Shown here: piece by piece, positions 1 to 64,000 of the stretch
Layout of the letters: every line of letters starts with the position of its first letter
Numbering within the stretch: position 1 is the first letter of the stretch
DNA from: an uncultured Deferribacteres bacterium
GTDB lineage: Bacteria; Zhuqueibacterota; Zhuqueibacteria; Zhuqueibacterales; Geothermadaptataceae
Direction: 5' to 3'
NCBI GenBank assembly: GCA_964014485.1
Contig: CAXHAT010000007.1
Span: forward strand, 11,928-75,927
Length of the DNA: 64,000 nucleotides
Notes under the pieces: generated by a model
What the model was told of the DNA's origin: nothing
The model's input: only the letters and a program-made list of their open reading frames with translations
The model's database searches: none
Made by a program: the position numbers and the translations under genes

Positions 1-579
1 AATAAAACGAACGCTGGTCACGTCCAGCGCGCCGGTGGTGAAAACGTATGCCCCGGTTATGCCGACAATATCCGCGATGAGCGTGAGCGCCGGGAGCATG
101 ATCATCATGGCGATAAAACGCGGCACGACCAAAAAACTTATCGGGTTTAATCCCATGGTTTGCAGCGCATCCAATTCTTCGGCGACTTTCATTGTGCCAA
201 GCTCCGCCGCGATGGCTGAACCGCTGCGCCCGGCAATGACGATGGCTGTGATAATCGGGCCAAGCGAGCGCGTTTGGGCGACGGAAACGAGGTTGGCCAC
301 AAACACCTCGGCGCCAAACGGCTTTAGTTGATGCGCCGCTTGCATCGCCAGAATCAACCCGACAAAAAAGGCGATCACGCTGACGATCGGGATGGATTGC
401 CAGCCAATTAAAACGCCTTGCTCGGCAACCATGTGCCAGCGAATTTTTGCGCCGCGAAACGGCGCCACGAATGTCCATTTGAGCGTGTCGAGTGCGAGCT
501 TGCTGATGCGGGCGAGGTAGATGAGAAAATCAATAGCAGGGCGTCCGAACGCAGCGACCAGCCGGAGTACCGCGTCCAT
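1..579 (-). CDS. mlaE: MlaE-family ABC transporter permease (runs off the left edge)
   Basis: My translation from ATG at 579 reads MDAVLRLVAAFGRPAI...GPIITAIVIAGRSGSAIAAELGTMKVAEELDALQTMGLNPISFLVVPR, the MlaE signature. It is absent from the ORF track because it is truncated. Confidence 0.9.
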   Translation of the reverse strand, partial: MDAVLRLVAAFGRPAIDFLIYLARISKLALDTLKWTFVAPFRGAKIRWHMVAEQGVLIGWQSIPIVSVIAFFVGLILAMQAAHQLKPFGAEVFVANLVSVAQTRSLGPIITAIVIAGRSGSAIAAELGTMKVAEELDALQTMGLNPISFLVVPRFIAMMIMLPALTLIADIVGITGAYVFTTGALDVTSVRFI

Positions 580-918
580 CTATTTTAGGCTCTCCATGGC
601 CTGTTCCTGGTCGGGGTAAATATCGAAAACTTTGTCCAGACGACTCAGTTCAAAAACTTCTTTGACCGCTGAAACGAGGCCGAAAATTTTGAGCGAGCCT
701 TTATACTTGCCCGTCTGCTGCAGGCCTTCAACAAGCGTGGCGACTCCCGAGCTGTCCATGTACGGGCAGTTCGTGAGGTCGATAAAAATGTTTTTCACTT
801 TCTTGTCCGTTAAGGCAAGAAGCGCATCGCGGACGCGCGGCGACGAGTAGAGATCGACGTCTCCGGTAATCGCCAACATGGTTGCATTATCCAGCTCGTG
901 CGTTGAAACCTGAATCAT
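580..918 (-). CDS. STAS-domain anti-sigma-factor antagonist (RsbV/SpoIIAA-like)
   Basis: 112 aa with GDVDLYSSP and IDLxxCPYMDSSGVATLV; the phosphoacceptor Ser is retained. Confidence 0.9.
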   Translation of the reverse strand: MIQVSTHELDNATMLAITGDVDLYSSPRVRDALLALTDKKVKNIFIDLTNCPYMDSSGVATLVEGLQQTGKYKGSLKIFGLVSAVKEVFELSRLDKVFDIYPDQEQAMESLK

Positions 919-1376
919 GAGCGCTCCTTGTCTTTCTTGTATTTTCTTAATTTCAAATTATTGCCTTCATCCCCGGCGTCTTCGTAAATCACTTCGTCCA
1001 TGATGCTTTCGATTAAATGCACTCCCAAGCCGCCTGGTCGGACGTCGTCCAGGTCTCGCGACTGAATCTCTCCTTTTTTCACCTTCTTGCCGAAGTCATT
1101 GAGCACAATTTCAATGCCGTTGGTCAGCATTCGGCAGGTGACGGTAATCGGGCCGTCGTAGCGATTTTCGTAGGCGTGTTTGATGATGTTTGCGCAGGCT
1201 TCGTCGACGGCGAGTTTGATGCTGTTTTGCTCGTTCTGGTCAAAACCGACCATCTCGGCGATGTATGCGGTCGTCAGACGGACGACTTTAAGAATTTTTG
1301 GGTCGCTGGGCAGACGGAATTCAATCACGTTTTTTAGCTTATGATCAAGAATACTCATTTGTGGTTGATCAGACAT
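915..1376 (-). CDS. RsbW/SpoIIAB-like anti-sigma Ser kinase (HATPase_c_2)
   Basis: LAVDEACANIIKHAY N-box, DFG G1 box and RPGGLGVHLI G2 box; overlaps the STAS start by 4 bp. Confidence 0.9.
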   Translation of the reverse strand: MSDQPQMSILDHKLKNVIEFRLPSDPKILKVVRLTTAYIAEMVGFDQNEQNSIKLAVDEACANIIKHAYENRYDGPITVTCRMLTNGIEIVLNDFGKKVKKGEIQSRDLDDVRPGGLGVHLIESIMDEVIYEDAGDEGNNLKLRKYKKDKERS

Positions 1377-1465
1377 TTTTCCGCCTAATAATTGAGTTTT
1401 ACTTGGAGCCTGTTAGAAAATTGGGAGTCAGACGCTTCAGCATTTGATAGTAAACAGCTTTGTTG

Positions 1466-1585
1466 GCGGCTGTCCAAAAACATAATATTTTTATTGCGTT
1501 CCACAACATGTCGTAGGGGTTCAAGATTTTGAACCCCTACATATGGTATGTCTCTCATTCGGAAACCATGTTTTGGGATAGCCCC
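1466..1585. mobile_element. MITE-like element, shell E, carrying a GTAG-type REP hairpin
   Basis: Ends GCGGCTGTCCAAAAACAT and ATGTTTTGGGATAGCCCC are imperfect TIRs. Central hairpin GTAGGGGTTCAA-gatt-TTGAACCCCTAC at 1513-1540. A homologous copy lies at 27769-27886. Confidence 0.75.
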
Positions 1586-1624
1586 ACTCCAAAACATCTA
1601 TTCGCCAAGGTTTTCGGACAGCTC

Positions 1625-2932
1625 TTAATTGCTTGCAGGAATTCCGTTCCATTCCAGCGCGACAACCGTCAAGTCGTCGTGTTGCGGGGTCTTGCCGGCA
1701 AACGCTTCAATTTCAGAAATCGTTTTTTTGACTGCGTCTTCAGGCGATTTCCACCCTTTCTTGAGCTGGCGCAACAAGCGAGAAAGAGAATATCTTTCGC
1801 CAGCATCATTCTTGGCTTCAATCAGGCCGTCCGTGAAGCAGACGAGCTTGTCTTTGGGCTGCAATTGCAATCTGTGCGTTTGGAACTCCGCGTTTGCCAG
1901 AATGCCAAGCGGTACACCAACTTTTTTGTCGATAGCCCGGCTCTGAAACGTCTCGCCGTTGATGTGCAAAACGGGCACGTGCCCTGCATTCAAAATAGTA
2001 ACTTCGCCGGTATTCGCATCCAAAACCAGGTAGAGCAGCGTGACGAACATGCCGCGTCGACCGCGCTCAACGAGCAAATTGTTTACGGCAAAAAACGTAT
2101 TTTCCGGCGCTTCTTCAATTTGCGTGTGAAAACGGAAATCGCTGATCAAGCGCGCCATGTAAAGCGCCGCCGGAATGCCTTTGCCCGAGACGTCGCCAAT
2201 CACTATCCCGAGCTTATCCGCGCCAAATTCGATGAAATCATACAAGTCGCCGCCGACGGATGAGGCGGGCATACTGCGCGCTGAAATTTGAAAACGATTG
2301 TTCGGACAACTCGGTGCATTCTGCGGTATAAAACTTTCCTGAATGATACGCGCCGCTTCCAATTCCTGCCGAAACTTCTGCTGGTCGAGCAGCGACTGGT
2401 GGATGCGTGCATTGTCAATCGCGAGGGCGACCTGGCGGCAAAAAGTTGAGAACAATTCCAGATCGTACTCGTCGAAAGGCCTTCCATCAATACGATTGAT
2501 GACCTCCGCCACGCCGATAAGCTTATTTCTGACCTTGAGCGGAACCGCCAGAATTGAGCGGGTGACAAAGCCAGTGGCATTGTCCACTTTTTGGGCAAAT
2601 CTCTTGTCCGCGCTGACGTCTGGAACGTTGAGCGATTCACCCGTTTCCGCCACCCATCCTGCAATGCCCTCGCCCATTTTTAGCCGCAGCGTCTGCTTGG
2701 TGACGTCCCCGGCGTCGCCGAGGGCCACTTCACATTCGAGAAAGCCGGTGCGCTCATTGAACTGCAAAACGCTGCTTGCTTCGGCGTTCATGACCGCTTG
2801 CGCTTTTTCCATCACCAGATTGATGACTTGTTCGAGGTCAAGCGTCGAATTTACGAGCATGCTGACCTCGATGAGGCTGGATAGGCGTTTTACGCGGCGC
2901 TTAAGTTGGGCAACTTCCTGTTTTTCTGTCAT
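1625..2932 (-). CDS. GAF + SpoIIE/PP2C Ser phosphatase (RsbU-like)
   Basis: GAF region (GEGIAGWVA, RSILAVPL) followed by VGGDLYD, GDVSGKG, NAGH, FTDGLIEA and HDDLT motifs. Confidence 0.93.
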   Translation of the reverse strand: MTEKQEVAQLKRRVKRLSSLIEVSMLVNSTLDLEQVINLVMEKAQAVMNAEASSVLQFNERTGFLECEVALGDAGDVTKQTLRLKMGEGIAGWVAETGESLNVPDVSADKRFAQKVDNATGFVTRSILAVPLKVRNKLIGVAEVINRIDGRPFDEYDLELFSTFCRQVALAIDNARIHQSLLDQQKFRQELEAARIIQESFIPQNAPSCPNNRFQISARSMPASSVGGDLYDFIEFGADKLGIVIGDVSGKGIPAALYMARLISDFRFHTQIEEAPENTFFAVNNLLVERGRRGMFVTLLYLVLDANTGEVTILNAGHVPVLHINGETFQSRAIDKKVGVPLGILANAEFQTHRLQLQPKDKLVCFTDGLIEAKNDAGERYSLSRLLRQLKKGWKSPEDAVKKTISEIEAFAGKTPQHDDLTVVALEWNGIPASN

Positions 2933-2942
2933 TGCAAAAGTC

Positions 2943-3057
2943 GGAGTGGTGGAACAATGGATTCTTGGAATGCCGGATTAGCGGGTGATTTACTCTTTTA
3001 TGCCGCCGCTGTATTTCTCCATCAATCCATTATTCTAATCCTCGATCTCTCGAAATC
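2943..3057. repeat. Inverted pair of degenerate octamer tandem arrays
   Basis: GGAGTGGT GGAACAAT GGATTCTT GGAATGCC GGATTAGC, then TCCATCAA TCCATTAT TCTAATCC and further units, all with an 8-nt period. Confidence 0.65.
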
Positions 3058-3102
3058 ATCATCGTTACGCGGTAAAAACATCTAGAGCGGGACGTCGGGC
3101 GC

Positions 3103-5820
3103 CTAATGCGCTTCAAGCCAGTGATCGCCGACGCCAATGTCGACCTTTACCGGTACATTCAATTTTACTGCGTTTTCCATCTCTTCGGCTACGATGCGCT
3201 TGGCTTTTTCGAGCTCAGATTCAGGCGTTTCGAACACCAGTTCGTCATGGACTTGCAAAAGCATTTTTGTCTGCATTTTTTCTTTTTCCAAACGCTTTTG
3301 CACATTGATCATCGCGACCTTGATCATGTCTGCCGCAGTGCCTTGAATCGGCGAATTTGTGGCGATGCGTTCCGCAAATTCGCGGTTACGAAAGTTCTTG
3401 CTCGTCAAGTCAGGCAGGTAACGTTTTCTACCCATCAAGGTAGTCACATAACCGTCCGCTCGCGCATTCGCGATGGTGTCGATGATGAATTGATTGACGT
3501 TTGGAAAGCGCACAAAATACGCTGCGATAATGCTTTGGGCCTCGTCACGGGAAATGTTCAAACGCGAAGCAAGACCATAGGCGCTGATGCCGTAAATGAT
3601 GCCAAAATTGATTTCTTTGGCTTTGCGCCGGTGATCTGAGGTGAGCTCATTTTTCGGCACGCCAAAAACTTCGGACGCTGTGGCGCTGTGTATGTCGCGA
3701 CCTTCGTTGAACGCTGCGGCCATGCCGGGATCGTTGGAAAGATGCGCCATAACGCGCAGCTCGATTTGCGAATAATCCGCCGCCAGAAATTTCCAGCCCG
3801 GCTCGCCCGGGACGAATGCACGCCGAATCTGCCGCCCCATTTCGGTGCGAATCGGGATGTTTTGCAGATTTGGATCGCTGGAGGACAGGCGGCCAGTCGC
3901 GGCGATTGTTTGATTGTAGGAGGTGTGGATGCGTTTTGTGCGCGGGTTCACCATCTTCGGCAGGGAATCGACATAGGTGCTTTTCAATTTGGTGATTTCA
4001 CGATATTCGACCAATTTTTCCGGCAACGGATGCTTCTTGGCCAATTTTTCCAGCACGCTGGCGTCGGTGCTGTAGCCGGTTTTCGTTTTCTTGACCACCG
4101 GCAATTTTAAGTCTTCAAACAGAATCTTGCCAAGCTGCTTGGTGGAGTTGATGTTGAACTCGCCGCCCGCCAAGGCATAAATTTCTTTCTCCAAAATACC
4201 CAAGGACACAGCCATGTCGTGCGACATTTTTTCGAGGTAAGGCAAATCCAGCGCAATGCCGTTGTATTCCATCTGAACCAGCACGTCAACCAGCGGGATT
4301 TCAATCGTTTCGGCAAGTTTCGTGAGGCCGGCTGCTTTGATTTTCGGCTCAAAAACGCGTCGTAATCGCTCGGTCACGTCTGCGTCTTCACAAGCATATT
4401 CCGCGACCGTTTCTTCCGGCACTTCGCGCATCGTGATTTGTTTTTTGCCCTTGCCGATCAAGTCGGAAGTGGGGATTTTTGTAAGATTAAAATGCTCCAG
4501 TGCCAGCGCATCAAGATTGTATTTTTTACCGGCACCGGGATTTAGCAAGTAGGAAGCGAGCATTGTGTCGAACTTGAGGCCTTGCACGATGACGTCATAA
4601 TTCTTTAGCACAAGAATGTCATATTTTGCATTCTGGCCATTTTTCGAGATGCTCGCGTCTGTCAGCAATGGTCCGAGTCTGGCGATCAAATCGATCTCTT
4701 CCTCGCCGTCCAGAACCATGACTGAATATGGAGCAACGCCTTCCGGCGGCGTTTTTACCGGCACATAAAAAGCTTCGCCTTCCGCTACGGAAAATGAGAA
4801 ACCGACAATCTCGGCCATCATCGGATACTGCGAGGTCGTCTCCAAATCGAAAGTGAAATGCCCGGTTTCTTCTAACTTTTGTACCAGGTTATCGAGTTGC
4901 CGCCTCGTTTTGATTGTCTGGTAGTCGCGTTTTTCCTGAGGCTGCTCAACTTCGCCTTGAAAACGCGCAATGAGAGAATTGAACTCAAGATCACGCAATT
5001 GTTCGATCAGTTTTTCCGCGTCAGGCGATTTTCGCGATAATTGTTCCAAATCCAGCTCTACCGGCGCGTTCAATTCAAGCGTCACCAGGTCTTGCGATAA
5101 CTTGGCTTGATCGACGTTTTCCCGCAGGCTGGTTTGCACCGCCTTGCCTTTGACCTCGTCAACGTTTTCGAGAACGCCTTCAAGGCTGCCAAACTCTTCG
5201 AGCAGCTTAACCGCCGTTTTTGCCCCAACTCTTGGCACGCCCGGAACGTTGTCCGACGTATCGCCGACCAAAGCGAGATAATCGACGATTTGTTCAGGAG
5301 GCACGCCCATTTTTTGCTTCACGCCCTTCGGATCGAAAATTTCGACATCGGCGCCGGAACGCTTTAGGTTATAAAGCAGAATGTCTGGCGTGACCACCTG
5401 CATCATGTCTTTGTCCGCCGTCGCGATATAAGTTTTTATCCCCTGCTTTTCCGCCTTTATCGCCAACGTTGCAAGTACGTCGTCAGCTTCAAAACCGGGC
5501 GCTTCAATAAGCGGGATGTTCATAGCCTTGATGACGTTTTTTAGCTTGGGAATTTGATCCCGCATGTCCTCGGGCATTTTTTCACGCGTGGCTTTGTAGG
5601 CGGCGTAAGCTTTGTGGCGGAAGGTTGGCTCGCGCGTATCGAAAACGACGGCCATATAAGCCGGATCGTCTTCGTCTTCAATTTTGAAGACGGCGCGGAG
5701 AAAGCCAAAAACGGCGCTGGTGTTTTCCCCCCGAGAATTTATCAAAGGATTGCTGATAAACGCAAAAAAGGATCGGTACGCAAGCGCCGATCCATCGATC
5801 AAGAACAACTTTTTTTCCAT
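3103..5820 (-). CDS. polA: DNA polymerase I
   Basis: LFLIDGS 5'-3' exonuclease start (likely ATG at 5820), ExoI FDLETT, ExoIII YACEDAD, and polymerase motifs TGRLSSSDPNLQNIP, DYSQIELR and LQVHDEL. Confidence 0.98.
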   Translation of the reverse strand: MEKKLFLIDGSALAYRSFFAFISNPLINSRGENTSAVFGFLRAVFKIEDEDDPAYMAVVFDTREPTFRHKAYAAYKATREKMPEDMRDQIPKLKNVIKAMNIPLIEAPGFEADDVLATLAIKAEKQGIKTYIATADKDMMQVVTPDILLYNLKRSGADVEIFDPKGVKQKMGVPPEQIVDYLALVGDTSDNVPGVPRVGAKTAVKLLEEFGSLEGVLENVDEVKGKAVQTSLRENVDQAKLSQDLVTLELNAPVELDLEQLSRKSPDAEKLIEQLRDLEFNSLIARFQGEVEQPQEKRDYQTIKTRRQLDNLVQKLEETGHFTFDLETTSQYPMMAEIVGFSFSVAEGEAFYVPVKTPPEGVAPYSVMVLDGEEEIDLIARLGPLLTDASISKNGQNAKYDILVLKNYDVIVQGLKFDTMLASYLLNPGAGKKYNLDALALEHFNLTKIPTSDLIGKGKKQITMREVPEETVAEYACEDADVTERLRRVFEPKIKAAGLTKLAETIEIPLVDVLVQMEYNGIALDLPYLEKMSHDMAVSLGILEKEIYALAGGEFNINSTKQLGKILFEDLKLPVVKKTKTGYSTDASVLEKLAKKHPLPEKLVEYREITKLKSTYVDSLPKMVNPRTKRIHTSYNQTIAATGRLSSSDPNLQNIPIRTEMGRQIRRAFVPGEPGWKFLAADYSQIELRVMAHLSNDPGMAAAFNEGRDIHSATASEVFGVPKNELTSDHRRKAKEINFGIIYGISAYGLASRLNISRDEAQSIIAAYFVRFPNVNQFIIDTIANARADGYVTTLMGRKRYLPDLTSKNFRNREFAERIATNSPIQGTAADMIKVAMINVQKRLEKEKMQTKMLLQVHDELVFETPESELEKAKRIVAEEMENAVKLNVPVKVDIGVGDHWLEAH

Positions 5821-5943
5821 TTCCGCCTCTTTAATTCCTCTTGCGAAAAAAGTAACTGAAGGGGCGGTGAATGTCAACGGATTTTGTCGTTGGGCTTTTT
5901 GCTCCGGTCAGATTACCGGCAATCTAAAGATACGGCGAGTATT

Positions 5944-6468
5944 TTAGTCCGGCAGTTGCCCGCTTTCGATGAGACAATTGCCTTTACAAATCGGGCACTG
6001 TAAGCTGTCGGAGCATTCGAGGTGGTAGGCTTCAAAAGCTTGCAATAAAGAGTGCGCCTTGGGGTTGGCGGCATCAAAAAACTTGATGAATGAGAGCAGT
6101 TTTTCCCCGGTTTCGTAGCTGATCAAATGTTCGATTTTACAAGCGTCGATTTCCGCAGTTTCCGGATTAACGCCCAAAACGTCGCGGAAAAATGTGATGA
6201 GAATTTTGCGTTTGGATTGAATAACGCTGGCTAACGAATCGCCTTTGGGTGAAAGCTTCAGAAATTTGTTTTCATCTTCAACGACAAGACCGCGTTCTTT
6301 CAGTGCTTTCAGCGTAATTGAAGCGCTGCCCCGCGTTATGCTCAACCTCCGCGCAACATCGGTAACGCGAGCGTAGCCGTGCTTTCCCAAGAGGTGAGAA
6401 ATCGCCATTAGATGGTGCGCGGCGCTGTGCGTGATTTCATTGTGTTCAAATTCCTTCCAGACTTCCAT
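5944..6468 (-). CDS. DtxR/MntR-family metal-dependent transcriptional regulator with Cys-rich C-terminus
   Basis: wHTH ARVTDVARRLSITRGSASITLKAL, metal-site motif AEIDACKIEHLIS, and tail CSDSLQCPICKGNC. Confidence 0.88.
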   Translation of the reverse strand: MEVWKEFEHNEITHSAAHHLMAISHLLGKHGYARVTDVARRLSITRGSASITLKALKERGLVVEDENKFLKLSPKGDSLASVIQSKRKILITFFRDVLGVNPETAEIDACKIEHLISYETGEKLLSFIKFFDAANPKAHSLLQAFEAYHLECSDSLQCPICKGNCLIESGQLPD

Positions 6469-6526
6469 TTGACCCTATGTTCTATTAAAAAATTCTATGG
6501 AGAGATTAAAAAGCGCTGTCACTTTT

Positions 6527-6568
6527 GTTGATTTTTCAAAATCTAACGATCACCCGTCAGGATGTCAA
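6527..6568 (-). promoter_or_regulatory. Sigma70-type promoter of the DtxR-family gene with overlapping palindrome
   Basis: Minus strand TTGACA-17 nt-TAGATT (6568-6540). The imperfect palindrome GTTGATTTTTCAAAATCTAAC (6527-6547) overlaps the -10 box. Confidence 0.6.
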
Positions 6569-6684
6569 GGGAAAGTTAGAACCCTCTGAACGCTCAAATC
6601 TGTTCAAAAAATGAATTGCCGAGAAGGCGGCGGAGTCTTATATTGGCGTTTTCAAATATTATCACAGAAATTACGGAGTTTGAC

Positions 6685-7317
6685 GTGGCGCTGAATTCTG
6701 TTGCGAAAAAACGATTACTTTTTTCCCTTATTATCATACTTTTTTCCGTCGGCTGCGATCAGGCGACAAAGACGATCGCCCAGGATAATTTGGAGCTCCA
6801 TGGGCCGTACGATTCATACCTGAACGACGTTGTCCGAATTCAATACGTTCTCAATACCGGCGCTGCATTCAGCATTGGCGCAAATTTATCCGAAGAAGTT
6901 CGCTTTTGGATTTTTATCGTGGGGCAAGGCGTTTTTCTGCTATTCCTCGCCATCTACCTTTTCCGCAGTTACCAGGATCACATGACGCAATTCTACGGCT
7001 TCTGCCTCATTCTCGGCGGCGGACTTGGAAATTTTTACGACCGCATTTTTCGAGACGGCGCTGTTGTCGATTTTTTGAATTTGGGGCTCGGTGAAACGGT
7101 TAGAACGGCAATTTTTAATGTCGCCGATATTTCTATCACCACAGGGCTTTTTATGTTGATCTACGGCATTTTTAAAGGCGAACAGGAAATTAAAAGGGCC
7201 GAGAGGGAGCAGAATGAGAGCAATGGCTCTTCGGACGATTCAGCTGCATTCGCGTCAGGTGACTCAGACGAGAGTGAAAACGAAACACGCCAGCCAGACA
7301 ATCCTGAAAAGCTGTAA
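6685..7317 (+). CDS. lspA: Lipoprotein signal peptidase II with acidic C-terminal tail
   Basis: NTGAAFS, GGGLGNFYDR, VVDF and FNVAD motifs; likely GTG start at 6685 after GGAG. Confidence 0.93.
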   Translation: MALNSVAKKRLLFSLIIILFSVGCDQATKTIAQDNLELHGPYDSYLNDVVRIQYVLNTGAAFSIGANLSEEVRFWIFIVGQGVFLLFLAIYLFRSYQDHMTQFYGFCLILGGGLGNFYDRIFRDGAVVDFLNLGLGETVRTAIFNVADISITTGLFMLIYGIFKGEQEIKRAEREQNESNGSSDDSAAFASGDSDESENETRQPDNPEKL

Positions 7318-7331
7318 CTTTTTGAGAACCG

Positions 7332-7383
7332 CAAAGAATTTATTGGCGTGCAGCCGAACGTTGTCCCGCCAATAAATTCTTTG
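7332..7383. terminator. Perfect 17-bp inverted repeat between convergent genes (terminator or REP-doublet remnant)
   Basis: CAAAGAATTTATTGGCG (7332-7348) pairs with CGCCAATAAATTCTTTG (7367-7383). Confidence 0.55.
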
Positions 7384-7423
7384 GGCCAGATTTTTTCGAT
7401 AGATTTGACGAAGTCGGAATGGC

Positions 7424-8881
7424 TTACTTCAATTTTCTGCTAATGTTGCTGTTCCGTTTCAGACTCACGACCTCGCCCGCGTCATTCATCTGAAAAATAA
7501 ACTCTTCGCCTAACTCATCATCGTTTCGAATGCGGCGGAAACGATTGTCTTCGATGTGCTTGAGTTTGGTCATTCCTGAGAGCGGATTTGAGCTGGGCAA
7601 GCCAACCATAGCCAATTTTCCTTCCCAAATAATCGCCGCCGTTTCCCCTCCCCAAGGCTGAGAATTGTAAATTCCGGTAAACTTCGAGAAATCCGGTTTT
7701 TCTTCTTCAGCAGATTCGCTTTTTTCAGCTTTGCTTGCTTTTGAAATAACCGGTGCAAGAATCTCATAAGCCCGTTGTGCATAAGCGCGCGGATTGACGC
7801 CGGATGCATTGCTTGCGACGGCAACAGCGATTTTGTCTTTCGGCATGATGAGCAATTGCGAGCGAAAACCGGGGCAGCTCCCGCCGTGCCCGACAAAAGT
7901 CTTGTTGTCGCTGCGCCAAACGGCGAATCCCAAGCCCCAGCTTGTGCGCCAATTCGGATCGAGCCATTGGACGCGTTGCATTTCGCGCAGAGTATTTTTC
8001 TGAAGAATATCCGCGTCGTCACCGCTTAAGACGCGAAACTGCCACGAAGCGAATTTCACCAAGTCCTCTACAGTGGAGGAGTATCCCGCCGCCGCCGCGA
8101 CGCCATTGGCCTGAAAGAAAGGCACTTCTTCGCGAACGCCTTTGCGCGTTTTGGCGCTGTGCCCGTCGGCCAAGGCTTTGCCGCGTAACTTTTCGGGCAT
8201 TTCAGGCCGCGTGTCTTGTAAGCCGAGCGGCTTTAGAATATTTTCCATTACGTATTTTTCGTAACTTTGTCCACTCGCCGCCGCAACCACTTCGCCTGCC
8301 AACGTCAGCCCTAAATTCGAATATTGAAAATAGGTGTCGGCAGGGTAGAGCGTCGCCTGTTCCGAGACGCGTTCCATGATTTCTTTTTGCGTTGGAAACT
8401 CAAAATCCGGTGCGCTCCAGTAGGGAAACGCAGACTCCCGGGGCAAACCGGAAGAGTGCGTCAGGATGTTGCGAATCGTAGCTTTGCCGGCGTCAGCATG
8501 TTTTTCCTGAATTTGGAACCAGGGCAGGTGCTTGCTGACGGGATCATCGAGATCAAGCAAGCCTTTGTCGCGCAGTTGAAGCACGGCAATGCTGGTGAAG
8601 AGCTTTGAAATCGAGCAAATGCTGTAAATCGTCTTTGCTGTAATCGGCCTGTTTTCACCGAGATCGGCAAATCCGAATCCCTGACTCCAAACCAATTCCT
8701 GATCATGAACGACGGCAATGGACAAGCCCGGAATCTCTTCATAATCGCGCTCGGCTTGCAGCCAAATCTCCAAAAGTTGAATCGCTTCCGCAACGCGCGG
8801 ATTGTCTTTCAAAGCGTCCTTTGCCGCAAAACTTTGCGTCACTGAAAAGCAAACGATCAAAATCACCAACAAGCGTTTCAT
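7424..8881 (-). CDS. Secreted serine hydrolase, beta-lactamase/AmpC-like family
   Basis: Signal peptide; SISK (SxxK), YSN and GHGGS motifs; additional C-terminal domain. Confidence 0.88.
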   Translation of the reverse strand: MKRLLVILIVCFSVTQSFAAKDALKDNPRVAEAIQLLEIWLQAERDYEEIPGLSIAVVHDQELVWSQGFGFADLGENRPITAKTIYSICSISKLFTSIAVLQLRDKGLLDLDDPVSKHLPWFQIQEKHADAGKATIRNILTHSSGLPRESAFPYWSAPDFEFPTQKEIMERVSEQATLYPADTYFQYSNLGLTLAGEVVAAASGQSYEKYVMENILKPLGLQDTRPEMPEKLRGKALADGHSAKTRKGVREEVPFFQANGVAAAAGYSSTVEDLVKFASWQFRVLSGDDADILQKNTLREMQRVQWLDPNWRTSWGLGFAVWRSDNKTFVGHGGSCPGFRSQLLIMPKDKIAVAVASNASGVNPRAYAQRAYEILAPVISKASKAEKSESAEEEKPDFSKFTGIYNSQPWGGETAAIIWEGKLAMVGLPSSNPLSGMTKLKHIEDNRFRRIRNDDELGEEFIFQMNDAGEVVSLKRNSNISRKLK

Positions 8882-8925
8882 GTCTCACTCTCCTTTGGGT
8901 TAAGTTCATCTATTATTGAGGCGGC

Positions 8926-10329
8926 TTAGTTGCCGACAAGCAATTTTTCCGGATCCCAATTCACAATGCGCTGATCGGCGTAAGCCGTGTTTGTGAGAAC
9001 GGCGGGCGCCGCGGCACGCAAACCATACGTCGCATCTTCTTCCACCTTGCCGTTTTCGCGAATCGCCGAAAAGAAATTGTAAAAATGATCCAGCCGCGCA
9101 TCGTAACCTTCGGGCGTTTGATACTCGCTCACACCGGTTACAGCGGACTCCGGTTTGCCTTGCGCCGCCTTCATTTGGCGATATTCTTCGACAAAGTCTC
9201 GCTGCGTCGCTTCAGAAAAAGTACGCACGGAGTTATACCCTTCGACATATTCCTGCTCAGTACGTTTATATTGCCCGCGCTTTTCCAGCGTGAGACGCGA
9301 ACCCTGGATGCGCATCATGCCTTCGCTGCCAATGATGAGCGTTCCCGAAGGGCCGCTGCTATTGTCGACGAAATTTGCAGTCAGCGCAAGAGTAAACGCA
9401 GGGTGCGCCTTTGCTTGGGGGAAATCAAAAAGACCGGCAATTACGTCGGGAACGTCTCTGCCGTCCTTCCAAAACCGCAGCCCGCCCATAGCTGAAATGC
9501 GCGTCGGGCCGTGCGAAGTCAAAATATGGTGAACGGCGGAAAAAAGGTGGACGAAAAGGTCGCCGGGAATCCCCGTGCCGTAGTCAGTATAGTTGCGCCA
9601 GCGGAAAAAACGCGTCGCATCGAACGGTCGCTTTGGCGCTTCGCCAAGAAAACGCTCCCAATCGACGTTTTGCGGGGAAGCGTCCGGAGGGATGGAATAT
9701 TGCCACGCGCCGACGTCTGAATTGCGCCGAAAGCTGGCTTCAATGAAATTCAGTTCGCCAATTGCACCTTCTTCAAAAAGCTGCCGGGCTTTGTCATTCA
9801 AAATTGAACTCACGCCCTGACTGCCGACTTCCAGTACTTTGCCTGTTTTTTTCTCAGCTTCAATGACGCGCCGCCCTTCTTCCGGCGTGCGCACCATCGG
9901 CTTTTCGCAATAGACGTGTTTTTCCGCTTCCATCGCGTCGATTGCAATTTGAGCGTGCCAGTGGTCGGAAGTCGCGACGATGACCGCATCGACGTCGTCG
10001 CGCTGTAAGATTTCGCGATAGTCACGTGTTGTAAAAATATGCGAGCCGTAGACTTCTTGCGCTCGCGTTCTCCTGCCGTCGTAAAGATCGGCAACGGCAA
10101 CGAGCTCAACGCCCGGAACGCGCAAGGCCGTCTCAGTATCGATAAATCCGATAATGCCCATACCAATCGTCGCCAAGCGGATTTTATCGTTAGCCGTGTA
10201 GCGCTTTGGCTCTAAAAATTGCTGTGAAGTTTTTGCTTTGAGTATTGTCGGCGTGATCGCGGCAGAAGCTGAACCGGCGGCGACGGTCTTGATAAATTGA
10301 CGACGTGAGCGATTTTTTTTAGACGACAT
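8926..10329 (-). CDS. Tat-exported Gfo/Idh/MocA oxidoreductase
   Basis: SRRQFIK twin-arginine signal, IGMGIIG Rossmann motif, TSDHWHA and HVYCEKP. Confidence 0.92.
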   Translation of the reverse strand: MSSKKNRSRRQFIKTVAAGSASAAITPTILKAKTSQQFLEPKRYTANDKIRLATIGMGIIGFIDTETALRVPGVELVAVADLYDGRRTRAQEVYGSHIFTTRDYREILQRDDVDAVIVATSDHWHAQIAIDAMEAEKHVYCEKPMVRTPEEGRRVIEAEKKTGKVLEVGSQGVSSILNDKARQLFEEGAIGELNFIEASFRRNSDVGAWQYSIPPDASPQNVDWERFLGEAPKRPFDATRFFRWRNYTDYGTGIPGDLFVHLFSAVHHILTSHGPTRISAMGGLRFWKDGRDVPDVIAGLFDFPQAKAHPAFTLALTANFVDNSSGPSGTLIIGSEGMMRIQGSRLTLEKRGQYKRTEQEYVEGYNSVRTFSEATQRDFVEEYRQMKAAQGKPESAVTGVSEYQTPEGYDARLDHFYNFFSAIRENGKVEEDATYGLRAAAPAVLTNTAYADQRIVNWDPEKLLVGN

Positions 10330-10355
10330 TTGAATTCCCTGAGAGCATCGAATCT

Positions 10356-12275
10356 CTATTTGATTTGAATCTCATCCACAAACAGCCAAGCTTTTCCTCC
10401 AGCGCCAGGATGCCATGCCGGACACTCGCCGGTGTTTTTTGCTCGAATCCGAACAAAGCGAGCGCGCTTGGCGATTCCTTCCTTAACGACCTCCTGAACC
10501 ATTCTTTCTTCCTTCGAGGCTTCCGCCTGAAAATGTGCAACGTTTTGAAATGATTCACCATTTTCAGACACATCAAACGCGACTTCAGCGGGCGAAAATA
10601 TCCAGGCCGGAATATTCTGTAAAAAACTAACGGAAATATTTTTTATTTCCACGACTTCTCCGAGATCAATCAAAGCTTCCAGGTCATCGCCTTCAAATCC
10701 CAGCCAATGTTGTCGAAAATCGTCCTTTTGCCCCAATCGTCCGTCGATGAGCGAGCGCGCGCCAAGCGCCGGATATTTGGGACTGTTTGCGATTGATAAT
10801 TTGACCGACTTACCAACTGCGTTGTGTGAAACTTTCGGGCCGCGCGGCGCAGGCTTGCCCCAATTTTCTAGGCCGATATCCAATTCGTCGCCGCGAATTT
10901 TCATCTCATGCCGTAAAATTTCCCGCAATTGAGTCAGACGCCCCGCCGCCGCAGGATCATCGGCGAGGTTTTTCGTTTCAGATGGATCAACATTCAAATC
11001 AAACAATTGCGTCGTTTCAACGCCGTTCACAAAATATTTGATCAGCTTCCAATTGTCATGTGTTCGAACGCCGCGTTGAAAATCGTAATAAAGAAAAAAC
11101 GCGTTTTCTCTCAGAAAAGCATTTTCCTGACGTAAAATCGGTGCCAGACTTTTTCCTTGAACAGTCTCAGGGATCGACGTTTCGCTCATTTCACACAAGG
11201 TTGGGAACAGATCGAAAAGATAGGCGAATTGTTCCCGCTTTTCTCCAGCCGGAACGCCCGGCCCGGCCATAATCATTGGAATGCGCACGCTGTGTTCGTA
11301 CAGGTTTTGTTTGCCCAACAAGCCGTGCTGCCCGACGGCAAGTCCGTTGTCTCCAGCGAAAACGATGATTGTGTTTTCCAGTTGCCCGGACGCTTCCAGC
11401 GCGTCCAAAATGCGTCCGATTTGCGCGTCGACCTCGCTGATCATGGCGTAATATTCGGCGATTTCTTTTTTGATCATCTCCGGTGTTCGCGGCCAGGGAA
11501 GCAGCTTCTCGTCCCGCAGGCGCAAATCGCCGTTATTGAAAGGATGTTCAGGCATGAAGTTCGGCGGCAGGGAGATTTTTGCCGGATCGTAAAGTTTGCG
11601 AAACTCTTGCGGCGCGGTGCGCGGATCATGCGGAGAAGTGAATGAAACATAGGCGAAAAATGGTTCATCGCCGTCTTTTTGCCGTTCGATAAAATCTATT
11701 GCCGCGTCCGCATATGTTTCGCTGGAAAATTTGTCGGCTTGAAATCGCGCTTCGTTGGGATATTCGCCGTTTTCATCGAAATGGTGCAGCCAGGGACGCT
11801 CGTGCCCGCCGTCCTTTGGCCAGTGCATACCGCCAAAATAAATGTTGTCGCCGTTTGAAAAAGCGCGTGCGAAATCGTGGCGGCTTTGGTGCCATTTTCC
11901 TGTTGCGAAAGTCGCGTAACCTTGCTCGGCAAAGTGCTCAGGCATCATTTTATGTTCTTCTGGGATGTACCCCCCGGAACGCACGATCCCCAACGCATGG
12001 CGACCTGTCATCAGCATGGCGCGGCTTGGGGCGCAGACGGCGCCGCTGTAGCCAACCATGACATGCGCTCGTGTAAACGCCGTGCCCATCGCTGCCAGAC
12101 GATCCATGTTTGGCGTGTGAATTTCATTATTTCCGAGAGCACGGATTGTGTCGAAGCGCTGATCGTCGGTGAAAAGAATGAGAATATTCGGCGGGCTGCT
12201 CTTCGATGCGCAGGAAAGGTGGAGCGACAGCAAAAAAAGTGTGATGACGGAACTTGGAAAGTTGGATTTCATCAA
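10356..12275 (-). CDS. Cys-type sulfatase lipoprotein with C-terminal discoidin/F5-8-like domain
   Basis: PNILILFTDDQ, CAPSRAMLMTGR, GKWH, GDNG and GKQNLYE; C-terminal WLGFEG...IDLGE...WLFVDEI; lipobox-like HLSC. Confidence 0.92.
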   Translation of the reverse strand: MMKSNFPSSVITLFLLSLHLSCASKSSPPNILILFTDDQRFDTIRALGNNEIHTPNMDRLAAMGTAFTRAHVMVGYSGAVCAPSRAMLMTGRHALGIVRSGGYIPEEHKMMPEHFAEQGYATFATGKWHQSRHDFARAFSNGDNIYFGGMHWPKDGGHERPWLHHFDENGEYPNEARFQADKFSSETYADAAIDFIERQKDGDEPFFAYVSFTSPHDPRTAPQEFRKLYDPAKISLPPNFMPEHPFNNGDLRLRDEKLLPWPRTPEMIKKEIAEYYAMISEVDAQIGRILDALEASGQLENTIIVFAGDNGLAVGQHGLLGKQNLYEHSVRIPMIMAGPGVPAGEKREQFAYLFDLFPTLCEMSETSIPETVQGKSLAPILRQENAFLRENAFFLYYDFQRGVRTHDNWKLIKYFVNGVETTQLFDLNVDPSETKNLADDPAAAGRLTQLREILRHEMKIRGDELDIGLENWGKPAPRGPKVSHNAVGKSVKLSIANSPKYPALGARSLIDGRLGQKDDFRQHWLGFEGDDLEALIDLGEVVEIKNISVSFLQNIPAWIFSPAEVAFDVSENGESFQNVAHFQAEASKEERMVQEVVKEGIAKRARFVRIRAKNTGECPAWHPGAGGKAWLFVDEIQIK

Positions 12276-12432
12276 TCAGGCTTAAGTATCAATTTTGGCT
12301 GTTTTTCAATCGCCGCAGAGGGGCCGGGTGAAAAGCGTCATGTATTGAACTGGAAAATTGACAGGCAGCGTGCAAACAGAAATTCACGAGTGGAACGATG
12401 TTGCCGGGCGATTGAAAGCTTTTTGACGGTTC

Positions 12433-12641
12433 ACTACCTGACACTTTTTGATGCTGTGAGTTCATGTCACCCCATTCGGGGTTTCAGGGAAGATTTTTGG
12501 CGCATTTTCTATAATCATTCCACCCCTGTCGGGGTTTTTGCCGCCTGAAAACCCCGACAGGGGTGAAATGATTATAGAAAAATCCGAACCAAATCATCTT
12601 TACCAAACTCCGAAGGAGTGATATAAAAAGTGTCAGGTAGT
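12433..12641. mobile_element. MITE-like element, shell A, carrying four ACCCC..GGGGT REP hairpins
   Basis: Perfect 17-bp TIR ACTACCTGACACTTTTT / AAAAAGTGTCAGGTAGT. Inner 34-bp inverted repeat (12505-12538 vs 12548-12581, 33/34 match). Outer REPs near 12464 and 12605. Confidence 0.8.
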
Positions 12642-12687
12642 AAATTCGGCGGTCAAAAAACTGAAGCATTCCAGAAAACACAAATAA

Positions 12688-13512
12688 TCAGGACGCTTTT
12701 CTCTGTTCGTTGCGATGGAGAAAGGGCGCTTTTTCCATATTTTGACTGATGTACGCATCGACGGCTTTTGAAGAAGGGGCGTCAGAATACGCCAGATCGG
12801 TCGGGATTTGCAGCGAAAAAACGTTGCCGCTTTCTTCCTGGACAATCCTTTGGCTCAAAAGAAAAAGAAGCCTCTCTTGAATCACATCATCGAATTCCGG
12901 CGAGAACGCAGCTTCAGAATGACGATTGATAAATTCTTCCGCTCGTTGAATCTCATATTTTTCCTTTTGAGTCGGTACGGCCGGCTTCTCAATTTTGGGC
13001 GCTTGAACTAGTTCGTGCGATGGCCTGAGAGTCGTCAAATACAATGCGTTTTCCTTGGCCCAGATTGCAGCAGTACATTGTTCTTTTTCCAGATGTATTT
13101 CCGCCAGGCCAAACGTTTTTGCGTTAAGAAGCGCCTCTCTTAAAATTTTGTACTCCTGAGCTGCGTTTTGCTCTGGAGAAAGAAGAAAAGAGTCGCGGAA
13201 ATAGTAGGGATCAACCGCCGTCTTCTTGACGAACTTGTCGATTGAAATCGTTTTCGCGCTTTTCGCCGCCGCCAACTCAAAATCTTCCTGTTCGACTTGC
13301 AAAAATCTGTCTTTGCCGATTTTTACTCCCAGCGCGATTTCTCTCTCCGGAACCGTTCCGTGCTCCGGGCATGATCTGCTCAGTGACGCAGGCGCGGAGC
13401 AAGACTTGTGGAGCGCATCAAACTGAATGCCGCTGGACTGATGTGCTGAAACGAGCTTGACCGGAATTTCAAATCGATCAAAACGCAAAACCCCGTCCCA
13501 GAAAGTGTCCAT
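12688..13512 (-). CDS. ku: Ku-like NHEJ DNA end-binding protein (divergent)
   Basis: WDGVLRF..FEIPVKLVSA, HKSC..CPEHG bridge, KTISIDKFV and VDPYYF; ATG at 13512 follows AAGGAGGG. Confidence 0.8.
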   Translation of the reverse strand: MDTFWDGVLRFDRFEIPVKLVSAHQSSGIQFDALHKSCSAPASLSRSCPEHGTVPEREIALGVKIGKDRFLQVEQEDFELAAAKSAKTISIDKFVKKTAVDPYYFRDSFLLSPEQNAAQEYKILREALLNAKTFGLAEIHLEKEQCTAAIWAKENALYLTTLRPSHELVQAPKIEKPAVPTQKEKYEIQRAEEFINRHSEAAFSPEFDDVIQERLLFLLSQRIVQEESGNVFSLQIPTDLAYSDAPSSKAVDAYISQNMEKAPFLHRNEQRKAS

Positions 13513-13758
13513 ATTACCCTCCTTGAATAATGGCATTAGCTCAATTAAAGAGAAGTGGAAAAATTGTCAAGCGCGAATAGCCGTAAACGCTTGCATTTAG
13601 CGCAAGGCGGCTTCATATAAGCAAAGGTGTTTTTTCAGAGCGGAGACGACGAAGCATGTGGCGAATTTGGTGGACAAAAGGTCAAAAATTATACCGATGT
13701 TCACCGTTTGTTGCAAGCATTTTTTTCTGTAATGCGAAATATTTTCAGAGGTGACGGT

Positions 13759-14565
13759 ATGCAAAAAGCGCAGGGATTTTTTATAGTAATTTTTCTAGGC
13801 AGTTTTTGGATGGCTTGTGAAAAATCGGCGGAGACCGGTGCGTTTAACGGTCGTTGGATCGATTTAACGTATGAATATTCTGAAGAAACAATCTACTGGC
13901 CGACCGCTGACGGGTTTCAGCTCGAGATCGTTTCGGCGGGCATGACCGAAGCGGGTTATTATTACGCCGCCAATAATTTGTGCACCGCTGAACACGGCGG
14001 CACCCACCTTGATTCGCCGATCCATTTTGCGGAAGGTCAATGGACGACGGAGCAAATCCCGCTGGACAATCTGACCGGCTTTGCCGTGGTCGTCGATGTT
14101 TCGGAAAAGGCGGTGAACAACCGGGATTATCTTTTATCGACCGAGGATTTCGAAAATTGGGAGAAACAAAACGGCAAAATCCCGGATGACGCCATCGTTT
14201 TGCTCCGTTTTGGCTACGGGAAATATTGGCCGGATCGGCTGGGGTACCTGGGAACGGAAATGACTGGCCCGGAAGCCGTCGCTGAATTGCATTTTCCGGG
14301 ACTGGATCCGGAAGCGGCGAAATGGTTGGTTACAGAGCGCCAAATCAAGGCAATTGGGTTGGACACGCCGAGCATTGATTTCGGCCAATCCAAGCTTTTC
14401 GAGAGTCACAGGATTTTATTCGAAAAAAACATCCCCGCTTTTGAAAACGTGGCCAATCTTGATCAATTGCCGGTGCAAGGCGCATACATCGTTGCATTGC
14501 CGATGAAAATCAAAGGCGGCAGCGGCGCGCCGTTGCGCATTATCGCGTTTTTACAGGATAAGTAG
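13759..14565 (+). CDS. Cyclase-family (kynurenine formamidase-like) metal hydrolase, probable lipoprotein
   Basis: EHGGTHLDSPIHF, IGLDTPSID and ALPMKIKGGSGAPLR motifs; signal peptide ending in WMAC. Confidence 0.9.
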   Translation: MQKAQGFFIVIFLGSFWMACEKSAETGAFNGRWIDLTYEYSEETIYWPTADGFQLEIVSAGMTEAGYYYAANNLCTAEHGGTHLDSPIHFAEGQWTTEQIPLDNLTGFAVVVDVSEKAVNNRDYLLSTEDFENWEKQNGKIPDDAIVLLRFGYGKYWPDRLGYLGTEMTGPEAVAELHFPGLDPEAAKWLVTERQIKAIGLDTPSIDFGQSKLFESHRILFEKNIPAFENVANLDQLPVQGAYIVALPMKIKGGSGAPLRIIAFLQDK

Positions 14566-14609
14566 TAGTGTCGGGGGCGCGATTTGCTGGATTTCCGGCT
14601 GTTTAGTTA

Positions 14610-15061
14610 CTGATGTTACGCGCGCCTCGTTTGGCGTGCGTGATCAAAGCCCGTAGGCAACTATTGATTCTCATTAGCTCCGTTCTTCAGAGCGGAGATA
14701 TTTGAGGACGGCTGTCCCTTGTCCCTCTCTTCCGCCGCGTCAGCGCGGCGGAAGAGAAGGAAGTGGGCGTTCTGCGCTTCACCGGGCTGAAGCCTAATGT
14801 CACTAACTTTTTGTGATTTTGAACTTAAACAAGTCTTGATAATGGTCACCACAGGGCAAGCTGAAGCTTGAACTACAAACGACAGTGCTTCTCTTACGCT
14901 CAGAGTAGAAGGATGTACGGTGGTTTGTAGTTCAAACTTTAGTTTGTTTGAGCGTAACCAAAGCAAAAAGTTAGTGACATTGGGCTGAAGCCCGGCGCTA
15001 ATGAGACAAGATTTGCCCCGAGACTTAGGATATGCGTTGCCGCGCGTAACATCAGTATCAG
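14610..15061. mobile_element. MITE-like element, shell B, with CTCATTAGC-type REP doublet and a nested insertion
   Basis: Perfect 15-bp TIR CTGATGTTACGCGCG / CGCGCGTAACATCAG plus a 6-bp terminal duplication. 7-bp flanking direct repeat TTAGTTA at 14603-14609 and 15062-15068. Homologous to 48911-49194. Confidence 0.82.
14795..14982. mobile_element. Nested MITE, shell C, carrying a GTAGTTCAA REP doublet
   Basis: TIR TAATGTCACTAACTTTTTG / CAAAAAGTTAGTGACATTG (18/19 match). 10-bp TSD GGCTGAAGCC at 14785-14794 and 14983-14992. Confidence 0.87.
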
Positions 15062-15065
15062 TTAG

Positions 15066-16913
15066 TTATCGGGACGAAGGTCTCAAAACGGCAAGTTGCA
15101 ATGCAGGCACGGTGATGACGCATTTGCCTGATTCAACGCTGAAGGTCTCGCCTGAAATCAAATCTTCGAAGGCAGTCGTTCCCTCCGCGGCATCGATTTC
15201 GATGCTTTGGGCGTCGTTGTTGTTGATGATCACGAACCGCTCTTCACCGGCGAGCGTTCTTTTGTAACCGACAATCTTACGCTCATTGTCGATTTTGAAA
15301 AACGCCAACTCACCGACGGAAAAAACGCGGTCTGATTTTCGAATTGCGATCAGTTTTTTGTACCAATCGAACAAGTCCTGATTGAATTCAACCGTATCGC
15401 GCGGGCGCTGCTTGCCTTGCGGATGCGTCGTTTCATCGTCGTACTCGAATTCCGGCCAAACCATCGGCTTGCGACAGTCCGGGTCGTCGCCGCCCCACAT
15501 GCCGGCTTCGTCGCCGTAATAAACCATCGGCGCGCCGGGCATGGTCATTTGAATGCCGACGATCAACTTGTGCTTTTGCACTTCTTCGGCGTTTGGCTTG
15601 CGAACGTCGTAATTGTTCTGCGGCTCTGGCTTGGCGTCATGATCATACCAGCGATCCGGATTGACGACTTGCGAATTAACGCGGTCAACGTCGTGGCTGG
15701 CCATGAGATTTTGCAGGACGTGGTAATTTTCGGAGTGATAATCGGCGCGGATTTGCCGCATTTTGTCTGCGAAAGTTTGCGCGGAGATTTGCGTTTTTTG
15801 ATCGATGACAAATTGCTTGACCGCCGCCGCGAAACGATAATTCATCACGGCGTCATAAGCGCGCCCGTCCAGCCACGGCGCGGCGTTGAACATCTTGTTT
15901 TTGGGCCAATCTTCCCACCACAACTCGCCAGTGATATAGGCGTCGGGATTGATCTCCTTGACCCAGCCCCTGAATTTGTGCCAAAACTTAAGTTCGACCA
16001 TTTCCGAAACGTCCAGCCGCCAGCCGTCAATGCCGTCCGATGGATCGCCGTCGCCGTTTGGATCCATCCAGCGTTTTAAAATGTTACGGACGTGCTCTTG
16101 AAAAGCCGGGACAAAACCGTTTTCGTTTTCACGAATTTCAGGCAAAGTGCGCACGCCGAACCAGCCTTCGTAATCGAACTCGCTTGTATCGCTAGTGGCG
16201 GGATCATCCCAGGCTTTGACCGTAAACCAGTCTTTGTATTTTGAATTCTGCTGGTTTTCGACCAAGTCCTGAAACGCCCAAAAAGTGGAGCCGACGTGGT
16301 TCCAGACGCCGTCGATGATAACGCGGATGCCGCGCTTGTGACATTCGTCCAGAAGTTTGAGAAAAAGCTTGTCCGCCGCCGTCCATTGCCAAGTCGCCGG
16401 ATCAGCCGGGTCTTCCTGCTCCCAAAGCGCGCGGTCTTTTTCCGGCTCCGGGCCAAAATTGTTGTCAATATGACGATAAAGCGAAGCGTCGTATTTGTGC
16501 AGCGAAGGTGATTCGAAAAGCGGGTTAAAGTAGATCCCCGTGACGCCCAACTCTTGCAGATAATCAAGCTTGTCCAGAACCCCCTGAAGATCGCCGCCGT
16601 ATCGACGATGACCGGATTCCCAGTAGAAGCCGCGACCGGTGACATTTTCCCACGGCTGCAATTTATACCAGTCAGAAGTCCAGGGATGAACCTGCCAATC
16701 TTCGCTGGGCGGAAAATCGGGCCACGAGCCTTTCATTTCTCTGGTCGTCGGATCGTTGCTCGGATCGCCGTTGTGAAAGCGTTCCGGGAAAATCTGGTAC
16801 CAAACAACCTCTTTGGCCCACTGCGGCACGCGATCAGGCGCTTCTGCTTCCTGGGAATTTTGACAACCTAAAAAACCTGCTAAAATCAGCAAAAAACAAA
16901 AACGCCTGTTCAT
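15066..16913 (-). CDS. GH13 alpha-amylase family glycosidase (neopullulanase/cyclomaltodextrinase-like), lipoprotein
   Basis: WYQIFPERF, YGGDLQG, DGVWNH, IDGWRLDV, GELW, ASHD and YYGDEAG; lipobox FLGC. Confidence 0.93.
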   Translation of the reverse strand: MNRRFCFLLILAGFLGCQNSQEAEAPDRVPQWAKEVVWYQIFPERFHNGDPSNDPTTREMKGSWPDFPPSEDWQVHPWTSDWYKLQPWENVTGRGFYWESGHRRYGGDLQGVLDKLDYLQELGVTGIYFNPLFESPSLHKYDASLYRHIDNNFGPEPEKDRALWEQEDPADPATWQWTAADKLFLKLLDECHKRGIRVIIDGVWNHVGSTFWAFQDLVENQQNSKYKDWFTVKAWDDPATSDTSEFDYEGWFGVRTLPEIRENENGFVPAFQEHVRNILKRWMDPNGDGDPSDGIDGWRLDVSEMVELKFWHKFRGWVKEINPDAYITGELWWEDWPKNKMFNAAPWLDGRAYDAVMNYRFAAAVKQFVIDQKTQISAQTFADKMRQIRADYHSENYHVLQNLMASHDVDRVNSQVVNPDRWYDHDAKPEPQNNYDVRKPNAEEVQKHKLIVGIQMTMPGAPMVYYGDEAGMWGGDDPDCRKPMVWPEFEYDDETTHPQGKQRPRDTVEFNQDLFDWYKKLIAIRKSDRVFSVGELAFFKIDNERKIVGYKRTLAGEERFVIINNNDAQSIEIDAAEGTTAFEDLISGETFSVESGKCVITVPALQLAVLRPSSR

Positions 16914-16922
16914 CTTTCATCC

Positions 16923-18515
16923 CTAATTTTGGTCTACCACTACGAATTCGATTCTACGATTTCTGCGCCTGCCTTCGCGTGTGGAGTTGGGCGCTACCGG
17001 GTTGCGCGGGCCAAAGCCTTCCGATCTGATTCGGCTTGGTTCTATGCCGCGCTCGGCGAGGAAAAACTTCACGGCGTCGGCGCGATCTTGCGACAGTCGC
17101 ATGTTTAATTGCAGACTGCCGGTGTTGTCGGTGTAGCCGTGAATGGCGACGCGCACTTCCGGATTCTGCACCAGCGTGTAATACGCCTGGTCGAGAATTC
17201 TCGCTGACGACGGATCAATTTCCGCGCTGCCGGTGCGAAAAGTCACGCCGTCGAGGATGATGCGTTTGTTTTCTTTGATGTCTAAAACAGGCACGTCGTC
17301 ATCAGCCAACAATGGATTTGAGCCGCGCAGAACTTCCGTCCCGTCGTCGATAGAGCCGCCGTCAGTGTCGTTTTTAAGCGGATCGGTTTTGTGCTGATTG
17401 ACTTCTTCACCGTCTTTCAAGCCGTCCTTGTCGCTGTCACGCTCGAGGGGATTGGTTTTATAACGATTGATTTCATCGGCGTCGTTTAGGCCGTCATTAT
17501 CGGTGTCGGCTTTGCGGGGATGCGTTTTATGAATTTTGATTTCGTCGCCGTCATTGAGGCCGTCTTCGTCTGAGTCGGCTTTGGTCGGGTAGGTGCGCTG
17601 GCGCAGTTCTTCCAAATCATCCAGGCCGTCGCTGTCAGTATCGGCGGACATGGGGTCGGTCTTGGAGCGATTGACCTCAAGGCCGTCCTTAATTTTGTCG
17701 CCGTCTGAGTCGGCCTTTTTCGGATCGGTGCGATATTTTTGAATTTCTTCACCGTCTAAAAGTTCGTCACGGTCCGAGTCGGCCAAAAGCGGGTTCGTTT
17801 TGTGAATGAGTACTTCTTCGCCGTCGTTCAAGCCGTCATCATCGGTGTCGGCCAGCTTGGGATTCGTGCCGTAGCGTTTTTCGTCTTTGGTAAAAAGTCC
17901 GTCTCCGTCAATGTCTCGTTTTTTGCGGAATGTGAAAGTCAAACCGGCGGAGGCGGTGAAAAAATGGTCGTCCTTTGGAAAGACTTCGGTGGCGTCGTAG
18001 AGGTCGTTGAAAGCAAAGTGATAATAAGCCCTGCCGTCAAAAGAAACGACGCTGGAAAACCGAATGCTGATTCCGCCGCCAACCGGCGCCGTCACGAAGT
18101 TTTTGCTTACGTCGAGATTGGGATCAAAATTGACGTTATTGTCGTTGCGCTTAATGTCATAGGTGAAGTATCGTCCCCCTGCGGCAAGGTAGGGTCGGAA
18201 TATTTCCGGGCCGATAATCGCAAAGCGCATGGTCAAGCCAACGCCGTAAAGTCGGGTCAAAAATCGCCGGTCGCCGGTTCGCGCCGCAACTTCGCCTGTG
18301 TTGAAGGAAGGTTCGATGGAAAAGCGGCTGGAAAGAAAATGTTCGAAAAAAAACGTGCCGTAGGGTCGGGGAAGGGGGGCTTTGAAATCATCGCCTTCGT
18401 AATGCGTGCCGCCGGCCTTGAAACCAAAAGACGTCGCTCCTCGCAATCCTTGCGCCGACGCTCCCGTGGAAAGCAGCAGAAGAATGACGAATCCCCGCCC
18501 GATTCGTTTGTTCAT
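16923..18515 (-). CDS. OmpA-family protein: N-terminal beta-barrel, nine Asp-rich Ca-binding repeats, OmpA-like peptidoglycan-binding domain
   Basis: Nine roughly 23-aa DxDxDGLxDxxE..TxP repeats; GYTDNTGS..NMRLSQDRA and RNRRIEF. Confidence 0.92.
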   Translation of the reverse strand: MNKRIGRGFVILLLLSTGASAQGLRGATSFGFKAGGTHYEGDDFKAPLPRPYGTFFFEHFLSSRFSIEPSFNTGEVAARTGDRRFLTRLYGVGLTMRFAIIGPEIFRPYLAAGGRYFTYDIKRNDNNVNFDPNLDVSKNFVTAPVGGGISIRFSSVVSFDGRAYYHFAFNDLYDATEVFPKDDHFFTASAGLTFTFRKKRDIDGDGLFTKDEKRYGTNPKLADTDDDGLNDGEEVLIHKTNPLLADSDRDELLDGEEIQKYRTDPKKADSDGDKIKDGLEVNRSKTDPMSADTDSDGLDDLEELRQRTYPTKADSDEDGLNDGDEIKIHKTHPRKADTDNDGLNDADEINRYKTNPLERDSDKDGLKDGEEVNQHKTDPLKNDTDGGSIDDGTEVLRGSNPLLADDDVPVLDIKENKRIILDGVTFRTGSAEIDPSSARILDQAYYTLVQNPEVRVAIHGYTDNTGSLQLNMRLSQDRADAVKFFLAERGIEPSRIRSEGFGPRNPVAPNSTREGRRRNRRIEFVVVDQN

Positions 18516-18648
18516 GATGTAGCCTCCTGAATTAATAAAATTTCATCCCTGAATGGGCGTAATTCCTGCAAAAATAACAACTTTATCTAAACTTGCAACT
18601 CAAATGTTGCACCAGGGGCGTTGGGCGATCTCCTCAGTCAGCGGCGGC

Positions 18649-18678
18649 TTGACATTCTTTTTCAGCCTCGTTTATTTT
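18649..18678 (+). promoter_or_regulatory. Possible sigma70 promoter
   Basis: TTGACA at 18649-18654 with TTATTT or TATTTT 17-18 nt downstream. Confidence 0.35.
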
Positions 18679-18710
18679 TTTGAAAGCGTGCAACATCATT
18701 GGAAAAATTG

Positions 18711-19502
18711 ATGAAAAGCAAAAACGAAGCAGACGTTGATCTGTTATACAATAGCCCGAATGCGCTGGTTGAAAAATACCAAAGCACGATTTCAATCATT
18801 GTGCAAAAATTTGTTTCCTCAGGCTTTTTCCGCACCGATGAAAAAGAAGACGTGATTCAATTCATCAACTTGCGATTGTTGGAAAGCCGGATTCGAAACA
18901 TGCAGGCGCAGTATAATCACACTTGCTTCGTCTCGACTTATTTTTCCAAAATAGTCTACAATTTGTGCCTGGAGCACAAGCGCGGTCGGAAGCGCGCGGA
19001 GGGGGCGGCGGAATCTCTCGAAGAGCGCCACTACGACGGTATGAGCGAAAAAGAAGAAGTCGTCTATTCTGAATTGGTGATCCAGGCCGAATTCAAAAGA
19101 CTCGAAACGATTTTAAAGCTTTTCGGCAAGACGCGACACAAGGTCGAGCTTATCCTCAAGCTTGTTGCGCGCATCATTGTTTTACGGCGCGACGTGCTGG
19201 CCTTTTGCCCGGGTTGCACTTCCGAAAAGCTCAAAAGATTTCTCCAATTATTCGGGGTGAATTTTGATCATTTGCGCGATAAAGAAGTCTATGCCGGCGC
19301 AACGCCGCTCGTAAACGCTTGCGATCAAAAAAAGAACTCGCCGGATGCTCTACGAAAATGGGTTAAATCGAAGGTACAGGAGATTCTCGATCTTTTGAAC
19401 GGTCGTTTGAAAACGTCAAACTATGATGAAAGCGCCTTCAAAATCTTGCTGCAAAAATATTATGAAACCGGGATTTCCAGTGAGGCGTTGCATGAATCGT
19501 AG
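18711..19502 (+). CDS. Atypical ECF-sigma-factor-like protein
   Basis: Region-2-like LVEKYQ..EDVIQ..FVSTYFSKIVYNLCLEHKR; the C-terminal half is longer than a normal region 4. Confidence 0.55.
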   Translation: MKSKNEADVDLLYNSPNALVEKYQSTISIIVQKFVSSGFFRTDEKEDVIQFINLRLLESRIRNMQAQYNHTCFVSTYFSKIVYNLCLEHKRGRKRAEGAAESLEERHYDGMSEKEEVVYSELVIQAEFKRLETILKLFGKTRHKVELILKLVARIIVLRRDVLAFCPGCTSEKLKRFLQLFGVNFDHLRDKEVYAGATPLVNACDQKKNSPDALRKWVKSKVQEILDLLNGRLKTSNYDESAFKILLQKYYETGISSEALHES

Positions 19503-19579
19503 GCCCTTAAGGAGCGCCTGAGCCTTCTCTTGAAGCTTTAAGTTATGTCTTTTGGCTATCTTTAAAACATGGGGTTTAA

Positions 19580-22579
19580 ATGCAGTTTCGATACAATTTC
19601 TTGCTTTTGTCGGCTCTGTCCATTTTTTCCACAATCGATCTTTCCGCGCAAGTCACTGGCGCAATTTCCGGACGCGTGATTGACGACAGCACCGGCGTAC
19701 CGCTCCAGGCTGCGAACGTTTTTCTCGCCAATACGATGATTGGAACGGCGACCAACGCCAACGGCTTTTTTACCTTACACAACCCGCCCGGAGGATCGCA
19801 CCAAATCGTCGTTTCCATGATCGGCTACAAAGTTGCGTCAGCACGTGTTGAGGTTTATGGCATGGATGATCAACAATTAGAATTTCGACTGAAGCCGACC
19901 GTGCTGCAAGCGCCGGAAATCACCGTTAAGGCGTTGAGCGACAGAACGAGGAAAGCCTGGTTCAAGCTGTTTGCTTCGATACTTCTCGGGCAAAGCAAGA
20001 ACGCGACGCAATGCAAAATCATCAACCCTGAGGTGGTGCGATTAAACAAGCCTGACGATAAGACGCTCGTCGCTTTTAGTGATGAACCGATCATCGTAGA
20101 AAACCGGGCCTTGGGCTACAAAGTACAGTACATTTTAGAAGATTTTCACGCTTCCGACAGCATCATCGCCTACAATGGGAAAATTTGGTTTCAAGAACTT
20201 GCGCCCAAAAACGACGGCCAAAGCAAGCGCTGGGCGAAAAAACGTGAAAGAGCCTATCACGGCTCGTTGAGGCATTTTCTGGCGACTTTGTCCAGACCGC
20301 AATCGCAGAAATCGGCTTTCTCGATTTTTAGACTGCCGGAATCTCAAAAATCAAAAGAACCCGTCACAATTCCGCCTGAATCGCTTTGGGTTGCCACAGG
20401 TCGGCCATTTGAAAAAAAACTGGTTTTTGAAGACAAGGTTTATGTTTTCTTTGACGGCGAAAAAGCCGAGCAGAATTATGTCGATTTGATCCTGAGCCAG
20501 GGGCCGGGAGGGGTGAATCGAAACAGAATAAGCGACGCATCGCTGCGCCTGCGAAAACACTGGGCGCCGAAAACCTATGATCAAATGTCGATGCTCACGC
20601 TTCTCGAGCCGGGAACCGTGATCGATTCAGACGGTCACGTTTACAGCCCGAAGGACATACTTCTTGGCGGCTACATGGGATTTGAGCGGCTTGCTGAGAA
20701 ATTGCCGTGGGAGTACTACCCAGATTCACAGAACGGGCTCGACTTTCAAACAACGGCGACGGCGATCAAGCAGAATCCCGGCAGTTTTGAACAAGGCCTG
20801 GAACTTAAAAAGCAAGGCGAGTGGGAAAAAGCCTTGCAGGTTTGGTGGCGAGAGCATGTCGCAATGGATGTTTCGGGACAGGGCGACCCGCGCATCGGAA
20901 TCGCATTTATTGAGCTTGCGACGGAACGGAAAGCGTCAAAATTTTACGGTACGGCGTGCGAGATTTATTTGAAAAATGTCCAGAACGCAAAAGTTGGAAA
21001 ATTCGCCAAAATTCTGCGCAATGAAGCGGCGCGCGTGATTCCGCTGCTTGACGAGGAAAGTGCTAAAAAATGGCAAAATTTGGCGAAGAATGATTTAAGA
21101 AAATTGACCCGTGAAATGGTCATCTTTTGGAATGCTCAGGATCCCAATCCCATGACTTCCGGCAACGAAAGATTGATCGAACATTGGGAGCGCATTGCGC
21201 ACGCTCGCAAGGAATTTACGCTGGCGGTTCGTGAGCCTTACGGCACAGACGATCGCGGCAAAGTTTATGTTAAATACGGCCAGCCGGATCGTTTGAAAAC
21301 GGGCAGTCTCGGTTCAAACATAACTGAATTGTACCGCATTGCGGAGAATCGTGAGCTGCGCGAAAACATCTTGTTTTATGACGCCAAGCCCGACTATGAA
21401 GTCTGGATTTATTACGGACTCAATCCGGAACAATCGGTTGTTTATCTTTTCGGGCATCGCGGCGGGACGGGCACTTTTGGGCTGGTCGGCGGCGTTGAAG
21501 ATTTGATCTTTGAATCGGCGTTCAGTCGTTCCACGGAGCGAATTGTCGGCCCGATCCGCCCGGGTTATTATTTGCAGATGAGCTATTACAATGAGCTGGC
21601 TGCTCTGGACGACTATTTCATGGATCGCTACGATTGGCTCAACACCGAGTGGGGCAAGATCGGCAGCGGCACTTTCCGCGTTAATCCGCAAACGCTCAAG
21701 TCTTATTTTCAATCTATTGACGCGCGCAATCATTTTGAGCCGACGGATAAGTACGCAGAGTCCGCGCGCTCGGATTTTGCCGAGAAATTCAATACGATCC
21801 AGATCAAGCCATTTACTTATCGTTTTCTTGACGATAAGCAGCAACCGCTACAAATTGTCTACATCGTTTCACAATACAAAATTTCTTCCGCGGCGTTCGG
21901 GAAGGACGAGAACAAGAACATTTACCTGCCGGATTTGACGATTCGTCATTCGCTGATCAACTACGATCAAAACTTGCGGCAACTGAGCCAAACAGCGCCG
22001 GTTATTGAGCAGCCTGAAAGAAATGCTGCGCTTTTCGTGCTTCCCGACACGCCGCAAATCGATTCTTTTTTGATCACGGCGCAGGCGAAAGACGAGTATG
22101 AGGGCGGAAAAGCCGATTCCGTTTTCGGTATTGGAAAATCAGAATTCATAAAAAAGAGCGCTCTGCCTCATGGCAAAAACAGGCTCGTTTTGAGTGATAT
22201 GGCGATCGGCGTGTTGACGGACGAGGAAATTCCTGCGACGTTCCCGCTGCCGTTTTTGCCTTCGGACACTTTCTGGCGTGAAGAACCTGTGCAGACTTAC
22301 CTTGAAGTTTACAACCTAGCGCCGAACGATGACGGCGATTTTAGATTTCAGCTTGATTTTCGCGTTTCGCGCCTGAACAAGAATGGTGAGGTTAACGAGA
22401 AAAAAGGCCAAATTACCCAGAGCTTTACTTTTGACGCCGAGAAAAGCACAAGCAAGGAGACTTTCGGAGTGGATATTTCGAAGTTAAGGACGGGAGACTA
22501 TGAATTTTTTATCAACGTCACGGATTTAACTTCGCAGGAAAACGCGACGCGAAAAACGACGTTCAGTGTGACAAAATAA
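19580..22579 (+). CDS. Secreted protein with carboxypeptidase-regulatory-like domain and GWxTD-like domain
   Basis: Signal peptide; ISGRVIDDSTGVPLQAANVFL..GTATNANGFF; FWNAQDPNP..NE..EHWERIAHA..YGTDDRGKVYVKYGQPD..EVWIY. Confidence 0.75.
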   Translation: MQFRYNFLLLSALSIFSTIDLSAQVTGAISGRVIDDSTGVPLQAANVFLANTMIGTATNANGFFTLHNPPGGSHQIVVSMIGYKVASARVEVYGMDDQQLEFRLKPTVLQAPEITVKALSDRTRKAWFKLFASILLGQSKNATQCKIINPEVVRLNKPDDKTLVAFSDEPIIVENRALGYKVQYILEDFHASDSIIAYNGKIWFQELAPKNDGQSKRWAKKRERAYHGSLRHFLATLSRPQSQKSAFSIFRLPESQKSKEPVTIPPESLWVATGRPFEKKLVFEDKVYVFFDGEKAEQNYVDLILSQGPGGVNRNRISDASLRLRKHWAPKTYDQMSMLTLLEPGTVIDSDGHVYSPKDILLGGYMGFERLAEKLPWEYYPDSQNGLDFQTTATAIKQNPGSFEQGLELKKQGEWEKALQVWWREHVAMDVSGQGDPRIGIAFIELATERKASKFYGTACEIYLKNVQNAKVGKFAKILRNEAARVIPLLDEESAKKWQNLAKNDLRKLTREMVIFWNAQDPNPMTSGNERLIEHWERIAHARKEFTLAVREPYGTDDRGKVYVKYGQPDRLKTGSLGSNITELYRIAENRELRENILFYDAKPDYEVWIYYGLNPEQSVVYLFGHRGGTGTFGLVGGVEDLIFESAFSRSTERIVGPIRPGYYLQMSYYNELAALDDYFMDRYDWLNTEWGKIGSGTFRVNPQTLKSYFQSIDARNHFEPTDKYAESARSDFAEKFNTIQIKPFTYRFLDDKQQPLQIVYIVSQYKISSAAFGKDENKNIYLPDLTIRHSLINYDQNLRQLSQTAPVIEQPERNAALFVLPDTPQIDSFLITAQAKDEYEGGKADSVFGIGKSEFIKKSALPHGKNRLVLSDMAIGVLTDEEIPATFPLPFLPSDTFWREEPVQTYLEVYNLAPNDDGDFRFQLDFRVSRLNKNGEVNEKKGQITQSFTFDAEKSTSKETFGVDISKLRTGDYEFFINVTDLTSQENATRKTTFSVTK

Positions 22580-22619
22580 TCGAGCTGATTGAAGGTTTTG
22601 CAAGTGAGTTGTCGGCGGC

Positions 22620-23762
22620 TCAACGACCGTTGGTTTTGCCCGCCTTTTTCATAAAAGTGGGGATTTTTCTGGAGGGGAGTTCAAGCATAAGGCCGCTTTC
22701 GCTGAAGAAGAATAGATCGCCAATCATTAAGCCGATGGAGCTGCGCAGCGGCCGCCAATTTTCACGATAGGCCTCGGCGTCAATGCGTGTGCCGTCTTTG
22801 TCTTTTTGAACCAAGCGCACCCGCTCCGGATATTCACGATTGATCATGAACGGCGAATGCGTCGTGTAAAAAATTTGATTCTTGATCGCCAAATCTTCCA
22901 TGACGCGGGTCAAATCTTTTTGCCCGGCGGGGTGCAAATGGATGCCGGGTTCATCAATGAGAAAAATGTATTCGTTTGCGCGCGCTTCAAAAGTTTGCGC
23001 AATAAAATTGATGTAGAACGACAAATACCAGCGGAAGCCCATGCTGCGCGACTCCGGCGTGTCGAAAACCGTGGTGCCGTCCGAGATGTCAATGTAAAGA
23101 ATTTTGCCGTTGACGTTGAGCTTAATTTCGATGGTCGGCTCCTGGCTCCAGACGCGCCGCATCTGCTGGGTAATCAACCGGCTTGCTTCTTCACTTGCTC
23201 GCCTGCCGCGCGTCGAGTCTTCAAAAATCAATTCCGGATTGACGACGCCGCCGATTCTTAACAAGTTGCGTTCGGTGCGAAAGCTTTCATTCTTCGCGGT
23301 CAAATCGTCCAATGTTGCGCGACTTTTTAGTAATGGAATGTCGTCAAAAAACAGAACTTTGGGAAGCACGCCGAGAAATCTGGCCATGTCTGAAATTTTG
23401 ACTTCGCTGTCACCAACGAATACAGTATAGTCATCCAGATGAGGCCCGGCCTTTCGAATGACAAAGCGGTCAATGTCTTTGAACGCGTCAGAGAATTTGA
23501 GCAGATTGCGCCGGTTTTCTTTGGTGAATTCCGAAAATTCAAGATTGACTTCCGGCGGCTTGCCTTGGTAATAATTGTCGGAATACTGGCAGGTGAGAGA
23601 ATTGTCAAAAGCCATCCCCGGAGAAAAACTGAGCAGCGCCTTCAGGATATTCGATTTGCCGCTTTCGTTCGCTCCGATAAAAATGGTGATCTTCGAATCC
23701 ACCGGCGTCGAAAGCTCAAAAACCGATTTAAAAGCACGAAAAAATACGCGCGAAATAACCAT
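22620..23762 (-). CDS. OLD-family/AAA_15 ABC-type ATPase without TOPRIM domain
   Basis: Walker A GANESGKS, signature RSMGFRW, Walker B LIDEPGIHLHP and switch YTTHSPF; the protein ends at 380 aa. Confidence 0.8.
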   Translation of the reverse strand: MVISRVFFRAFKSVFELSTPVDSKITIFIGANESGKSNILKALLSFSPGMAFDNSLTCQYSDNYYQGKPPEVNLEFSEFTKENRRNLLKFSDAFKDIDRFVIRKAGPHLDDYTVFVGDSEVKISDMARFLGVLPKVLFFDDIPLLKSRATLDDLTAKNESFRTERNLLRIGGVVNPELIFEDSTRGRRASEEASRLITQQMRRVWSQEPTIEIKLNVNGKILYIDISDGTTVFDTPESRSMGFRWYLSFYINFIAQTFEARANEYIFLIDEPGIHLHPAGQKDLTRVMEDLAIKNQIFYTTHSPFMINREYPERVRLVQKDKDGTRIDAEAYRENWRPLRSSIGLMIGDLFFFSESGLMLELPSRKIPTFMKKAGKTNGR

Positions 23763-23888
23763 TCAGCGGCCTCACTAAATCATCAATTCCGAAATGGGCG
23801 AAAAATATACAACGAGCTTGAGTTGCAAGCAAGCGAAAACAAAGTTGAACCGTGACTTGCGATACACAAAAGCGTCGGGCAATGAAAC

Positions 23889-23920
23889 AAAAAACCCGGA
23901 CAAAATTCATCGTCCGGGTT
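23889..23920 (-). terminator. Intrinsic terminator after clpC
   Basis: AACCCGGAC / GTCCGGGTT stem followed by a T-run on the minus strand. Confidence 0.7.
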
Positions 23921-23962
23921 GTCGTTTAGGCTTTGTTGAAGGATTTAAGAGAGAACTGCTCT

Positions 23963-26482
23963 CTAACTTTCAATTTCTTCCGGTTCTTCTTCGGCGGAGT
24001 TTTCAGCCGCTTCTTCCGTTTCCTCTGGTTCCGGTTCTTTTTTGTCAGAATGCACAACTTTGCGTCCGGTTTCGGTGAATTCCAAATCACCGTCCTTCAT
24101 TGTGACTTCAATCTGGCTGCCGTCGCCGAATTTATTGCGAAGAATCTCTTCAGCGATGGGGTCTTCGATGAATTTCTGAATCACGCGACGCAGCGGACGC
24201 GCGCCGTAAGTTTCGTCGAAACCTTCTTCGACGATATAGTCTTTCGCATCCTGATTCAGCGTTATTTCGATTTCTCTGTCTGCAACGCGAGAGGTCATTT
24301 CTTCCAAAACGATATCGACGATGGAGTCCATGTTTTCTTTTGTCAGAGAATGGAAAACGACGATTTCGTCGACGCGGTTCAGAAACTCCGGATTGAAGAG
24401 TTTCTTGACCTCGTCCATGATTTTCCGGTGCATCTTGTCATAATCAATGCCGCCTGCATCAGTGGAAAATCCGAATCCGCCGGATTTCTTAACTTCGCGG
24501 GCGCCAACGTTGGACGTCATGATCAAAATCGTGTTTTTGAAATCGACTTTCCGCCCCAGACCGTCCGTCAATTGCCCGTCGTCGAGAATTTGCAGTAGAA
24601 TGTTGAAAACGTCCGGATGCGCTTTTTCGATTTCGTCAAAAAGCACGACGGAATAGGGGTGCCGCCGGACTTTTTCGGTCAATTGTCCGCCTTCTTCATA
24701 GCCTACATAGCCGGGAGGCGGCCCGGTCAAGCGAGAAACGGAGAATTTTTCCATGTACTCGGACATATCCAGACGGATAAGCGAATCCTCTTTTCGGAAA
24801 AGGTATTGAGCAAGCTCTTTGGCCAACTGCGTCTTACCAACGCCGGTCGGGCCAAGGAAGATAAACGAGCCGATGGGACGATGCGGGTCTTTCAGGCCGG
24901 CGCGCGTTCTGCGAATCGCCTTCGAAAGCATGTGGATCACTTCATCCTGACCAACGATGCGTTTCTTCAATTCTTCCGGCATGTTGAGAATTTTTTCAGA
25001 CTCGGATTCGGCGACTCGCCGCACCGGAATGCCGGTCATCATTGCAACGACGTCCGAAATGTCTTCTTCGGAAACCGTTGCTATAATTTCGTCTTCTTTT
25101 TCACGCCATCTGCGCTTTGCGGAATCGAGCCTGCGGTTCAAGCGTTTTTCCTGATCGCGCAAAACCGCCGCACGTTCGAACTCCTGGTTTTTGATAACCT
25201 TGTCCTTTTCGCGGCGGACGTTTTTAATATTTTCTTCAAGCTCGGTAATTTCCTTCGGCACAACGATGTTCGACAAATGGATGCGAGCGCCAGTCTCGTC
25301 GAGCACGTCAATCGCCTTGTCCGGCAAGTAGCGGTCGCTGATGTATCGTTCGGAAAGACGAACCGCCGCCACGATGGCTTCATCTGAATATTTGACGTGA
25401 TGATGATCCTCGTAACGATCCTTGAGGCCGTTCAAAATTTGAATCGCCTCTTCCGGTGAGGGCGGATCAACCATGATTTTCTGGAAGCGACGCTCGAGCG
25501 CGCCGTCTTTTTCAATGTGCTGGCGATATTCGTCCAGCGTTGTCGCGCCGATGCATTGCAATTCTCCGCGTGAAAGGGCGGGTTTGAACATATTGGACGC
25601 ATCAAGAGAACCGCTCGCCCCGCCAGCCCCGACAATGGTGTGAAGCTCGTCGATGAAAAGCACAACGTCTTTTGCGCGATAAAGCTCGTTCATGATCGCC
25701 TTCATCCGCTCTTCAAATTGCCCGCGATATTTTGTCCCGGCGACGATGGCGCCCAAATCGAGCGTAACGAGTCGCTTGTTGTGCAAAATTCGCGGCACCT
25801 TGCGATCCACGATGCGAATGGCCAAGCCTTCCGCGATTGCCGTTTTGCCAACCCCGGGTTCGCCGATTAACACGGGGTTGTTTTTCTTGCGCCGACTCAA
25901 AATTTGTGCAACGCGCTCGATTTCCATTTCTCGACCAATGACGGGATCGAGTTCATTTTTGCGAGCGAGTTCGGTAAGATCGCGACCAAAATGGTCAAGG
26001 GCGGGAGTTTTGGAACGTTGGCTGGTATTTTCTTTTGAGGAAGGCGTGCCTCGTAAAATGTTTTCCAGTTCTTCGCGCACAGAGTCGTAAGTGACGTCAA
26101 AATTCAAAAGCACTTGAGCCGCAACGCCGTCTTTTTCCTTAACGAGCGCCAGAAGAAGGTGCTCCGTGCCGATAATGTCGGACTTGTATTTTTCCGCTTC
26201 AACGTACGCCATTTTCAGAATTTTTTCGGCGCGCTTGGTGAACGGGATATTGCCGATGGTCATCGTTTCACCAGTCGTCTTGACGGCGTCTTCAATCGAA
26301 CGCTTGATTTCGTCAAGATCTGAACCCAGATTCCTCAAAATTTCTACTGCAATGCCCTCGCCCTCACGGATCAGGCCCAAGAGCAAATGTTCAGTCCCAA
26401 TATAGTCATGTCCTAGACGCAGCGCTTCCTCCCTTGAAAACTGAATCACCATCTGGACGCGACTGGAAAAATTGTTTTTCAT
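23963..26482 (-). CDS. clpC: ATP-dependent Clp protease ATPase ClpC
   Basis: Two Clp_N repeats (GTEHLLL), [11 protein letters not shown] coiled coil ([11 protein letters not shown]), GPTGVGKT and ClpP-docking loop GFGF. Confidence 0.96.
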
Positions 26483-26569
26483 CTACAGTCTCCGTGTTAT
26501 GAAAAAGTTCGGCAATGTGTTGGCTTCAGTGCCGGCAATATTACGACTAATTTGATAAAAAGTAAAGTT

Positions 26570-27703
26570 TCAATTTATTCTCTCGCGACAAACAACGCTC
26601 GCAAAAACACTGCGAGCAAAGTTCGCGCGCATGGCGTCGACGCCATCGTCGGTTTCGTCAGCAACGCCATAATTTTTACAAAGATGCGCTCGGTTTGACA
26701 AAATCATCAGCTTGTTCAGCAAAACATGGTCAGCGCCCTGAATCATTCCCGAATCCAAGCCAAGCCTCACCATGGAAAGACGCTCGAAAAATTCTTCGAG
26801 GCTTATTATGCGCGCATTTTGTAAAGCGGCCAATGCGCGAAAAATTTTGTCGCTGATAAAATCTCTTTTTGTTTGAAACAAGAAACGCCGTGCTTCTAAC
26901 TCCCTGGAAACAAAATCCTGAGCGGCTTTTGAGAGCCGTTTCAAAATTTCACTCTCGCTCTGCCCAAGTGTACGCTGGTTGGAGACTTGAAAGATATTCC
27001 CGTCAGCTCTCGAACCTTCTCCCGAAACGCCGCGAAAAGCGACTTGGTACTCAGGGTAGTTTTTTTTCATCTGTCGAATGCCGTCGCTCAAAACGAGCCC
27101 CGGCAAATGGATTTGAATTGAGGCGCGCAATCCTGTCCCCGTATTGGTCGGGCAAGCGGTGTGGTGTCCGAATCGTTCAGACTGTGCATAGTCCAGGAGC
27201 TTCGCAAGTTCGCCGTCGATCCAGGAAACCTGACGCCAGGCGGCTTCGAAATCAAGCCCGGAGCGCATGCTTTGTATGCGCAGATGATCTTCTTCGTTCA
27301 CCAAAATACAGAACTGCTCCGACGGCTCAATGAGCGCCAATCTTGGCAAGGTTGATTTTATGAATTGCAAGCTAATCAAATGTCGCTCGCAAAGCGTTTC
27401 AGCAAGCAGCGAATCGACCTCGTCAATGCGAACCGGGACCGCACGCTTAAATAATGCGATCTTGCCTCGAACGGCCTCGAATTTTTCCAGAACAGCTTCC
27501 GCTTGCGTCGCGGATGCGCTGGGCGGAAAAGAAAAACCTTTTAAGTTGCGAGCCAGGCGAATTCTGGTTGAAAAAATAATCTGGTTAACGGTTGAAGATT
27601 CTGATAACCACAGAGGCGGATTTTGGTGAAGTGTTTCAAGGAAGTTGGAAGTCTGATTCAATTCGCAGCTGGGTTTGGATCGTTTAATTTTGGAGGTTGA
27701 CAA
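26570..27703 (-). CDS. mcsB: Protein-arginine kinase (ATP:guanido phosphotransferase)
   Basis: STRIRLARNL, NEEDHLRIQ, TACPTNTGTGLRAS, GEGS and QVSNQRTLG; located between mcsA and clpC. The start codon is uncertain. Confidence 0.88.
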   Translation of the reverse strand: MSTSKIKRSKPSCELNQTSNFLETLHQNPPLWLSESSTVNQIIFSTRIRLARNLKGFSFPPSASATQAEAVLEKFEAVRGKIALFKRAVPVRIDEVDSLLAETLCERHLISLQFIKSTLPRLALIEPSEQFCILVNEEDHLRIQSMRSGLDFEAAWRQVSWIDGELAKLLDYAQSERFGHHTACPTNTGTGLRASIQIHLPGLVLSDGIRQMKKNYPEYQVAFRGVSGEGSRADGNIFQVSNQRTLGQSESEILKRLSKAAQDFVSRELEARRFLFQTKRDFISDKIFRALAALQNARIISLEEFFERLSMVRLGLDSGMIQGADHVLLNKLMILSNRAHLCKNYGVADETDDGVDAMRANFARSVFASVVCRERIN

Positions 27704-27768
27704 AACTGTTCATTCTGCAAAAATCTAATCGAGCGTCGCCTAAAATCATTTCACAATTTTTCCAGAAT

Positions 27769-27886
27769 GGGACTGTCTCAAAACATGATATTTTTAGAGC
27801 GCGACACAACATGTCGTAGGGGTTCAAAATCTTGAACCCCAACATTTGGTATGCCTTTAGGCAGAGACCAGGTTTTAGACAGCCCC
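27769..27886. mobile_element. MITE-like element, shell E, second copy
   Basis: GGGACTGTCTCAAAACAT ... GTTTTAGACAGCCCC ends; shares CACAACATGTCGTAGGGGTTCAA..TTGAACCCC with 1466-1585. Confidence 0.75.
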
Positions 27887-27896
27887 CGCAAGCTCC

Positions 27897-27923
27897 GAAT
27901 CAAACGCTCAGGCGTTTGACTCC
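27897..27923 (-). repeat. GGAG-tagged REP hairpin
   Basis: Minus strand reads GGAGTCAAACGCCTGAGCGTTTGATTC; a related sequence lies at 1424-1447 on the plus strand. Confidence 0.55.
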
Positions 27924-28025
27924 GCAATTACTCTTCGATCAAGTCCGCAAACGCAGTCAAGAAGCTAAATAGTAACACCCAGACGGCGCTTTGAAAATGG
28001 CAAACTTGCGACAACAATGTTCTTT

Positions 28026-28400
28026 TCAAGTCGCTGTCAAATCCTTGCTTGGATTTGAGCTCACATGCTCGCTGTGTCCGTGAATCTGGTGCAAAAGAAT
28101 GGAGAGTTCTTCCTGGAAAGCTTCGTAGCATTGGTCGCAGCCTAACAATCCTGTGCGCTCAAAATTTTCTATCGTCAGCGAACAACCGGGGCACGCTTTT
28201 ATCGGCTCGTCTGATTCGTCGCCTATAACATTTTCGAGAACGTGTTCGAAAAAATCGGAAAGCGCCGGGAGGTTTTTATCGTCAATCACGCCCGGCGAGC
28301 AACTATCGCAAATCGACAATTCTCGCTTCCGCCCGTTGATGATTTTTCGCGTCTGGATCGTCGCTTCGCCGGTCTCGCATACTTCGCAGATTTTATTCAC
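28026..28400 (-). CDS. mcsA: McsA-like zinc-finger activator lacking the C-terminal UVR domain
   Basis: Four CxxC motifs (CEVC, CDSC, CPGC, LGCDQCY) plus IHGHSEH; GTG start overlaps the lolD stop. Confidence 0.85.
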   Translation of the reverse strand: MNKICEVCETGEATIQTRKIINGRKRELSICDSCSPGVIDDKNLPALSDFFEHVLENVIGDESDEPIKACPGCSLTIENFERTGLLGCDQCYEAFQEELSILLHQIHGHSEHVSSNPSKDLTAT

Positions 28401-29091
28401 CGCGAACGTCTTCCTCAATGGTTCTGCCGTCCTGCATTTTAATGACTCTATCGGCAATTTGCGCCAATTGCAGGTTGTGCGTGACGACAATAATCGTTCG
28501 GCCTTCGTTGCGCGTCAATTTCCAAAGCAAGCTGTGCAATTCATTGGCGGAAGCCGTGTCCAGATTTCCGGAAGGTTCGTCCGCCAGCAAAACGCGCGGC
28601 TGATTCATCAACGCACGGGCGAATGCAACGCGCTGCTGCTCGCCGCCGGAAAGTTCGGAAGGGCGATGATCCCGGCGATGCGAAAGTCCGACTTGATCCA
28701 AAAGTGCGGTCGCCCGGTCGCGTATTTTGGCCGCGGACATGCCGGCGATCATGGCGGGCATAAAAACATTTTCCACGGCGGTGAATTCATCGAGTAAGTG
28801 ATGAAACTGAAAAACAAAGCCGATCTCGCGGTTGCGGAACGCCGCCAGTTGTCGGTCGCTGTACTTGTCGAAAATACGCACGCCTTCAAATTCCACCTGC
28901 CCGTCGGACGGACGGTCGAGCGCGCCAAGAATGTGCAGAAGCGTACTTTTCCCAACACCGGAAGGCCCGACGATAGCGATCATTTCTCCGGCGTTCGCGG
29001 CGAAATCAACGCCTTTCAAAACGTCGACTTGCCCGCCGGGACCTGTTGGATAGCTTTTATAAAGTTGTGAAGTTTTCAGAAGAGGCTGCAT
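28393..29091 (-). CDS. lolD: Lipoprotein-releasing ABC ATPase
   Basis: GPSGVGKS, GFVFQFHHLL, LSGGEQQRVA and LADEPSGNLD; downstream of lolC/E. Confidence 0.9.
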   Translation of the reverse strand: MQPLLKTSQLYKSYPTGPGGQVDVLKGVDFAANAGEMIAIVGPSGVGKSTLLHILGALDRPSDGQVEFEGVRIFDKYSDRQLAAFRNREIGFVFQFHHLLDEFTAVENVFMPAMIAGMSAAKIRDRATALLDQVGLSHRRDHRPSELSGGEQQRVAFARALMNQPRVLLADEPSGNLDTASANELHSLLWKLTRNEGRTIIVVTHNLQLAQIADRVIKMQDGRTIEEDVRGE

Positions 29092-29301
29092 ATGCTCATC
29101 AATCTATTTTTTAAAAACTAACATTTCTCACTTCGTTTTAGATGCTATAAACTTCTATTTGTAATAACTTTAGACTCAGGCGTTCAGTGATAATCTTCGA
29201 ACAATGCTTGAGCGTGACCCTGGTTTCTGTTTTTCATTCTTTGCCTGAAAAACTATGAATTAGCCTCAATTTGAAGTGAGAAATGTTAGTTAAAAAGATG
29301 T

Positions 29302-29490
29302 TCTTTCTCAACCTTTTGCCAGGACGACGCAAGACAAACAAACTGAAGTTTGAACTACAAACGACAGTGCATCCTTCGACTCCAAATGTAAAGCAAGCAC
29401 TGTGGTTTGTAGTTCAAGCTTTAGCTTGCTTTTGCTGGAGCCGCCGTCTATACCTTTTGAAATCAAAACCACGAAAAGTTTATGACTTTG
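29302..29490. mobile_element. Degenerate inverted copy of the shell C element
   Basis: REP doublet at 29339-29362 and 29405-29428. The right end AAATCAAAACCACGAAAAGTTTATGACTTTG resembles the reverse complement of the 14795 end. The left end is eroded. Confidence 0.65.
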
Positions 29491-29522
29491 CACTTCTCGG
29501 TAATAACTTCGAGAACAATTGC

Positions 29523-29545
29523 GTTCCCAAGTTCAACTTGGGAAC
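29523..29545. repeat. REP-like palindrome
   Basis: GTTCCCAAGTT-C-AACTTGGGAAC just downstream of lolC/E. Confidence 0.55.
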
Positions 29546-29557
29546 AAGCCTGTATCG

Positions 29558-30805
29558 CTATTTTTCTCTGATTGCGTCAATGGGATCGAGTTTGGCGGCT
29601 TTACGCGCCGGGTAAATCGTCGCGAACAAGCTCAGAAGAATGGCGGCGATAGAGACAATCACAAAATCGAACGGCAGCATTTTCACCGGCACGGCGTCTA
29701 CAATGTAAACGTCTCCGGGCAGCGAGAGCCACTTGAATTTGATCTGCGACCAGCAAACGAGATAGCCCAAAATCAACCCGCCCGCCGCACCAAACAATCC
29801 CGCGACGAGGCCTTGATACATAAAAATGCGTTGAATGCCTTTGCTCGTCGCGCCCATGCTTTTCAAAATGCCAATGTCCTGCCGTTTTTCCATTACCACC
29901 ATGATCAGCGAGCCGATGATATTGAACGTGGCGACCACGATAATCAGACTCAGGATGAAAAAAATCATCATGCGCTCGACTTCGATCCACGAAAACAAGT
30001 TGCGGTGCATGGAAAACCAGGTGCGAGCCCAGGTCGGGAAACCGATTTTGTCGTTCAATTCATCGGCGACTTCCTGCGCGTTATCAATGTCGTCGAGCTT
30101 GATTTGAATGCCGGAAATTTTGTCGGGCTTTTCGGTGAGTCTTTGACCGGACTTGATGCTGATGAAGGCGAACATGTTGTCGTAATCGAACAGCCCGGTT
30201 TCAAACAGCCCGGCGACGCGAAAGGTGTACCAGCGCGGCTGGGCGAGGGGGCCGCGCAGTTCCAAACCGGAAGCGATGAGCACTTGCACGCGCTGGGTCA
30301 GCGTCACGTCGAGTTTGTCCGCCAGCCAACGCCCGAGAACGATTCCCGGATAGGAGCGCTCGCCCTCGACCTCGATCATGCCGAGATTAAGCTCGCCCTT
30401 AACGATGTTGTCGGCCAGATTGGTTACGGTCGGCTCAAGCGCCGGATCAATGGCCTTGATCGAAATGAAATCCCGTCGCGCCGCCGAAGCCACCAGCGCT
30501 TTTTCTTCAATAAACGGCGCCGCGCCGATGACGTGCTCGACCGAATCGACGCGCGTAAGAATCTGCTCATAATTTTCCATGCCGCGGTCGTGAAACGTGC
30601 CGAGCTTCACGTGCGCGGCAAAACCGATGATGCTCGACCGCACCTGGTCTTCAAAGCCGTTCGCCACCGAAAGCGCAATCACCAACGCCGCCGTCCCGAT
30701 CATCACGCCAATCGTCGAAATATAATTGATAAGATTGATCGTAACGAAGTTGGTCTTCTGTTTTGATTTCAGATATTTCTTGGCGACAAAAAATTCAAAT
30801 GCCAT
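29558..30805 (-). CDS. lolC: LolC/LolE-family lipoprotein-releasing permease
   Basis: GVMIGTAALVIALSVANGF, EKRQDIGILKSMGA and YPARKAAKLDP. Confidence 0.88.
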   Translation of the reverse strand: MAFEFFVAKKYLKSKQKTNFVTINLINYISTIGVMIGTAALVIALSVANGFEDQVRSSIIGFAAHVKLGTFHDRGMENYEQILTRVDSVEHVIGAAPFIEEKALVASAARRDFISIKAIDPALEPTVTNLADNIVKGELNLGMIEVEGERSYPGIVLGRWLADKLDVTLTQRVQVLIASGLELRGPLAQPRWYTFRVAGLFETGLFDYDNMFAFISIKSGQRLTEKPDKISGIQIKLDDIDNAQEVADELNDKIGFPTWARTWFSMHRNLFSWIEVERMMIFFILSLIIVVATFNIIGSLIMVVMEKRQDIGILKSMGATSKGIQRIFMYQGLVAGLFGAAGGLILGYLVCWSQIKFKWLSLPGDVYIVDAVPVKMLPFDFVIVSIAAILLSLFATIYPARKAAKLDPIDAIREK

Positions 30806-31029
30806 ATCTTTTTTAGGCTCGTTCGATTACTTAATTTTCGCAGAATAAATTTCTGCCACTTTATTACAATCCGCCGTTATTGGCTATTTTGAATGGATGA
30901 TAAATAAAATATCCTTGAGAGAAACGAAGATACAAAAGCTGTAAGATAAGCCTGTTTCTCGATATTTACAACAACTGTCGCATTTTTGAGAACCATCGCC
31001 AAATATCTGATTTCTTTGCAAATTATTTA

Positions 31030-31062
31030 GCATAGAATTTCTACAGAATTATCTTTTAAATT
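31030..31062 (+). promoter_or_regulatory. Putative OmpR-type direct-repeat operator plus -10 box
   Basis: GCATAGAATTT-CTACAGAATT-6 nt-TAAATT; the same architecture occurs at 33110-33142. Confidence 0.6.
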
Positions 31063-31102
31063 TAACAGATTTTGAAACAAGTCCCTTAATTTCAGAAAAG
31101 TG

Positions 31103-31786
31103 ATGAAACTCCTTCTTGTTGAAGACAATTTGAACCTCGCTGAAGACATTCAGAAGTTCCTGATAAGTAATGGTTATCTCGTTGAACATGCGCCCACACT
31201 GCTTTCAGGAAGCGAGAAAATTGCAGTTTATTCGTATGACGCGATCATTCTTGACTTGGGCTTGCCGGACGGGAGCGGGCTGGAACTGATCAGCGAAGTG
31301 AAAGAAACAAATCCGGACACAGGCGTTCTTATCGTTACCGCCAGAAACGCCATCGAGGACAAGGTGAAAGGGCTGGAAATTGGCGCCGACGATTATATCA
31401 CAAAACCTTTCCACAAGGCGGAGCTCAACGCGCGTATTCGGTCCATCATTCGGCGCCGAAGCTCGCAGGGAAGGAATGTTCTCCAATTCAATGAAATCAG
31501 CATAGATTTGTTGGCGTCCCAAGCATTCCTTCACAACAAGCCTGTCACGCTGACACGCAAAGAATACGATCTGCTGCTGTATTTTTTGTATAACAAGAAT
31601 CGCGTGCTCACCAAAGAGAACATAACGGAGCACCTTTGGGGCGATCATATCGACCAAGCCGACAGTTTTGATTTCATTTATAACCATATCAAAAACTTGC
31701 GAAAAAAACTCTCAAACGGCGGCTGCAAAAATTATATCCACGCGATGTACGGCATGGGGTATCGTTTTTCTGAGCTCGGAAAATGA
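31103..31786 (+). CDS. OmpR-family response regulator
   Basis: LLVEDN, ILDLGLPDGSG, GADDYITKPF, LTRKEYDLL and GMGYRF. Confidence 0.95.
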   Translation: MKLLLVEDNLNLAEDIQKFLISNGYLVEHAPTLLSGSEKIAVYSYDAIILDLGLPDGSGLELISEVKETNPDTGVLIVTARNAIEDKVKGLEIGADDYITKPFHKAELNARIRSIIRRRSSQGRNVLQFNEISIDLLASQAFLHNKPVTLTRKEYDLLLYFLYNKNRVLTKENITEHLWGDHIDQADSFDFIYNHIKNLRKKLSNGGCKNYIHAMYGMGYRFSELGK

Positions 31787-33075
31787 AACGCTTTCGATCT
31801 ATGAGCCTACTCACAAAAACCACCCTGATTTATCTTTTCGGGACCTTGATCACTTTTTTCATCGTCGCTCTTTTTCTCACGCACGAAGCGGATAAATTCA
31901 TCAGAAATGAGCTTGCTTTACGGTTCGAAAAAGATGAGGGGAAAATGGTGCGACATATTGAAAAGGGCGGAGCGTTGGATGAACACGCACCGCTTCGTCA
32001 AGCCTATCTCCTTGAAGTCTCGCCGCATGATGTCACTCACGCAACCTATGCCGACACGGTTTTTATTCAAGCCGGAACAGAGCATCTACAGCATTTCCGT
32101 AAAAAAACGATGTTCAGAGAAATCGGCGGGCGGTTTTACCGGCTGGAAATCTTGAGTTCTATTGAAGAGTTTGAACGGTTCCGAGACGATATTTTTGGGT
32201 CGATTATCCCGGCGTTTGTCTTGCTGGCTCTTGGCATTGTTGGCTTCAACTTTCTGCTGTCCGGCTATCTGTTCCGTCCTTTTAACCGCATTCTTTCGCA
32301 AATGAAAAATTATCAGACCGGGCAAAGCGAAGGCGTTAAAATAGAGCCGACGACAACTCGCGAGTTCGTGAAAATGCAAGAGCTCTTTCACCGTATGCTT
32401 GCGCGCATAGACCGGGACTATCGTAACTTAAAAGAATACACCGAGAATATGGCGCACGAAATCCAGACGCCGCTCACCGTTCTGCTGAACAAAAGCGAAA
32501 ATTTGATTGCTGATGACGCCGTGATGGAAAAACATACGCACGACGTCAAGACAATTTACGATGAAGTCAACCATCTTTCCCGACTGGGAAACGCACTTAA
32601 CTTGCTCACCAAAATCGAAAATCGAGAATTCGACAAAGCCGGGGAGATACTGACTCAGCCAGTCATTAAACAACATGTTGCCTCCGTTCATGAACTTGCC
32701 GATCTCAAGTCAATGAAGATAGATTTGGATGTTGCTGATGATCATAGCCTGACCATTGATCCTTTTCTTCTCGACGTCATCATAAAAAATCTACTGAGAA
32801 ACGCCATCCGCTACGGCGACGTTGATAGCGTAATCACAATCGCTGCAACCGGCAATGTATTCTCGATAAGTAATGACGGGCCGCCGCTAAAAACAGCCGC
32901 CGAAAACCTCTTCGAGAGATTTTACCGAGATCGGCAGGCCGACGGTTCTTTGGGGCTTGGGCTGGCATTGGTGAAGAAAATATGCGATTTGAATGATCTG
33001 AAAATTGAATATCGATACAACAATGGACGGCACGTCTTTTCGATAATTAACGCCGGAATCGCCAAATCAGTTTAA
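31783..33075 (+). CDS. Sensor histidine kinase
   Basis: Two TM segments, H-box AHEIQTPL, N-box NLLRNAIRY and GLGLALVKKI. Confidence 0.94.
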   Translation: MKRFRSMSLLTKTTLIYLFGTLITFFIVALFLTHEADKFIRNELALRFEKDEGKMVRHIEKGGALDEHAPLRQAYLLEVSPHDVTHATYADTVFIQAGTEHLQHFRKKTMFREIGGRFYRLEILSSIEEFERFRDDIFGSIIPAFVLLALGIVGFNFLLSGYLFRPFNRILSQMKNYQTGQSEGVKIEPTTTREFVKMQELFHRMLARIDRDYRNLKEYTENMAHEIQTPLTVLLNKSENLIADDAVMEKHTHDVKTIYDEVNHLSRLGNALNLLTKIENREFDKAGEILTQPVIKQHVASVHELADLKSMKIDLDVADDHSLTIDPFLLDVIIKNLLRNAIRYGDVDSVITIAATGNVFSISNDGPPLKTAAENLFERFYRDRQADGSLGLGLALVKKICDLNDLKIEYRYNNGRHVFSIINAGIAKSV

Positions 33076-33109
33076 AGAAACGCACGTCTGCTTTTCCATA
33101 ATCACTCGT

Positions 33110-33142
33110 CTACAGATTTCCTACAGAATCATTGAGTATTAT
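33110..33142 (+). promoter_or_regulatory. Putative OmpR-type direct-repeat operator plus -10 box
   Basis: CTACAGATTTC-CTACAGAATC-6 nt-TATTAT, with an 11-bp repeat period. Confidence 0.65.
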
Positions 33143-33206
33143 CCAGGCGGCGGGAAATTAATTATCGACAAGCTAAAGTCTCTACATATTGAATTTTGGA
33201 AGCGTA

Positions 33207-35798
33207 ATGAACAAAAGATCGATTAAAGGAACAGGGTTCGCACCCGCGTCGCCGCTAGCGGTTGTCGCAGTCTTTTTAATAATTATTACGGAATTGACGA
33301 CAACTGTGCATTCAACTTTAGCGCAAGAAAAGTCGGTTTTCCTTGAGTCGCGTCCCGTACTATCGGCGCAGCCGCTCGAAACGTCGATCTCCATCGACGG
33401 TCGACTCGACGAAACGGCCTGGAACCAGGCTGAGATCGTCTCCGACTTCTTACAATCCGAGCCTGATGAAGGCGCTCCCGCCACACAGCGAACCGAGGTG
33501 CGCGTGCTTTATGGCGCAAATGACGTCTATTTGGGCGCATTGCTGCACGAAGACGATATTTCAAGAATCCAGTCAACGCTAGGCCGGCGTGATCAATTGA
33601 ATCGAGCAGACTGGTTCATCGTCTCCATCGATTCATACTTCGACCGGAAAACCGCCTATGTTTTCGCTGTGAACGCCGCGGGCGTGCAATATGACGCCAT
33701 ACGGGCGGGGGGAGGGCCTGGCGGAGGTTTGGATGAATCGTGGAACGCGATCTGGGGTTCGAGCGCGCAAGTTACGTCGGAAGGCTGGGTGGCGGAGATT
33801 CGTATTCCATACAGCATGCTTCGATTCGCCGGTGCGGAAACGCAAACATGGGGAATCCATTTTGAACGGCGCATACCGGAGCGCGGCGAGCAATCGCAAT
33901 GGCCGTTGGTGCGTCGAACAGAACGCTCGAACAGGGTGGCGCAGTACGGTCTATTGCAAGGGATTTCCGGCGTTAAGCCGAGGCGCAATATTCAGGTGCA
34001 ACCCTACACCGTTTCACGTTTGGAGAGTGAAGAGAACCCGGACTTCCCTGGTAATGGCCTGCGCAACACGGCCGGAGATTTTGGCGGAGATTTAAAAATC
34101 GGCCTCGGTTCAAACGTCACTTTAGATGCAACGATCAACCCCGATTTTGGTCAGGTTGACGCAGATCCCGCCGAGTTGAATTTAACGGCCTTCGAGACAT
34201 TTTTCGAAGAGCGCCGCCCGTTTTTTGTCGAAGGCGTTCAAATTTATGACTTCAGCCTCGGGCGCGGCAGGGACTTGCTCTATACCCGACGGATCGGCGC
34301 TGAAGCGCCCATTATTGGCGCCGCGAAACTTTCAGGACGGACGGCAAGCGGCCTCTCATTCGGCGTATTCGGAGCTGCAACAGGCAACAATTTTGACCCG
34401 GAGCGCCTTTTCGGCGTTGCCAGGCTAAGTCGACAGATTCATTCCTATTCTTCGTTTGGAGGCATTATCACCGGGTTTGACAGCCCGGAAGAAGAAGGGG
34501 GGCGCCTTCGTAGTCTAACCGGCGGCTCCGATTGGGATTTTCGTTTCCGGAACAACACGTACAGCCTGCGCGGCTACGCGACTTTCTCCCACAGAAAACA
34601 AACGTTGGGCGACTTGAATGAAACAGGCCTTGCAGCCTCTCTTCGCGCCGCGAGGCAACGAGGCGTACTAAAATACGACTTCACGGCGACCCTGTTTGAC
34701 GATAAGTTCAATCCAAACGAAATTGGCCGTTTGCGGCGCAATAATTTTATAAGCTTTGAAGCCGACCTGGACTATGAAGTTAACAGAGGTCAGTCCTTTG
34801 GGCCTTTTCAACGCGGGTCATTGAGTATTGACACAGGTCAACAATGGTCGTATCAAGATCGTCTGAATCTTGGGGCTGAATTTGGGCTGCGCTCACGATG
34901 GACGCTTCGCAGCTTTCAACGCATCGAACTTGACGCTTCCGTGGAAAATGTTTTCGGCGGATATGATCTTTTCGAGACAAGGGGATTGAGTCCTCGCGCG
35001 CAGCCGACGGCCTTTGAAGTGAGCGGGGAGTTTCAGACGGATGATCGCCGAAGCTGGCAAATAGAGCCCGGAGTTAACGTTACGTTTCAAGAAGACGGCG
35101 GCAGAGAATACGCACTTGATCTCAGGACAAATTGGAATGTCGGTTCTCGTTTAAGTCTAACGGGCGACATTGGCGCCGAGTGGGAAAACAACGTGATCGC
35201 TTGGTCATCGAACGAATCGTTTGCACGCGCTCAGGACGGATGGCTGATCGGTTTGAGCGGAGACTCCCCGGATGAGTTAGAAGCGGGCGACTATGCTCCT
35301 TTCGACGATCAGGGTGATCTTGACGCTTTACTTGCCCGCATGGAGCCATTCGACGATGAGGGGCGATACTACACCCCGATTTTCGGCACGCGAGATACGC
35401 GTTCTATGGACTTTACGCTGCGCAGCAGCATCACGTTTACGCGCAAGCTTTCGGTTCAGGTCTATGGTCAACTATTCGTCGCAAGAGGCCGCTACAACGA
35501 TTTTCAAATCCTGCAAGACCGCGACACGCTCGTCCCGTTTGACGCTTTCCCCAAGCGTGACGATTTTTCCTTTAGCAGCTTTCAAACCAATACTGTTTTG
35601 CGCTGGGAATATCGCCCCGGTTCAACGCTTTTTCTCGTCTGGACGCAAGGTCGTCGCGCGGAAGATGAGCTTAACCCGTTGGCGCCTTGGGGCGCGTCTC
35701 CCTATGATACGCCGCTCGATACGCAGATCGGCGACGCTTTCGACGTTTTCCCGAATAATGTTTTCTTGCTAAAGTTGGATTATACGTTTATTCGCTAA
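33207..35798 (+). CDS. CBM9-like + DUF5916 outer-membrane protein
   Basis: IDGRLDETAW, GWVAEIRIPYSMLRF, LDATINPDFGQVDAD and FFEERRPFFVEG; C-terminal beta-strand FLLKLDYTF. Confidence 0.82.
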   Translation: MNKRSIKGTGFAPASPLAVVAVFLIIITELTTTVHSTLAQEKSVFLESRPVLSAQPLETSISIDGRLDETAWNQAEIVSDFLQSEPDEGAPATQRTEVRVLYGANDVYLGALLHEDDISRIQSTLGRRDQLNRADWFIVSIDSYFDRKTAYVFAVNAAGVQYDAIRAGGGPGGGLDESWNAIWGSSAQVTSEGWVAEIRIPYSMLRFAGAETQTWGIHFERRIPERGEQSQWPLVRRTERSNRVAQYGLLQGISGVKPRRNIQVQPYTVSRLESEENPDFPGNGLRNTAGDFGGDLKIGLGSNVTLDATINPDFGQVDADPAELNLTAFETFFEERRPFFVEGVQIYDFSLGRGRDLLYTRRIGAEAPIIGAAKLSGRTASGLSFGVFGAATGNNFDPERLFGVARLSRQIHSYSSFGGIITGFDSPEEEGGRLRSLTGGSDWDFRFRNNTYSLRGYATFSHRKQTLGDLNETGLAASLRAARQRGVLKYDFTATLFDDKFNPNEIGRLRRNNFISFEADLDYEVNRGQSFGPFQRGSLSIDTGQQWSYQDRLNLGAEFGLRSRWTLRSFQRIELDASVENVFGGYDLFETRGLSPRAQPTAFEVSGEFQTDDRRSWQIEPGVNVTFQEDGGREYALDLRTNWNVGSRLSLTGDIGAEWENNVIAWSSNESFARAQDGWLIGLSGDSPDELEAGDYAPFDDQGDLDALLARMEPFDDEGRYYTPIFGTRDTRSMDFTLRSSITFTRKLSVQVYGQLFVARGRYNDFQILQDRDTLVPFDAFPKRDDFSFSSFQTNTVLRWEYRPGSTLFLVWTQGRRAEDELNPLAPWGASPYDTPLDTQIGDAFDVFPNNVFLLKLDYTFIR

Positions 35799-35872
35799 AT
35801 GGAGAATGAAACAAGAGCGACGCGGTTCGATGCACGTCGCAACTTCCCGTCTTTAACCTTGAGGAGAGTGAG

Positions 35873-36760
35873 ATGAAAAAGATTAGAAATGAAGACCTGG
35901 GCCAGGAGGTGTTCGACCTTTTCGACCGCTACGTCCACAGCGGGATTAGTCGTCGCGAATTTATGGAGAAGGTCTCAAAATATGCGATCGGCGGCCTGAC
36001 GGCAGCGGCGATTTACGACTACTTGTCGCCCAAATATGTCGAAGCGCAACAAGTGAAAGCGCAGGATCCGCGTTTAAATTCCGAGTACGTCGAGTATGAT
36101 TCGCCAAAAGGCGGCGGAAAAATTCGCGGACTGCTGTCGCGACCGAAGGATAACAAGAAAAAACTCCCCGGCATTGTCGTCGTTCATGAAAATCGCGGAC
36201 TAAACCCGCACATTGAAGATGTATCACGCAGGGCGGGTCTGGCGGGATTTATCGCTCTCGCACCGGACGCCCTCACGCCGCTCGGCGGTTATCCCGGCAA
36301 CGATGACGACGGCAGAACGATGCAGCGCAAGCGAGATCGCGGCGAAATGCTGGAAGATTTTATTGCTGCTTTCGAGTATCTCAAAAAGCATTCGGAATGC
36401 AGCGGTAAAGTCGGCGTGGTGGGTTTTTGCTTTGGCGGCTGGATTTCCAATATGATGGCCGTGCGCGTGCCGGATTTATTGGCGGCAGTTCCGTTCTACG
36501 GTGGTCAGCCTTCGGCGGAGGACGTTCCGAAAATTAAAGTGCCGTTGCTGCTTCATTTTGCCGAATTGGACAGGCGCGTCAACGCCGGTTGGCCGGATTA
36601 CGAAAAAGCCTTGAAGGAACACAAGAAAGAATACACGGCGCACATCTACCCGGCCGCCAATCATGGCTTCCACAATGACACCACGCCGCGTTTTGACAAG
36701 GACGCCGCCAAGCTCGCCTGGGAGCGGACCGTCACATTTTTCAAGGAAAAGCTACAATAG
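35873..36760 (+). CDS. Dienelactone hydrolase family protein (YghX-like)
   Basis: SRREF motif, [19 protein letters not shown] and [11 protein letters not shown]. Confidence 0.92.
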
Positions 36761-36792
36761 TTGTTCTTGGGCAACGACTTTTTCAAGAACGA

Positions 36793-37602
36793 CTACCTAA
36801 GCTGAGAGAATTTCAGCACATTAAGAATAATGTGTAAGTCTTCAATTTTGTTGAGTCTACTTTGGTCAACGCCCCCATTCTTGTCTACAATATTAGTCCA
36901 AAAATTCAGAGCTGGTTTGAATTTAGTTCGCTCAGATTCATCAAGTAATTGCAAGCAAAAATCATTGTAATTGGCTAACCGTTTCTGTTCTTGATTGAAC
37001 ATAAAATCTCCAAGTGAATCGTGCAAACTAAAAGGGATGCCATGTTCTAGTGCAATACTTACCCGCATACTTCGAGTAAGGTCGTAAATGTCGAAAGTAT
37101 CACCAGTCAATCGACGAACGTATTTGTGCTCCTTTGCAAGTTCTTGATAGGCAATTCTTTCCTTATCACCAACTTTACTGACATCTAACGTCATGAAAGG
37201 CTGTTCATGCTGAATTCGCTTCAGCCAATAAAAGAATATGCAGTTAAGGTAAACAGTTGATGTGATGTAATATCCGCCCAATTCATCGACTGAATCACTG
37301 TAGAACCATTCTAAATTTCTTGTTTCAAAGTCATGACTCATTCGCGTAATCATATTTTTCCGTTTCTCTGAGGTTTCGGGTTCATGAATAAGTCGCCTTC
37401 GAATGTGGTTTAATCTGCCGCGAAATTCATCAGCGTTGTGTTTAAAAGGATGAAAATAATCATGCTTCTGCTGAATGTTTATCTGGATATCAGCCTTAGC
37501 CCGCTCCTTTCCCAATTCCATTTTGGTTTTCTGCTGCGCAGTAAGATAGGCTACTAGAATGGATATGATACCGCTAATGACCACGGCGAGAATCGGATCC
37601 AT
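36793..37602 (-). CDS. Hypothetical protein with N-terminal TM helix, AT-rich gene
   Basis: 269-aa ORF with a hydrophobic N-terminus, visibly more AT-rich than its neighbours. Confidence 0.7.
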   Translation of the reverse strand: MDPILAVVISGIISILVAYLTAQQKTKMELGKERAKADIQINIQQKHDYFHPFKHNADEFRGRLNHIRRRLIHEPETSEKRKNMITRMSHDFETRNLEWFYSDSVDELGGYYITSTVYLNCIFFYWLKRIQHEQPFMTLDVSKVGDKERIAYQELAKEHKYVRRLTGDTFDIYDLTRSMRVSIALEHGIPFSLHDSLGDFMFNQEQKRLANYNDFCLQLLDESERTKFKPALNFWTNIVDKNGGVDQSRLNKIEDLHIILNVLKFSQLR

Positions 37603-37636
37603 ACATCCGTCCTATTCAAAAGTCTTTTTCAAAATT

Positions 37637-38275
37637 TTACAACGATAGCTGCGGTTCCAGAAGCACTACTTCAAACAATTTCAGAAAAATACCGACATGT
37701 ATGCCGTCCACTAGCGCATGATGCACTTCCACGGAAACCGGCATTTTCATGCGGCCTTCTTTTTTGGCGTATTTCCCAAAGGCGATTCTTGGGATTGAGT
37801 CTTTTGTACCGAACTTTTTCGCATGTTTAAAACTGGTAAAGCTCATCCAGGGAAGCACGGTGTAATAAATTACGTCGGTTTTGTCGTCTTGCGAAGCGAG
37901 CGGTTGTTTTTCCGTTTTGAATTGGTGTAAAAGTTCTTCCGCCTCTCGGTAAAATTCCGAGAAATCTTCCCAAAATTGAAAATAGCAAAAACCGAACGAT
38001 TTGTCTTCGTGCAGCACCGTGGACGCCGGATGAATCCGATCATGCACCAGCACTTTATCGTCGTGCAAGCGATAGCGGAATTCCTTCACCTTGTTTGCCG
38101 CTTTAGTCGCGAGATAAAGCGTGGTTAGGAAAAACGAAAATCCGCGCTCACGGGTGAATTTCAGCGTTTCCGTCACATCCACTTCAGCGCAGATATTGAA
38201 AAAGGGATCGTCAAAATCTTTGAAAAAATGAAAATGATCCTTGCGCTCCCAGCGCTCAATGTTCAAATATTCCAC
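37637..38275 (-). CDS. CatA-like (chloramphenicol) O-acetyltransferase family
   Basis: WERKDHFHFF, LPWMSFTSF, PRIAFGKY and catalytic VHHALVDGIH. Confidence 0.88.
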   Translation of the reverse strand: MEYLNIERWERKDHFHFFKDFDDPFFNICAEVDVTETLKFTRERGFSFFLTTLYLATKAANKVKEFRYRLHDDKVLVHDRIHPASTVLHEDKSFGFCYFQFWEDFSEFYREAEELLHQFKTEKQPLASQDDKTDVIYYTVLPWMSFTSFKHAKKFGTKDSIPRIAFGKYAKKEGRMKMPVSVEVHHALVDGIHVGIFLKLFEVVLLEPQLSL

Positions 38276-38298
38276 TGGCGTTCAAAAGTCAAACATCG

Positions 38299-38398
38299 TG
38301 GAGTATTGGAATACTGGATTGTTGGAGTAATCGGGGAAAAGGGCCATGACCCCAGAGTTTCAATAATCCACGATTCCAATATTCCATAACTCCAATCA
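38299..38398. repeat. Inverted pair of octamer tandem arrays
   Basis: TGGAGTAT TGGAATAC TGGATTGT TGGAGTAA ... TCCACGAT TCCAATAT TCCATAAC TCCAATCA. Confidence 0.75.
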
Positions 38399-39928
38399 AG
38401 TATACTGCTCCGGCCGCATTTGGGGGAAGAAAAGCACGTCGCGGATGGACGGCTGATCGGTGAACAGCATGACCAAACGATCGATGCCGACGCCGAGTCC
38501 CGCCGTTGGCGGCATGCCGAATTCGAGCGCGCGCAAGAAGTCTTCGTCCAATGGCTGCGCCTCGTCGTCGCCGCGATCCTTGAGCGCCACTTGCGCCATA
38601 AATCGCTCGCGTTGATCGATGGGATCGTTGAGCTCGGTAAAAGCGTTGCCCATTTCCTTGCCGGCGATAAACGGCTCGAAGCGCTCGACCAATCCCGGCT
38701 TATCGCGATGCTTTTTAGCCAGCGGCGAGAGCGAAAGCGGGTGGTCGGTGATAAAGGTCGGCTGAATCAGTTTCGGCTCGACCAATTCGCTAAAAATTTC
38801 ATCAATAATTTTGCCTTCGCCCCAGGTTTTGTCGACGTGAATATCCAGCTTCTTGGCAATCGCGGTCAGCTCCTCCAGATTTTTTTCGTAGAGATCGTAG
38901 CCGGTTTCCTTTTCAATCGCCTCCAGCAGCGGCACGCGCGGCCACGGCGGAGAAAGATCGATTTCATGACCCTGAAAATTGACTTTGTAGTTGCCGTAAA
39001 TGTCCTGTGCGATTTTGCCGAACATCTTCTCGACCATGTCCATCAGATAATGGTAATCCTGGTAGGCGACGTAGACCTCCATCATCGTGAACTCAGGGTT
39101 GTGGAAACGATCCATGCCTTCATTGCGAAAATCCTTCGCGAATTCAAACACGCCGTCGTAGCCGCCGACGATGAGGCGTTTGAGATAAAGCTCGTCCGCG
39201 ATGCGCAGGTAGAGCTCCATATCCAAAGTGTTGTGGTGCGTGATGAATGGACGCGCCGCGGCGCCGCCGTAAAGCGGTTGTAAAATCGGCGTTTCCACTT
39301 CGAGAAAACTGCGCCCTAAAAGAAATTCTCTCATGCTGCGAATAACCTGGCTGCGTTTTTCAAAAACTTCGCGCACTTGCGGATTGACGATGAGATCAAC
39401 GTAACGCTGGCGGTAGCGCATTTCCTTATCCGCGAAAGCGTCGAACACGACTTTTTTGCCGCCCTCGACTTTTTCTTTTACGATGGGGATCGGGCGCAGG
39501 GTTTTGGAGAGCATGGTGAAGGAGTTCGCCGCAATCGTCACCTCGCCGGTGCGCGTTTTGGTAACTTGCCCGCTCACGCCGACGAGATCGCCGATGTCCG
39601 CAAGGCCAAAAACGGCGTAGTCTTGCTCGCTCAGAGATTTGATGTTGACGTAAATCTGCAATCGCCCCTTGCTGTCTTCGATGTGGGCAAACGAAGCTTT
39701 GCCCATTTTGCGCAGCGACATCAAACGCCCGGCAACGGTCGCTTCATTGTTTTCAAACTCTTCAAAATTTTCGATGATTTCTGAAGTAAAATGTTCACGC
39801 GCAAAGCTCTGCGGATAAGGGTTGACGCCCATTTCTTGCAGCTTTGCCAATTTCTCGCGCCGCACGCGCATGACTTCGTTGAGTTCTTCGGAGGAAGGAT
39901 GTGAATGTTCTGTGTTGTGATCGCTCAT
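38396..39928 (-). CDS. lysS: Class II lysyl-tRNA synthetase
   Basis: RYRQRYVDL, YLRIADELYLKRLIVGG, FRNEG..HNPEFTMME and GMPPTAGLGVGIDRL. Confidence 0.98.
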   Translation of the reverse strand: MSDHNTEHSHPSSEELNEVMRVRREKLAKLQEMGVNPYPQSFAREHFTSEIIENFEEFENNEATVAGRLMSLRKMGKASFAHIEDSKGRLQIYVNIKSLSEQDYAVFGLADIGDLVGVSGQVTKTRTGEVTIAANSFTMLSKTLRPIPIVKEKVEGGKKVVFDAFADKEMRYRQRYVDLIVNPQVREVFEKRSQVIRSMREFLLGRSFLEVETPILQPLYGGAAARPFITHHNTLDMELYLRIADELYLKRLIVGGYDGVFEFAKDFRNEGMDRFHNPEFTMMEVYVAYQDYHYLMDMVEKMFGKIAQDIYGNYKVNFQGHEIDLSPPWPRVPLLEAIEKETGYDLYEKNLEELTAIAKKLDIHVDKTWGEGKIIDEIFSELVEPKLIQPTFITDHPLSLSPLAKKHRDKPGLVERFEPFIAGKEMGNAFTELNDPIDQRERFMAQVALKDRGDDEAQPLDEDFLRALEFGMPPTAGLGVGIDRLVMLFTDQPSIRDVLFFPQMRPEQYT

Positions 39929-40002
39929 TAGCTCAGACCCTGATAATAGAAAATTAAAACTTGTGCAAACCTGAATATTTCAGGCTAGGCGAATTCCCGA
40001 AA

Positions 40003-40069
40003 TGTCATTCAGGAAGAGGCTATTTGACTCACGCCTTAAACGGGCAAAATAAATTCATCCTGAATGACG
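40003..40069. repeat. TGTC/CGTC-type REP-like inverted repeat
   Basis: GTCATTCAGGAAGA pairs with TCATCCTGAATGAC (13/14 match), with weaker pairing extending outward. Confidence 0.5.
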
Positions 40070-40191
40070 GCTGGGAAAGTTGTTGCCTGGGAAAAATAAA
40101 GGCCGGGAATATAATGATTGAAAAAAAGGGATGCACGCTAAAATTTAGGGGGTGGGGTAATAAAATTGGAAATATTGAAAGCGGTCTTGCG

Positions 40192-41343
40192 CTATTTTAT
40201 CCCACTCCCTGAACGATAAATTCGCAGAACGCGCTTGCCTATGCCGCAAACAACTTCGTATGGAATCGTATCGAGCGCGTCACACATTTCATAGACGGTG
40301 ATTTCTTCATCACCCTGCCTGCCGAGCAGCACCGATTCGTCGCCGACTTTTGCTTGAGAATCCGGCCCCAGATTTAACATGGTCATGTCCATGCAAATCC
40401 GCCCGGCAATGGGCGCACGTTTGCCGTTGACCAAGACGTCGAAACGATTGGAAAGTTCGCGCCGGTAGCCGTCCGCATAACCGACTGGAATGACGCCGAT
40501 TTTGGTCTCTTTCGTCGCCCGCCACGTCTGGCCGTAACCGACGGTTTCGCCTTTCTTGAGCGTTTTGACTTGAACCAGTTTTGTCCGCCAAGTGAGCGCC
40601 GTGCGCAACGGCAAAACTTGAGCAAGCGCGCTGTCCGGCACATAGCCGTACATGATCAATCCCGGTCGAACGAGGTTAAAATTTGCTTCGGGCATATTGA
40701 GCACGGCCCCACTATTGGCGGCGTGAGTGAATTTGAAGGAAAATCCCATCGCTTTGGCGGTTTCAATGATTTGATGAAACCGTTGCAATTGCAAATTTGC
40801 GAACGATTTATCCGCCGCTTCGGAAGTCGCGAAATGCGTCATCAATCCAACATATTCGAAAGATTGATGCTTTCGCAGTTTGTCGAGAACGGCCGTCGCT
40901 TCCCGCCAATCGAAGCCCAGGCGTCCCATTCCCGTATCGAATTTGAAGTGAACCGGAACGCGCTGTGAGCGCTCAATGGCAAAGGCCGCCAGTACGTCGG
41001 CTTGTTCAAAATGGGAGACTGTGAATTCCAGTTTATGATTGGCGAACAATGGAATTTCTTCCGGAGAAAATCCGCCCATTACCTGAATCGGCGCTTCGAT
41101 TCCCGTGTTCCGTAACGCAGCGCCCTCGAAGCCGTGAGCGACGGCGAGACGTTTGGCTCCTGCTTGCAGCGCCGTCTTGGCGATTGCCACAGCGCCGTGT
41201 CCGTAGCCGTCCGCCTTCACAACGGCGGCAATTTCCGCCGGATGTACACGCAGCGCTATCTGGCGGAGGTTCTCGTGAATTGCCGACAGGTTGATTTCAG
41301 TGATGGAAGGATGGTTCTTAAATTCTGCTCTCGAAGTTGACAT
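40192..41343 (-). CDS. alr: Alanine racemase
   Basis: AVVKADGYGHG, DTGMGRLG, VGYADGY, GRICMD and TIPYE. Confidence 0.97.
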   Translation of the reverse strand: MSTSRAEFKNHPSITEINLSAIHENLRQIALRVHPAEIAAVVKADGYGHGAVAIAKTALQAGAKRLAVAHGFEGAALRNTGIEAPIQVMGGFSPEEIPLFANHKLEFTVSHFEQADVLAAFAIERSQRVPVHFKFDTGMGRLGFDWREATAVLDKLRKHQSFEYVGLMTHFATSEAADKSFANLQLQRFHQIIETAKAMGFSFKFTHAANSGAVLNMPEANFNLVRPGLIMYGYVPDSALAQVLPLRTALTWRTKLVQVKTLKKGETVGYGQTWRATKETKIGVIPVGYADGYRRELSNRFDVLVNGKRAPIAGRICMDMTMLNLGPDSQAKVGDESVLLGRQGDEEITVYEMCDALDTIPYEVVCGIGKRVLRIYRSGSGIK

Positions 41344-41451
41344 GCTCGCTCTATTAAAAACAGTGGTTTGTAGTGTGAAAATATAAATTGCTTAATGCAC
41401 AGATTATTCCTGCTCTGTACATCGACCAGAATCAACAAAGCGTTTAAATTC

Positions 41452-42315
41452 TCATGATGACAGTTCGCTCATCTGCAATTCCGGTAATTGATTGATGACT
41501 TTGAGAAAAGTCTTCGGTTCGGGACGAACGCGGTAATTGTCAGAAGTTTCCCAATACACGATTTTTCCTTGAGAATCAGCGATGATGATCGTCGGCAAAA
41601 CCGTTTCTGATTTGTAACCGAGAATTTGAAATCCTGCGGGCAAACCGAATTTTTGCTCAATGCCCAATTTACGGGCGGCTGTGTTTTTTTTGTCGACCAG
41701 AAACTGTAGCGGCGCGTCAAATTTTTCGGCCAGGCTGCGCGAATAGCGGTGCGGCTGCGGACTCGCAAGAACGATATTCACGCCTTTTTCAACAATTCGT
41801 TTGTATTGCTCGGCAATCTCTTTAATCTGCGCCATGCAGAGCGGACACCAGTTGCCGCGATAGAAAAGAAATAGTGTCGGGCGTTCAAGCGGAGCGTTAA
41901 AATTCACGGGTTTTTCATCGAAAGTTTCCAATTGAAACTCCGGTAAAACATCGCCCTGTTTTAGCTTCTTTGCATTTGAATTCAAGGCAGAGTACCAAAA
42001 CACATAGGCCAGCCAGCCCGCAAGCATAATCGCGCCGTAATAAATCGGCGTTTGCGATTCCGTGCCGTCTAAAAATATGACGACAGTTGCGAGCGAAACC
42101 AAAGTCGTCCAGCCATGCAGCTTTCGTGAAGTGCGTGCGTTGTCGCCGACGAGCAGCCAGGTGAAAAAAGCAAGAATCGTCAATGAAGAGACGGCTGTTC
42201 CGGCCCATGTCAGACGCGCGCCTGAAAAAATGATTTCTGTTATGCCGTGAAGAAAAAAAGCCAGCGCCAGCATCGTAAAAACGCTGATGAAGATTGATTT
42301 GAATAGATTTGTCAT
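41452..42315 (-). CDS. Membrane-anchored peroxiredoxin-like (AhpC/TSA) protein
   Basis: About four N-terminal TM segments followed by FYRGNWCPLC. Confidence 0.82.
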   Translation of the reverse strand: MTNLFKSIFISVFTMLALAFFLHGITEIIFSGARLTWAGTAVSSLTILAFFTWLLVGDNARTSRKLHGWTTLVSLATVVIFLDGTESQTPIYYGAIMLAGWLAYVFWYSALNSNAKKLKQGDVLPEFQLETFDEKPVNFNAPLERPTLFLFYRGNWCPLCMAQIKEIAEQYKRIVEKGVNIVLASPQPHRYSRSLAEKFDAPLQFLVDKKNTAARKLGIEQKFGLPAGFQILGYKSETVLPTIIIADSQGKIVYWETSDNYRVRPEPKTFLKVINQLPELQMSELSS

Positions 42316-42344
42316 GATTGTTATTTCCCTGAGAGTGTAACAAT

Positions 42345-42535
42345 TACTATAACGTTAAGTTAGCCTCAAAAACTGGCTGATTTCCATTCAGGAGCGCTTC
42401 AAAAGCAGCCTGAAGGCTGAACTACAAACGACTGTGCTTCCCTTACGCTTCAGAATTGGCAGAACGCATTGTCGTTTGTAGTTCAAGCTTAGCTTGTTTT
42501 GCTAAACGTTTCGAGGCGGACTTAACGTTGTAGTA
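42345..42535. mobile_element. MITE-like element, shell D, carrying the same GTAGTTCA REP doublet as shell C
   Basis: 27-bp TIR TACTATAACGTTAAGTTAGCCTCAAAA (23/27 match). REP arms at 42406-42429 and 42474-42496. The spacer is homologous to 14881-14922. Confidence 0.8.
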
Positions 42536-42758
42536 CAATGCACCATAGCCATGTTAATTTTTGGAAAAACGCCAAAGCGATTTGCTTCTCAAGCTAAAGC
42601 AACATGTAAAAAAGCGCGCTATTCCCAAAATCTCATGAGCCGAATTTACGCTCAAGGCGCTCGCTATTCTCAGGTTGCTTGTTCAGGGCAAGCGCGTTAT
42701 ATTACCAAACATTTTGCCTGTTGAACTTCTCATAAAAGTAAAAGCGTACTCGTTGCGA

Positions 42759-43496
42759 ATGTCGAATCGAACTACAAAAAAAATTGGCGTCTTTCTTCCC
42801 GCGTTGTTTTTCGCGCTCTCCAACCTGGCTTACGCCCAGACGCTGGATGAGATTGTCCAAAAGAATTTAGCTGCACGCGGCGGCTATGAAAAGTTGAAAC
42901 AATTAAACGCGTTTACTCGAAAAGGGACGATATTTATTCCAGGCGCTTCGCTCAATTTTGCATTTACTTCGATCAACATGCGTCCCAACTTCATTCGAGT
43001 AGAATCCAGTTTCAATAGTCAAAAAATGATTGAGGCTTACGACGGCCAGGCCGCTTGGTCGATCAACCCGCTGATGGGATCGACGGAGCCTCGCGTAATG
43101 CCGAAAAGCGAAGCGAAATCTTTCCTGGAACAGGCCGAGTTCGACCATCCGTTTATCGATTATCAATCGCGAAAAATTGCATTGAAATTGACGGGCAAGG
43201 AGATTGTTGGAGATCGTGAGGCTTTTTTGATCAGGCGCAATACCGAAACCCGCGATTTTGACGTTTACTTTGTTGATTCTCAAACATATCAAATCATCCA
43301 GAAACGTTCGCGCCGCATTGTTCGCGGACAAACGATTGACACGTTGACGCGCTTCAGCGATTTCCGCGAGACCGCTGGACTGGTTAGTCCGCGATTCATC
43401 GAAATTGACGGGCCGCAACGGTCGGAAATTACGATAGAAGAAATCACTTATAACGAAAATCACGGCAAGGAAATTTTTTCGATGCCGACATTCTAA
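42759..43496 (+). CDS. Secreted LolA-fold-like / outer-membrane lipoprotein-sorting-like protein, paralogue 1
   Basis: QTLDEIVQKNLAARGGYEKL, RPN, AYDGQAAW and FSDFRE; clearly paralogous to the next two ORFs. The fold assignment is inference. Confidence 0.65.
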   Translation: MSNRTTKKIGVFLPALFFALSNLAYAQTLDEIVQKNLAARGGYEKLKQLNAFTRKGTIFIPGASLNFAFTSINMRPNFIRVESSFNSQKMIEAYDGQAAWSINPLMGSTEPRVMPKSEAKSFLEQAEFDHPFIDYQSRKIALKLTGKEIVGDREAFLIRRNTETRDFDVYFVDSQTYQIIQKRSRRIVRGQTIDTLTRFSDFRETAGLVSPRFIEIDGPQRSEITIEEITYNENHGKEIFSMPTF

Positions 43497-43519
43497 TTCA
43501 TATTTTTGAGGAGAGTTCG

Positions 43520-44263
43520 ATGTTAAGAAAAATCTCAGCTTTTTTGGCGTTTTCACTCTTGGCGTTTTCACTCTTGGCGTTCGCCGCAGTTTTGCAAGCG
43601 CAAGACCTTGACGAATTGCTTAAGAAAAACATTGACGCCAAAGGCGGACTGGAAAAAATCAAGTCAATAAAAACTTTCCAGATGAACGCCACGATGTCGA
43701 TGCCGGCGATGGGGATGGAAGCAAAGGTCAAAATGTACAATGCGCGCCCAAACAAGATGCGCATGGAAGGCGACATGATGGGACAGCAATTTGTCCAAGC
43801 TTCTGACGGCGAAAAGCATTGGTGGATCATGCCGTTCATGGGGATCATGAGCGCGGCGGAGATTCCAGGCGAACAAGCCAAGCCGATTGAAAACCAGGCG
43901 GATTTCGAAGGCCCTTTTATTGACTATAAAAAGAAGGGTCATAAAATTGAGTTGATCGGCAAAGAGGACGTTGAAGGAACGGAAGCCTATAAGCTGCACG
44001 TGACTTACAAGAACGGCTTTGAGACGGACGTTTTCCTCGATGCGGAGCATTATCTTGAAATTAAGGCCGTCGCAAAAATCAGCGCGCAAGGGATGGAAAT
44101 TGAGCAAACGACTTATTTTAGCGATTACAAGGAAGTCGACGGTTTTGTTTACGCGGCGTCGTTCAAGCAAGTCAATCCGCAGATGGAGATTCAATTCACA
44201 ATCAATGAGATCAAAATCAACGAAGAAATAGACCCGTCGCTGTTTTCGATGCCGGAAAATTAA
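43520..44263 (+). CDS. Secreted LolA-fold-like protein, paralogue 2
   Basis: LDELLKKNIDAKGGLEKI, RPNKMRME, GKEDVEGTEAYKL and FSDYKEVDG. Confidence 0.7.
   Translation: MLRKISAFLAFSLLAFSLLAFAAVLQAQDLDELLKKNIDAKGGLEKIKSIKTFQMNATMSMPAMGMEAKVKMYNARPNKMRMEGDMMGQQFVQASDGEKHWWIMPFMGIMSAAEIPGEQAKPIENQADFEGPFIDYKKKGHKIELIGKEDVEGTEAYKLHVTYKNGFETDVFLDAEHYLEIKAVAKISAQGMEIEQTTYFSDYKEVDGFVYAASFKQVNPQMEIQFTINEIKINEEIDPSLFSMPEN
43544..43581 (+). repeat. In-frame 15-bp tandem repeat in a signal peptide
   Basis: TTGGCGTTTTCACTC x2 plus TTGGCGTT, encoding LAFSL LAFSL LAF. Confidence 0.9.
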
Positions 44264-44277
44264 TCCAAATTCAAAAT

Positions 44278-44318
44278 AAAAGCGCGTCGCCTGTTTTAAT
44301 AAGCGACGCGCTTTTTTT
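44278..44318 (+). terminator. Intrinsic terminator
   Basis: AAAAGCGCGTCGC / GCGACGCGCTTTTTTT stem with T-run. Confidence 0.85.
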
Positions 44319-44333
44319 GTGTATTTTTCACTT

Positions 44334-44518
44334 GCTGCCTGACGCTTTTTTGCGAACTCGTGCTAAGTCCCATTGTGTCATTCTGAAAGAATCTTTGTTA
44401 TCGCCCAGTACGGATTGTGCTCAAAGTTCAAGGGTGAGACTAAAAAGGATGCTTGCTGCATGACAATTCCGGCCTTTTTCGCCAGCTTTAGAAGCCTATA
44501 CAAAAAATGTCAGGTAGT
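44334..44518. mobile_element. MITE-like element, shell A, with TGTCAT-type REP doublet
   Basis: Ends GCTGCCTGACGCTTTTT / AAAAAATGTCAGGTAGT; cargo TGTCATTCTGAAAGAATCT..GATGCTTGCTGCATGACA; homologous to 45410-45608. Confidence 0.75.
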
Positions 44519-44549
44519 GAAATTTTTTATGAGGTGGAGGTTTAATTAC

Positions 44550-45281
44550 ATGAAAAAGTTACTGCTGTTTTTTACTGGAGCGCTTCTTGTGGCCGCTCCC
44601 GCTTTGTCGCAAGACGTCGACGATATTATCAAAAAGCACATTGAAGCCTTGGGCGGCGCGGAAAAACTCGCCGGAATCAAAACGATCAAGATTTCCGGCA
44701 ATATGACGATGGCCATGATGGGGCTGGAAGGCCAAATCAGCAGAACCGTCATGCGCCCGAACATGGTTCGCATGGAAATTGACGTCATGGGGCAAACCAT
44801 CGTCCAGGCTTTTGACGGCGAAGAGGCTTGGCAAATTATGCCGTTTATGGGCAACCCGAATCCGGATAAAATGCCGGAAGAGCAAGCCAAGCTGATGACG
44901 CGCGACGCCGATCTGGACGGGCCGCTGGTTGACTATAAGAAAAAAGGCCACAAAGTTGAATTATTAGGCGAAGATGATTTTGAAGGCACCAAAGTTTACA
45001 AGCTCAAGGTCATGCTCAAGAACGGCGCAGAGTATTTGACGTTTATTGACGCCGAACATCATCTGGAATTGAAGCAAATCACCAAAGTCAAATCGCAGCA
45101 GGGCGGCGAGGTTGAAGCAACGGCGGTTTTCGGTGATTTCAAGCCGGTGAACGGCGTAATGATGCCGCACGCTATTACGCTCACCGACCCGATGAACGGC
45201 TCAATCGAAGTCACGTTTTCCAATGTTGAAGTCAACGGCGAGGTTGATGAATCAAAATTCAAGAAGCCCGCTGGAGAATAA
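44550..45281 (+). CDS. Secreted LolA-fold-like protein, paralogue 3
   Basis: ATG at 44550 after GGAGG; VDDIIKKHIEALGGAEKL, RPNMVRME and QAFDGEEAW. Confidence 0.7.
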   Translation: MKKLLLFFTGALLVAAPALSQDVDDIIKKHIEALGGAEKLAGIKTIKISGNMTMAMMGLEGQISRTVMRPNMVRMEIDVMGQTIVQAFDGEEAWQIMPFMGNPNPDKMPEEQAKLMTRDADLDGPLVDYKKKGHKVELLGEDDFEGTKVYKLKVMLKNGAEYLTFIDAEHHLELKQITKVKSQQGGEVEATAVFGDFKPVNGVMMPHAITLTDPMNGSIEVTFSNVEVNGEVDESKFKKPAGE

Positions 45282-45409
45282 GCCGTTATTTTTGTTTAAG
45301 CTTTACCTAACAACCGTCCAGTTTGTCATGCTGAAAGCATTTTTTTTGCTATCAACGTACGACCTTCGCTCATTACTTGTAATTGCAAAAGATTCTTGGG
45401 GAATGATTC

Positions 45410-45608
45410 TCTATCTGACGCCTTTTTGTAAACTGCATTTTCGAGTCGTCGAAAAGCCCCGTTTTGTCATTCTGAAAGAATCTTTGTTATCGCCCAGTAC
45501 AGAGCATGCTCAAAAGTTCATGGGTCAGGTCAAAAAAGATGCTTCCAGCATGACAATACCGGCCTTTTTCACCAATTTTAGAAGCCTAAACAAAAAGTGT
45601 CGGGTAGT
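45410..45608. mobile_element. MITE-like element, shell A, with TGTCAT-type REP doublet; a degenerate inverted doublet lies just upstream (about 45326-45406)
   Basis: Ends TCTATCTGACGCCTTTT / AAAAAGTGTCGGGTAGT; shares TGTCATTCTGAAAGAATCTTTGTTATCGCCCAGTAC with the 44.3-kb copy. Confidence 0.75.
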
Positions 45609-45725
45609 GAAGGGGAATGACAAACCGACGCCGAACATTTGTGACTTAAAAGCAAGGGAGAGACGAACTTTTCGTTTCTCCCTTTTTCGTACCGGATTGT
45701 TTAAAATATTTTGAGGAGTGGAGAA

Positions 45726-48700
45726 ATGCAAAAATATGCTCGATGGATTCTTTTCGTTCTTTTTCTAAGCTCGAGTTTGGTTTTTGGCGCTGAAAAAAAT
45801 GACGAAGTCGCTAAAATCGACCCGAATATTTTTGGAGAAATCAGCGCGCGCGCCATTGGCCCGGCAGTGATGAGCGGACGGATTACTTCGATTGACGTGG
45901 TCAATCAAGACAAAAAAATCATTTTTGTCGGCACGGCCACCGGCGGCGTTTGGCGCTCGAAAAGCGGCGGCGTCAAGTTCGAGCCGATTTTTGACAAGCA
46001 TACACAGTCGGTTGGCGCGGTTCGCGTGGATCAGAAAAATCCCAAGAACATTTGGGTGGGAACCGGTGAGCATTGCCCGCGCAACAGCGTGAGCGTCGGA
46101 ACGGGCGTTTATAAATCCACCGACGGCGGCGAAAATTTTCGCAGCGTCGGTTTGACGGATTCCGAACGCATCAGCAACATTCTGGTCGATCCGACAAATT
46201 CGGACGTCGTCTATGTTGCCGCACTCGGCCATCTCTGGGGGCCTAATGAAGAACGCGGCGTTTTTAAAACAAGCGACGGCGGCAAGACTTGGGAAAAAGT
46301 GCTCTACGTCGACGAAAACACCGGGGCGTCTTCTCTCGCCATGGATCCGCAAGATCCCAACATTCTGTACGCCGGCATGTGGGAATTTCGCCGCAAAGCG
46401 TATACGTTCAATTCGGGCGGCGCCGGCAGCAATATTTATAAATCCATCGATGCCGGCAAGACTTGGGAGATTATGCGCAACGGTTTGCCGGAAGGAAATT
46501 TTGGACGAATTGAGGTTGCCGTCGCGCCTTCGCGTCCAAATGTTGTTTATGCGCTGGTTGAAGCCAAGCAAACGGCGCTTTACCGATCCGACGATCTCGG
46601 CATTAATTGGCGCGAAGTGAACAAATCGAGCACGGTGACCATGCGTCCGTTCTATTTTAGCCACTTGCGCGTCGATCCGAACAATCACGAAACGGTTTAC
46701 AAGCCCGGCTTTACTTTTTCGGCCAGCTTTGACGGCGGTAAATCATTTTCAGCTGGAGGCTTTGGCGGCAGCGTGCATCCGGATCACCACGCGATCTGGA
46801 TCAATCCTGACAACGGCGATCATTTACTTATCGGCACCGACGGCGGCGTTTACGAATCGCGAGACAGGGGAAGAAGCTGGCTGTTTTTCAAGAACTTACC
46901 AGTATCGCAATTTTACCGCGCCAGCTACGATATGAAACAGCCGTACAATGTTTACGGCGGCTTACAGGACAACGGTTCCTGGATGGGGCCGTCCAGCAGT
47001 CCGGGCGGCATTGCCAATAAAAATTGGGAGAATGTTGGCGGCGGCGACGGGTTTTACGTTTTTCCCGATCCCGCTGATGACGACGTGATTTACCTCGAAT
47101 CGCAAGGAGGCAACATTGTTCGCAGGCATGTTTCCACACGTGAAGCCAAGCAGATTAAGCCTTTTCCGAAAGAAGGCGAAGAAAAGTACCGCTTCAACTG
47201 GAACACGCCGATTGCCTTCAGTCCGACCAACCCCAAGCGCATGTATGCCGGCTCGCAATATCTTCTGCGCTCAACCGACCAGGGCGACTCCTGGGAAACG
47301 ATCTCTCCAGACTTAACGACCGACGATCCTGAAAAACAGAAGCAGCACCTTTCGGGCGGGATCACGATTGATAACACCACGGCTGAAAATCATTGCACGA
47401 TTTACGCTATCAGTGAATCGCCGCAAGACCAGACCGTCATTTGGGCGGGCACGGACGACGGCAATTTGCAAGTGACCGCCGATGACGGCAAGACCTGGAC
47501 GGACATCACGGCGAATATTCCAAATTTGCCGCCGGTGACCTGGTGCACCAGCGTGAAAGCCAGCGCCCACGACCGCAACACCGCCTACGCAACATTCGAC
47601 GGTCATCGTAACAACGACATGACGCCGTATGTTTACAAAACCACCGACCTCGGTAAAACCTGGCAAGCTCTGGCGACGGACGCGGTTGAAGGCTATGCGT
47701 TGGATATCTGCGAAGACCCGGTAAACTCGGACTTGCTGTTTTTGGGCACGGAATTCGGGCTGTTCGTTTCGCTGGACGGCGGCGTGCAGTGGGTGCGCTT
47801 CAAAGGCAATTTGCCCAAAGTCGGCGTGCGCGAAATCAAAATTCACCCTCGGGACGCAGACGTTATTCTCGCCACGCACGGACGCGGGATTTACATCATC
47901 GACGATATTACGCCGCTGCGGCAAATCACGCAAGACGTGCTTGCTTCGGACGTTGCGCTTTTCGAATCGCGCTCGTTTATGATTTCAATTCCGGGCTTCG
48001 GGCAGGAGTTTAACGGCGACGATCAATTCGTCGGCGCCAATCCGAATGAAGTGGCTTACATTACGTACTACTTAAAAAAGCGCCATCTTTTCGGCGACAT
48101 GCGCATCGAAATTTACGGCCCGGACGGGGAATTGGTCAAAACGCTTTCCGGCGGTAAGCGCAAGGGGATTAACCGAGCAACCTGGGCGATGCGTTTGCCT
48201 GCGCCGCGCATTCCTCGCTCCAACACCCTCGCGATGGGGGCGATGTTCGGCCCGATGGCAAAGGCCGGAACTTACAGCGTCAAGCTCATCAAGGGCGACA
48301 AGGAATACACCTCTTCGCTGGAGCTAAAGCATGACCCGAAATTTGGCCACACCGCTGAAGATCGCGACTTGCAGCATAAGACCGTGATGCAACTTTATGG
48401 TATGCAAGAAAAGCTGGCGTACATCGCGATGGTGACGACCAAAGCGCGAGATGACGCGAAAAAAAATGCGGAAGGTTTGAAAAAAGGGGATGGATTAGCG
48501 AAAGATTTAACCCGATTCGCCGACGAGCTTGACGCTTTCCACAAGACCGTAGTTTCAACCAGCCGTGCGGGAATGTTTGGCGGTGAAACGAGATTGCGCG
48601 AGAAGATCATCCAGATTTTCGGCTCTGTCAACGGTTACGCTGGCCGTCCCAGCCAGACGGAATTGGATCGCATCGAAGTCTTGAAAGGCGAGCTCACTGA

Positions 48701-48824
48701 CGCTGAAGCCAGATTTACAAAAATCATTGACGGCGGCGTTGATCGGCTGAACAAAAAACTAACTGCCAAAAAACTAAAACCGCTTGAAATCCTGACCGAG
48801 GAAGAATTTCAAAAGCAAAAATAA
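45726..48824 (+). CDS. Secreted VPS10/sortilin-like BNR-repeat beta-propeller protein (often annotated glycosyl hydrolase)
   Basis: RAIGPAVMSGRI, many SxDGGKTW Asp-box repeats, HPDHHAIWI, YRFNWNTPI and ATHGRGIYI. Confidence 0.85.
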   Translation: MQKYARWILFVLFLSSSLVFGAEKNDEVAKIDPNIFGEISARAIGPAVMSGRITSIDVVNQDKKIIFVGTATGGVWRSKSGGVKFEPIFDKHTQSVGAVRVDQKNPKNIWVGTGEHCPRNSVSVGTGVYKSTDGGENFRSVGLTDSERISNILVDPTNSDVVYVAALGHLWGPNEERGVFKTSDGGKTWEKVLYVDENTGASSLAMDPQDPNILYAGMWEFRRKAYTFNSGGAGSNIYKSIDAGKTWEIMRNGLPEGNFGRIEVAVAPSRPNVVYALVEAKQTALYRSDDLGINWREVNKSSTVTMRPFYFSHLRVDPNNHETVYKPGFTFSASFDGGKSFSAGGFGGSVHPDHHAIWINPDNGDHLLIGTDGGVYESRDRGRSWLFFKNLPVSQFYRASYDMKQPYNVYGGLQDNGSWMGPSSSPGGIANKNWENVGGGDGFYVFPDPADDDVIYLESQGGNIVRRHVSTREAKQIKPFPKEGEEKYRFNWNTPIAFSPTNPKRMYAGSQYLLRSTDQGDSWETISPDLTTDDPEKQKQHLSGGITIDNTTAENHCTIYAISESPQDQTVIWAGTDDGNLQVTADDGKTWTDITANIPNLPPVTWCTSVKASAHDRNTAYATFDGHRNNDMTPYVYKTTDLGKTWQALATDAVEGYALDICEDPVNSDLLFLGTEFGLFVSLDGGVQWVRFKGNLPKVGVREIKIHPRDADVILATHGRGIYIIDDITPLRQITQDVLASDVALFESRSFMISIPGFGQEFNGDDQFVGANPNEVAYITYYLKKRHLFGDMRIEIYGPDGELVKTLSGGKRKGINRATWAMRLPAPRIPRSNTLAMGAMFGPMAKAGTYSVKLIKGDKEYTSSLELKHDPKFGHTAEDRDLQHKTVMQLYGMQEKLAYIAMVTTKARDDAKKNAEGLKKGDGLAKDLTRFADELDAFHKTVVSTSRAGMFGGETRLREKIIQIFGSVNGYAGRPSQTELDRIEVLKGELTDAEARFTKIIDGGVDRLNKKLTAKKLKPLEILTEEEFQKQK

Positions 48825-48835
48825 TGATCGGATGA

Positions 48836-48861
48836 TAGAGACGCGATGCATCGCGTCTCTA
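48836..48861. repeat. GTAG-type REP palindrome
   Basis: Perfect 26-bp palindrome TAGAGACGCGATGCATCGCGTCTCTA, 11 bp after the stop codon. Confidence 0.75.
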
Positions 48862-48910
48862 CATTTTTCAATTTCCCAACCTTTTGAAGAACAAGTCTGT
48901 AGCAGTTCAA

Positions 48911-49194
48911 TTACTTTTATGCACGCATCGTTTGACACGCGCGATCAGAGTCCGAGGGCAACTTTTGATTCTCATTAGCTGCGCGCTTCAGCGCGTAGGA
49001 ATGAGTGCAAATTCATCCCCCCATTTCCTCCCGCCGAGTTAACTCGGCGGGAGGAAAAGAAGAGCGCCCGACCAAGTCCACGCGCTGAAGCGCGCGGCTA
49101 ATGAGACGCCCGGACAGTCAGCGCTGAAGCGCGGCGTTAATGAGACGGCTTTTGTCTCGGGACTCAGGATGTGCGTTGCCGTGCGTAACATCCG
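48911..49194. mobile_element. MITE-like element, shell B, copy without the nested insertion
   Basis: Colinear with 14610-15061. Right TIR GTGCGTAACATCCG is followed by TTACTTA; left end TTACTT has a short deletion in the TIR. Perfect 34-bp central palindrome at 49024-49057. Confidence 0.78.
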
Positions 49195-49238
49195 TTACTT
49201 AAAAATAAAGAGCTTATAACTCTCTTGATTCGTTTTAA

Positions 49239-49267
49239 TTGACATACCGTCGTTCCCTCCCTACATT
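49239..49267 (+). promoter_or_regulatory. Sigma70 promoter
   Basis: TTGACA-17 nt-TACATT upstream of the gene at 49326. Confidence 0.65.
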
Positions 49268-49325
49268 CTTTTGTTTTTCAATGCGTTAAGGCGCAATTTC
49301 ATTTAATTTTTTCGAGGAGGGAATC

Positions 49326-49724
49326 ATGGACATGAAAAAAGCCTTGATCGCCGGTTTGGTCGCCGGGGTCGCTCTTTTTGTGTACGAGTTTGTTATCCAC
49401 GCGTTGTTGCTGGCCGGGACTTACGCCGAGTACAATCAGGTTTTTCGCCAAGACGGCAACCCGGTGTATTTTCCGCTTTTGGCGCTGGCGCAAGCTCTTG
49501 CCGCAGGCGTAATTTTCGCGAAAACGCGTTCTGCGTGGGGCGCGGGCTTCAAAGGCGGCGCTACATTTGGGTTCTGGATTGGGTTGGTTTTCTTTTTCAG
49601 AGAGTTTTACAACCCTCTGACGATTGAAGGCTTCCCGTACTATCTTGCCTGGTGCTGGGGAACGGCTCTGATGCTCGGTTGGATAATCGCCGGGAGCGTG
49701 ATGAGCTTGATGTATAAAGAATAG
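49326..49724 (+). CDS. Small 4-TM membrane protein of unknown function
   Basis: Strong RBS (GAGGAGG) and four hydrophobic segments. Confidence 0.8.
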   Translation: MDMKKALIAGLVAGVALFVYEFVIHALLLAGTYAEYNQVFRQDGNPVYFPLLALAQALAAGVIFAKTRSAWGAGFKGGATFGFWIGLVFFFREFYNPLTIEGFPYYLAWCWGTALMLGWIIAGSVMSLMYKE

Positions 49725-49734
49725 ATTTTATGAG

Positions 49735-49766
49735 TCGTAGAGGTTCAAAGCCTTGAATCTCTACGA
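49735..49766. repeat. Free-standing GTAG-type REP hairpin related to the shell E cargo
   Basis: TCGTAGAGGTTCAA-agcc-TTGAATCTCTACGA. Confidence 0.7.
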
Positions 49767-49858
49767 TAGCTTGGTACTCCCGCCTAAATTTGCCTGCAAT
49801 CCCCCAGACAAATAATCGATTTTGAAAATTGTTTTTCGTTGTCATACAATCTTTGCTC

Positions 49859-49887
49859 TTGCACGACTAAATCAATTGTGTTACTTT
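49859..49887 (+). promoter_or_regulatory. Putative promoter of the toxin-antitoxin operon
   Basis: TTGCAC-17 nt-TACTTT. Confidence 0.45.
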
Positions 49888-49923
49888 TGATTGAAGATTA
49901 TACACGATACGAAGGAGAAAAAA

Positions 49924-50184
49924 TTGGCAGGCACGATTCTAAATACGCGCGTTGATCCAGAAGTGCTAAGCGACGCGGAGAGGATTCTGAAAACTCTTGG
50001 AATTAGCCGATCCGTTGCGATCAACATGTTTTATCGAATGGTCATTCTTAAAAAAGGCTTGCCCTGGAAGCCAAATCTCGACGAGACGGAATATGTCATG
50101 AGCAATCCAAACCTTGTTGAGCAAATCGAACAAAGCATGGATGAGTTTAAAAACGGAGATTTTTTCCTGCGCCGAAGGGGGTGA
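49924..50184 (+). CDS. RelB/DinJ-type antitoxin with YefM-like C-terminus
   Basis: TTG start after AAGGAG; LNTRVDPEV..AERILKTLGISRSVAINMF..GLPW (RHH), then ETEYVMSNPNLVEQI. Confidence 0.8.
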   Translation: MAGTILNTRVDPEVLSDAERILKTLGISRSVAINMFYRMVILKKGLPWKPNLDETEYVMSNPNLVEQIEQSMDEFKNGDFFLRRRG

Positions 50185-50187
50185 CCG

Positions 50188-50505
50188 ATGAGATTGATCG
50201 CCTTTAGCAGCCGCTCATTCGAAGAGTATGAGAAACTCCGCCAAAAGAACAAGGCTTTGCATAAAAAGCTTTTGAAAATCCTGGTCGAAATGCAGCGCGG
50301 AAATCCGTGGGAAGGGGTTGGCAAGCCCGACCCTTTGAAAGGGAATTATTCCGGACTGTGGTCGCGCCGCTTATCCGAAAAAGATCGCGTGATTTATCGA
50401 TTTGATGATAAAATGATTTACGTTTTTGCTATCGGCGGGCATATGGCGACCGATAAGCCAAAAAATTTTATAAGACGGTCTGGTTCTTTAAAAACTTCAT
50501 TGTGA
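50188..50505 (+). CDS. yoeB: Txe/YoeB-family toxin, probably C-terminally frameshifted
   Basis: GVGKPDPLKGNYSGLWSRRLSEKDRVIY; the expected terminal HY is replaced by HMATDK... and the ORF runs into the convergent gene. Confidence 0.85.
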   Translation: MRLIAFSSRSFEEYEKLRQKNKALHKKLLKILVEMQRGNPWEGVGKPDPLKGNYSGLWSRRLSEKDRVIYRFDDKMIYVFAIGGHMATDKPKNFIRRSGSLKTSL

Positions 50506-52228
50506 CCGTCGTTCCTTCTCCTTCCAGGCTCTCCAAAGATACGCTTCCCCCCATTTCTTCGATGATCCGTCGAACGTTTGACAGGCCCAGACCCGTGCCG
50601 TCCGGCTTTGTCGTCAAGCGAGTATAGAATAATTGCTCTTGTAAATCCTGCGACATCCCAACGCCGTTGTCTTGCCAGGAGACAAAGACGTTTTTGTCAC
50701 CCTCCGTCACTTCGACCGTCACGGTTCCCGAATCCTCAATCGCTTCAATGCTGTTGCGCAACACATTCTCAAATGCGCGCCGGAGCTGCACGGCGTCGCC
50801 GACGATCTTTGCATCACTTCCGGAAAAATTTTTGATAAATTGAATTTTCTTTTCCGGGAACTCCTGATAATTTTCCAGCAACGCTTCCACGACCGTCCGA
50901 ACGCGAATTGGCTCGCGCTTGAATGTCTGGCGCATTTGCGCGTAATCCTTGGCAAGACGCTCCAAATATTCAATGCTTTCGGCAACAGTCGATTCGCGTT
51001 CCTTGAAAATCTTTGGCAATTCGGCGGGCGTTTCTTGTGCAGTTTCTCGCCAGTGATTCATTACATTTTTTATCGGCAAGAACCCGTTTTTGATGTCGTG
51101 GTTAACTTGCCGCGCCACCTCGGCGTAAGCCGCTTTTTGTTCCGCCGAAAGAAGTTCGCGTTTGTCTCGTTGCAAGCGCCAAATCATGCGTTCCAGCGAA
51201 GAAGCCAGAACGCCGACTTCATCGTCACGATTGATATGAAAATCAATCTTAGGATTTTCGAGCGAGATTTTTCCTGCAGATTCACTCAACAATCGCAGCG
51301 GCTTGGTAATGATGCGCGCACGCCAAATTGAAAGCAGAATGACGAGCACAATTCCGCCGCCAAAAATAAAAGAGACACTGTCATTGAAGACCCCAAGAAT
51401 TTGCTGCAAAGACGATTTTGGGTAGAGAAACAGCCAGCGCGCTTCAGCCAGCAAACCGTCGCTGACCGTTGGCATGGCAAAATGTCCTGCAGTGAAGTCC
51501 GCGTCAATTTCAGGGGGGGCGACAAAGATTTGTTGGCCTAAAACCGCGTCTTCTAGATTTTCCAGTTCCGTTACGTTTTCGCTTTCGCCAATCGTTTTTT
51601 CCGGCAAAATGAGCAGCAAGATTTCGTCGTCATTTTGGCGCAATTGCTCAAGAAAACCTTCGTTGATCGCCGCGCCCGCCAATAGGCGGAATTTTTTGGC
51701 GCCGAATTGAACTGAATCGAGCACTGTCAGGCAAGTCATCTCACCAGATTGAGCGGAAAAATTAGCCAGCAATGCTGGAACGGTTGACATTTCGTGGTAA
51801 CGGACAAGCGATTGCACGTCCCGCCCAAAGCTTTGGCGGGCATGTCCCGAGCTCACGACTTTTCCCGCCTCGTCGATAATTTCCAGTACGTCCAATCCCA
51901 TCGTTGGCATGAACGACGGCGCGTAGTCGAGAATGTAGCCGTCTAATCGAAAATTCGGTTCGAAAAGAACGCGATAGCGAAATTCGCGATCTTCGCGCAG
52001 AATTTCGGCGAATCCTTGCACTTGCTTTCGAATGAGCTCGCTGCGCGCGGCCAAGGCGGCCTGAATATTTGCCAGAGATTTATCGACGGTTTCTCTGTAT
52101 TGACGGTTAAATTGCTCGGAAACCGTGTGCCTGATCGTCACCGCGAGCAGGAGCATAACGCCAAGAAACAGAGCCGCGTAGGTGAGCGCAAATTTTGTAG
52201 CGAGGGAGGAATGTGATTGTTTTTTCAT
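50468..52228 (-). CDS. HAMP-containing sensor histidine kinase (NtrY-like)
   Basis: Two TM segments, HAMP (ITKPL..RDDEVGVL), H-box ARQVNHDIKN, NVLRNSIEA, DNGVG and GTGLGL. Confidence 0.92.
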   Translation of the reverse strand: MKKQSHSSLATKFALTYAALFLGVMLLLAVTIRHTVSEQFNRQYRETVDKSLANIQAALAARSELIRKQVQGFAEILREDREFRYRVLFEPNFRLDGYILDYAPSFMPTMGLDVLEIIDEAGKVVSSGHARQSFGRDVQSLVRYHEMSTVPALLANFSAQSGEMTCLTVLDSVQFGAKKFRLLAGAAINEGFLEQLRQNDDEILLLILPEKTIGESENVTELENLEDAVLGQQIFVAPPEIDADFTAGHFAMPTVSDGLLAEARWLFLYPKSSLQQILGVFNDSVSFIFGGGIVLVILLSIWRARIITKPLRLLSESAGKISLENPKIDFHINRDDEVGVLASSLERMIWRLQRDKRELLSAEQKAAYAEVARQVNHDIKNGFLPIKNVMNHWRETAQETPAELPKIFKERESTVAESIEYLERLAKDYAQMRQTFKREPIRVRTVVEALLENYQEFPEKKIQFIKNFSGSDAKIVGDAVQLRRAFENVLRNSIEAIEDSGTVTVEVTEGDKNVFVSWQDNGVGMSQDLQEQLFYTRLTTKPDGTGLGLSNVRRIIEEMGGSVSLESLEGEGTTVTMKFLKNQTVL

Positions 52229-54054
52229 TGACTGACGCGCGCTTTTGATAGATCGAATCGCCCGAATCCAAGCAGGCGCAAATCTCTGAGCTTCCTGGGG
52301 AAAACGGCGTAGTTTGTCACTTTGACGAGCGGGTAAATTTGAAGATCGTCAAAAACGCTTTTTTCAAATTCTCTCACCAAAGTTGACGGTTGGCCGTCGT
52401 TAAAATTGTTGAAAAGCGGCTGTTTTTCAGGAGGCAAGATAGCATTCGCGAAGGACGCGGCATTGTGCAATGCGTGATGAAACTCCGGGGAAAAGGCGTC
52501 GATCAAAAGGTCAAAAGCCCGGCTCTTAATTCGTTCTTGAAACACAATTTGGGAGAGTGCGACAGGCGAAAAATGTGGAATTTGGAGTTGCGTTAAACGC
52601 GCGTCCAGACGTTCGGCGATTTGGCGGGCCGTCGGGTCGTTTTTGCGGTAAATCAATTCCAGCGGTCGCTTGCCGCGCCAATTAAGCGGCGCCTGTCGAT
52701 GAATCTCCGTAAAATGATATTCTCCGAAAAAGGTCGAAGCCGCTGCTGCGTTTGCAACGGTTAAAATGTTCGCCAGGTTGGCGCGCTCGACCGCAGCCAA
52801 AACCGCCTGACGAAAAACAGCTTCTCTGAGGGAGCTGCGCCGGGCGTTCATACGTAAAAAATAAGTCGACGCTTCGGGGAAGGCCGCCACTTGCAAGTTT
52901 TCGACACGCTTATAAAATGCGACGTCTTTGGATGAACTTACCAGGGAAAACGCATTTTCCGAAGCAAGCACTGCGTCCAGCAATTTCGGCTCTTCCGTCC
53001 TTTTTAAGGAAAAGCCGGCCAGATTGATCCTTTCGCCGGTGTAGTGAGCGTTGGCTTGAAGCGTCGTCTCGTCTACCTGGCGGAATGTATCGTTTTCTTT
53101 GAGATAAAACGGGCCCGTCCCGAGATCGGGAGAATCGGCTCTGGAAAATTTGCGCACGGCAAAACCAGGGTGAGACAAAAGGGCGAGCAGCCGCGAAACT
53201 GGTTTGACGAATTCAATTTCCAGGATCAGATTGTCGACGATTCGTAAGCCGGAGATTTTAAGAGAATCACCGCGGACAAAAGCGTCGCCGCCCGCAATTT
53301 TTTGCAAAACCCAGCGGATCGATTGCGCCGAAGCGTCAGGTTTGCGCCAATTGCTTTCCCAGCCTTTTTTTAGCGTTTTTGCATCGAGTGTTGTTCCGTC
53401 GGAGAATCGGCGAGCGTCTTTTAGCCGAATTTTCCAGCGACGACCTGCTTGCTGCATTTCTATATTTTCAGCAAGAACGTACGTCAATTCTCCCGTTTTG
53501 CTCATTTTGACCAATGGCTCATAAACAAGCCCTGAAAAGCTTTCCAAGATGAGTTGATCGATGTTCGTCTTGTTGGAAAAAATGAATTGCAATCGAGCGT
53601 TGCCGGAAGCGTTTTGGAATGCGTCAAGCGCTGCGGCTTGAGAAGCGACGTCTTCCGTAATCAACGCGTCGCTTTCGGTCAGAGGAAGTGAGGGAGCGTC
53701 ACGTGGAGTTCTTTCAAAAAAGGGAAAAACAAACAACGCACCGCTTTTTTGGACGACGAACGGTGAGTCTCGTGAATCCGGCGATTCAGCCATGTATGTT
53801 TTTAGGGCGATTTCGTAGGATTCTCTGCGAATTTCGAATGCATCTGGCTGACTGGTTTTGTCGGTCTTGAGCAGCGCTATAGCCGCATCGACAAGTTGGC
53901 GCTCCGCAAGAGAAAGCTGATGATAGGGCGTGACGTTTTCGACGCCTGCTTTTTTTGCCAGATTTCCGCCGGCGCAGGAAATGAGAAAAGCGCTGCACGC
54001 TAGCGCAGATAGCAGCACAAAAAAAAGAGGTGAGCAACGATCTTGATTTTCCAT
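52225..54054 (-). CDS. Family-5 solute-binding-protein-like lipoprotein
   Basis: Likely start MENQ.. at 54054 with lipobox LISC; LVYEPLV, RFSDGTTLDA, GTGPF and FRQAVLAAVER. Confidence 0.75.
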   Translation of the reverse strand: MENQDRCSPLFFVLLSALACSAFLISCAGGNLAKKAGVENVTPYHQLSLAERQLVDAAIALLKTDKTSQPDAFEIRRESYEIALKTYMAESPDSRDSPFVVQKSGALFVFPFFERTPRDAPSLPLTESDALITEDVASQAAALDAFQNASGNARLQFIFSNKTNIDQLILESFSGLVYEPLVKMSKTGELTYVLAENIEMQQAGRRWKIRLKDARRFSDGTTLDAKTLKKGWESNWRKPDASAQSIRWVLQKIAGGDAFVRGDSLKISGLRIVDNLILEIEFVKPVSRLLALLSHPGFAVRKFSRADSPDLGTGPFYLKENDTFRQVDETTLQANAHYTGERINLAGFSLKRTEEPKLLDAVLASENAFSLVSSSKDVAFYKRVENLQVAAFPEASTYFLRMNARRSSLREAVFRQAVLAAVERANLANILTVANAAAASTFFGEYHFTEIHRQAPLNWRGKRPLELIYRKNDPTARQIAERLDARLTQLQIPHFSPVALSQIVFQERIKSRAFDLLIDAFSPEFHHALHNAASFANAILPPEKQPLFNNFNDGQPSTLVREFEKSVFDDLQIYPLVKVTNYAVFPRKLRDLRLLGFGRFDLSKARVSQ

Positions 54055-54084
54055 TTGCAAACAGGCGATTTTGGGCAGGTCATC

Positions 54085-54191
54085 GGAGTGCAAGGCTTGC
54101 CTTGCGAAGCCTGGAGGCTTTTCAATCTCATCCAATACTTTCAGACGTTTTTCAGCAAGCAGGATGAAAAGCAAAGCAAGCTTTGCACTCC
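54085..54191. repeat. GGAG-type REP doublet
   Basis: GGAGTGCAAGGCTTGCCTTGC ... GCAAAGCAAGCTTTGCACTCC; both arms are identical to those at 56818-56935. Confidence 0.8.
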
Positions 54192-54437
54192 ATTTTCGAT
54201 TCACAACCTGGATCAAATATAGAAAAGTCTCTGAAACAAAGCCAAGAACAATGGTTTGCACTGTCGAGAACCCGCACCGTTTTTGCATTGGCGCGGTCGC
54301 CTGCAACTTTCAGGAAGTCGGATTGTCCACAATAATTGTCGTGTTTTGGTCTGTAACAAATTTCTCCGGCGCGGCGTAGCTTTTGGGGCGCTGGGGAAAG
54401 AGGAAGTGACATAAATTTTGCGGACAGGTGGCAGGTT

Positions 54438-55535
54438 ATGAAAAAAGCGATTCTTTGGATTGTTATTCTCGTCGTAGTCGGCGGCGGCGGGTTTATGGCG
54501 TTTTCGGTTTTGAGCGAAGACGATAGTGAAAACGGCCCTAAAACGGTGGCTGTGGAACGTCGTACAATTGTTGACAAGGCGCTTGCCGTCGGGACGATTG
54601 ACCCGGAAACGGAAATCGACGTGAAGTCGAAAGTCTCGGGCGTCGTCAAGCGGCTTTTTGTTGATGCTGGAGATTTTGTGAAAGCCGGCGCTCCAATTCT
54701 GGAAGTCAAGCCGGATCCCACCCCTCTCGAACTTGCCGAAGCCACGCGCGAAGTTGAAATGAAAGGCATCGGGCTAACTACTGCTCAAAAAGAAAAAGAT
54801 CGCGTGAAAGCGCTGGTTGAACGCAACCTCGTTTCTGAAAAGGAATTTGACGATGCGACGCAAGTTTTTGAAGAAGCAAATTTGCGCTACAGCATCGCCA
54901 AAGAGCGGCTCGCGTTGATTGAAAAGGGCAAAGTGCAAATCGCCAACACGCAAATCGAATCGGTGATCAAAGCGCCGATCAGCGGTTTTGTTTTGGAAAA
55001 AATGATCGAGGTCGGCGACCCTGTCGTGCCTTCAAGCACGTACCAGGCCGGCGATGTGCTCATGACCATGGCGAACATGGAGAATCTGATTTTTAAAGGC
55101 ACGGTCGACGAAATTGACGTGGGCAAGTTGACTGAAGGCATGGAAGCGGTGATCGACGTGGGCGCTATTCCCGGCGAAGACGGCGTTCAGGGCAGATTGC
55201 GAAAGATTTCACTGAAGGCGGTGAAGGAAAACAACACCACGGTTTTCCCCGTCGAGGTTGATTTAACCTACACGAACGGTTCGGTTTTGCGCGCTGGCTA
55301 TTCGGCCAACGCCAACATTATTATTGCCAAAAAAGAAGACGTATTTTCCATCCCGGAACGTGTCGTTACGTTTCGCAACGATTCCGCTTTTGTGAAAATC
55401 CCGACGGACGAGCTTGGCGGTGAGAAAGAAATTTACATCGAAACCGGCCTTTCCGACGCGATTTATATCGAGGTCGTCTCCGGGCTTAAAGAAGACCAGA
55501 GAGTGCTTGAAAAACCTGTGAAAAAGATCGAGTAG
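54438..55535 (+). CDS. MacA-like membrane fusion (efflux adaptor) protein
   Basis: N-terminal TM, VKSKVSGVVKRLFVDAGDFVKAG, IKAPISG, VDEIDVGKL and TGLSD. Confidence 0.9.
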   Translation: MKKAILWIVILVVVGGGGFMAFSVLSEDDSENGPKTVAVERRTIVDKALAVGTIDPETEIDVKSKVSGVVKRLFVDAGDFVKAGAPILEVKPDPTPLELAEATREVEMKGIGLTTAQKEKDRVKALVERNLVSEKEFDDATQVFEEANLRYSIAKERLALIEKGKVQIANTQIESVIKAPISGFVLEKMIEVGDPVVPSSTYQAGDVLMTMANMENLIFKGTVDEIDVGKLTEGMEAVIDVGAIPGEDGVQGRLRKISLKAVKENNTTVFPVEVDLTYTNGSVLRAGYSANANIIIAKKEDVFSIPERVVTFRNDSAFVKIPTDELGGEKEIYIETGLSDAIYIEVVSGLKEDQRVLEKPVKKIE

Positions 55536-55541
55536 ACCGCC

Positions 55542-56786
55542 ATGAGTTTTTTTTCAAATTTTGCCATGCTGCTGCGTGATCTTTGGTCGCAAAAGTTACG
55601 CACTTTTTTGACGCTTTTTGGCATCATGTGGGGGACGATGTCGGTGATTTTATTGCTCGCTTTCGGCTCGGGCGTGCATAAGCAAAACCGCAAAAATCAG
55701 GCGGGCATCGGCGAAGGCGTGGTGATCGTTTGGGGCGGTACGACGGGCTTGCCCTACAAAGGCTTCAATAAAGGACGCCCGATTCGGCTCGTCGAGGAAG
55801 ACGTCGATTTGTTGCGCCGGGAGATTCCGGAAATCAAGTATATCAGCCCGGAATATTCAACCTCGCGGCCAAAAGTACGCGGCCCGCTGAACGTTGAACA
55901 AACGAACATCACCGGGATTATCCCGGAATACGAAGATATTCGTAACGTCTTTCCATCTGCCGGGGGGCGTTTTATTAATGATCTTGACCTGCAATTTAAC
56001 CGTCGCGTTGCATTCATCGGCGACCGCTTGCGCGATTTCTTATTTGGCAAAGGCAAGGATGTAATTGGCGAGAACCTTCTCATCAATGATACGCCTTTTA
56101 CTATTGTCGGCGTCCTGCAGAAGAAAAAACAAAATTCCAGTTACAATACCCGCGACAACAACCGCGTTTTTATTCCCGCTACCACTTTTCAATCCATATT
56201 CGGCGCGCGCAATCTTTCCAATATTGTCTACAAACCCTATTCGCCTGAATTGCACAGCGCTTACATTCGCAATCGCATGTATGAAGTGATGGGCAAAAAA
56301 TACACCTTTGACCCGAACGACGAAGACGCATTGTGGATTTGGGACACGGCGGAGTTCGCTGAAATTTTTGAAGCTTTTATGAACGGCTTCAAGATTTTCC
56401 TGGGTATGATCGGCGCTTTTACGCTCACGGTCGGCGGCGTTGGCGTGGCGAATATTATGTATGTGGTGGTCAAGGAACGCACGCGCGAAATCGGCGTGAA
56501 ACGTGCGGTTGGCGCGAAGAAAAAGCACATTCTTGCTCAATTCTTGTTTGAGTCAAGCACGATTGTTGGCGTGGGGGCGGTGATTGGCTTTTTGCTGGCG
56601 TGGGGAGTCATTTCGCTGATGCAGATGCTGCCGGACGAAGCGACGGAAGAAATCGGCAAGCCCATTTTGTCGGGAGAAGTCGCGGTTGCGAGCGTTTTGC
56701 TGCTCGGCCTTGTCGCGACGATGGCCGGTTATTTTCCCGCACGCCGCGCCGCGACAATCGATCCTGTGGAAGCCTTACGAAGTTAA
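55542..56786 (+). CDS. MacB/FtsX-like ABC permease
   Basis: KLRTFLTLFGIMWG, VGGVGVANIM..VKERTREIGVKRAVGA and PARRAATIDPVEALR. Confidence 0.92.
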   Translation: MSFFSNFAMLLRDLWSQKLRTFLTLFGIMWGTMSVILLLAFGSGVHKQNRKNQAGIGEGVVIVWGGTTGLPYKGFNKGRPIRLVEEDVDLLRREIPEIKYISPEYSTSRPKVRGPLNVEQTNITGIIPEYEDIRNVFPSAGGRFINDLDLQFNRRVAFIGDRLRDFLFGKGKDVIGENLLINDTPFTIVGVLQKKKQNSSYNTRDNNRVFIPATTFQSIFGARNLSNIVYKPYSPELHSAYIRNRMYEVMGKKYTFDPNDEDALWIWDTAEFAEIFEAFMNGFKIFLGMIGAFTLTVGGVGVANIMYVVVKERTREIGVKRAVGAKKKHILAQFLFESSTIVGVGAVIGFLLAWGVISLMQMLPDEATEEIGKPILSGEVAVASVLLLGLVATMAGYFPARRAATIDPVEALRS

Positions 56787-56789
56787 GAA

Positions 56790-56962
56790 CTGACGTTACG
56801 CAGCCAATTTAGAATATGGAGTGCAAGGCTTGCCTTGCAATTCCGCTGCGTTTTTGCCTGAACTTTTTCGTTAAAATTCTGAATGCGCCGTTTCTTGTTG
56901 GCCAAAGCTGAAAAGCAAAGCAAGCTTTGCACTCCTTACGTTTGCGGCACGCGTAATATCGG
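56790..56962. mobile_element. MITE-like element, shell B, carrying a different (GGAGTGCA) REP doublet
   Basis: Ends CTGACGTTACGC / GCGTAATATCGG, flanked by the 7-bp direct repeat TTAAGAA at 56783-56789 and 56963-56969. Confidence 0.75.
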
Positions 56963-56990
56963 TTAAGAATTTGCTTTGAACATTTTGGCG

Positions 56991-57070
56991 GGAGTGTTGG
57001 AAAATTGGAGCATTGGATTCACGGCTTGCTGGATTTATACTCCATCACTCCATCACTCCATCACTCCAGA
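56991..57070. repeat. Inverted pair of octamer tandem arrays
   Basis: GGAGTGTT GGAAAATT GGAGCATT GGATTCAC ... ACTCCATC x3 ACTCCAGA. Confidence 0.8.
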
Positions 57071-57093
57071 GTACGCCCTTCGCAACAATAAAT

Positions 57094-60000
57094 TTAATTC
57101 ATGTATGCAAGCACGTCCGTAACTTCGCGATGCAGCTCACGATCGCCGATATTTTTAGCGATTTTGAGCGCGGCTTCATAATTCTGTCGTGCGCGAGACA
57201 TGTCGCGCTGATTCAAATAGACCGACCCGATTTTCGCGTAAGCCCTGCCGGTTCCGGGGCGGTCGCCGCTTTTCTGGCGCAGTTGGAGCAAATTGTTAAA
57301 ATACTCCAAAGCCGTTCCATTTCTTCCAGCGGAAAGATAAATATCCCCGATCCGAACGATGGCTTCGTAGAGCAAATCGTTCCTGTTTTCATCTCTGAGA
57401 TTTTGTAATGTGCGTTTAAAATACGTCGAAGCTGTTGTGTTGTCGCCTGAGCTTAGGTACAAATTGCCGGTGTTCAGCAGCGTCTCGGTCAGACCTTCGG
57501 TATCCCCGATAATTTTCAGCGTCCGCGCCGCTTGTTGAAATTGTTTCAGCGCTTCTTTCTGGTCGCCGAGCTGCTGCAGGCTTCGGCCTAGCCCATTGCG
57601 CGCGTTTGCTTTGCCGCGCTCGTCGCCGCTCGCCTGGGCGATTGCCAGCGCTTTTTGGAAAGCGCCGTGTCCGGCCGTCGTACGATTTTTACTAATGTAA
57701 ATATCGCCAATCGTGACGTGCAACTCTGATTCTTTGGCTCGGTTCAGCAGGTTTTTGTTGACCAACAAGGCGTCTTCATAAAGAGCCAACGCTTCGTCTT
57801 CAGCGCCCTGCTTAACTTTGAGATCGCCAAGGCGCTCGATAATTTCAGCTTCGCGCTCACGATCGTTCACATCGCGCACCACGCTCAACGCTTCATCGTA
57901 AACAATGTTCGCCCGGTCGTAATCGGCCATTCTTTCAGCCAATTCGGCCATACGCAACATGGCGTCGCCTTCGCGCTCACGAGCGTCCAAAGCATTGTAA
58001 AGGTCTAACGCTTTGTCGTAGTGCTGCTGGGAGCGATTGTAGTTGTTGACCTGGCGTGCAACGTCACCCAATTGGAGGTAGACCTCCGCTTGCAGGAAAT
58101 CATCGTCATTGTCTTTGGCAACGTTGAGCGCTTCATCCAGGGCCGAGCCCGCCGCTTCAGGTTGGCCGTTTTTACGGTACAGCTCCGCAAGCTCAACCTG
58201 CGTTTCTGCGTAGGGCAGAAGGTCTTCGCTGTTTCGCTGCAAGTCGAGCGCGTATTGGTAGAATGAAATCGCCTTGTTTTCTTCCGCGAGTGTTTGGTGC
58301 AGATCAGCCAAATTTAAATAAGAAGCCGCCTGCCCTCGTGAATCGCCGATCGCGCCTCGAACCTTGAGCGCCTGGCGATAACTCTGATCAGCCAGACGAT
58401 AATCTTTTTCCGAAACGTGAATGTCGCCGAGTTTGTCGAGCAGGATCGCCGCCATTTGTTTATCGCCGGTGGCTTGCAAGCCTTCAAACGCCTGCTTTAG
58501 GTAGGCCAGCGCTTTTTGATTTTGCCTGGTTTTGATGTAAACTTCCGCAATTTTGCCGAGAATTCTTGCTTCGCCGTCTTTGTCTTCTAGGCCGCGAGCC
58601 AAGCCTAAAGCTTGTTCATAATAAGGAATCGCTTCGTCTTCCTTGATCGTGTCCAGATAAGCGTCGCCCATTTGCGTGAGCGTGGTCGCCTGGCCTGCGT
58701 TGTTTTCCAGCGATTGATAGATGACCAGAGCGTCATCGAAAAACTCGAACGCCTTTGCCGTCTCTCCAGCGGTGACGTAAACCTGTCCGATTTTCACCAA
58801 TGTTTTGGCTTCTTCCGGTCGGTCGCCCGTCTTTTTCATTAGTTGCAGCGCTTCTTGAAAATAGCCAAGCGCCTGAACGTCGTCTCCAGCGTCGAGATAA
58901 ACCGTGCCGAAATTTATTAATGTTTGCCCTTCGGCGGGTTGGTCGAAGAGTTCGCGATTGATTTCCAGCGCTTGATCCAGCGAAGCGACGGCGTTTTTCA
59001 TGCCGCCGATACGTCCGTGAAGAACGCCCAGGCGATTGAGAACGCTGGCTTCTCCAGGTCTATCATAGATGGATCGATTGATTTTCAGGGCGTTGTTCAA
59101 ATGCGGCAGAGCGCGCTTGTCTTCGCCGAGATGATAATAAACCGCGGCTAAATCTTCATGACCGCGCGCCAAGCCTTCACGGTCGCCCATGCGCTTATAG
59201 GCGGCGAAAGCCTGTTGAAAATGCGTGACCGCCTTTCGATATTCTCCGGTTTCCAGATAAATTGCGCCAATGCCTGAGCGAGAATTGAGCTGGCCTTTTG
59301 AGTCGCCCATGCCGGTTTGCAACTTGAGCGCATTTCCATAAAATCTTAGGGCGGAGGTAAAATCGCGTTCCTCGGTAAAAATTTCTCCAATCTCGGTCAA
59401 GATTGTGGCGGCGCCAATGTTATCGCCAATTTCCTTCGAAATCTTGAGCCCTTCGCCATAGGTTTCAAGGGCGTCGTCGCGCCTTCCTTTTTCATATTCA
59501 ACCCCTGCAATCCCCGTCATAATCTTGACTTCGGAAGCTCTGTCGCCGACCTCGCGTTTCAGGCCGATTGCTTCGTTGAAATATTCGAGCGCCCTTTCGT
59601 TGTCGCCTTTGTCCTGATAAACAAGGGCGATGTTGTAAGTCGCGGTTCCGGCCGCTGAAAGATCGCCGAATTTGGTAAAAGCGCGCAGAGCTTCGTCGAA
59701 ATGTTTCAGCGCCTCGTCCGGCGCGCCGGTTGCTCGGTGAAATTCGCCGATGTGATTTTCTAACGCGCCAATGCCGCCTCTGTCACCGTATTCACGCACG
59801 TCGGAGAGGGCTTTTTCAAAGGTCAACAGCGCGGCTTCGAGATTCCCCATGTTTTTGTACACTTCGCCCAGAGAAAGCAACGTCGCCGCGTCGAGATTGA
59901 GCGGCTGGCGGTCTTTGACCAGCAATAGTGCGTTTCGAAAATACTGTTTCGCGCTCGATTCTTCGCCGATATGTGCGTAGAGCTGTCCGACGCTGCTCAG

Positions 60001-61488
60001 AAGGTCAAGCGTCTCTTTAAAATTGTCGCTTTGACGAGAAACTTGCAGCGCTTGCTTGAGCGCGGCCAGGGCATTGTTGTAATCCCCGACGGTATTGTAA
60101 ACCTCGCCAATCGTCCGCAGCGCTTGACGCAACTGCTCACGGTCATTAATTTCCCTTGAAGTAGTGACCGCAGTGCGCAAATGCTTGAGTGCGTCGCGAT
60201 AGGCGCTGGTGCGGAAATACGATTTCCCCAAATTCGTTTCAGTGCGGGCGATTTCTTTTTTGTTGCCGATGCGTTTGTGAATTTCGAGGGCATTGTCAAA
60301 AGCGGTGAGTGCATCGGTGAATTCGCTCATCGCGAGGTGAAGCTCGCCAATATCATTGTAAGTCCGACCTTCTTCCGTTCGAACATAACCTGCCTTAAAA
60401 TTTTCCAATGCTTCCTGGTAGTAATCCAAAGCGCGAGAATAGTTGCCGTTGTCGCGATAGATTTCGGCATAGTTGTGAAGAACCTTGCCGATCCCAGGAT
60501 GGTACTTGACTGGCTTGAGGACGTTCAAAGCCTGTCGGTAGTGCGTGATCGCGCCGCGTTCATTATTTTCAAGCCAGGTCAATTTACCCAGATTGTTGAG
60601 GACAAGCCCTTCGCCCTCGCGTTCGCCTGCATCAACGACAATTTCTTGCGCGCGCTGATAAAACTGTCTGGCTTCAGGATACTTGCCCTGGTCTTGGTGC
60701 AATTCTCCGATGTTCTTGAGCACCCAGCCTTTCCAACGTTCATTTTCCGTTTTTTCGAGCAGTTTATACGCGCGATTAAAGAAAGGCAGCGCTTGGTCAA
60801 ATCGTTTTGTCTCGCGATGTATTTGCGCGACGTTGTTCAGCTTTAGCGCAATATCGCTCGGACGGTTCAATTCCTCCGCGACGACCAGCGCTTTTTGGGC
60901 GAAATTCAGCGCTTTGTCATACTCAGCGGCATTTTTGTAAATCAATCCGATGATGCTCAGCGTTGCTTCTTCGCCTTCCTTGTCATCGGTTTTTTGCATG
61001 ATTTTAAGCGCCGCCGCGTAAGCCGGCAACGTTTTGTCCGGCTCGCCTTTTTCCTGATAGACGTCTGCCAGCATAATGAGCGTTTTGCTCATATCGTCAG
61101 GCTGCTGCAGGTACAAGAACAACTCAAAAGCTTTTGACAGGCTTTCTTCGGCTATTGTCAAATTGCGCATCTTTAGTGCGTTGGCGCCCTGATTATGCAG
61201 GTATGCGGCGATGACGATCGCGCGCTCCGGATGCGTTCGTACGAGCTCAACGCGCCGTTTTCGGTCGCCGTTGTCGAGCGCTTTTGTGTATTCTTCGATG
61301 AACTTTTCGCCGGAAATGGTCGCCCTTTTTCCCGATCTGAGACTATCTGGCGAGAGGGTGATGACAGTCTCTTTGTCTTTTTTTACCCCATTGGTTTTGG
61401 CGTCGCCGTTTTCTTGTGCAAAGCCGGCTGCGAGGAAGGGAACATGCAGCAAAAAGATGAATAAAGAACCTGTAAATCTGCGGTACAT
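57094..61488 (-). CDS. Giant secreted TPR-repeat protein
   Basis: Signal peptide after MYRRF, then a continuous 40-aa periodic pattern (A..L..IG..Y...G...AL..Y..AL) to the C-terminus. An alternative start exists at 61530. Confidence 0.9.
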   Translation of the reverse strand: MYRRFTGSLFIFLLHVPFLAAGFAQENGDAKTNGVKKDKETVITLSPDSLRSGKRATISGEKFIEEYTKALDNGDRKRRVELVRTHPERAIVIAAYLHNQGANALKMRNLTIAEESLSKAFELFLYLQQPDDMSKTLIMLADVYQEKGEPDKTLPAYAAALKIMQKTDDKEGEEATLSIIGLIYKNAAEYDKALNFAQKALVVAEELNRPSDIALKLNNVAQIHRETKRFDQALPFFNRAYKLLEKTENERWKGWVLKNIGELHQDQGKYPEARQFYQRAQEIVVDAGEREGEGLVLNNLGKLTWLENNERGAITHYRQALNVLKPVKYHPGIGKVLHNYAEIYRDNGNYSRALDYYQEALENFKAGYVRTEEGRTYNDIGELHLAMSEFTDALTAFDNALEIHKRIGNKKEIARTETNLGKSYFRTSAYRDALKHLRTAVTTSREINDREQLRQALRTIGEVYNTVGDYNNALAALKQALQVSRQSDNFKETLDLLSSVGQLYAHIGEESSAKQYFRNALLLVKDRQPLNLDAATLLSLGEVYKNMGNLEAALLTFEKALSDVREYGDRGGIGALENHIGEFHRATGAPDEALKHFDEALRAFTKFGDLSAAGTATYNIALVYQDKGDNERALEYFNEAIGLKREVGDRASEVKIMTGIAGVEYEKGRRDDALETYGEGLKISKEIGDNIGAATILTEIGEIFTEERDFTSALRFYGNALKLQTGMGDSKGQLNSRSGIGAIYLETGEYRKAVTHFQQAFAAYKRMGDREGLARGHEDLAAVYYHLGEDKRALPHLNNALKINRSIYDRPGEASVLNRLGVLHGRIGGMKNAVASLDQALEINRELFDQPAEGQTLINFGTVYLDAGDDVQALGYFQEALQLMKKTGDRPEEAKTLVKIGQVYVTAGETAKAFEFFDDALVIYQSLENNAGQATTLTQMGDAYLDTIKEDEAIPYYEQALGLARGLEDKDGEARILGKIAEVYIKTRQNQKALAYLKQAFEGLQATGDKQMAAILLDKLGDIHVSEKDYRLADQSYRQALKVRGAIGDSRGQAASYLNLADLHQTLAEENKAISFYQYALDLQRNSEDLLPYAETQVELAELYRKNGQPEAAGSALDEALNVAKDNDDDFLQAEVYLQLGDVARQVNNYNRSQQHYDKALDLYNALDAREREGDAMLRMAELAERMADYDRANIVYDEALSVVRDVNDREREAEIIERLGDLKVKQGAEDEALALYEDALLVNKNLLNRAKESELHVTIGDIYISKNRTTAGHGAFQKALAIAQASGDERGKANARNGLGRSLQQLGDQKEALKQFQQAARTLKIIGDTEGLTETLLNTGNLYLSSGDNTTASTYFKRTLQNLRDENRNDLLYEAIVRIGDIYLSAGRNGTALEYFNNLLQLRQKSGDRPGTGRAYAKIGSVYLNQRDMSRARQNYEAALKIAKNIGDRELHREVTDVLAYMN

Positions 61489-61670
61489 CCTTATACTTTC
61501 TCCATCGATGACGGGTGGCGTCTGTTTCAAAATGTCTAATCGTTACCCGACACGTGTGTCGCGAGATGTAAGTATATACGCCCCAAAGCCGCGTTCAGCG
61601 AAGCATTAAGCTGTGAAAAATATACTGTTTGAAATAAAAGGCCGGTTCTTTATATTCGCGGGTTATTTTT

Positions 61671-62318
61671 ATGAAGAAAATTATAGACATAAAGAGCGCT
61701 TTTTCAGCGGAAAACGTTGCCGCCGTCGCCCGAATTCTGCGCGCCAACGGGCTGGCCGTTTTACCGACGGACACATTGTACGCCGTCGCAGCGGATTCGT
61801 TTTCTCAGACTGCGGTGGATCGAATTTATAAAGTGAAAAACCGTGAGAGAACGGCGCCGCTGCCGTTGATGGCTGCCAGTCTTGCGCAAGTTGAGCAATT
61901 TCTGGTCGTCTCGGACGCCGCAAAAAAGCTGGCGGAGCAATTCTGGCCGGGGCCGCTCACAATGGTTCTGCAAACGAAGGGAAAACTGCCTGGCCATATT
62001 ACCGCACAAGACGGAACAGTTGCGATAAGAACGCCCAACCATGCGTTTTGCCGCGCCGTTGCGGAATCGCTGGGACGGCCAATTACCGCAACGAGCGTAA
62101 ATTTTAGCGGAGAAAAACCGGCGTCAATCATTTCAGAAATTTCGCCGCAATTTCTTGAAGAGATCGATCTAATCGTCGATCAGGGTGAGAGCAAAAGCGC
62201 AGCGCCGTCCACAATCATTCGTTTAATTGACGGAAAAACAGAAATTCTGCGCGACGGCTGCTTGAATCGGGAAGAAATTTTGAGGAGCTTGGAAAGTGAG
62301 AAGGGGAGAAATGAGTAA
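61671..62318 (+). CDS. tsaC: L-threonylcarbamoyladenylate synthase (YrdC/Sua5/YwlC)
   Basis: PTDTLYA, IYKVKNR, FWPGPLT, TATSVNFSG and PSTII. Confidence 0.9.
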   Translation: MKKIIDIKSAFSAENVAAVARILRANGLAVLPTDTLYAVAADSFSQTAVDRIYKVKNRERTAPLPLMAASLAQVEQFLVVSDAAKKLAEQFWPGPLTMVLQTKGKLPGHITAQDGTVAIRTPNHAFCRAVAESLGRPITATSVNFSGEKPASIISEISPQFLEEIDLIVDQGESKSAAPSTIIRLIDGKTEILRDGCLNREEILRSLESEKGRNE

Positions 62319-62802
62319 TTATCAGGTTTTGTTTGTTTGCAGCGGCAACACCTGCCGCAGCCCAATGGCGGCCGGCATGTTAAAAGCAAAGCTGCCGCCG
62401 CATCTGCTCGATGAAGTTGCGGTGGAATCCGCAGGAATACTCGGCATCGTTGGGCAACGCGCTACGCCTAACGCCAGGGCTGTCGCCGTAGAGAAGGACG
62501 GCAACATCGAAAAGCATATTTCTCAAGGCGTGAGTGCAAGACTCGTCTCGAACTCAAATATCATTTTTTGCATGGCGCAGGAACATGTCGATTTTTTGTT
62601 GGGCAAATTCCCCGGCTACCGTGAAAATATCTTTCTCCTGCGCAATTTTTCAGCAAAAGAAAAGCTGCCCGACCCGGATATTTTCGATCCGATTGGGAGC
62701 AGCATCCGCGTCTATCGCCAATGCGGCGACATTATTGAAGAAGAGTTGAATCGCATTTTGCCGTGGCTGGTCGAACTTATTGAAGACAACGGCAAGACCT
62801 GA
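62311..62802 (+). CDS. Low-molecular-weight protein phosphatase, YwlE-like (arginine phosphatase)
   Basis: P-loop FVCSGNTCRSPMA with Thr, and DIFDPIG; overlaps the tsaC/ywlC stop. Confidence 0.8.
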   Translation: MSNYQVLFVCSGNTCRSPMAAGMLKAKLPPHLLDEVAVESAGILGIVGQRATPNARAVAVEKDGNIEKHISQGVSARLVSNSNIIFCMAQEHVDFLLGKFPGYRENIFLLRNFSAKEKLPDPDIFDPIGSSIRVYRQCGDIIEEELNRILPWLVELIEDNGKT

Positions 62803-63332
62803 ATACAAATTTTTTCTACTTTATAGTTCGAAGGCGCGCCCTGGAGCCACAATGAGTCAGGGCGCGATCTTGACCAGCTCTCTCTTCTAACCTCCTCCAC
62901 TCATCACTTCCGCGTAGCTCCAACGGCTTAAATATCGCCCCCGTCTCCTCATCAGTGCAGTTGATTGTTGTAGAATTTTGCAATTCACCTCAATTGGCGG
63001 GACAAAGAGGATGCATTGCAAAAGAAGCAAGATTCACCAGAGAATATTACCGTTCCCAAATTCGATAACGGTTATTGGAGCGCCATTGAGTTCAAAGGCT
63101 TTGCCCAAAAAACGAATGTACAGGAAGTAGGGCAAGTTTCGAAGCGTTCAATTGCAAAAGCCATTTAAAATTTTTTACGAACGGGTCAAACTGACCGTCT
63201 TCAAAAAACAAAACCAGTTGCATACTGTCGTTTAAATCGATGACGCCAGGCGATGAAACAGTCCGTTTTGAGATTTGATGAACCTGTTCCGACAAAATGG
63301 GTCATCCAGATGATGGAAACCAGGAGGCGTAA

Positions 63333-63947
63333 ATGAGAAAAATTTTTCTGTTCTGTTTTTTGATTCCCGGTTTGGTTTTACAGGTCGGTTGTGAAACGCC
63401 TTCAACGGACAGGGAAGAATCAGGAAGCCCGCAAAACCAGCCCGGCTCTTTTTTTAACGATTTTGATCCGAGCGATACATCCATGTTTGGCAAAGTGAAT
63501 CCGGCCGCACCAAAACAGACGGAACAGTTCGATTTCATGGTCGGAACATTTGTTTGCCAGGACTCACTTCTGGTCAATGGCGCCTGGAAAGTTTCAAACG
63601 CTATTTGGGAAGCCAGGTATACGCTGAATGGATTTGCGGTGGAAGACGTCTATCGAAACGACAATTATGCCGGGATGAGTATTCGCTTTTTCAATACCCG
63701 GAAACAAAAATGGGATGTGTATTTTTTCGGGATGCCGGGCGAGCATACCGGCCTTTGGGAAGGAACACATACTGAAGGCAAGATGGTAATGAAGCAAAAA
63801 AGAAAGGGGCCCAACGGTGAGAATCTGGAGAGCCGGCTTACCTTTTACAATATTACGGAACAAGGTTTTGATTGGATGGGGGAGCTGAGAAATCTGGACA
63901 ACAACTCCACGACAATAAATTGGAAAATTAAAGCCAAGAGGCGATGA
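63333..63947 (+). CDS. Hypothetical lipoprotein (predicted beta-rich)
   Basis: RBS AGGAGG, lipobox QVGC and QFDFMVGTF. Confidence 0.75.
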   Translation: MRKIFLFCFLIPGLVLQVGCETPSTDREESGSPQNQPGSFFNDFDPSDTSMFGKVNPAAPKQTEQFDFMVGTFVCQDSLLVNGAWKVSNAIWEARYTLNGFAVEDVYRNDNYAGMSIRFFNTRKQKWDVYFFGMPGEHTGLWEGTHTEGKMVMKQKRKGPNGENLESRLTFYNITEQGFDWMGELRNLDNNSTTINWKIKAKRR

Positions 63948-64000
63948 AAAAGACTGATCCCGATCGAAAAAACACCCTCAGACGATTTATTCGAGATTCG

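Follow-up and report, generated by a model that had tools for sequence, protein, structure and literature searches.

Insertion-sequence ends enclosing REP hairpin doublets in an uncultured Deferribacteres bacterium and in other genomes

How REP hairpins multiply and how bacterial MITEs originate are two open questions, and reviews handle the two repeats as separate classes, at least in the accessible portions of their text (PMC3733652, PMC3184786). The stretch of DNA analyzed here (the window; 64,000 nt of contig CAXHAT010000007.1) bears on both. A first-pass annotation had described intergenic elements in which terminal inverted repeats (TIRs; shells) enclose REP palindromes (cargos), with shell and cargo decoupled. 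How did hairpin repeats come to lie between such ends, and what spreads them? The observation itself is confirmed and is far above chance.

Shells and cargos in the window

All of the shell and REP elements listed by the annotation are present in the window; coordinates are given without strand. Shell A, with IS4-like ends, holds two cargos, namely a TCACYCC four-hairpin cluster (TCACCCC type) at 12430-12644 (lineage A1) and a GTCA-tagged (Ssn-type) GTCAT-type doublet at 44331-44521 and again at 45407-45611 (lineage A0). A whole N-type MITE, now decayed, sits inside the interior of the 44331-44521 copy. Shell B, with IS701-type ends, likewise holds two cargos: the CTCATTAG doublet at 14610-15055 (lineage B1), with a variant CTCATTAG cluster in a B1-type element of decayed left end at 48911-49194, and the GGAGTGCA doublet at 56790-56962 (lineage B3). 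One GTAGTTCA doublet with its homologous spacer occurs in shell C, with IS4 ends (14795-14982; doublet at about 14856-14946), in a decayed C-type shell whose ends resemble C loosely, as judged by reading the sequence (29302-29490; doublet at 29336-29431), and in shell D, with IS701 ends and the 4-bp duplication CAAT (42345-42535; lineage D0). These three doublets can be aligned with those beside RAYT genes at other loci of the genome (mean column identity 77%). REPs also occur without a shell, as had been reported for a GTAG(A/G)GG palindrome at 49737-49764 and for a GGAGTGCA doublet at 54085-54191, whose spacer differs from that of B3.

Two elements required reinterpretation. There is indeed a C shell at 14795, which had been taken as a separate neighbor of the B element, but it is an insertion, flanked by a target duplication, within a CTCATTAG REP loop and splits the B element, which folds into one long rod (z -13). 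A full IS4 element with C ends (C25:31408-32929) occupies the same site in a CTCATTAG REP loop. At 1406, the outer inverted pair (1406-1627) is single-copy, and the multi-copy unit is the shell E element within it (1466-1585, about 120 bp), which carries a single GTAGGGG palindrome (1513-1540). The annotation also missed a second shell E element (27769-27886; GTAGGGG palindrome at 27816-27843), a shell-free GTAGAGAC palindrome (48835-48862) and MITE K (29117-29290), a REP-free counter-example of 174 bp with three genome copies that are 99-100% identical. In agreement with the annotation, no transposase was found among the 45 window ORFs scanned; an Rfam search gave no match.

Genome-wide census of short elements

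The A 16-mer (one mismatch) gave 128 + 125 matches in the genome and the B 12-mer 173 + 178 exact matches, compared to 0 for the reversed controls. Pairing of ends yielded 538 short TIR-bounded elements, mostly of 110-300 bp, in 11 end families, excluding the F motif, whose matches at two mismatches were mostly chance. A REP motif was present in 494 of the 538, compared to 2,084 of 17,281 control non-coding windows (12%), with the motifs picked after the elements had been seen. Nine of the 11 end families are loaded with REPs and seven of these nine carry two or more cargo families; the many combinations in this tabulation bear out the decoupling of shell and cargo, and other genomes show the same pattern. 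Shell E forms 60 pairs, 56 with a REP motif, while REP-free pairs account for 10/11 in H and 9/9 in K.

Copies are concentrated in few lineages (A0, 109/120 strict A pairs; B0-B3, 113/161 B pairs), with A1 present in 5-6 copies. The elements are almost wholly intergenic, as only 2/128 A and 13/217 B lie mostly inside an ORF. Some REP families have most of their copies in shells: 174 CTCATTAG matches were in intact shells, 62 beside a single end, 23 in free non-coding DNA and 27 in ORFs. Shells therefore represent a second, testable vehicle for REP spread.

Ends, target duplications and parent insertion sequences

Target duplications flank 34/128 A (8 bp, exact), 88/217 B (7 bp) and 12/17 D elements (4 bp). 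Duplication lengths by family are 8(-9) bp for A, 7 for B, about 10 for C, 4 for D, 4 for H, 6 for I, 3 for J, 7 for K and 6 for L; shell E showed no consistent duplication (at most 7/60). Full insertion sequences (ISs) with A ends (L031 and L035) matched the IS4 model NF033591 at 121-145 bits, under its cut-off of 152, and in this genome the A-type parent is a fragment. Full ISs with B ends (L437, L322 and three more) belong to IS701 (NF049921); a search of this genome with L437 as the query found no B-type transposase. Those with D ends (L547-L549; NF033540, IS701) are in relatives, and among A-D only the parent of C is intact here (L010; NF033592, IS4). H ends match an autonomous IS1182-type IS. 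One A element lies within its own parent IS (G152). ORFs next to unpaired ends were too noisy as a guide to parent ISs. As to empty sites, the 40 relatives included no genome of the same genus, and among the matches listed from three contig sets of one study no joint skipped an element.

The annotation's view of these elements as non-autonomous chimeras stands: the TIRs recur genome-wide, DDE ISs have the same ends, shells hold several cargos and the cargos are nuclease-linked REP doublets.

Cargos and nuclease loci

The cargos are tagged imperfect hairpins arranged as inverted doublets with a conserved spacer, and they occur free in the genome too. Y1 (RAYT) genes are flanked by GTAGTTCA doublets at C64 and C76, by GGAGTGCA, the REP of the B3 element at 56790, at C241 and by CTCGTT at C27 and C1; these RAYTs score above or at the NF047646 cut-off. 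TCACYCC hairpins flank IS200-like Y1 genes at C5 and C361. The proposed RAYT link thus holds for several cargos but is too narrow, as the genes flanked by the two commonest cargos are small GIY-YIG genes. GTCA-tagged and CTCATTAG cargos flank no Y1 locus among those examined, and no nuclease gene was found for the CTCATTAG cargo. GTCA/CGTC-tagged doublets flank 4/5 short single-domain GIY-YIG genes examined in this genome, and across five relatives the motif lies within 400 bp of 5/11 short compared to 0/9 long GIY-YIG genes. NCBIfam gave a weak GIY-YIG intron-endonuclease match in 2/4. These associations suggest that the GTCA-tagged doublets, the commonest cargos, are linked to Ssn-like GIY-YIG nucleases. 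The link between GIY-YIG genes and CGTC repeats is already published as Ssn, which cleaves single-stranded DNA at a position a few bases 5' of the CGTC hairpin (PMC11893778).

Some cargos include DNA beyond the hairpins. The A1 interior (175 nt) aligns over positions 1-175 at 70% to the DNA immediately 5' of the C5 Y1 gene, up to the start codon. A REP tag lies 7 nt or less from one TIR in 17/49 scored A lineages, with TIR-to-tag distances in A spread over 0-46 nt rather than at a single cut position.

Origin of the flanks between ends and cargo

IS body inside the TIR was found at 0/108 A ends, whereas both ends of the single plain deletion derivative, L236, do match. IS-internal sequence was likewise found at 0/62 D ends, compared to six IS ends. 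In an IS-interior homology test within this genome, C and A failed and the REP-free H passed; derivation of C flanks from that IS family's own interior found no support in 12 comparisons (best p 0.04). Retention of the TIR alone is not a law, given that 5/80 B ends keep IS-internal sequence. Fast divergence of parent IS ends and unsampled true parents could hide short IS-derived flanks. In A, flanks are common within a cargo family in 84/121 cases and between families in 2/121 (null 0-4), which rules out an A body that stays fixed while cargos are swapped. Because only the TIR is IS-derived in A and D, and because A flanks travel with the cargo, each shell-cargo pairing is a separate birth followed by DDE amplification.

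The annotation's second suggestion, that shells act as hotspots where REPINs insert, finds no support in the comparison of ends and flanks, and neither does the exchange of cargos within a fixed shell body. In the fuller form of this reading, REPINs enter an IS or small MITE through their own nuclease, deletions erode the IS body and cargos turn over in a lasting shell lineage. Two REP-bearing B elements (L418 and L387), which are among those retaining IS-internal DNA and do so on one side, fit this sequence of events, as does B2, a composite of a B0-like left part, an F-type end, a CTCGTT cluster and a B1-like right flank. The common right flank of B1 and B2 shows that cargo is sometimes turned over, and A0 could be an N element that landed in an A stub of 65 bp. 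Two comparable cases were interpreted by Di Nocera 2013 as insertions of REP dimers into palindromes (PMC3733652). IS DNA is nevertheless absent from the A and D ends, A flanks are not common across cargos and A1 contains donor flank beyond its hairpins. Moreover, shells with the same flanks but no cargo were not found, nor, as far as the accessible text goes, were they by Di Nocera for those cases. We regard REPIN insertion as an unlikely general origin.

Insertion into REP loops and nesting

The reverse relation, overlooked by the annotation, is also present. The flank consensus of C, G, H and I elements is the REP itself, and C, G, H, I and F ends are located in REP loops with duplications. 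Insertion of ISs into REP loops is thus a layering process, and shells other than A and B that insert there give Russian-doll nesting. REP targeting is a known habit of ISs (Tobes and Pareja 2006, PMC1525189). A and B behave differently: 12/126 A and 27/212 B elements lie near free REPs, compared to 497/3000 controls, which rules out landing by free REPs followed by their capture.

It could be argued that ends and REPs have no special relation, with chance nestings in REP-rich spacers being amplified and REP targeting explaining the rest. The few lineages that yield most copies, the 12% background of REP motifs in non-coding windows and the targeting by C, G, H and I would all be expected. However, targeting puts an IS inside a REP rather than a REP inside IS ends, A and B do not land beside free REPs and the loading extends to 9/11 end families, seven of them with two or more cargo families. 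Together with the dozens of lineages in other phyla described below, this largely refutes chance nesting, which we consider very improbable.

Elements with the same ends in other genomes

Short A-, B- and D-ended elements were sampled by their ends alone from other genomes and from metagenomes; most of them carry hairpin repeats, which belong to many unrelated families. DNA-folding z of at least 3 was reached by 33/46 A lineages (8/42 flank controls) and 29/40 B lineages (5/38 flank controls), the lineages in these samples not being independent of one another, and by 27/31 D elements, a set without controls. The signal was weaker by motif-free inverted-repeat z of at least 4 (16/46 A and 15/40 B lineages), and IS ends themselves can fold (z 5.1 and 6.1 in 2/6). 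In all, dozens of separate lineages with unrelated cargos were found across phyla in three end families. D ends in viral contigs gave 54 single matches and 0 pairs and were taken as chance. For these three cargo-blind end families, most short derivatives are IS ends around the host's own REP doublets, whatever the family.

Element length and possible selection after birth

When periods of 7-16 bp were scanned, A lengths fitted 10.4 bp best (R 0.44, p 0.0002, lineages not independent); the signal fell to p 0.16 on distinct lengths and was absent in the GCCAC cargo group. B lengths gave no phase signal. Helical phasing, if real, argues for an interior that acts as a stiff duplex rather than a hinge, and the idea that REPs are favored as cargo because they form a cruciform hinge is disfavored only insofar as the A signal holds. 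Length periodicity of mini-transposons has precedent; a literature search on it found no paper.

Alternatively, capture may be blind. Random host DNA would be taken, and units with REPs would prevail as they are tolerated or useful in spacers, for example as terminators or mRNA-stabilizing hairpins, bend or bind architectural proteins, which would help short ends meet, or have the right length. Plain deletion derivative L236 is single-copy in a genome (G158) with 34 A ends, REP-less stubs of 57 and 64 bp each occur once in this genome and the elements are almost only intergenic; the length floor and the phasing indicate strong filtering after birth. Arguing against selection as the source of the REPs, REP-free H and K still reached 9-11 copies, REPs are, by eye, as frequent in low-copy as in high-copy lineages and the phasing, if real, implies a stiff rather than a hinged interior. 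Blind capture with selection is the least unlikely of the alternatives, although still doubtful.

Proposed birth route

The reading that we favor, at a probability of roughly 0.55, is that MITEs were repeatedly born by REP-doublet DNA replacing the interior of an IS and were then amplified by the DDE transposase. The interior of a DDE IS would be replaced near the inner TIR edge by a 60-250 bp host piece, which would be a REP doublet with its own flanks and at times the 5' region of a nuclease locus or a whole older MITE. We infer that the new unit is multiplied in trans by the cognate transposase, of IS4 or IS701 type, in ordinary transposition events that leave a target duplication. Survival would require sufficient length (about 110 bp or more in A), with helical phasing probable in family A. 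Capture itself would most likely be illegitimate joining where an IS has been excised or broken, by aberrant gap repair or by end-joining. The hairpin fragments that are joined may come from single-stranded DNA cut by RAYT, Ssn-type and similar hairpin-directed nucleases. A second process, which the data do show, adds layers: C, G, H, I and F ISs target REP loops, and subsequent deletions join an inner cargo to the outer ends.

A broader version is tentative. Hairpin nucleases of unrelated folds (Y1 RAYT, GIY-YIG Ssn, DUF559 and GxxExxY) might release REP doublets that are joined between transposase-bound IS ends, as a regular but unnamed route of MITE birth; in KSB1 and Chloroflexota, REP capture might then be the default MITE origin and DDE transposition a main engine of REP spread.

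From the hundreds of gene-less elements in this bacterium and their relatives in other phyla, it appears that hairpin repeats regularly spread by a second route, through cut-and-paste transposases. The broader version, if true, would answer part of the old question of REP multiplication. REP counts and RAYT-based population models are open to confounding by DDE hitch-hiking. Matched parts are at hand for assays, including a transposase, 20-bp ends, cargos and a length series. The findings point to no host function and belong to selfish-DNA biology.

Comparison with known systems

Pack-MULE- and Ds1-type capture in plants is a comparable system. Deletion-derived bacterial MITEs such as Correia, RUP, ERIC and Nezha (listed in PMC3733652) share TIRs, target duplication, lack of a gene and a trans-acting parent IS with the elements described here, whose interior is foreign rather than an IS remnant, with plain deletion forms (L236 and H) in the minority. 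REP-targeting ISs (PMC1525189; Delihas 2011, PMC3184786) resemble the C, G, H, I and F ends in REP loops, but they are cases of an IS in a REP, whereas the main finding here is REPs within IS ends, with shells A and B showing no REP targeting.

Tagged hairpin doublets flanking Y1 HUH genes are characteristic of REP/REPIN-RAYT systems (PMC2817692, PMC3337134, PMC6006769). Here, DDE ends also carry the doublets as passengers and are flanked by target duplications; duplications of this kind are absent from Y1 products. The doublets flanking GIY-YIG genes similarly parallel Ssn nucleases and their NTS/SRM (CGTC) repeats, while Ssn-type repeats are here the main MITE cargo; the word MITE has 0 occurrences in the accessible text of that account (PMC11893778).

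The annotation knew of no description of a general system, and we found no general account of REP-loaded MITEs in the literature, although single cases are in print (QMITE2; Di Nocera 2013). In Anabaena variabilis and Halothiobacillus neapolitanus, GTAG and CGTC dimers are regularly enclosed by a long inverted pair of which no empty form was found; in the accessible text, these palindromes are noted in passing, not as IS ends and with no tests of duplication or transposase, and most REPs are unlinked to other repeats (PMC3733652). The closest precedent, QMITE2 of Coxiella burnetii, is a 150-190 bp MITE with TIRs, 7-11 nt direct repeats and a GTAG REP inside; the REP occurs without TIRs too, and another IS, IS1111, inserts into it (PMC5896051). 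QMITE2 is one family in one species, with no cognate IS named in the accessible text, and free REPs were taken as truncated MITEs (PMC5896051), whereas the evidence here favors the cargo as the older part, across many end families and many cargos with identified parent ISs and nuclease loci.

Shells and cargos across the host genome

The host genome comprises 8.4 Mb in 465 contigs, and the gene content of the window is ordinary. All elements named in the first-pass annotation were present on re-inspection of the sequence, and no transposase was found among the 45 ORFs scanned there, as it had stated. Two placements changed: the C element at 14795 lies nested in a REP loop that belongs to the B element starting at 14610, and the outer pair at 1406 has one copy in the genome, whereas shell E, which lies inside it, is repeated. 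The terminal inverted repeats (TIRs) of A and B recur genome-wide far above chance, with 128 + 125 matches to the A 16-mer at one mismatch, 173 + 178 exact matches to the B 12-mer and 0 for either reversed pattern.

Using 11 end motifs, gathered by inspection and by scanning de novo for inverted pairs, 538 paired elements of <800 bp were counted (relaxed pairing, a few false pairs included); if nested elements are counted twice, these make up ~1.4% of the genome. Any of 11 REP motifs, selected after elements had been seen, occurred in 494/538 elements versus 2084/17281 non-coding control windows; that chance produced the pattern appears very improbable. Nine end families were loaded with REPs (A, 125/128; B, 207/217; C, 8/8; D, 17/18; E, 56/60; G, 9/11; I, 14/17; J, 32/34; L, 25/25), and H (1/11) and K (0/9) were not. 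The proposed decoupling of shell and cargo was borne out, as seven of the nine loaded shells carry at least two cargo families each, and six of the cargo families are shared by at least two shells. A few lineages supply most copies (A0, 109/120; B0–B3, 113/161), at 87–98% identity to the nearest sampled sibling. Exact target duplications were found for A (8 bp, 34/128), B (7 bp, 88/217), C (10 bp, 2/8), D (4 bp, 12/17), H (4 bp, 8/11), I (6 bp, 10/17), J (3 bp, 21/34), K (7 bp, 7/9) and L (6 bp, 14/24), with no consistent duplication for E (at most 7/60). Left out of the 538 is one more shell family, the twelfth, named N (120–159 bp with ends GAGACTGTCGAAAAA; contig C2:71657 and six more), which holds the same GTCA doublet as A0.

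Other repeats in the window include the REP-free MITE K (29117–29290), with three copies (C7, C197 and C423) at 99–100% identity, the youngest-looking MITE family, for whose interior no homolog was found outside the family. A further GGAG-tagged REP family (GGAGTCA...TTTGA; ~30 genome matches, outside the motif table) adjoins both E elements at 1425–1448 and 27890–27920. Short tandem CACTCCAT repeats lie at 57030–57070, downstream of the 56790 element, and a related tandem family is frequent across the genome. The free REP at 49737 is followed closely, at 49925–50505, by a probable short antitoxin ORF and, after it, a YoeB-like toxin ORF (50188–50505).

Insertion sequences behind the shells

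The shells had been called IS-like, and full-length insertion sequences with the same TIRs were recovered for A, B, C and D. The C parent is a full IS4 element (409 aa) at contig C25 of the host genome, within the REP loop of a B element. Full A elements of 1.06–1.25 kb with IS4-like transposases (scores below the NF033591 cut-off) occur in genomes G002, G011, G125 and G161, and the host genome has one A-ended IS fragment, at a contig end. Five full B elements (1.1–1.2 kb; IS701 family in the two tested) were recovered, with none found in the host genome by a search with the L437 transposase, together with three full D-ended IS701 elements of 1.5–1.6 kb in relatives. The H ends are those of IS1182. 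In genome G152, an A-ended MITE is located within its own parent IS. The host genome also contains three ISNCY elements (468 aa, ends TAGTGTCCATCCG; C50, C190 and C458) and a four-layer nest at C388:410–3782, in which a B end and a GTCA REP are followed by an F-ended 3-kb element, encoding a 441-aa IS4 transposase plus passenger DNA, and lastly by a unit that has G ends and GTCCC repeats.

The junction of shell and cargo

In a comparison with 34 ends of IS or IS-like elements, L236, a plain deletion derivative, matched at both of its ends, and 0/108 other A ends did so; against six IS ends, 0/62 D ends carried IS sequence beyond the TIR. In the host genome, C and A interiors fail to match IS, and REP-free H matches its own IS1182 (p 0.004). 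IS-derived sequence thus seems to stop at the TIR in A and D, with the caveat that the true parents may be unsampled. The counter-case is B, where 5/80 ends retain IS DNA, including the REP-bearing L418 and L387; these two would suit insertion of a REPIN followed by erosion, a route that the clean A and D ends make rather improbable.

Among A flanks, 84/121 match another flank of the same cargo and 2/121 a flank of a different cargo (null 0–4). The flanks belong to the cargo, and the reading of cargo swapped inside a fixed A body is contradicted. Donors are recognizable by sequence comparison. Over its full length (1–175 of 175, 70%), the A1 interior aligns with DNA upstream of the contig C5 Y1 gene, halting at its start codon, and A0 encloses an entire, decayed MITE from a different family that still has seven intact pairs. 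A Ku (end-joining) gene adjoins the A1 element in the window (12688–13536), and the host owns at least part of an end-joining pathway, which could bear on capture.

The REP tag lies ≤7 nt from one TIR in 17/49 scored A lineages and up to 46 nt away elsewhere. A element lengths begin near 110 bp, with a best period of 10.4 bp (scan 7–16 bp; R 0.44, p 0.0002, 49 lineages) that weakens to p 0.16 on distinct lengths. Its phase is common to three A cargo groups, and the period is absent in the GCCAC cargo group and in B. Helical phasing of short transposons is general background; no paper on their length periodicity was found in a search of full-text papers. A and B show no preference for insertion next to free REPs. 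The reverse relation, insertion into REP loops, is seen for C, G, H and I, and chimeras such as B2, joined from parts of several elements, result from such insertion followed by deletion.

Elements in other genomes and metagenomes

Sampled by its ends, A was matched in 28/166 phylum genomes, where single matches can be chance. Loci among the matches listed and 60 stretches around listed places yielded 58 short elements from 13 genomes, of which 52 hold a REP motif, five more cluster with those and one does not; 46/58 have a target duplication within one mismatch. A GTDB scan, whose set overlaps these 58, gave at least 120 A loci (at least 42 distinct short pairs, at least one full IS and at least 73 unpaired, many at contig ends), titled mostly Anaerolineae or other Chloroflexota, KSB1, Calditrichia and Magnetococcales among those listed. 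By eye, 40/42 listed pairs enclose repeats that are themselves paired and fall into about ten families, the exceptions being L236, the plain deletion derivative, and L229, an ambiguous case.

In a motif-free test of DNA folding (z ≥ 3), 33/46 A lineages passed versus 8/42 flank controls, and 29/40 B lineages (metagenome scan, among the matches listed) versus 5/38; 2/6 IS ends themselves also fold well. A cruder inverted-repeat test was passed by only 16/46 A and 15/40 B lineages (controls, 3/37 and 8/69). D ends are present in 20/166 genomes, and 27/31 short D elements passed folding, a set without flank controls and with pairs partly picked from the listing; 21/31 have a 4-bp duplication. None of 40 relatives is of the same genus, and no current movement was seen in three contig sets, among the matches listed.

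Cargos and their nuclease genes

The first-pass annotation tied REPs to RAYT transposases, which holds for part of the cargo. RAYT genes are flanked by GTAGTTCA doublets (contigs C64 and C76), GGAGTGCA doublets (C241) and CTCGTT doublets (C27 and C1), and IS200-like Y1 genes (C5 and C361) by TCACYCC clusters. Among the Y1 loci examined, the link fails for the doublets tagged GTCA, which form the main load of shells A, B and J and part of that of E and which flank 4/5 short GIY-YIG genes examined in the host genome. Among the nuclease loci examined there, no gene was found for the CTCATTAG cargo. Two further repeat kinds flank the sole DUF559 gene (C180:14103–14417, with CCCACCCC...CCCTCC doublets on both sides) and one of two GxxExxY genes (C359:3245–3541, within an inverted repeat pair). 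By analogy, these look like two more nuclease–repeat pairings resembling RAYT and Ssn, and repeats that by eye resemble theirs serve as A cargo in other genomes.

The doublet upstream of the C64 RAYT gene (C64:28972–29125; L004:1174–1326) has a decayed D end before it and aligns with lineage D0 from its first base (75% over 155 nt). This locus may be either the birthplace of D0 or one whose upstream doublet comes from an old D0 copy. In an A-ended lineage of G114 (L151–L153), the final five codons by the TIR read MSGTY, resembling the start of Y1 genes of the same class (MAGTF and MANTY in the host genome); the 5′ end of a Y1 locus may have been captured here.

Origin of the elements and comparison with known systems

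At least four DDE end families have given rise, on many occasions, to these MITEs with REP doublets and the doublets' own flanks inside. We place slightly better than even odds (about 0.55) on a model of repeated birth in which the DDE transposase of the parent IS would mobilize the short units in trans, and capture would proceed by illegitimate joining at excised or broken IS, using hairpin fragments supplied by hairpin-directed nucleases. Blind capture of DNA followed by selection is an unlikely alternative, somewhat ahead of REPIN insertion. The observations give no indication of a host function.

The first-pass annotation knew of no description of the elements as a general system. In open full text we found no paper presenting the capture of REPs between IS ends as a general phenomenon, and supplements (Di Nocera's additional files in particular) and subscription papers could hold cases; single precedents are, however, in print. 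As described in the available text, Coxiella QMITE2 is a single MITE containing a GTAG REP (PMC5896051), compared with at least four DDE end families around REP doublets here. Di Nocera 2013 reported REP dimers within long palindromes in two species, not called IS ends in the parts available (PMC3733652), whereas the enclosing repeats here were matched to full IS. The insertion of C, G, H and I into REP loops corresponds to the REP-targeting IS already known from the accessible portions of PMC1525189 and PMC3184786, and the RAYT background is covered, in the sections available, by PMC2817692, PMC3337134 and PMC6006769. The GTCA doublet with a short GIY-YIG gene matches the published Ssn–SRM pairing, in which, according to the available text, the site where Ssn cleaves single-stranded DNA is located a few bases upstream from the hairpin (PMC11893778). 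The cross-phylum pattern is real, assembled from known parts and with published single precedents.

Follow-up and report, generated by a model that had tools for sequence, protein, structure and literature searches.

The criteria for the IS4 family are a D(60-110)D(100-150)E spacing and a Y(2)R(3)E(6)K motif in the transposase (PMC2266710). Subgroup IS4 has ends of the form -AATR--------WTW, a size of 1400-1650 bp and target duplications of 10-13 bp (PMC2266710, Table 1), and strongly conserved target arms were described for some of its members (De Palmenaer, Siguier and Mahillon 2008, PMC2266710). ISRm22 from Sinorhizobium meliloti, also of the IS4 family, was found in REPs in nine of nine copies, where it sits on the axis of their palindromic consensus (Tobes and Pareja 2006, PMC1525189). 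The REPIN-RAYT literature cites REPINs as targets of IS elements (10.1101/2021.07.10.451892; Di Nocera et al. 2013, PMC3733652), and palindromic target models for DDE elements have already been published (PMC2577343).

We analyzed a stretch of 64,000 nucleotides (the window) harboring a composite locus, with a cyclase-family gene on one side and a convergent alpha-amylase gene on the other (Table 1). The analysis confirmed that a gene-less element of 188 bp belonging to the IS4 family is inserted in the hairpin of a second, unrelated element.

Table 1. Features of the composite locus and of a related element in the window
Feature	Position	Strand	Basis
Left copy of the 7-bp target duplication of the host MITE, TTAGTTA	14603..14609		Sequence; 7-8 bp duplications in 86/164 family end pairs
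Host MITE of IS701 type with ends CTGATGTTACGC, 248 bp once the insert is removed	14610..15055		49 full-length siblings; ends bound NF049921 transposase in G097
First of the host's REP units, TCTCATTAG tag and hairpin; inverted partner of the interrupted unit	14669..14697	+	Sequence
Central GC-rich hairpin of the host	14727..14756		Sequence
Interrupted REP hairpin, left half with the left 10-bp duplicate (14785-14794)	14782..14794		Sequence
Inner MITE (shell C) of 188 bp with IS4-subgroup ends YAATGTCACTAACTTTT, lacking a transposase	14795..14982		Ends, duplication, sibling copies
Cargo within the inner MITE: REPIN-like inverted doublet, GTAG-tagged REP hairpins of a RAYT-flanking family	14856..14946		Sequence comparison
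Interrupted REP unit, right arm and tag, with the right 10-bp duplicate (14983-14992)	14983..15006		Sequence
6-bp local repeat of the right end of the host	15056..15061		Sequence
Right copy of the 7-bp duplication of the host; holds the amylase stop codon	15062..15068		Sequence
Alpha-amylase gene, convergent	15066-16913	minus	Sequence
Member of the host family, uninterrupted, diverged, variant doubled hairpin	48911..49198		Alignment

The sequence GGCTGAAGCC directly abuts the inner MITE on both sides. This 10-mer is the core of the hairpin, and three more base pairs flank it on each side. The two flanks are a direct duplication, since an inverted copy would read TC and not GA in the center. 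We therefore rejected the 10-mer as a piece of a longer inverted repeat. Exact direct repeats of 10 bp with this spacing occurred at 86 of 8,306,551 genome positions. The inverted ends of the inner MITE are 17 bp long, with agreement over positions 2-19 and T/C at position 1. In silico removal of the insert and one duplicate gave a junction of 34 nt with one exact and six one-mismatch matches in the genome. The best empty host was C203:2039-2279, with an unchanged junction and 92% identity when gaps are counted (229 of 240 aligned positions). An ORF at 14661-14966 (101 codons) was rejected as a gene, as a Pfam search gave no match. An Rfam search returned nothing at the gathering score and three weak miRNA-hairpin matches of 22-26 bits against cut-offs of 97-98.

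A preliminary description of the locus had placed the inner MITE between exact 10-bp duplicates and had claimed that its removal restores the hairpin, with the host arriving first and the inner element second. The duplicates are indeed identical, the rebuilt junction is present in the genome in the empty sibling on C203, and the empty host siblings agree with the proposed order. Positions 48911-49194 had been taken as the uninterrupted counterpart. They are homologous to the host, but alignment rejected them as the best empty site in favor of C203:2039-2279: they are a weak witness, because this member is more diverged and has a different, doubled hairpin. The outer limits of 14603-15068 hold for a span including both 7-bp duplicates; the host proper ends at 15055 and is followed by the 6-bp repeat.

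The ends of the inner MITE also bound a 1528-bp IS at C25:31405-32932, located in the equivalent hairpin of a different host copy. Its duplication matches in 9 of 10 positions, and one of its ends has AAC for AAT. Its transposase matched Pfam PF01609 (DDE_Tnp_1) and NCBIfam NF033592 (145.5 bits, cut-off 115). D139, D215 and E325 (spacers 75 and 109) are all nearly invariant in the alignment of homologues, and Y318, R321, E325 and K332 form the Y(2)R(3)E(6)K motif. The ends of the inner family read YAATG, eight bases and TTT, in agreement with the subgroup IS4 pattern, and the IS sizes of 1528 bp in the source genome (G000), 1547 bp in G154 and 1528 bp in G156 lie within the range of the subgroup. 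Judged from sequence, the ends, size, motif and duplication length thus appear to fit subgroup IS4. The IS4-family assignment of the preliminary description was thereby substantiated by the NF033592 score and by the ends, motif and size. A transposase bounded by the ends of shell C, which it had also raised, was found on C25, and the ends shared with this IS4 transposase, together with the target duplications, support DDE-type transposition of a REP-carrying shell.

A single-ORF transposase is a mark of the IS4 family. The C25 gene is split by a frameshift near codon 365 and is the only cognate transposase in the assembly; an intact copy in the source genome may be unassembled. The genome has one other IS4-family gene, C388, which was rejected as partner because its contig has no matching ends. 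Homologues at E 1e-30 (n = 173) were mostly single ORFs of about 458-470 aa. A PDB profile search gave no transposase match (best E 0.61), and AlphaFold prediction of homologue P0002 without an alignment reached a mean pLDDT of 35 and was set aside. A single-protein scan of genome contigs returned three distant loci only (28-33%), two of them partial, and zero usable target pairs.

Among 166 other genomes of the phylum, 2 had the cognate transposase (E 1e-30, 55% identity), both with the same ends. The G154 transposase is an intact ORF of 468 aa, and its element has an exact 11-bp duplication in a GTAG-tagged REP hairpin. The two flanks of the G156 element do not match each other. The exact IS4-type end was present in 13 of the 166 genomes, 12 of them in one sister family, and the reversed control gave 0.

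For the set of target sites we took 90 of the 97 end matches in relatives (the 7 left out were all from G166) and 121 metagenome stretches. They yielded 85 end pairs and 119 single ends; the latter, many of which are chance matches in unrelated AT-rich contigs, were left out of the counts. Together with 7 pairs of the source genome this made 92 pairs, and 66 of these showed a duplication of 10-12 bp with at most 2 mismatches (46 exact). The other 26 were dropped, 4 at a contig edge and 22 without a clean duplication. The duplication was 10 bp long at 6 sites, all in the source genome, 11 bp at 54 and 12 bp at 6. Split by set, the numbers for 10/11/12 bp were 6/1/0 in the source genome and 0/53/6 in relatives and metagenomes. 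Duplication length is not a constant of the enzyme, because 10 and 11 bp both occur in the source genome, and 11 and 12 bp both occur in G154. It follows the half-site spacing of the target, which usually has two blocks of four paired bases with a spacer of 2, 3 or 4 between them. Hairpins made up 53 of the 66 rebuilt sites, with the duplication centered on the axis in 52 of them, for even and odd loops alike. Most of the 13 sites outside hairpins keep G-N-C at both cuts.

Site-choice models compared the 59 sites from outside the source genome with an 800-kb background from two relatives (76,791 bases left after rough masking of long ORFs), in six-fold cross-validation with random folds that contain related sites; selection against insertion in functional intergenic DNA lies outside these models. 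The enrichment per site was 7.72 +/- 0.40 nats for the symmetric half-site sequence, 5.55 +/- 0.45 nats for pairing only and 7.56 +/- 0.44 nats for both. The addition of pairing to sequence changed the fit by -0.16 +/- 0.12 nats (better in 33 of 59 sites), and the addition of sequence to pairing by 2.01 +/- 0.34 nats (better in 53 of 59). The consensus half-site has C at -2, a purine at -1, G at +1 and C at +3. We concluded that a symmetric sequence motif explains site choice and that pairing adds nothing in cross-validation.

A model without length terms, trained on relatives, predicted 14/79/8% for 10/11/12 bp in the relatives (seen: 0/53/6) and 30/31/39% in the source genome (seen: 6/1/0). 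As these predictions depart from the observed lengths, each enzyme probably also has its own preferred stagger. The enzymes of the source genome and of the relatives probably differ in preferred stagger or half-site as well.

We favor, with a probability of roughly 80%, an account in which a non-autonomous MITE of subgroup IS4 is moved in trans by an enzyme that would read half-sites and tolerate an elastic stagger of 10-12 bp. It builds on direct observations, namely the shared ends, the DDE/YREK transposase, the duplications and their centering, the order of events, recent copying and both orientations. The transposase of a 1.5-kb IS with common ends would mobilize the inner MITE, and a dimer of it would read two symmetric half-sites, roughly C-R | G-N-C-W with the bar as the cut. 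The strands would be cut four bases out from the palindrome center on each side, and tolerance of a spacer of 2-4 bases would lead to a duplication of 10, 11 or 12 bp. REP hairpins would be hit as the commonest good matches to the motif in intergenic DNA. At this locus, the host MITE would have inserted at the amylase stop codon, the host copies would have diverged and the inner MITE would then have inserted, and the RAYT-associated REP doublet would be copied whenever the IS4 shell moves. IS4-family transposases such as those of Tn5 and IS10 act by cut-and-paste via hairpin intermediates, and this chemistry was assumed here by analogy. The frameshift of the C25 gene, the underpredicted pairing at position +2 and the misfit of the predicted lengths weigh against this account.

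Among the alternatives, recognition of shape survived best, although we regard it as unlikely. Here the transposase would recognize an extruded hairpin or cruciform and cut four pairs below each loop, and the consensus would mirror abundant REP families. The high share of hairpins, with centering whatever the loop parity, speaks for shape, as does the pairing at the variable position +2, which was observed at 0.85, compared with 0.70 in the sequence-only model and 0.39 for independent halves. Moreover, the outer arm sequence differs between the source genome and the relatives with pairing kept, and the pairing term is still positive in the joint fit (0.60). These points are set against the cross-validation, in which sequence added 2.0 +/- 0.3 nats to pairing and pairing added nothing to sequence, and against the 13 sites without a hairpin. 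Other well-paired intergenic positions also number in the thousands in the source genome (3186 at 10-bp spacing, 87 of them with the motif), and other hairpin families were not hit. The REP targeting put forward in the preliminary description stands as far as the duplications are centered on hairpins, with site choice explained by a sequence motif and a need for hairpin shape unlikely. Its expectation of 10-bp hairpin-centered duplications in other copies held for all 7 pairs and the C127 copy, except that the length is not fixed at 10 bp and is 10-12 bp according to the target.

The half-site account also bears on how often the inner element is nested. Without the insert, the host gave 140 BLAST matches, 49 of them full-length siblings. 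Its 12-bp end was matched exactly at 351 places in the genome and with one mismatch at 620, and there were 164 end pairs, 67 of which have a 7-bp duplication and 19 an 8-bp one. The exact 12-bp end CTGATGTTACGC is common to the host MITE and to an element of the IS701 family in NCBIfam NF049921. In G097, such exact ends bound an NF049921 transposase above the cut-off at one full locus (L238), and a second locus (L239) has one end with 2 mismatches. No host-type ends were found at four weaker NF049921 matches, and no NF049921-type transposase was found in the source assembly. A pattern scan of viral contigs for host ends gave 8 loci. Classical IS701 has 4-bp duplications (PMC2266710, Table 1), in contrast to the 7 bp seen in the host family; because of its 7-8 bp duplications, we filed the host under NF049921-type ends and not under classical IS701.

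In six of the nine IS4 elements with two ends, an IS701-type end is found 72-74 bp away. A motif drawn from the source genome, and derived from the same insertion sites with which it is compared, fits 116 genome sites, and 62 of these are the host-type hairpin near an IS701-type end. Nesting is thus about as frequent as target availability predicts. The IS4 element would often be nested in the IS701-type MITE because that family has multiplied about half of the matching sites.

The 16-base end of the inner element had 31 matches in the source genome with at most 2 mismatches, and 14 of these form 7 pairs. Six pairs are MITEs of 187-197 bp and the seventh is the IS on C25; all seven have a duplication of 10 or 11 bp with 0-2 mismatches. 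In two further copies, C127 and C333, one end has decayed; the duplication of C127 is an exact one of 10 bp. Likeness between the inner MITE and the C25 IS is limited to 17-21 terminal bases, and BLAST of this IS at E 1e-3 matched itself only. Short, non-coding, with inverted ends and a target duplication and with IS likeness at the ends only, the inner MITE fits the type II MITEs.

The C208 and C148 copies are identical (187/187) at different sites, which shows recent spread of the inner MITE, and copies occur in both orientations. The C333 copy and the insert in the window agree in 179 of 180 positions, and their hosts are 95% identical, with the inserts in opposite orientation. The hosts of nested copies differ by 5-32%, compared with 0.6% for the inserts of the window and C333. 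Because identical inserts occur at different sites, and because of the differing orientations and the host divergence, the inserts are younger than the host divergence and arrived separately. Joint duplication of host and insert was rejected, as their divergences are unequal. The same data make it very unlikely that the composite had a single origin and was then spread as a whole by the outer IS701-type transposase. Near-identical inserts in the same small host subfamily, as in the window and C333, would be expected of such a unit, but the unequal divergences, the differing orientations and the identical inserts at unrelated sites contradict it. Movement of the inner part by RAYT is equally improbable. 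The cargo is RAYT-associated and the cut in the C333 insert lies at a TTAG microhomology, which would suit a non-DDE route, but duplications of 10-12 bp and ends common to an IS4 transposase gene are hallmarks of DDE transposition. Such duplications are not known for enzymes of the IS200/IS605 type.

The genome assembly is metagenome-derived (8.4 Mb, 465 contigs, 97% complete). One public contig (X1 record 2, 14625-14884) bridges the left junction of host and insert, and another (X2 record 11) extends 30 bases beyond the right junction with zero differences; these contigs come from three runs of one study, which may include the source sample, and the same runs gave no single public contig across the entire composite. 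An assembly chimera between repeat copies is hardly credible: a metagenome assembly in many contigs and the want of one contig across the whole stretch would allow for it, but the 10-mer is an exact direct repeat and not palindromic, the outer 7-bp duplication is intact, public contigs bridge the junction and the same architecture recurs at other sites and in other genomes.

The preferred account leaves the cargo as a passenger of the IS4 shell. The whole inner element folds at z = -6.9, and its cargo has the layout of a REPIN, with two GTAG-tagged REP hairpins in inverted orientation. The same doublet is found on both sides of two Y1 (RAYT) genes (C64:29299 and C76:24971), which scored 86.3 and 79.6 bits against RAYT model NF047646 (cut-off 80). 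The cargo family has 70 loci. One or two IS4 ends are present at 15 of them, 6 are enclosed by a third shell whose duplications are 4 bp long, and 4 flank the RAYT genes; about 21 of the 70 sit within DDE-type MITE ends. The C98 copy is inserted in a hairpin of the cargo family itself. The same IS4 ends carry other interiors in the relatives, where 59 IS4-ended MITEs fell into 13 interior clusters with only one being an IS deletion derivative. In one cluster, three members match repeats that lie next to a further Y1 gene in the source genome. A shell, we infer, may first acquire a doublet when a REPIN inserts into a short end pair.

About 21 of 70 REPIN loci within DDE-type ends, and 59 IS4-ended MITEs in 13 clusters with one IS derivative, led us to propose tentatively, as a possibility short of an even chance, that DDE-type MITE ends are general vehicles for RAYT-associated REPINs. 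The shells would supply each other's targets, and half-site spacing would set the stagger. The IS701-type shell would multiply the hairpin into which the IS4 shell lands, the IS4 shell would carry a REPIN whose hairpin may itself be a landing site (C98 lies in one), and the third shell family would carry the same REPIN. If true, REPIN families would spread, perhaps between lineages, partly without their RAYT. The copies themselves show that RAYT-associated REP doublets can multiply as cargo of a DDE transposase, and such copying would skew any estimate of REPIN duplication in which RAYT is taken as the sole motor. The single nested insertion matters little, because REP-seeking IS4 elements are known and nesting follows target availability. 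The 66 natural sites, with length tracking palindrome spacing, offer a ready test of how transposases of subgroup IS4 set a stagger of 10-13 bp, for which the intact 468-aa relative from G154 is available.

We found no description in the open-access literature of DDE MITEs carrying REPINs or of a duplication length that follows half-site spacing. The closest named transposase found was that of ISAcma16 from Acaryochloris marina (30% identity over 357 residues), which has similar ends (CAATGGCACTGACTT) and an 11-bp duplication; it is a distant relative, and its one copy examined lies outside any hairpin. The IS4-ended clade described here is unnamed and includes many MITEs that keep the ends only and carry REP doublets, whereas the main text of the subgroup survey does not use the word MITE (PMC2266710). 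As in the type II MITEs of Minnick (2024, PMC10969869), IS likeness of the inner MITE is confined to the terminal repeats. Its interior, however, is a RAYT-associated REP doublet, and the words nested and IS4 do not occur in the main text of that article. The cargo resembles REPIN-RAYT systems in its inverted GTAG doublet, which flanks RAYT genes on both sides (Bertels and Rainey, 10.1101/2021.07.10.451892; PMC3733652). These papers, as far as their text was available, keep REPINs and MITEs as separate classes, in contrast to the REPIN loci inside DDE-type ends reported here. Like the inner element, ISRm22 falls within the IS4 family and inserts at the axis of REPs (PMC1525189). It differs in belonging to subgroup IS4Sa (PMC2266710) and in its 6-bp duplications (PMC1525189), compared with subgroup IS4, 10-12 bp and mostly MITEs here. 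The nested event is a further example of the known habit of IS elements to favor palindromic repeats, and the hitchhiking of REPINs in DDE shells is the more novel aspect.

Several worn or incomplete relatives of shell C, the inner 188-bp MITE with IS4-subgroup ends, were present in the source genome (G000). A decayed member of its family (G000:C7:41180-41440; window positions in the table) carried the same REP doublet and had one IS4-type end, which was worn; no clear duplication was seen around this element. A sibling of the window composite, i.e., of the host MITE with nested shell C, was located at G000:C333:2556-2739 (L003). One of its IS4 ends was truncated at a TTAG microhomology, after which the sequence ran on into a full hairpin, and this junction may have arisen by a template switch, by conversion or by an assembly join. 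Lone IS4 ends were found at C201:8900 (L002) and C44:19221 (L009), where they remained attached to the host MITE's right half and the remainder was absent; element-caused adjacent deletions or rearrangements are possible at these sites.

At eight loci of relatives (L033, L048, L052, L055, L074, L196, L197 and L219) a REP half-site was present on each flank of the element, with differing variants. Such mismatched flanks would be expected if copies had recombined with one another, and the loci were left out of the duplication count. IS4-ended MITEs were tandem or stacked with REP units between them at L203 (G154:C22:1-900) and L204 (G154:C23), resulting in repeat-insert-repeat arrays. On two unrelated metagenome contigs (L086 and L079) the same IS4-type ends were combined with a different hairpin family (GGTC..GACC core) as target and cargo, which suggests that the IS4-ended clade adapts to local REP families.

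A second IS4-family transposase gene of the source genome, an unrelated one (G000:C388:2120-3490; NF033592, 198 bits), had two hairpin repeats following it. The six Y1 (IS200/RAYT-like) genes on C361, C5, C36, C64, C241 and C76 (L014-L020) each adjoined their own, different hairpin repeat family; a seventh, on C53, was a fragment.

The window also harbored five 62-nt repeats with 69-nt spacing inside an ORF, probably a protein repeat, and a 150-bp palindromic repeat that occurred twice and overlapped predicted ORFs.

Repeats and associated ORFs in the window
Feature	Position	Remark
62-nt repeats	17398-17870	
ORF	16923-18515	minus strand; contains 62-nt repeats
Decayed shell C relative	29253-29513	
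Third MITE shell	42345-42535	
150-bp palindromic repeat	44365-44521; 45454-45611	
Predicted ORF, LolA-like protein	44373-45281	overlapped by palindromic repeat
Predicted ORF	45223-45714	overlapped by palindromic repeat

The REP doublet of shell C was also found inside a third MITE shell (G000:C7:54272-54462), further copies of which were present on C86, C140, C19, C61 and C403. The duplications were 4 bp long, with CTAG in two copies. The ends bounding this shell, TAYYAYAACGTTAAGT, resemble the classical IS701 pattern as listed in Table 1 of PMC2266710.
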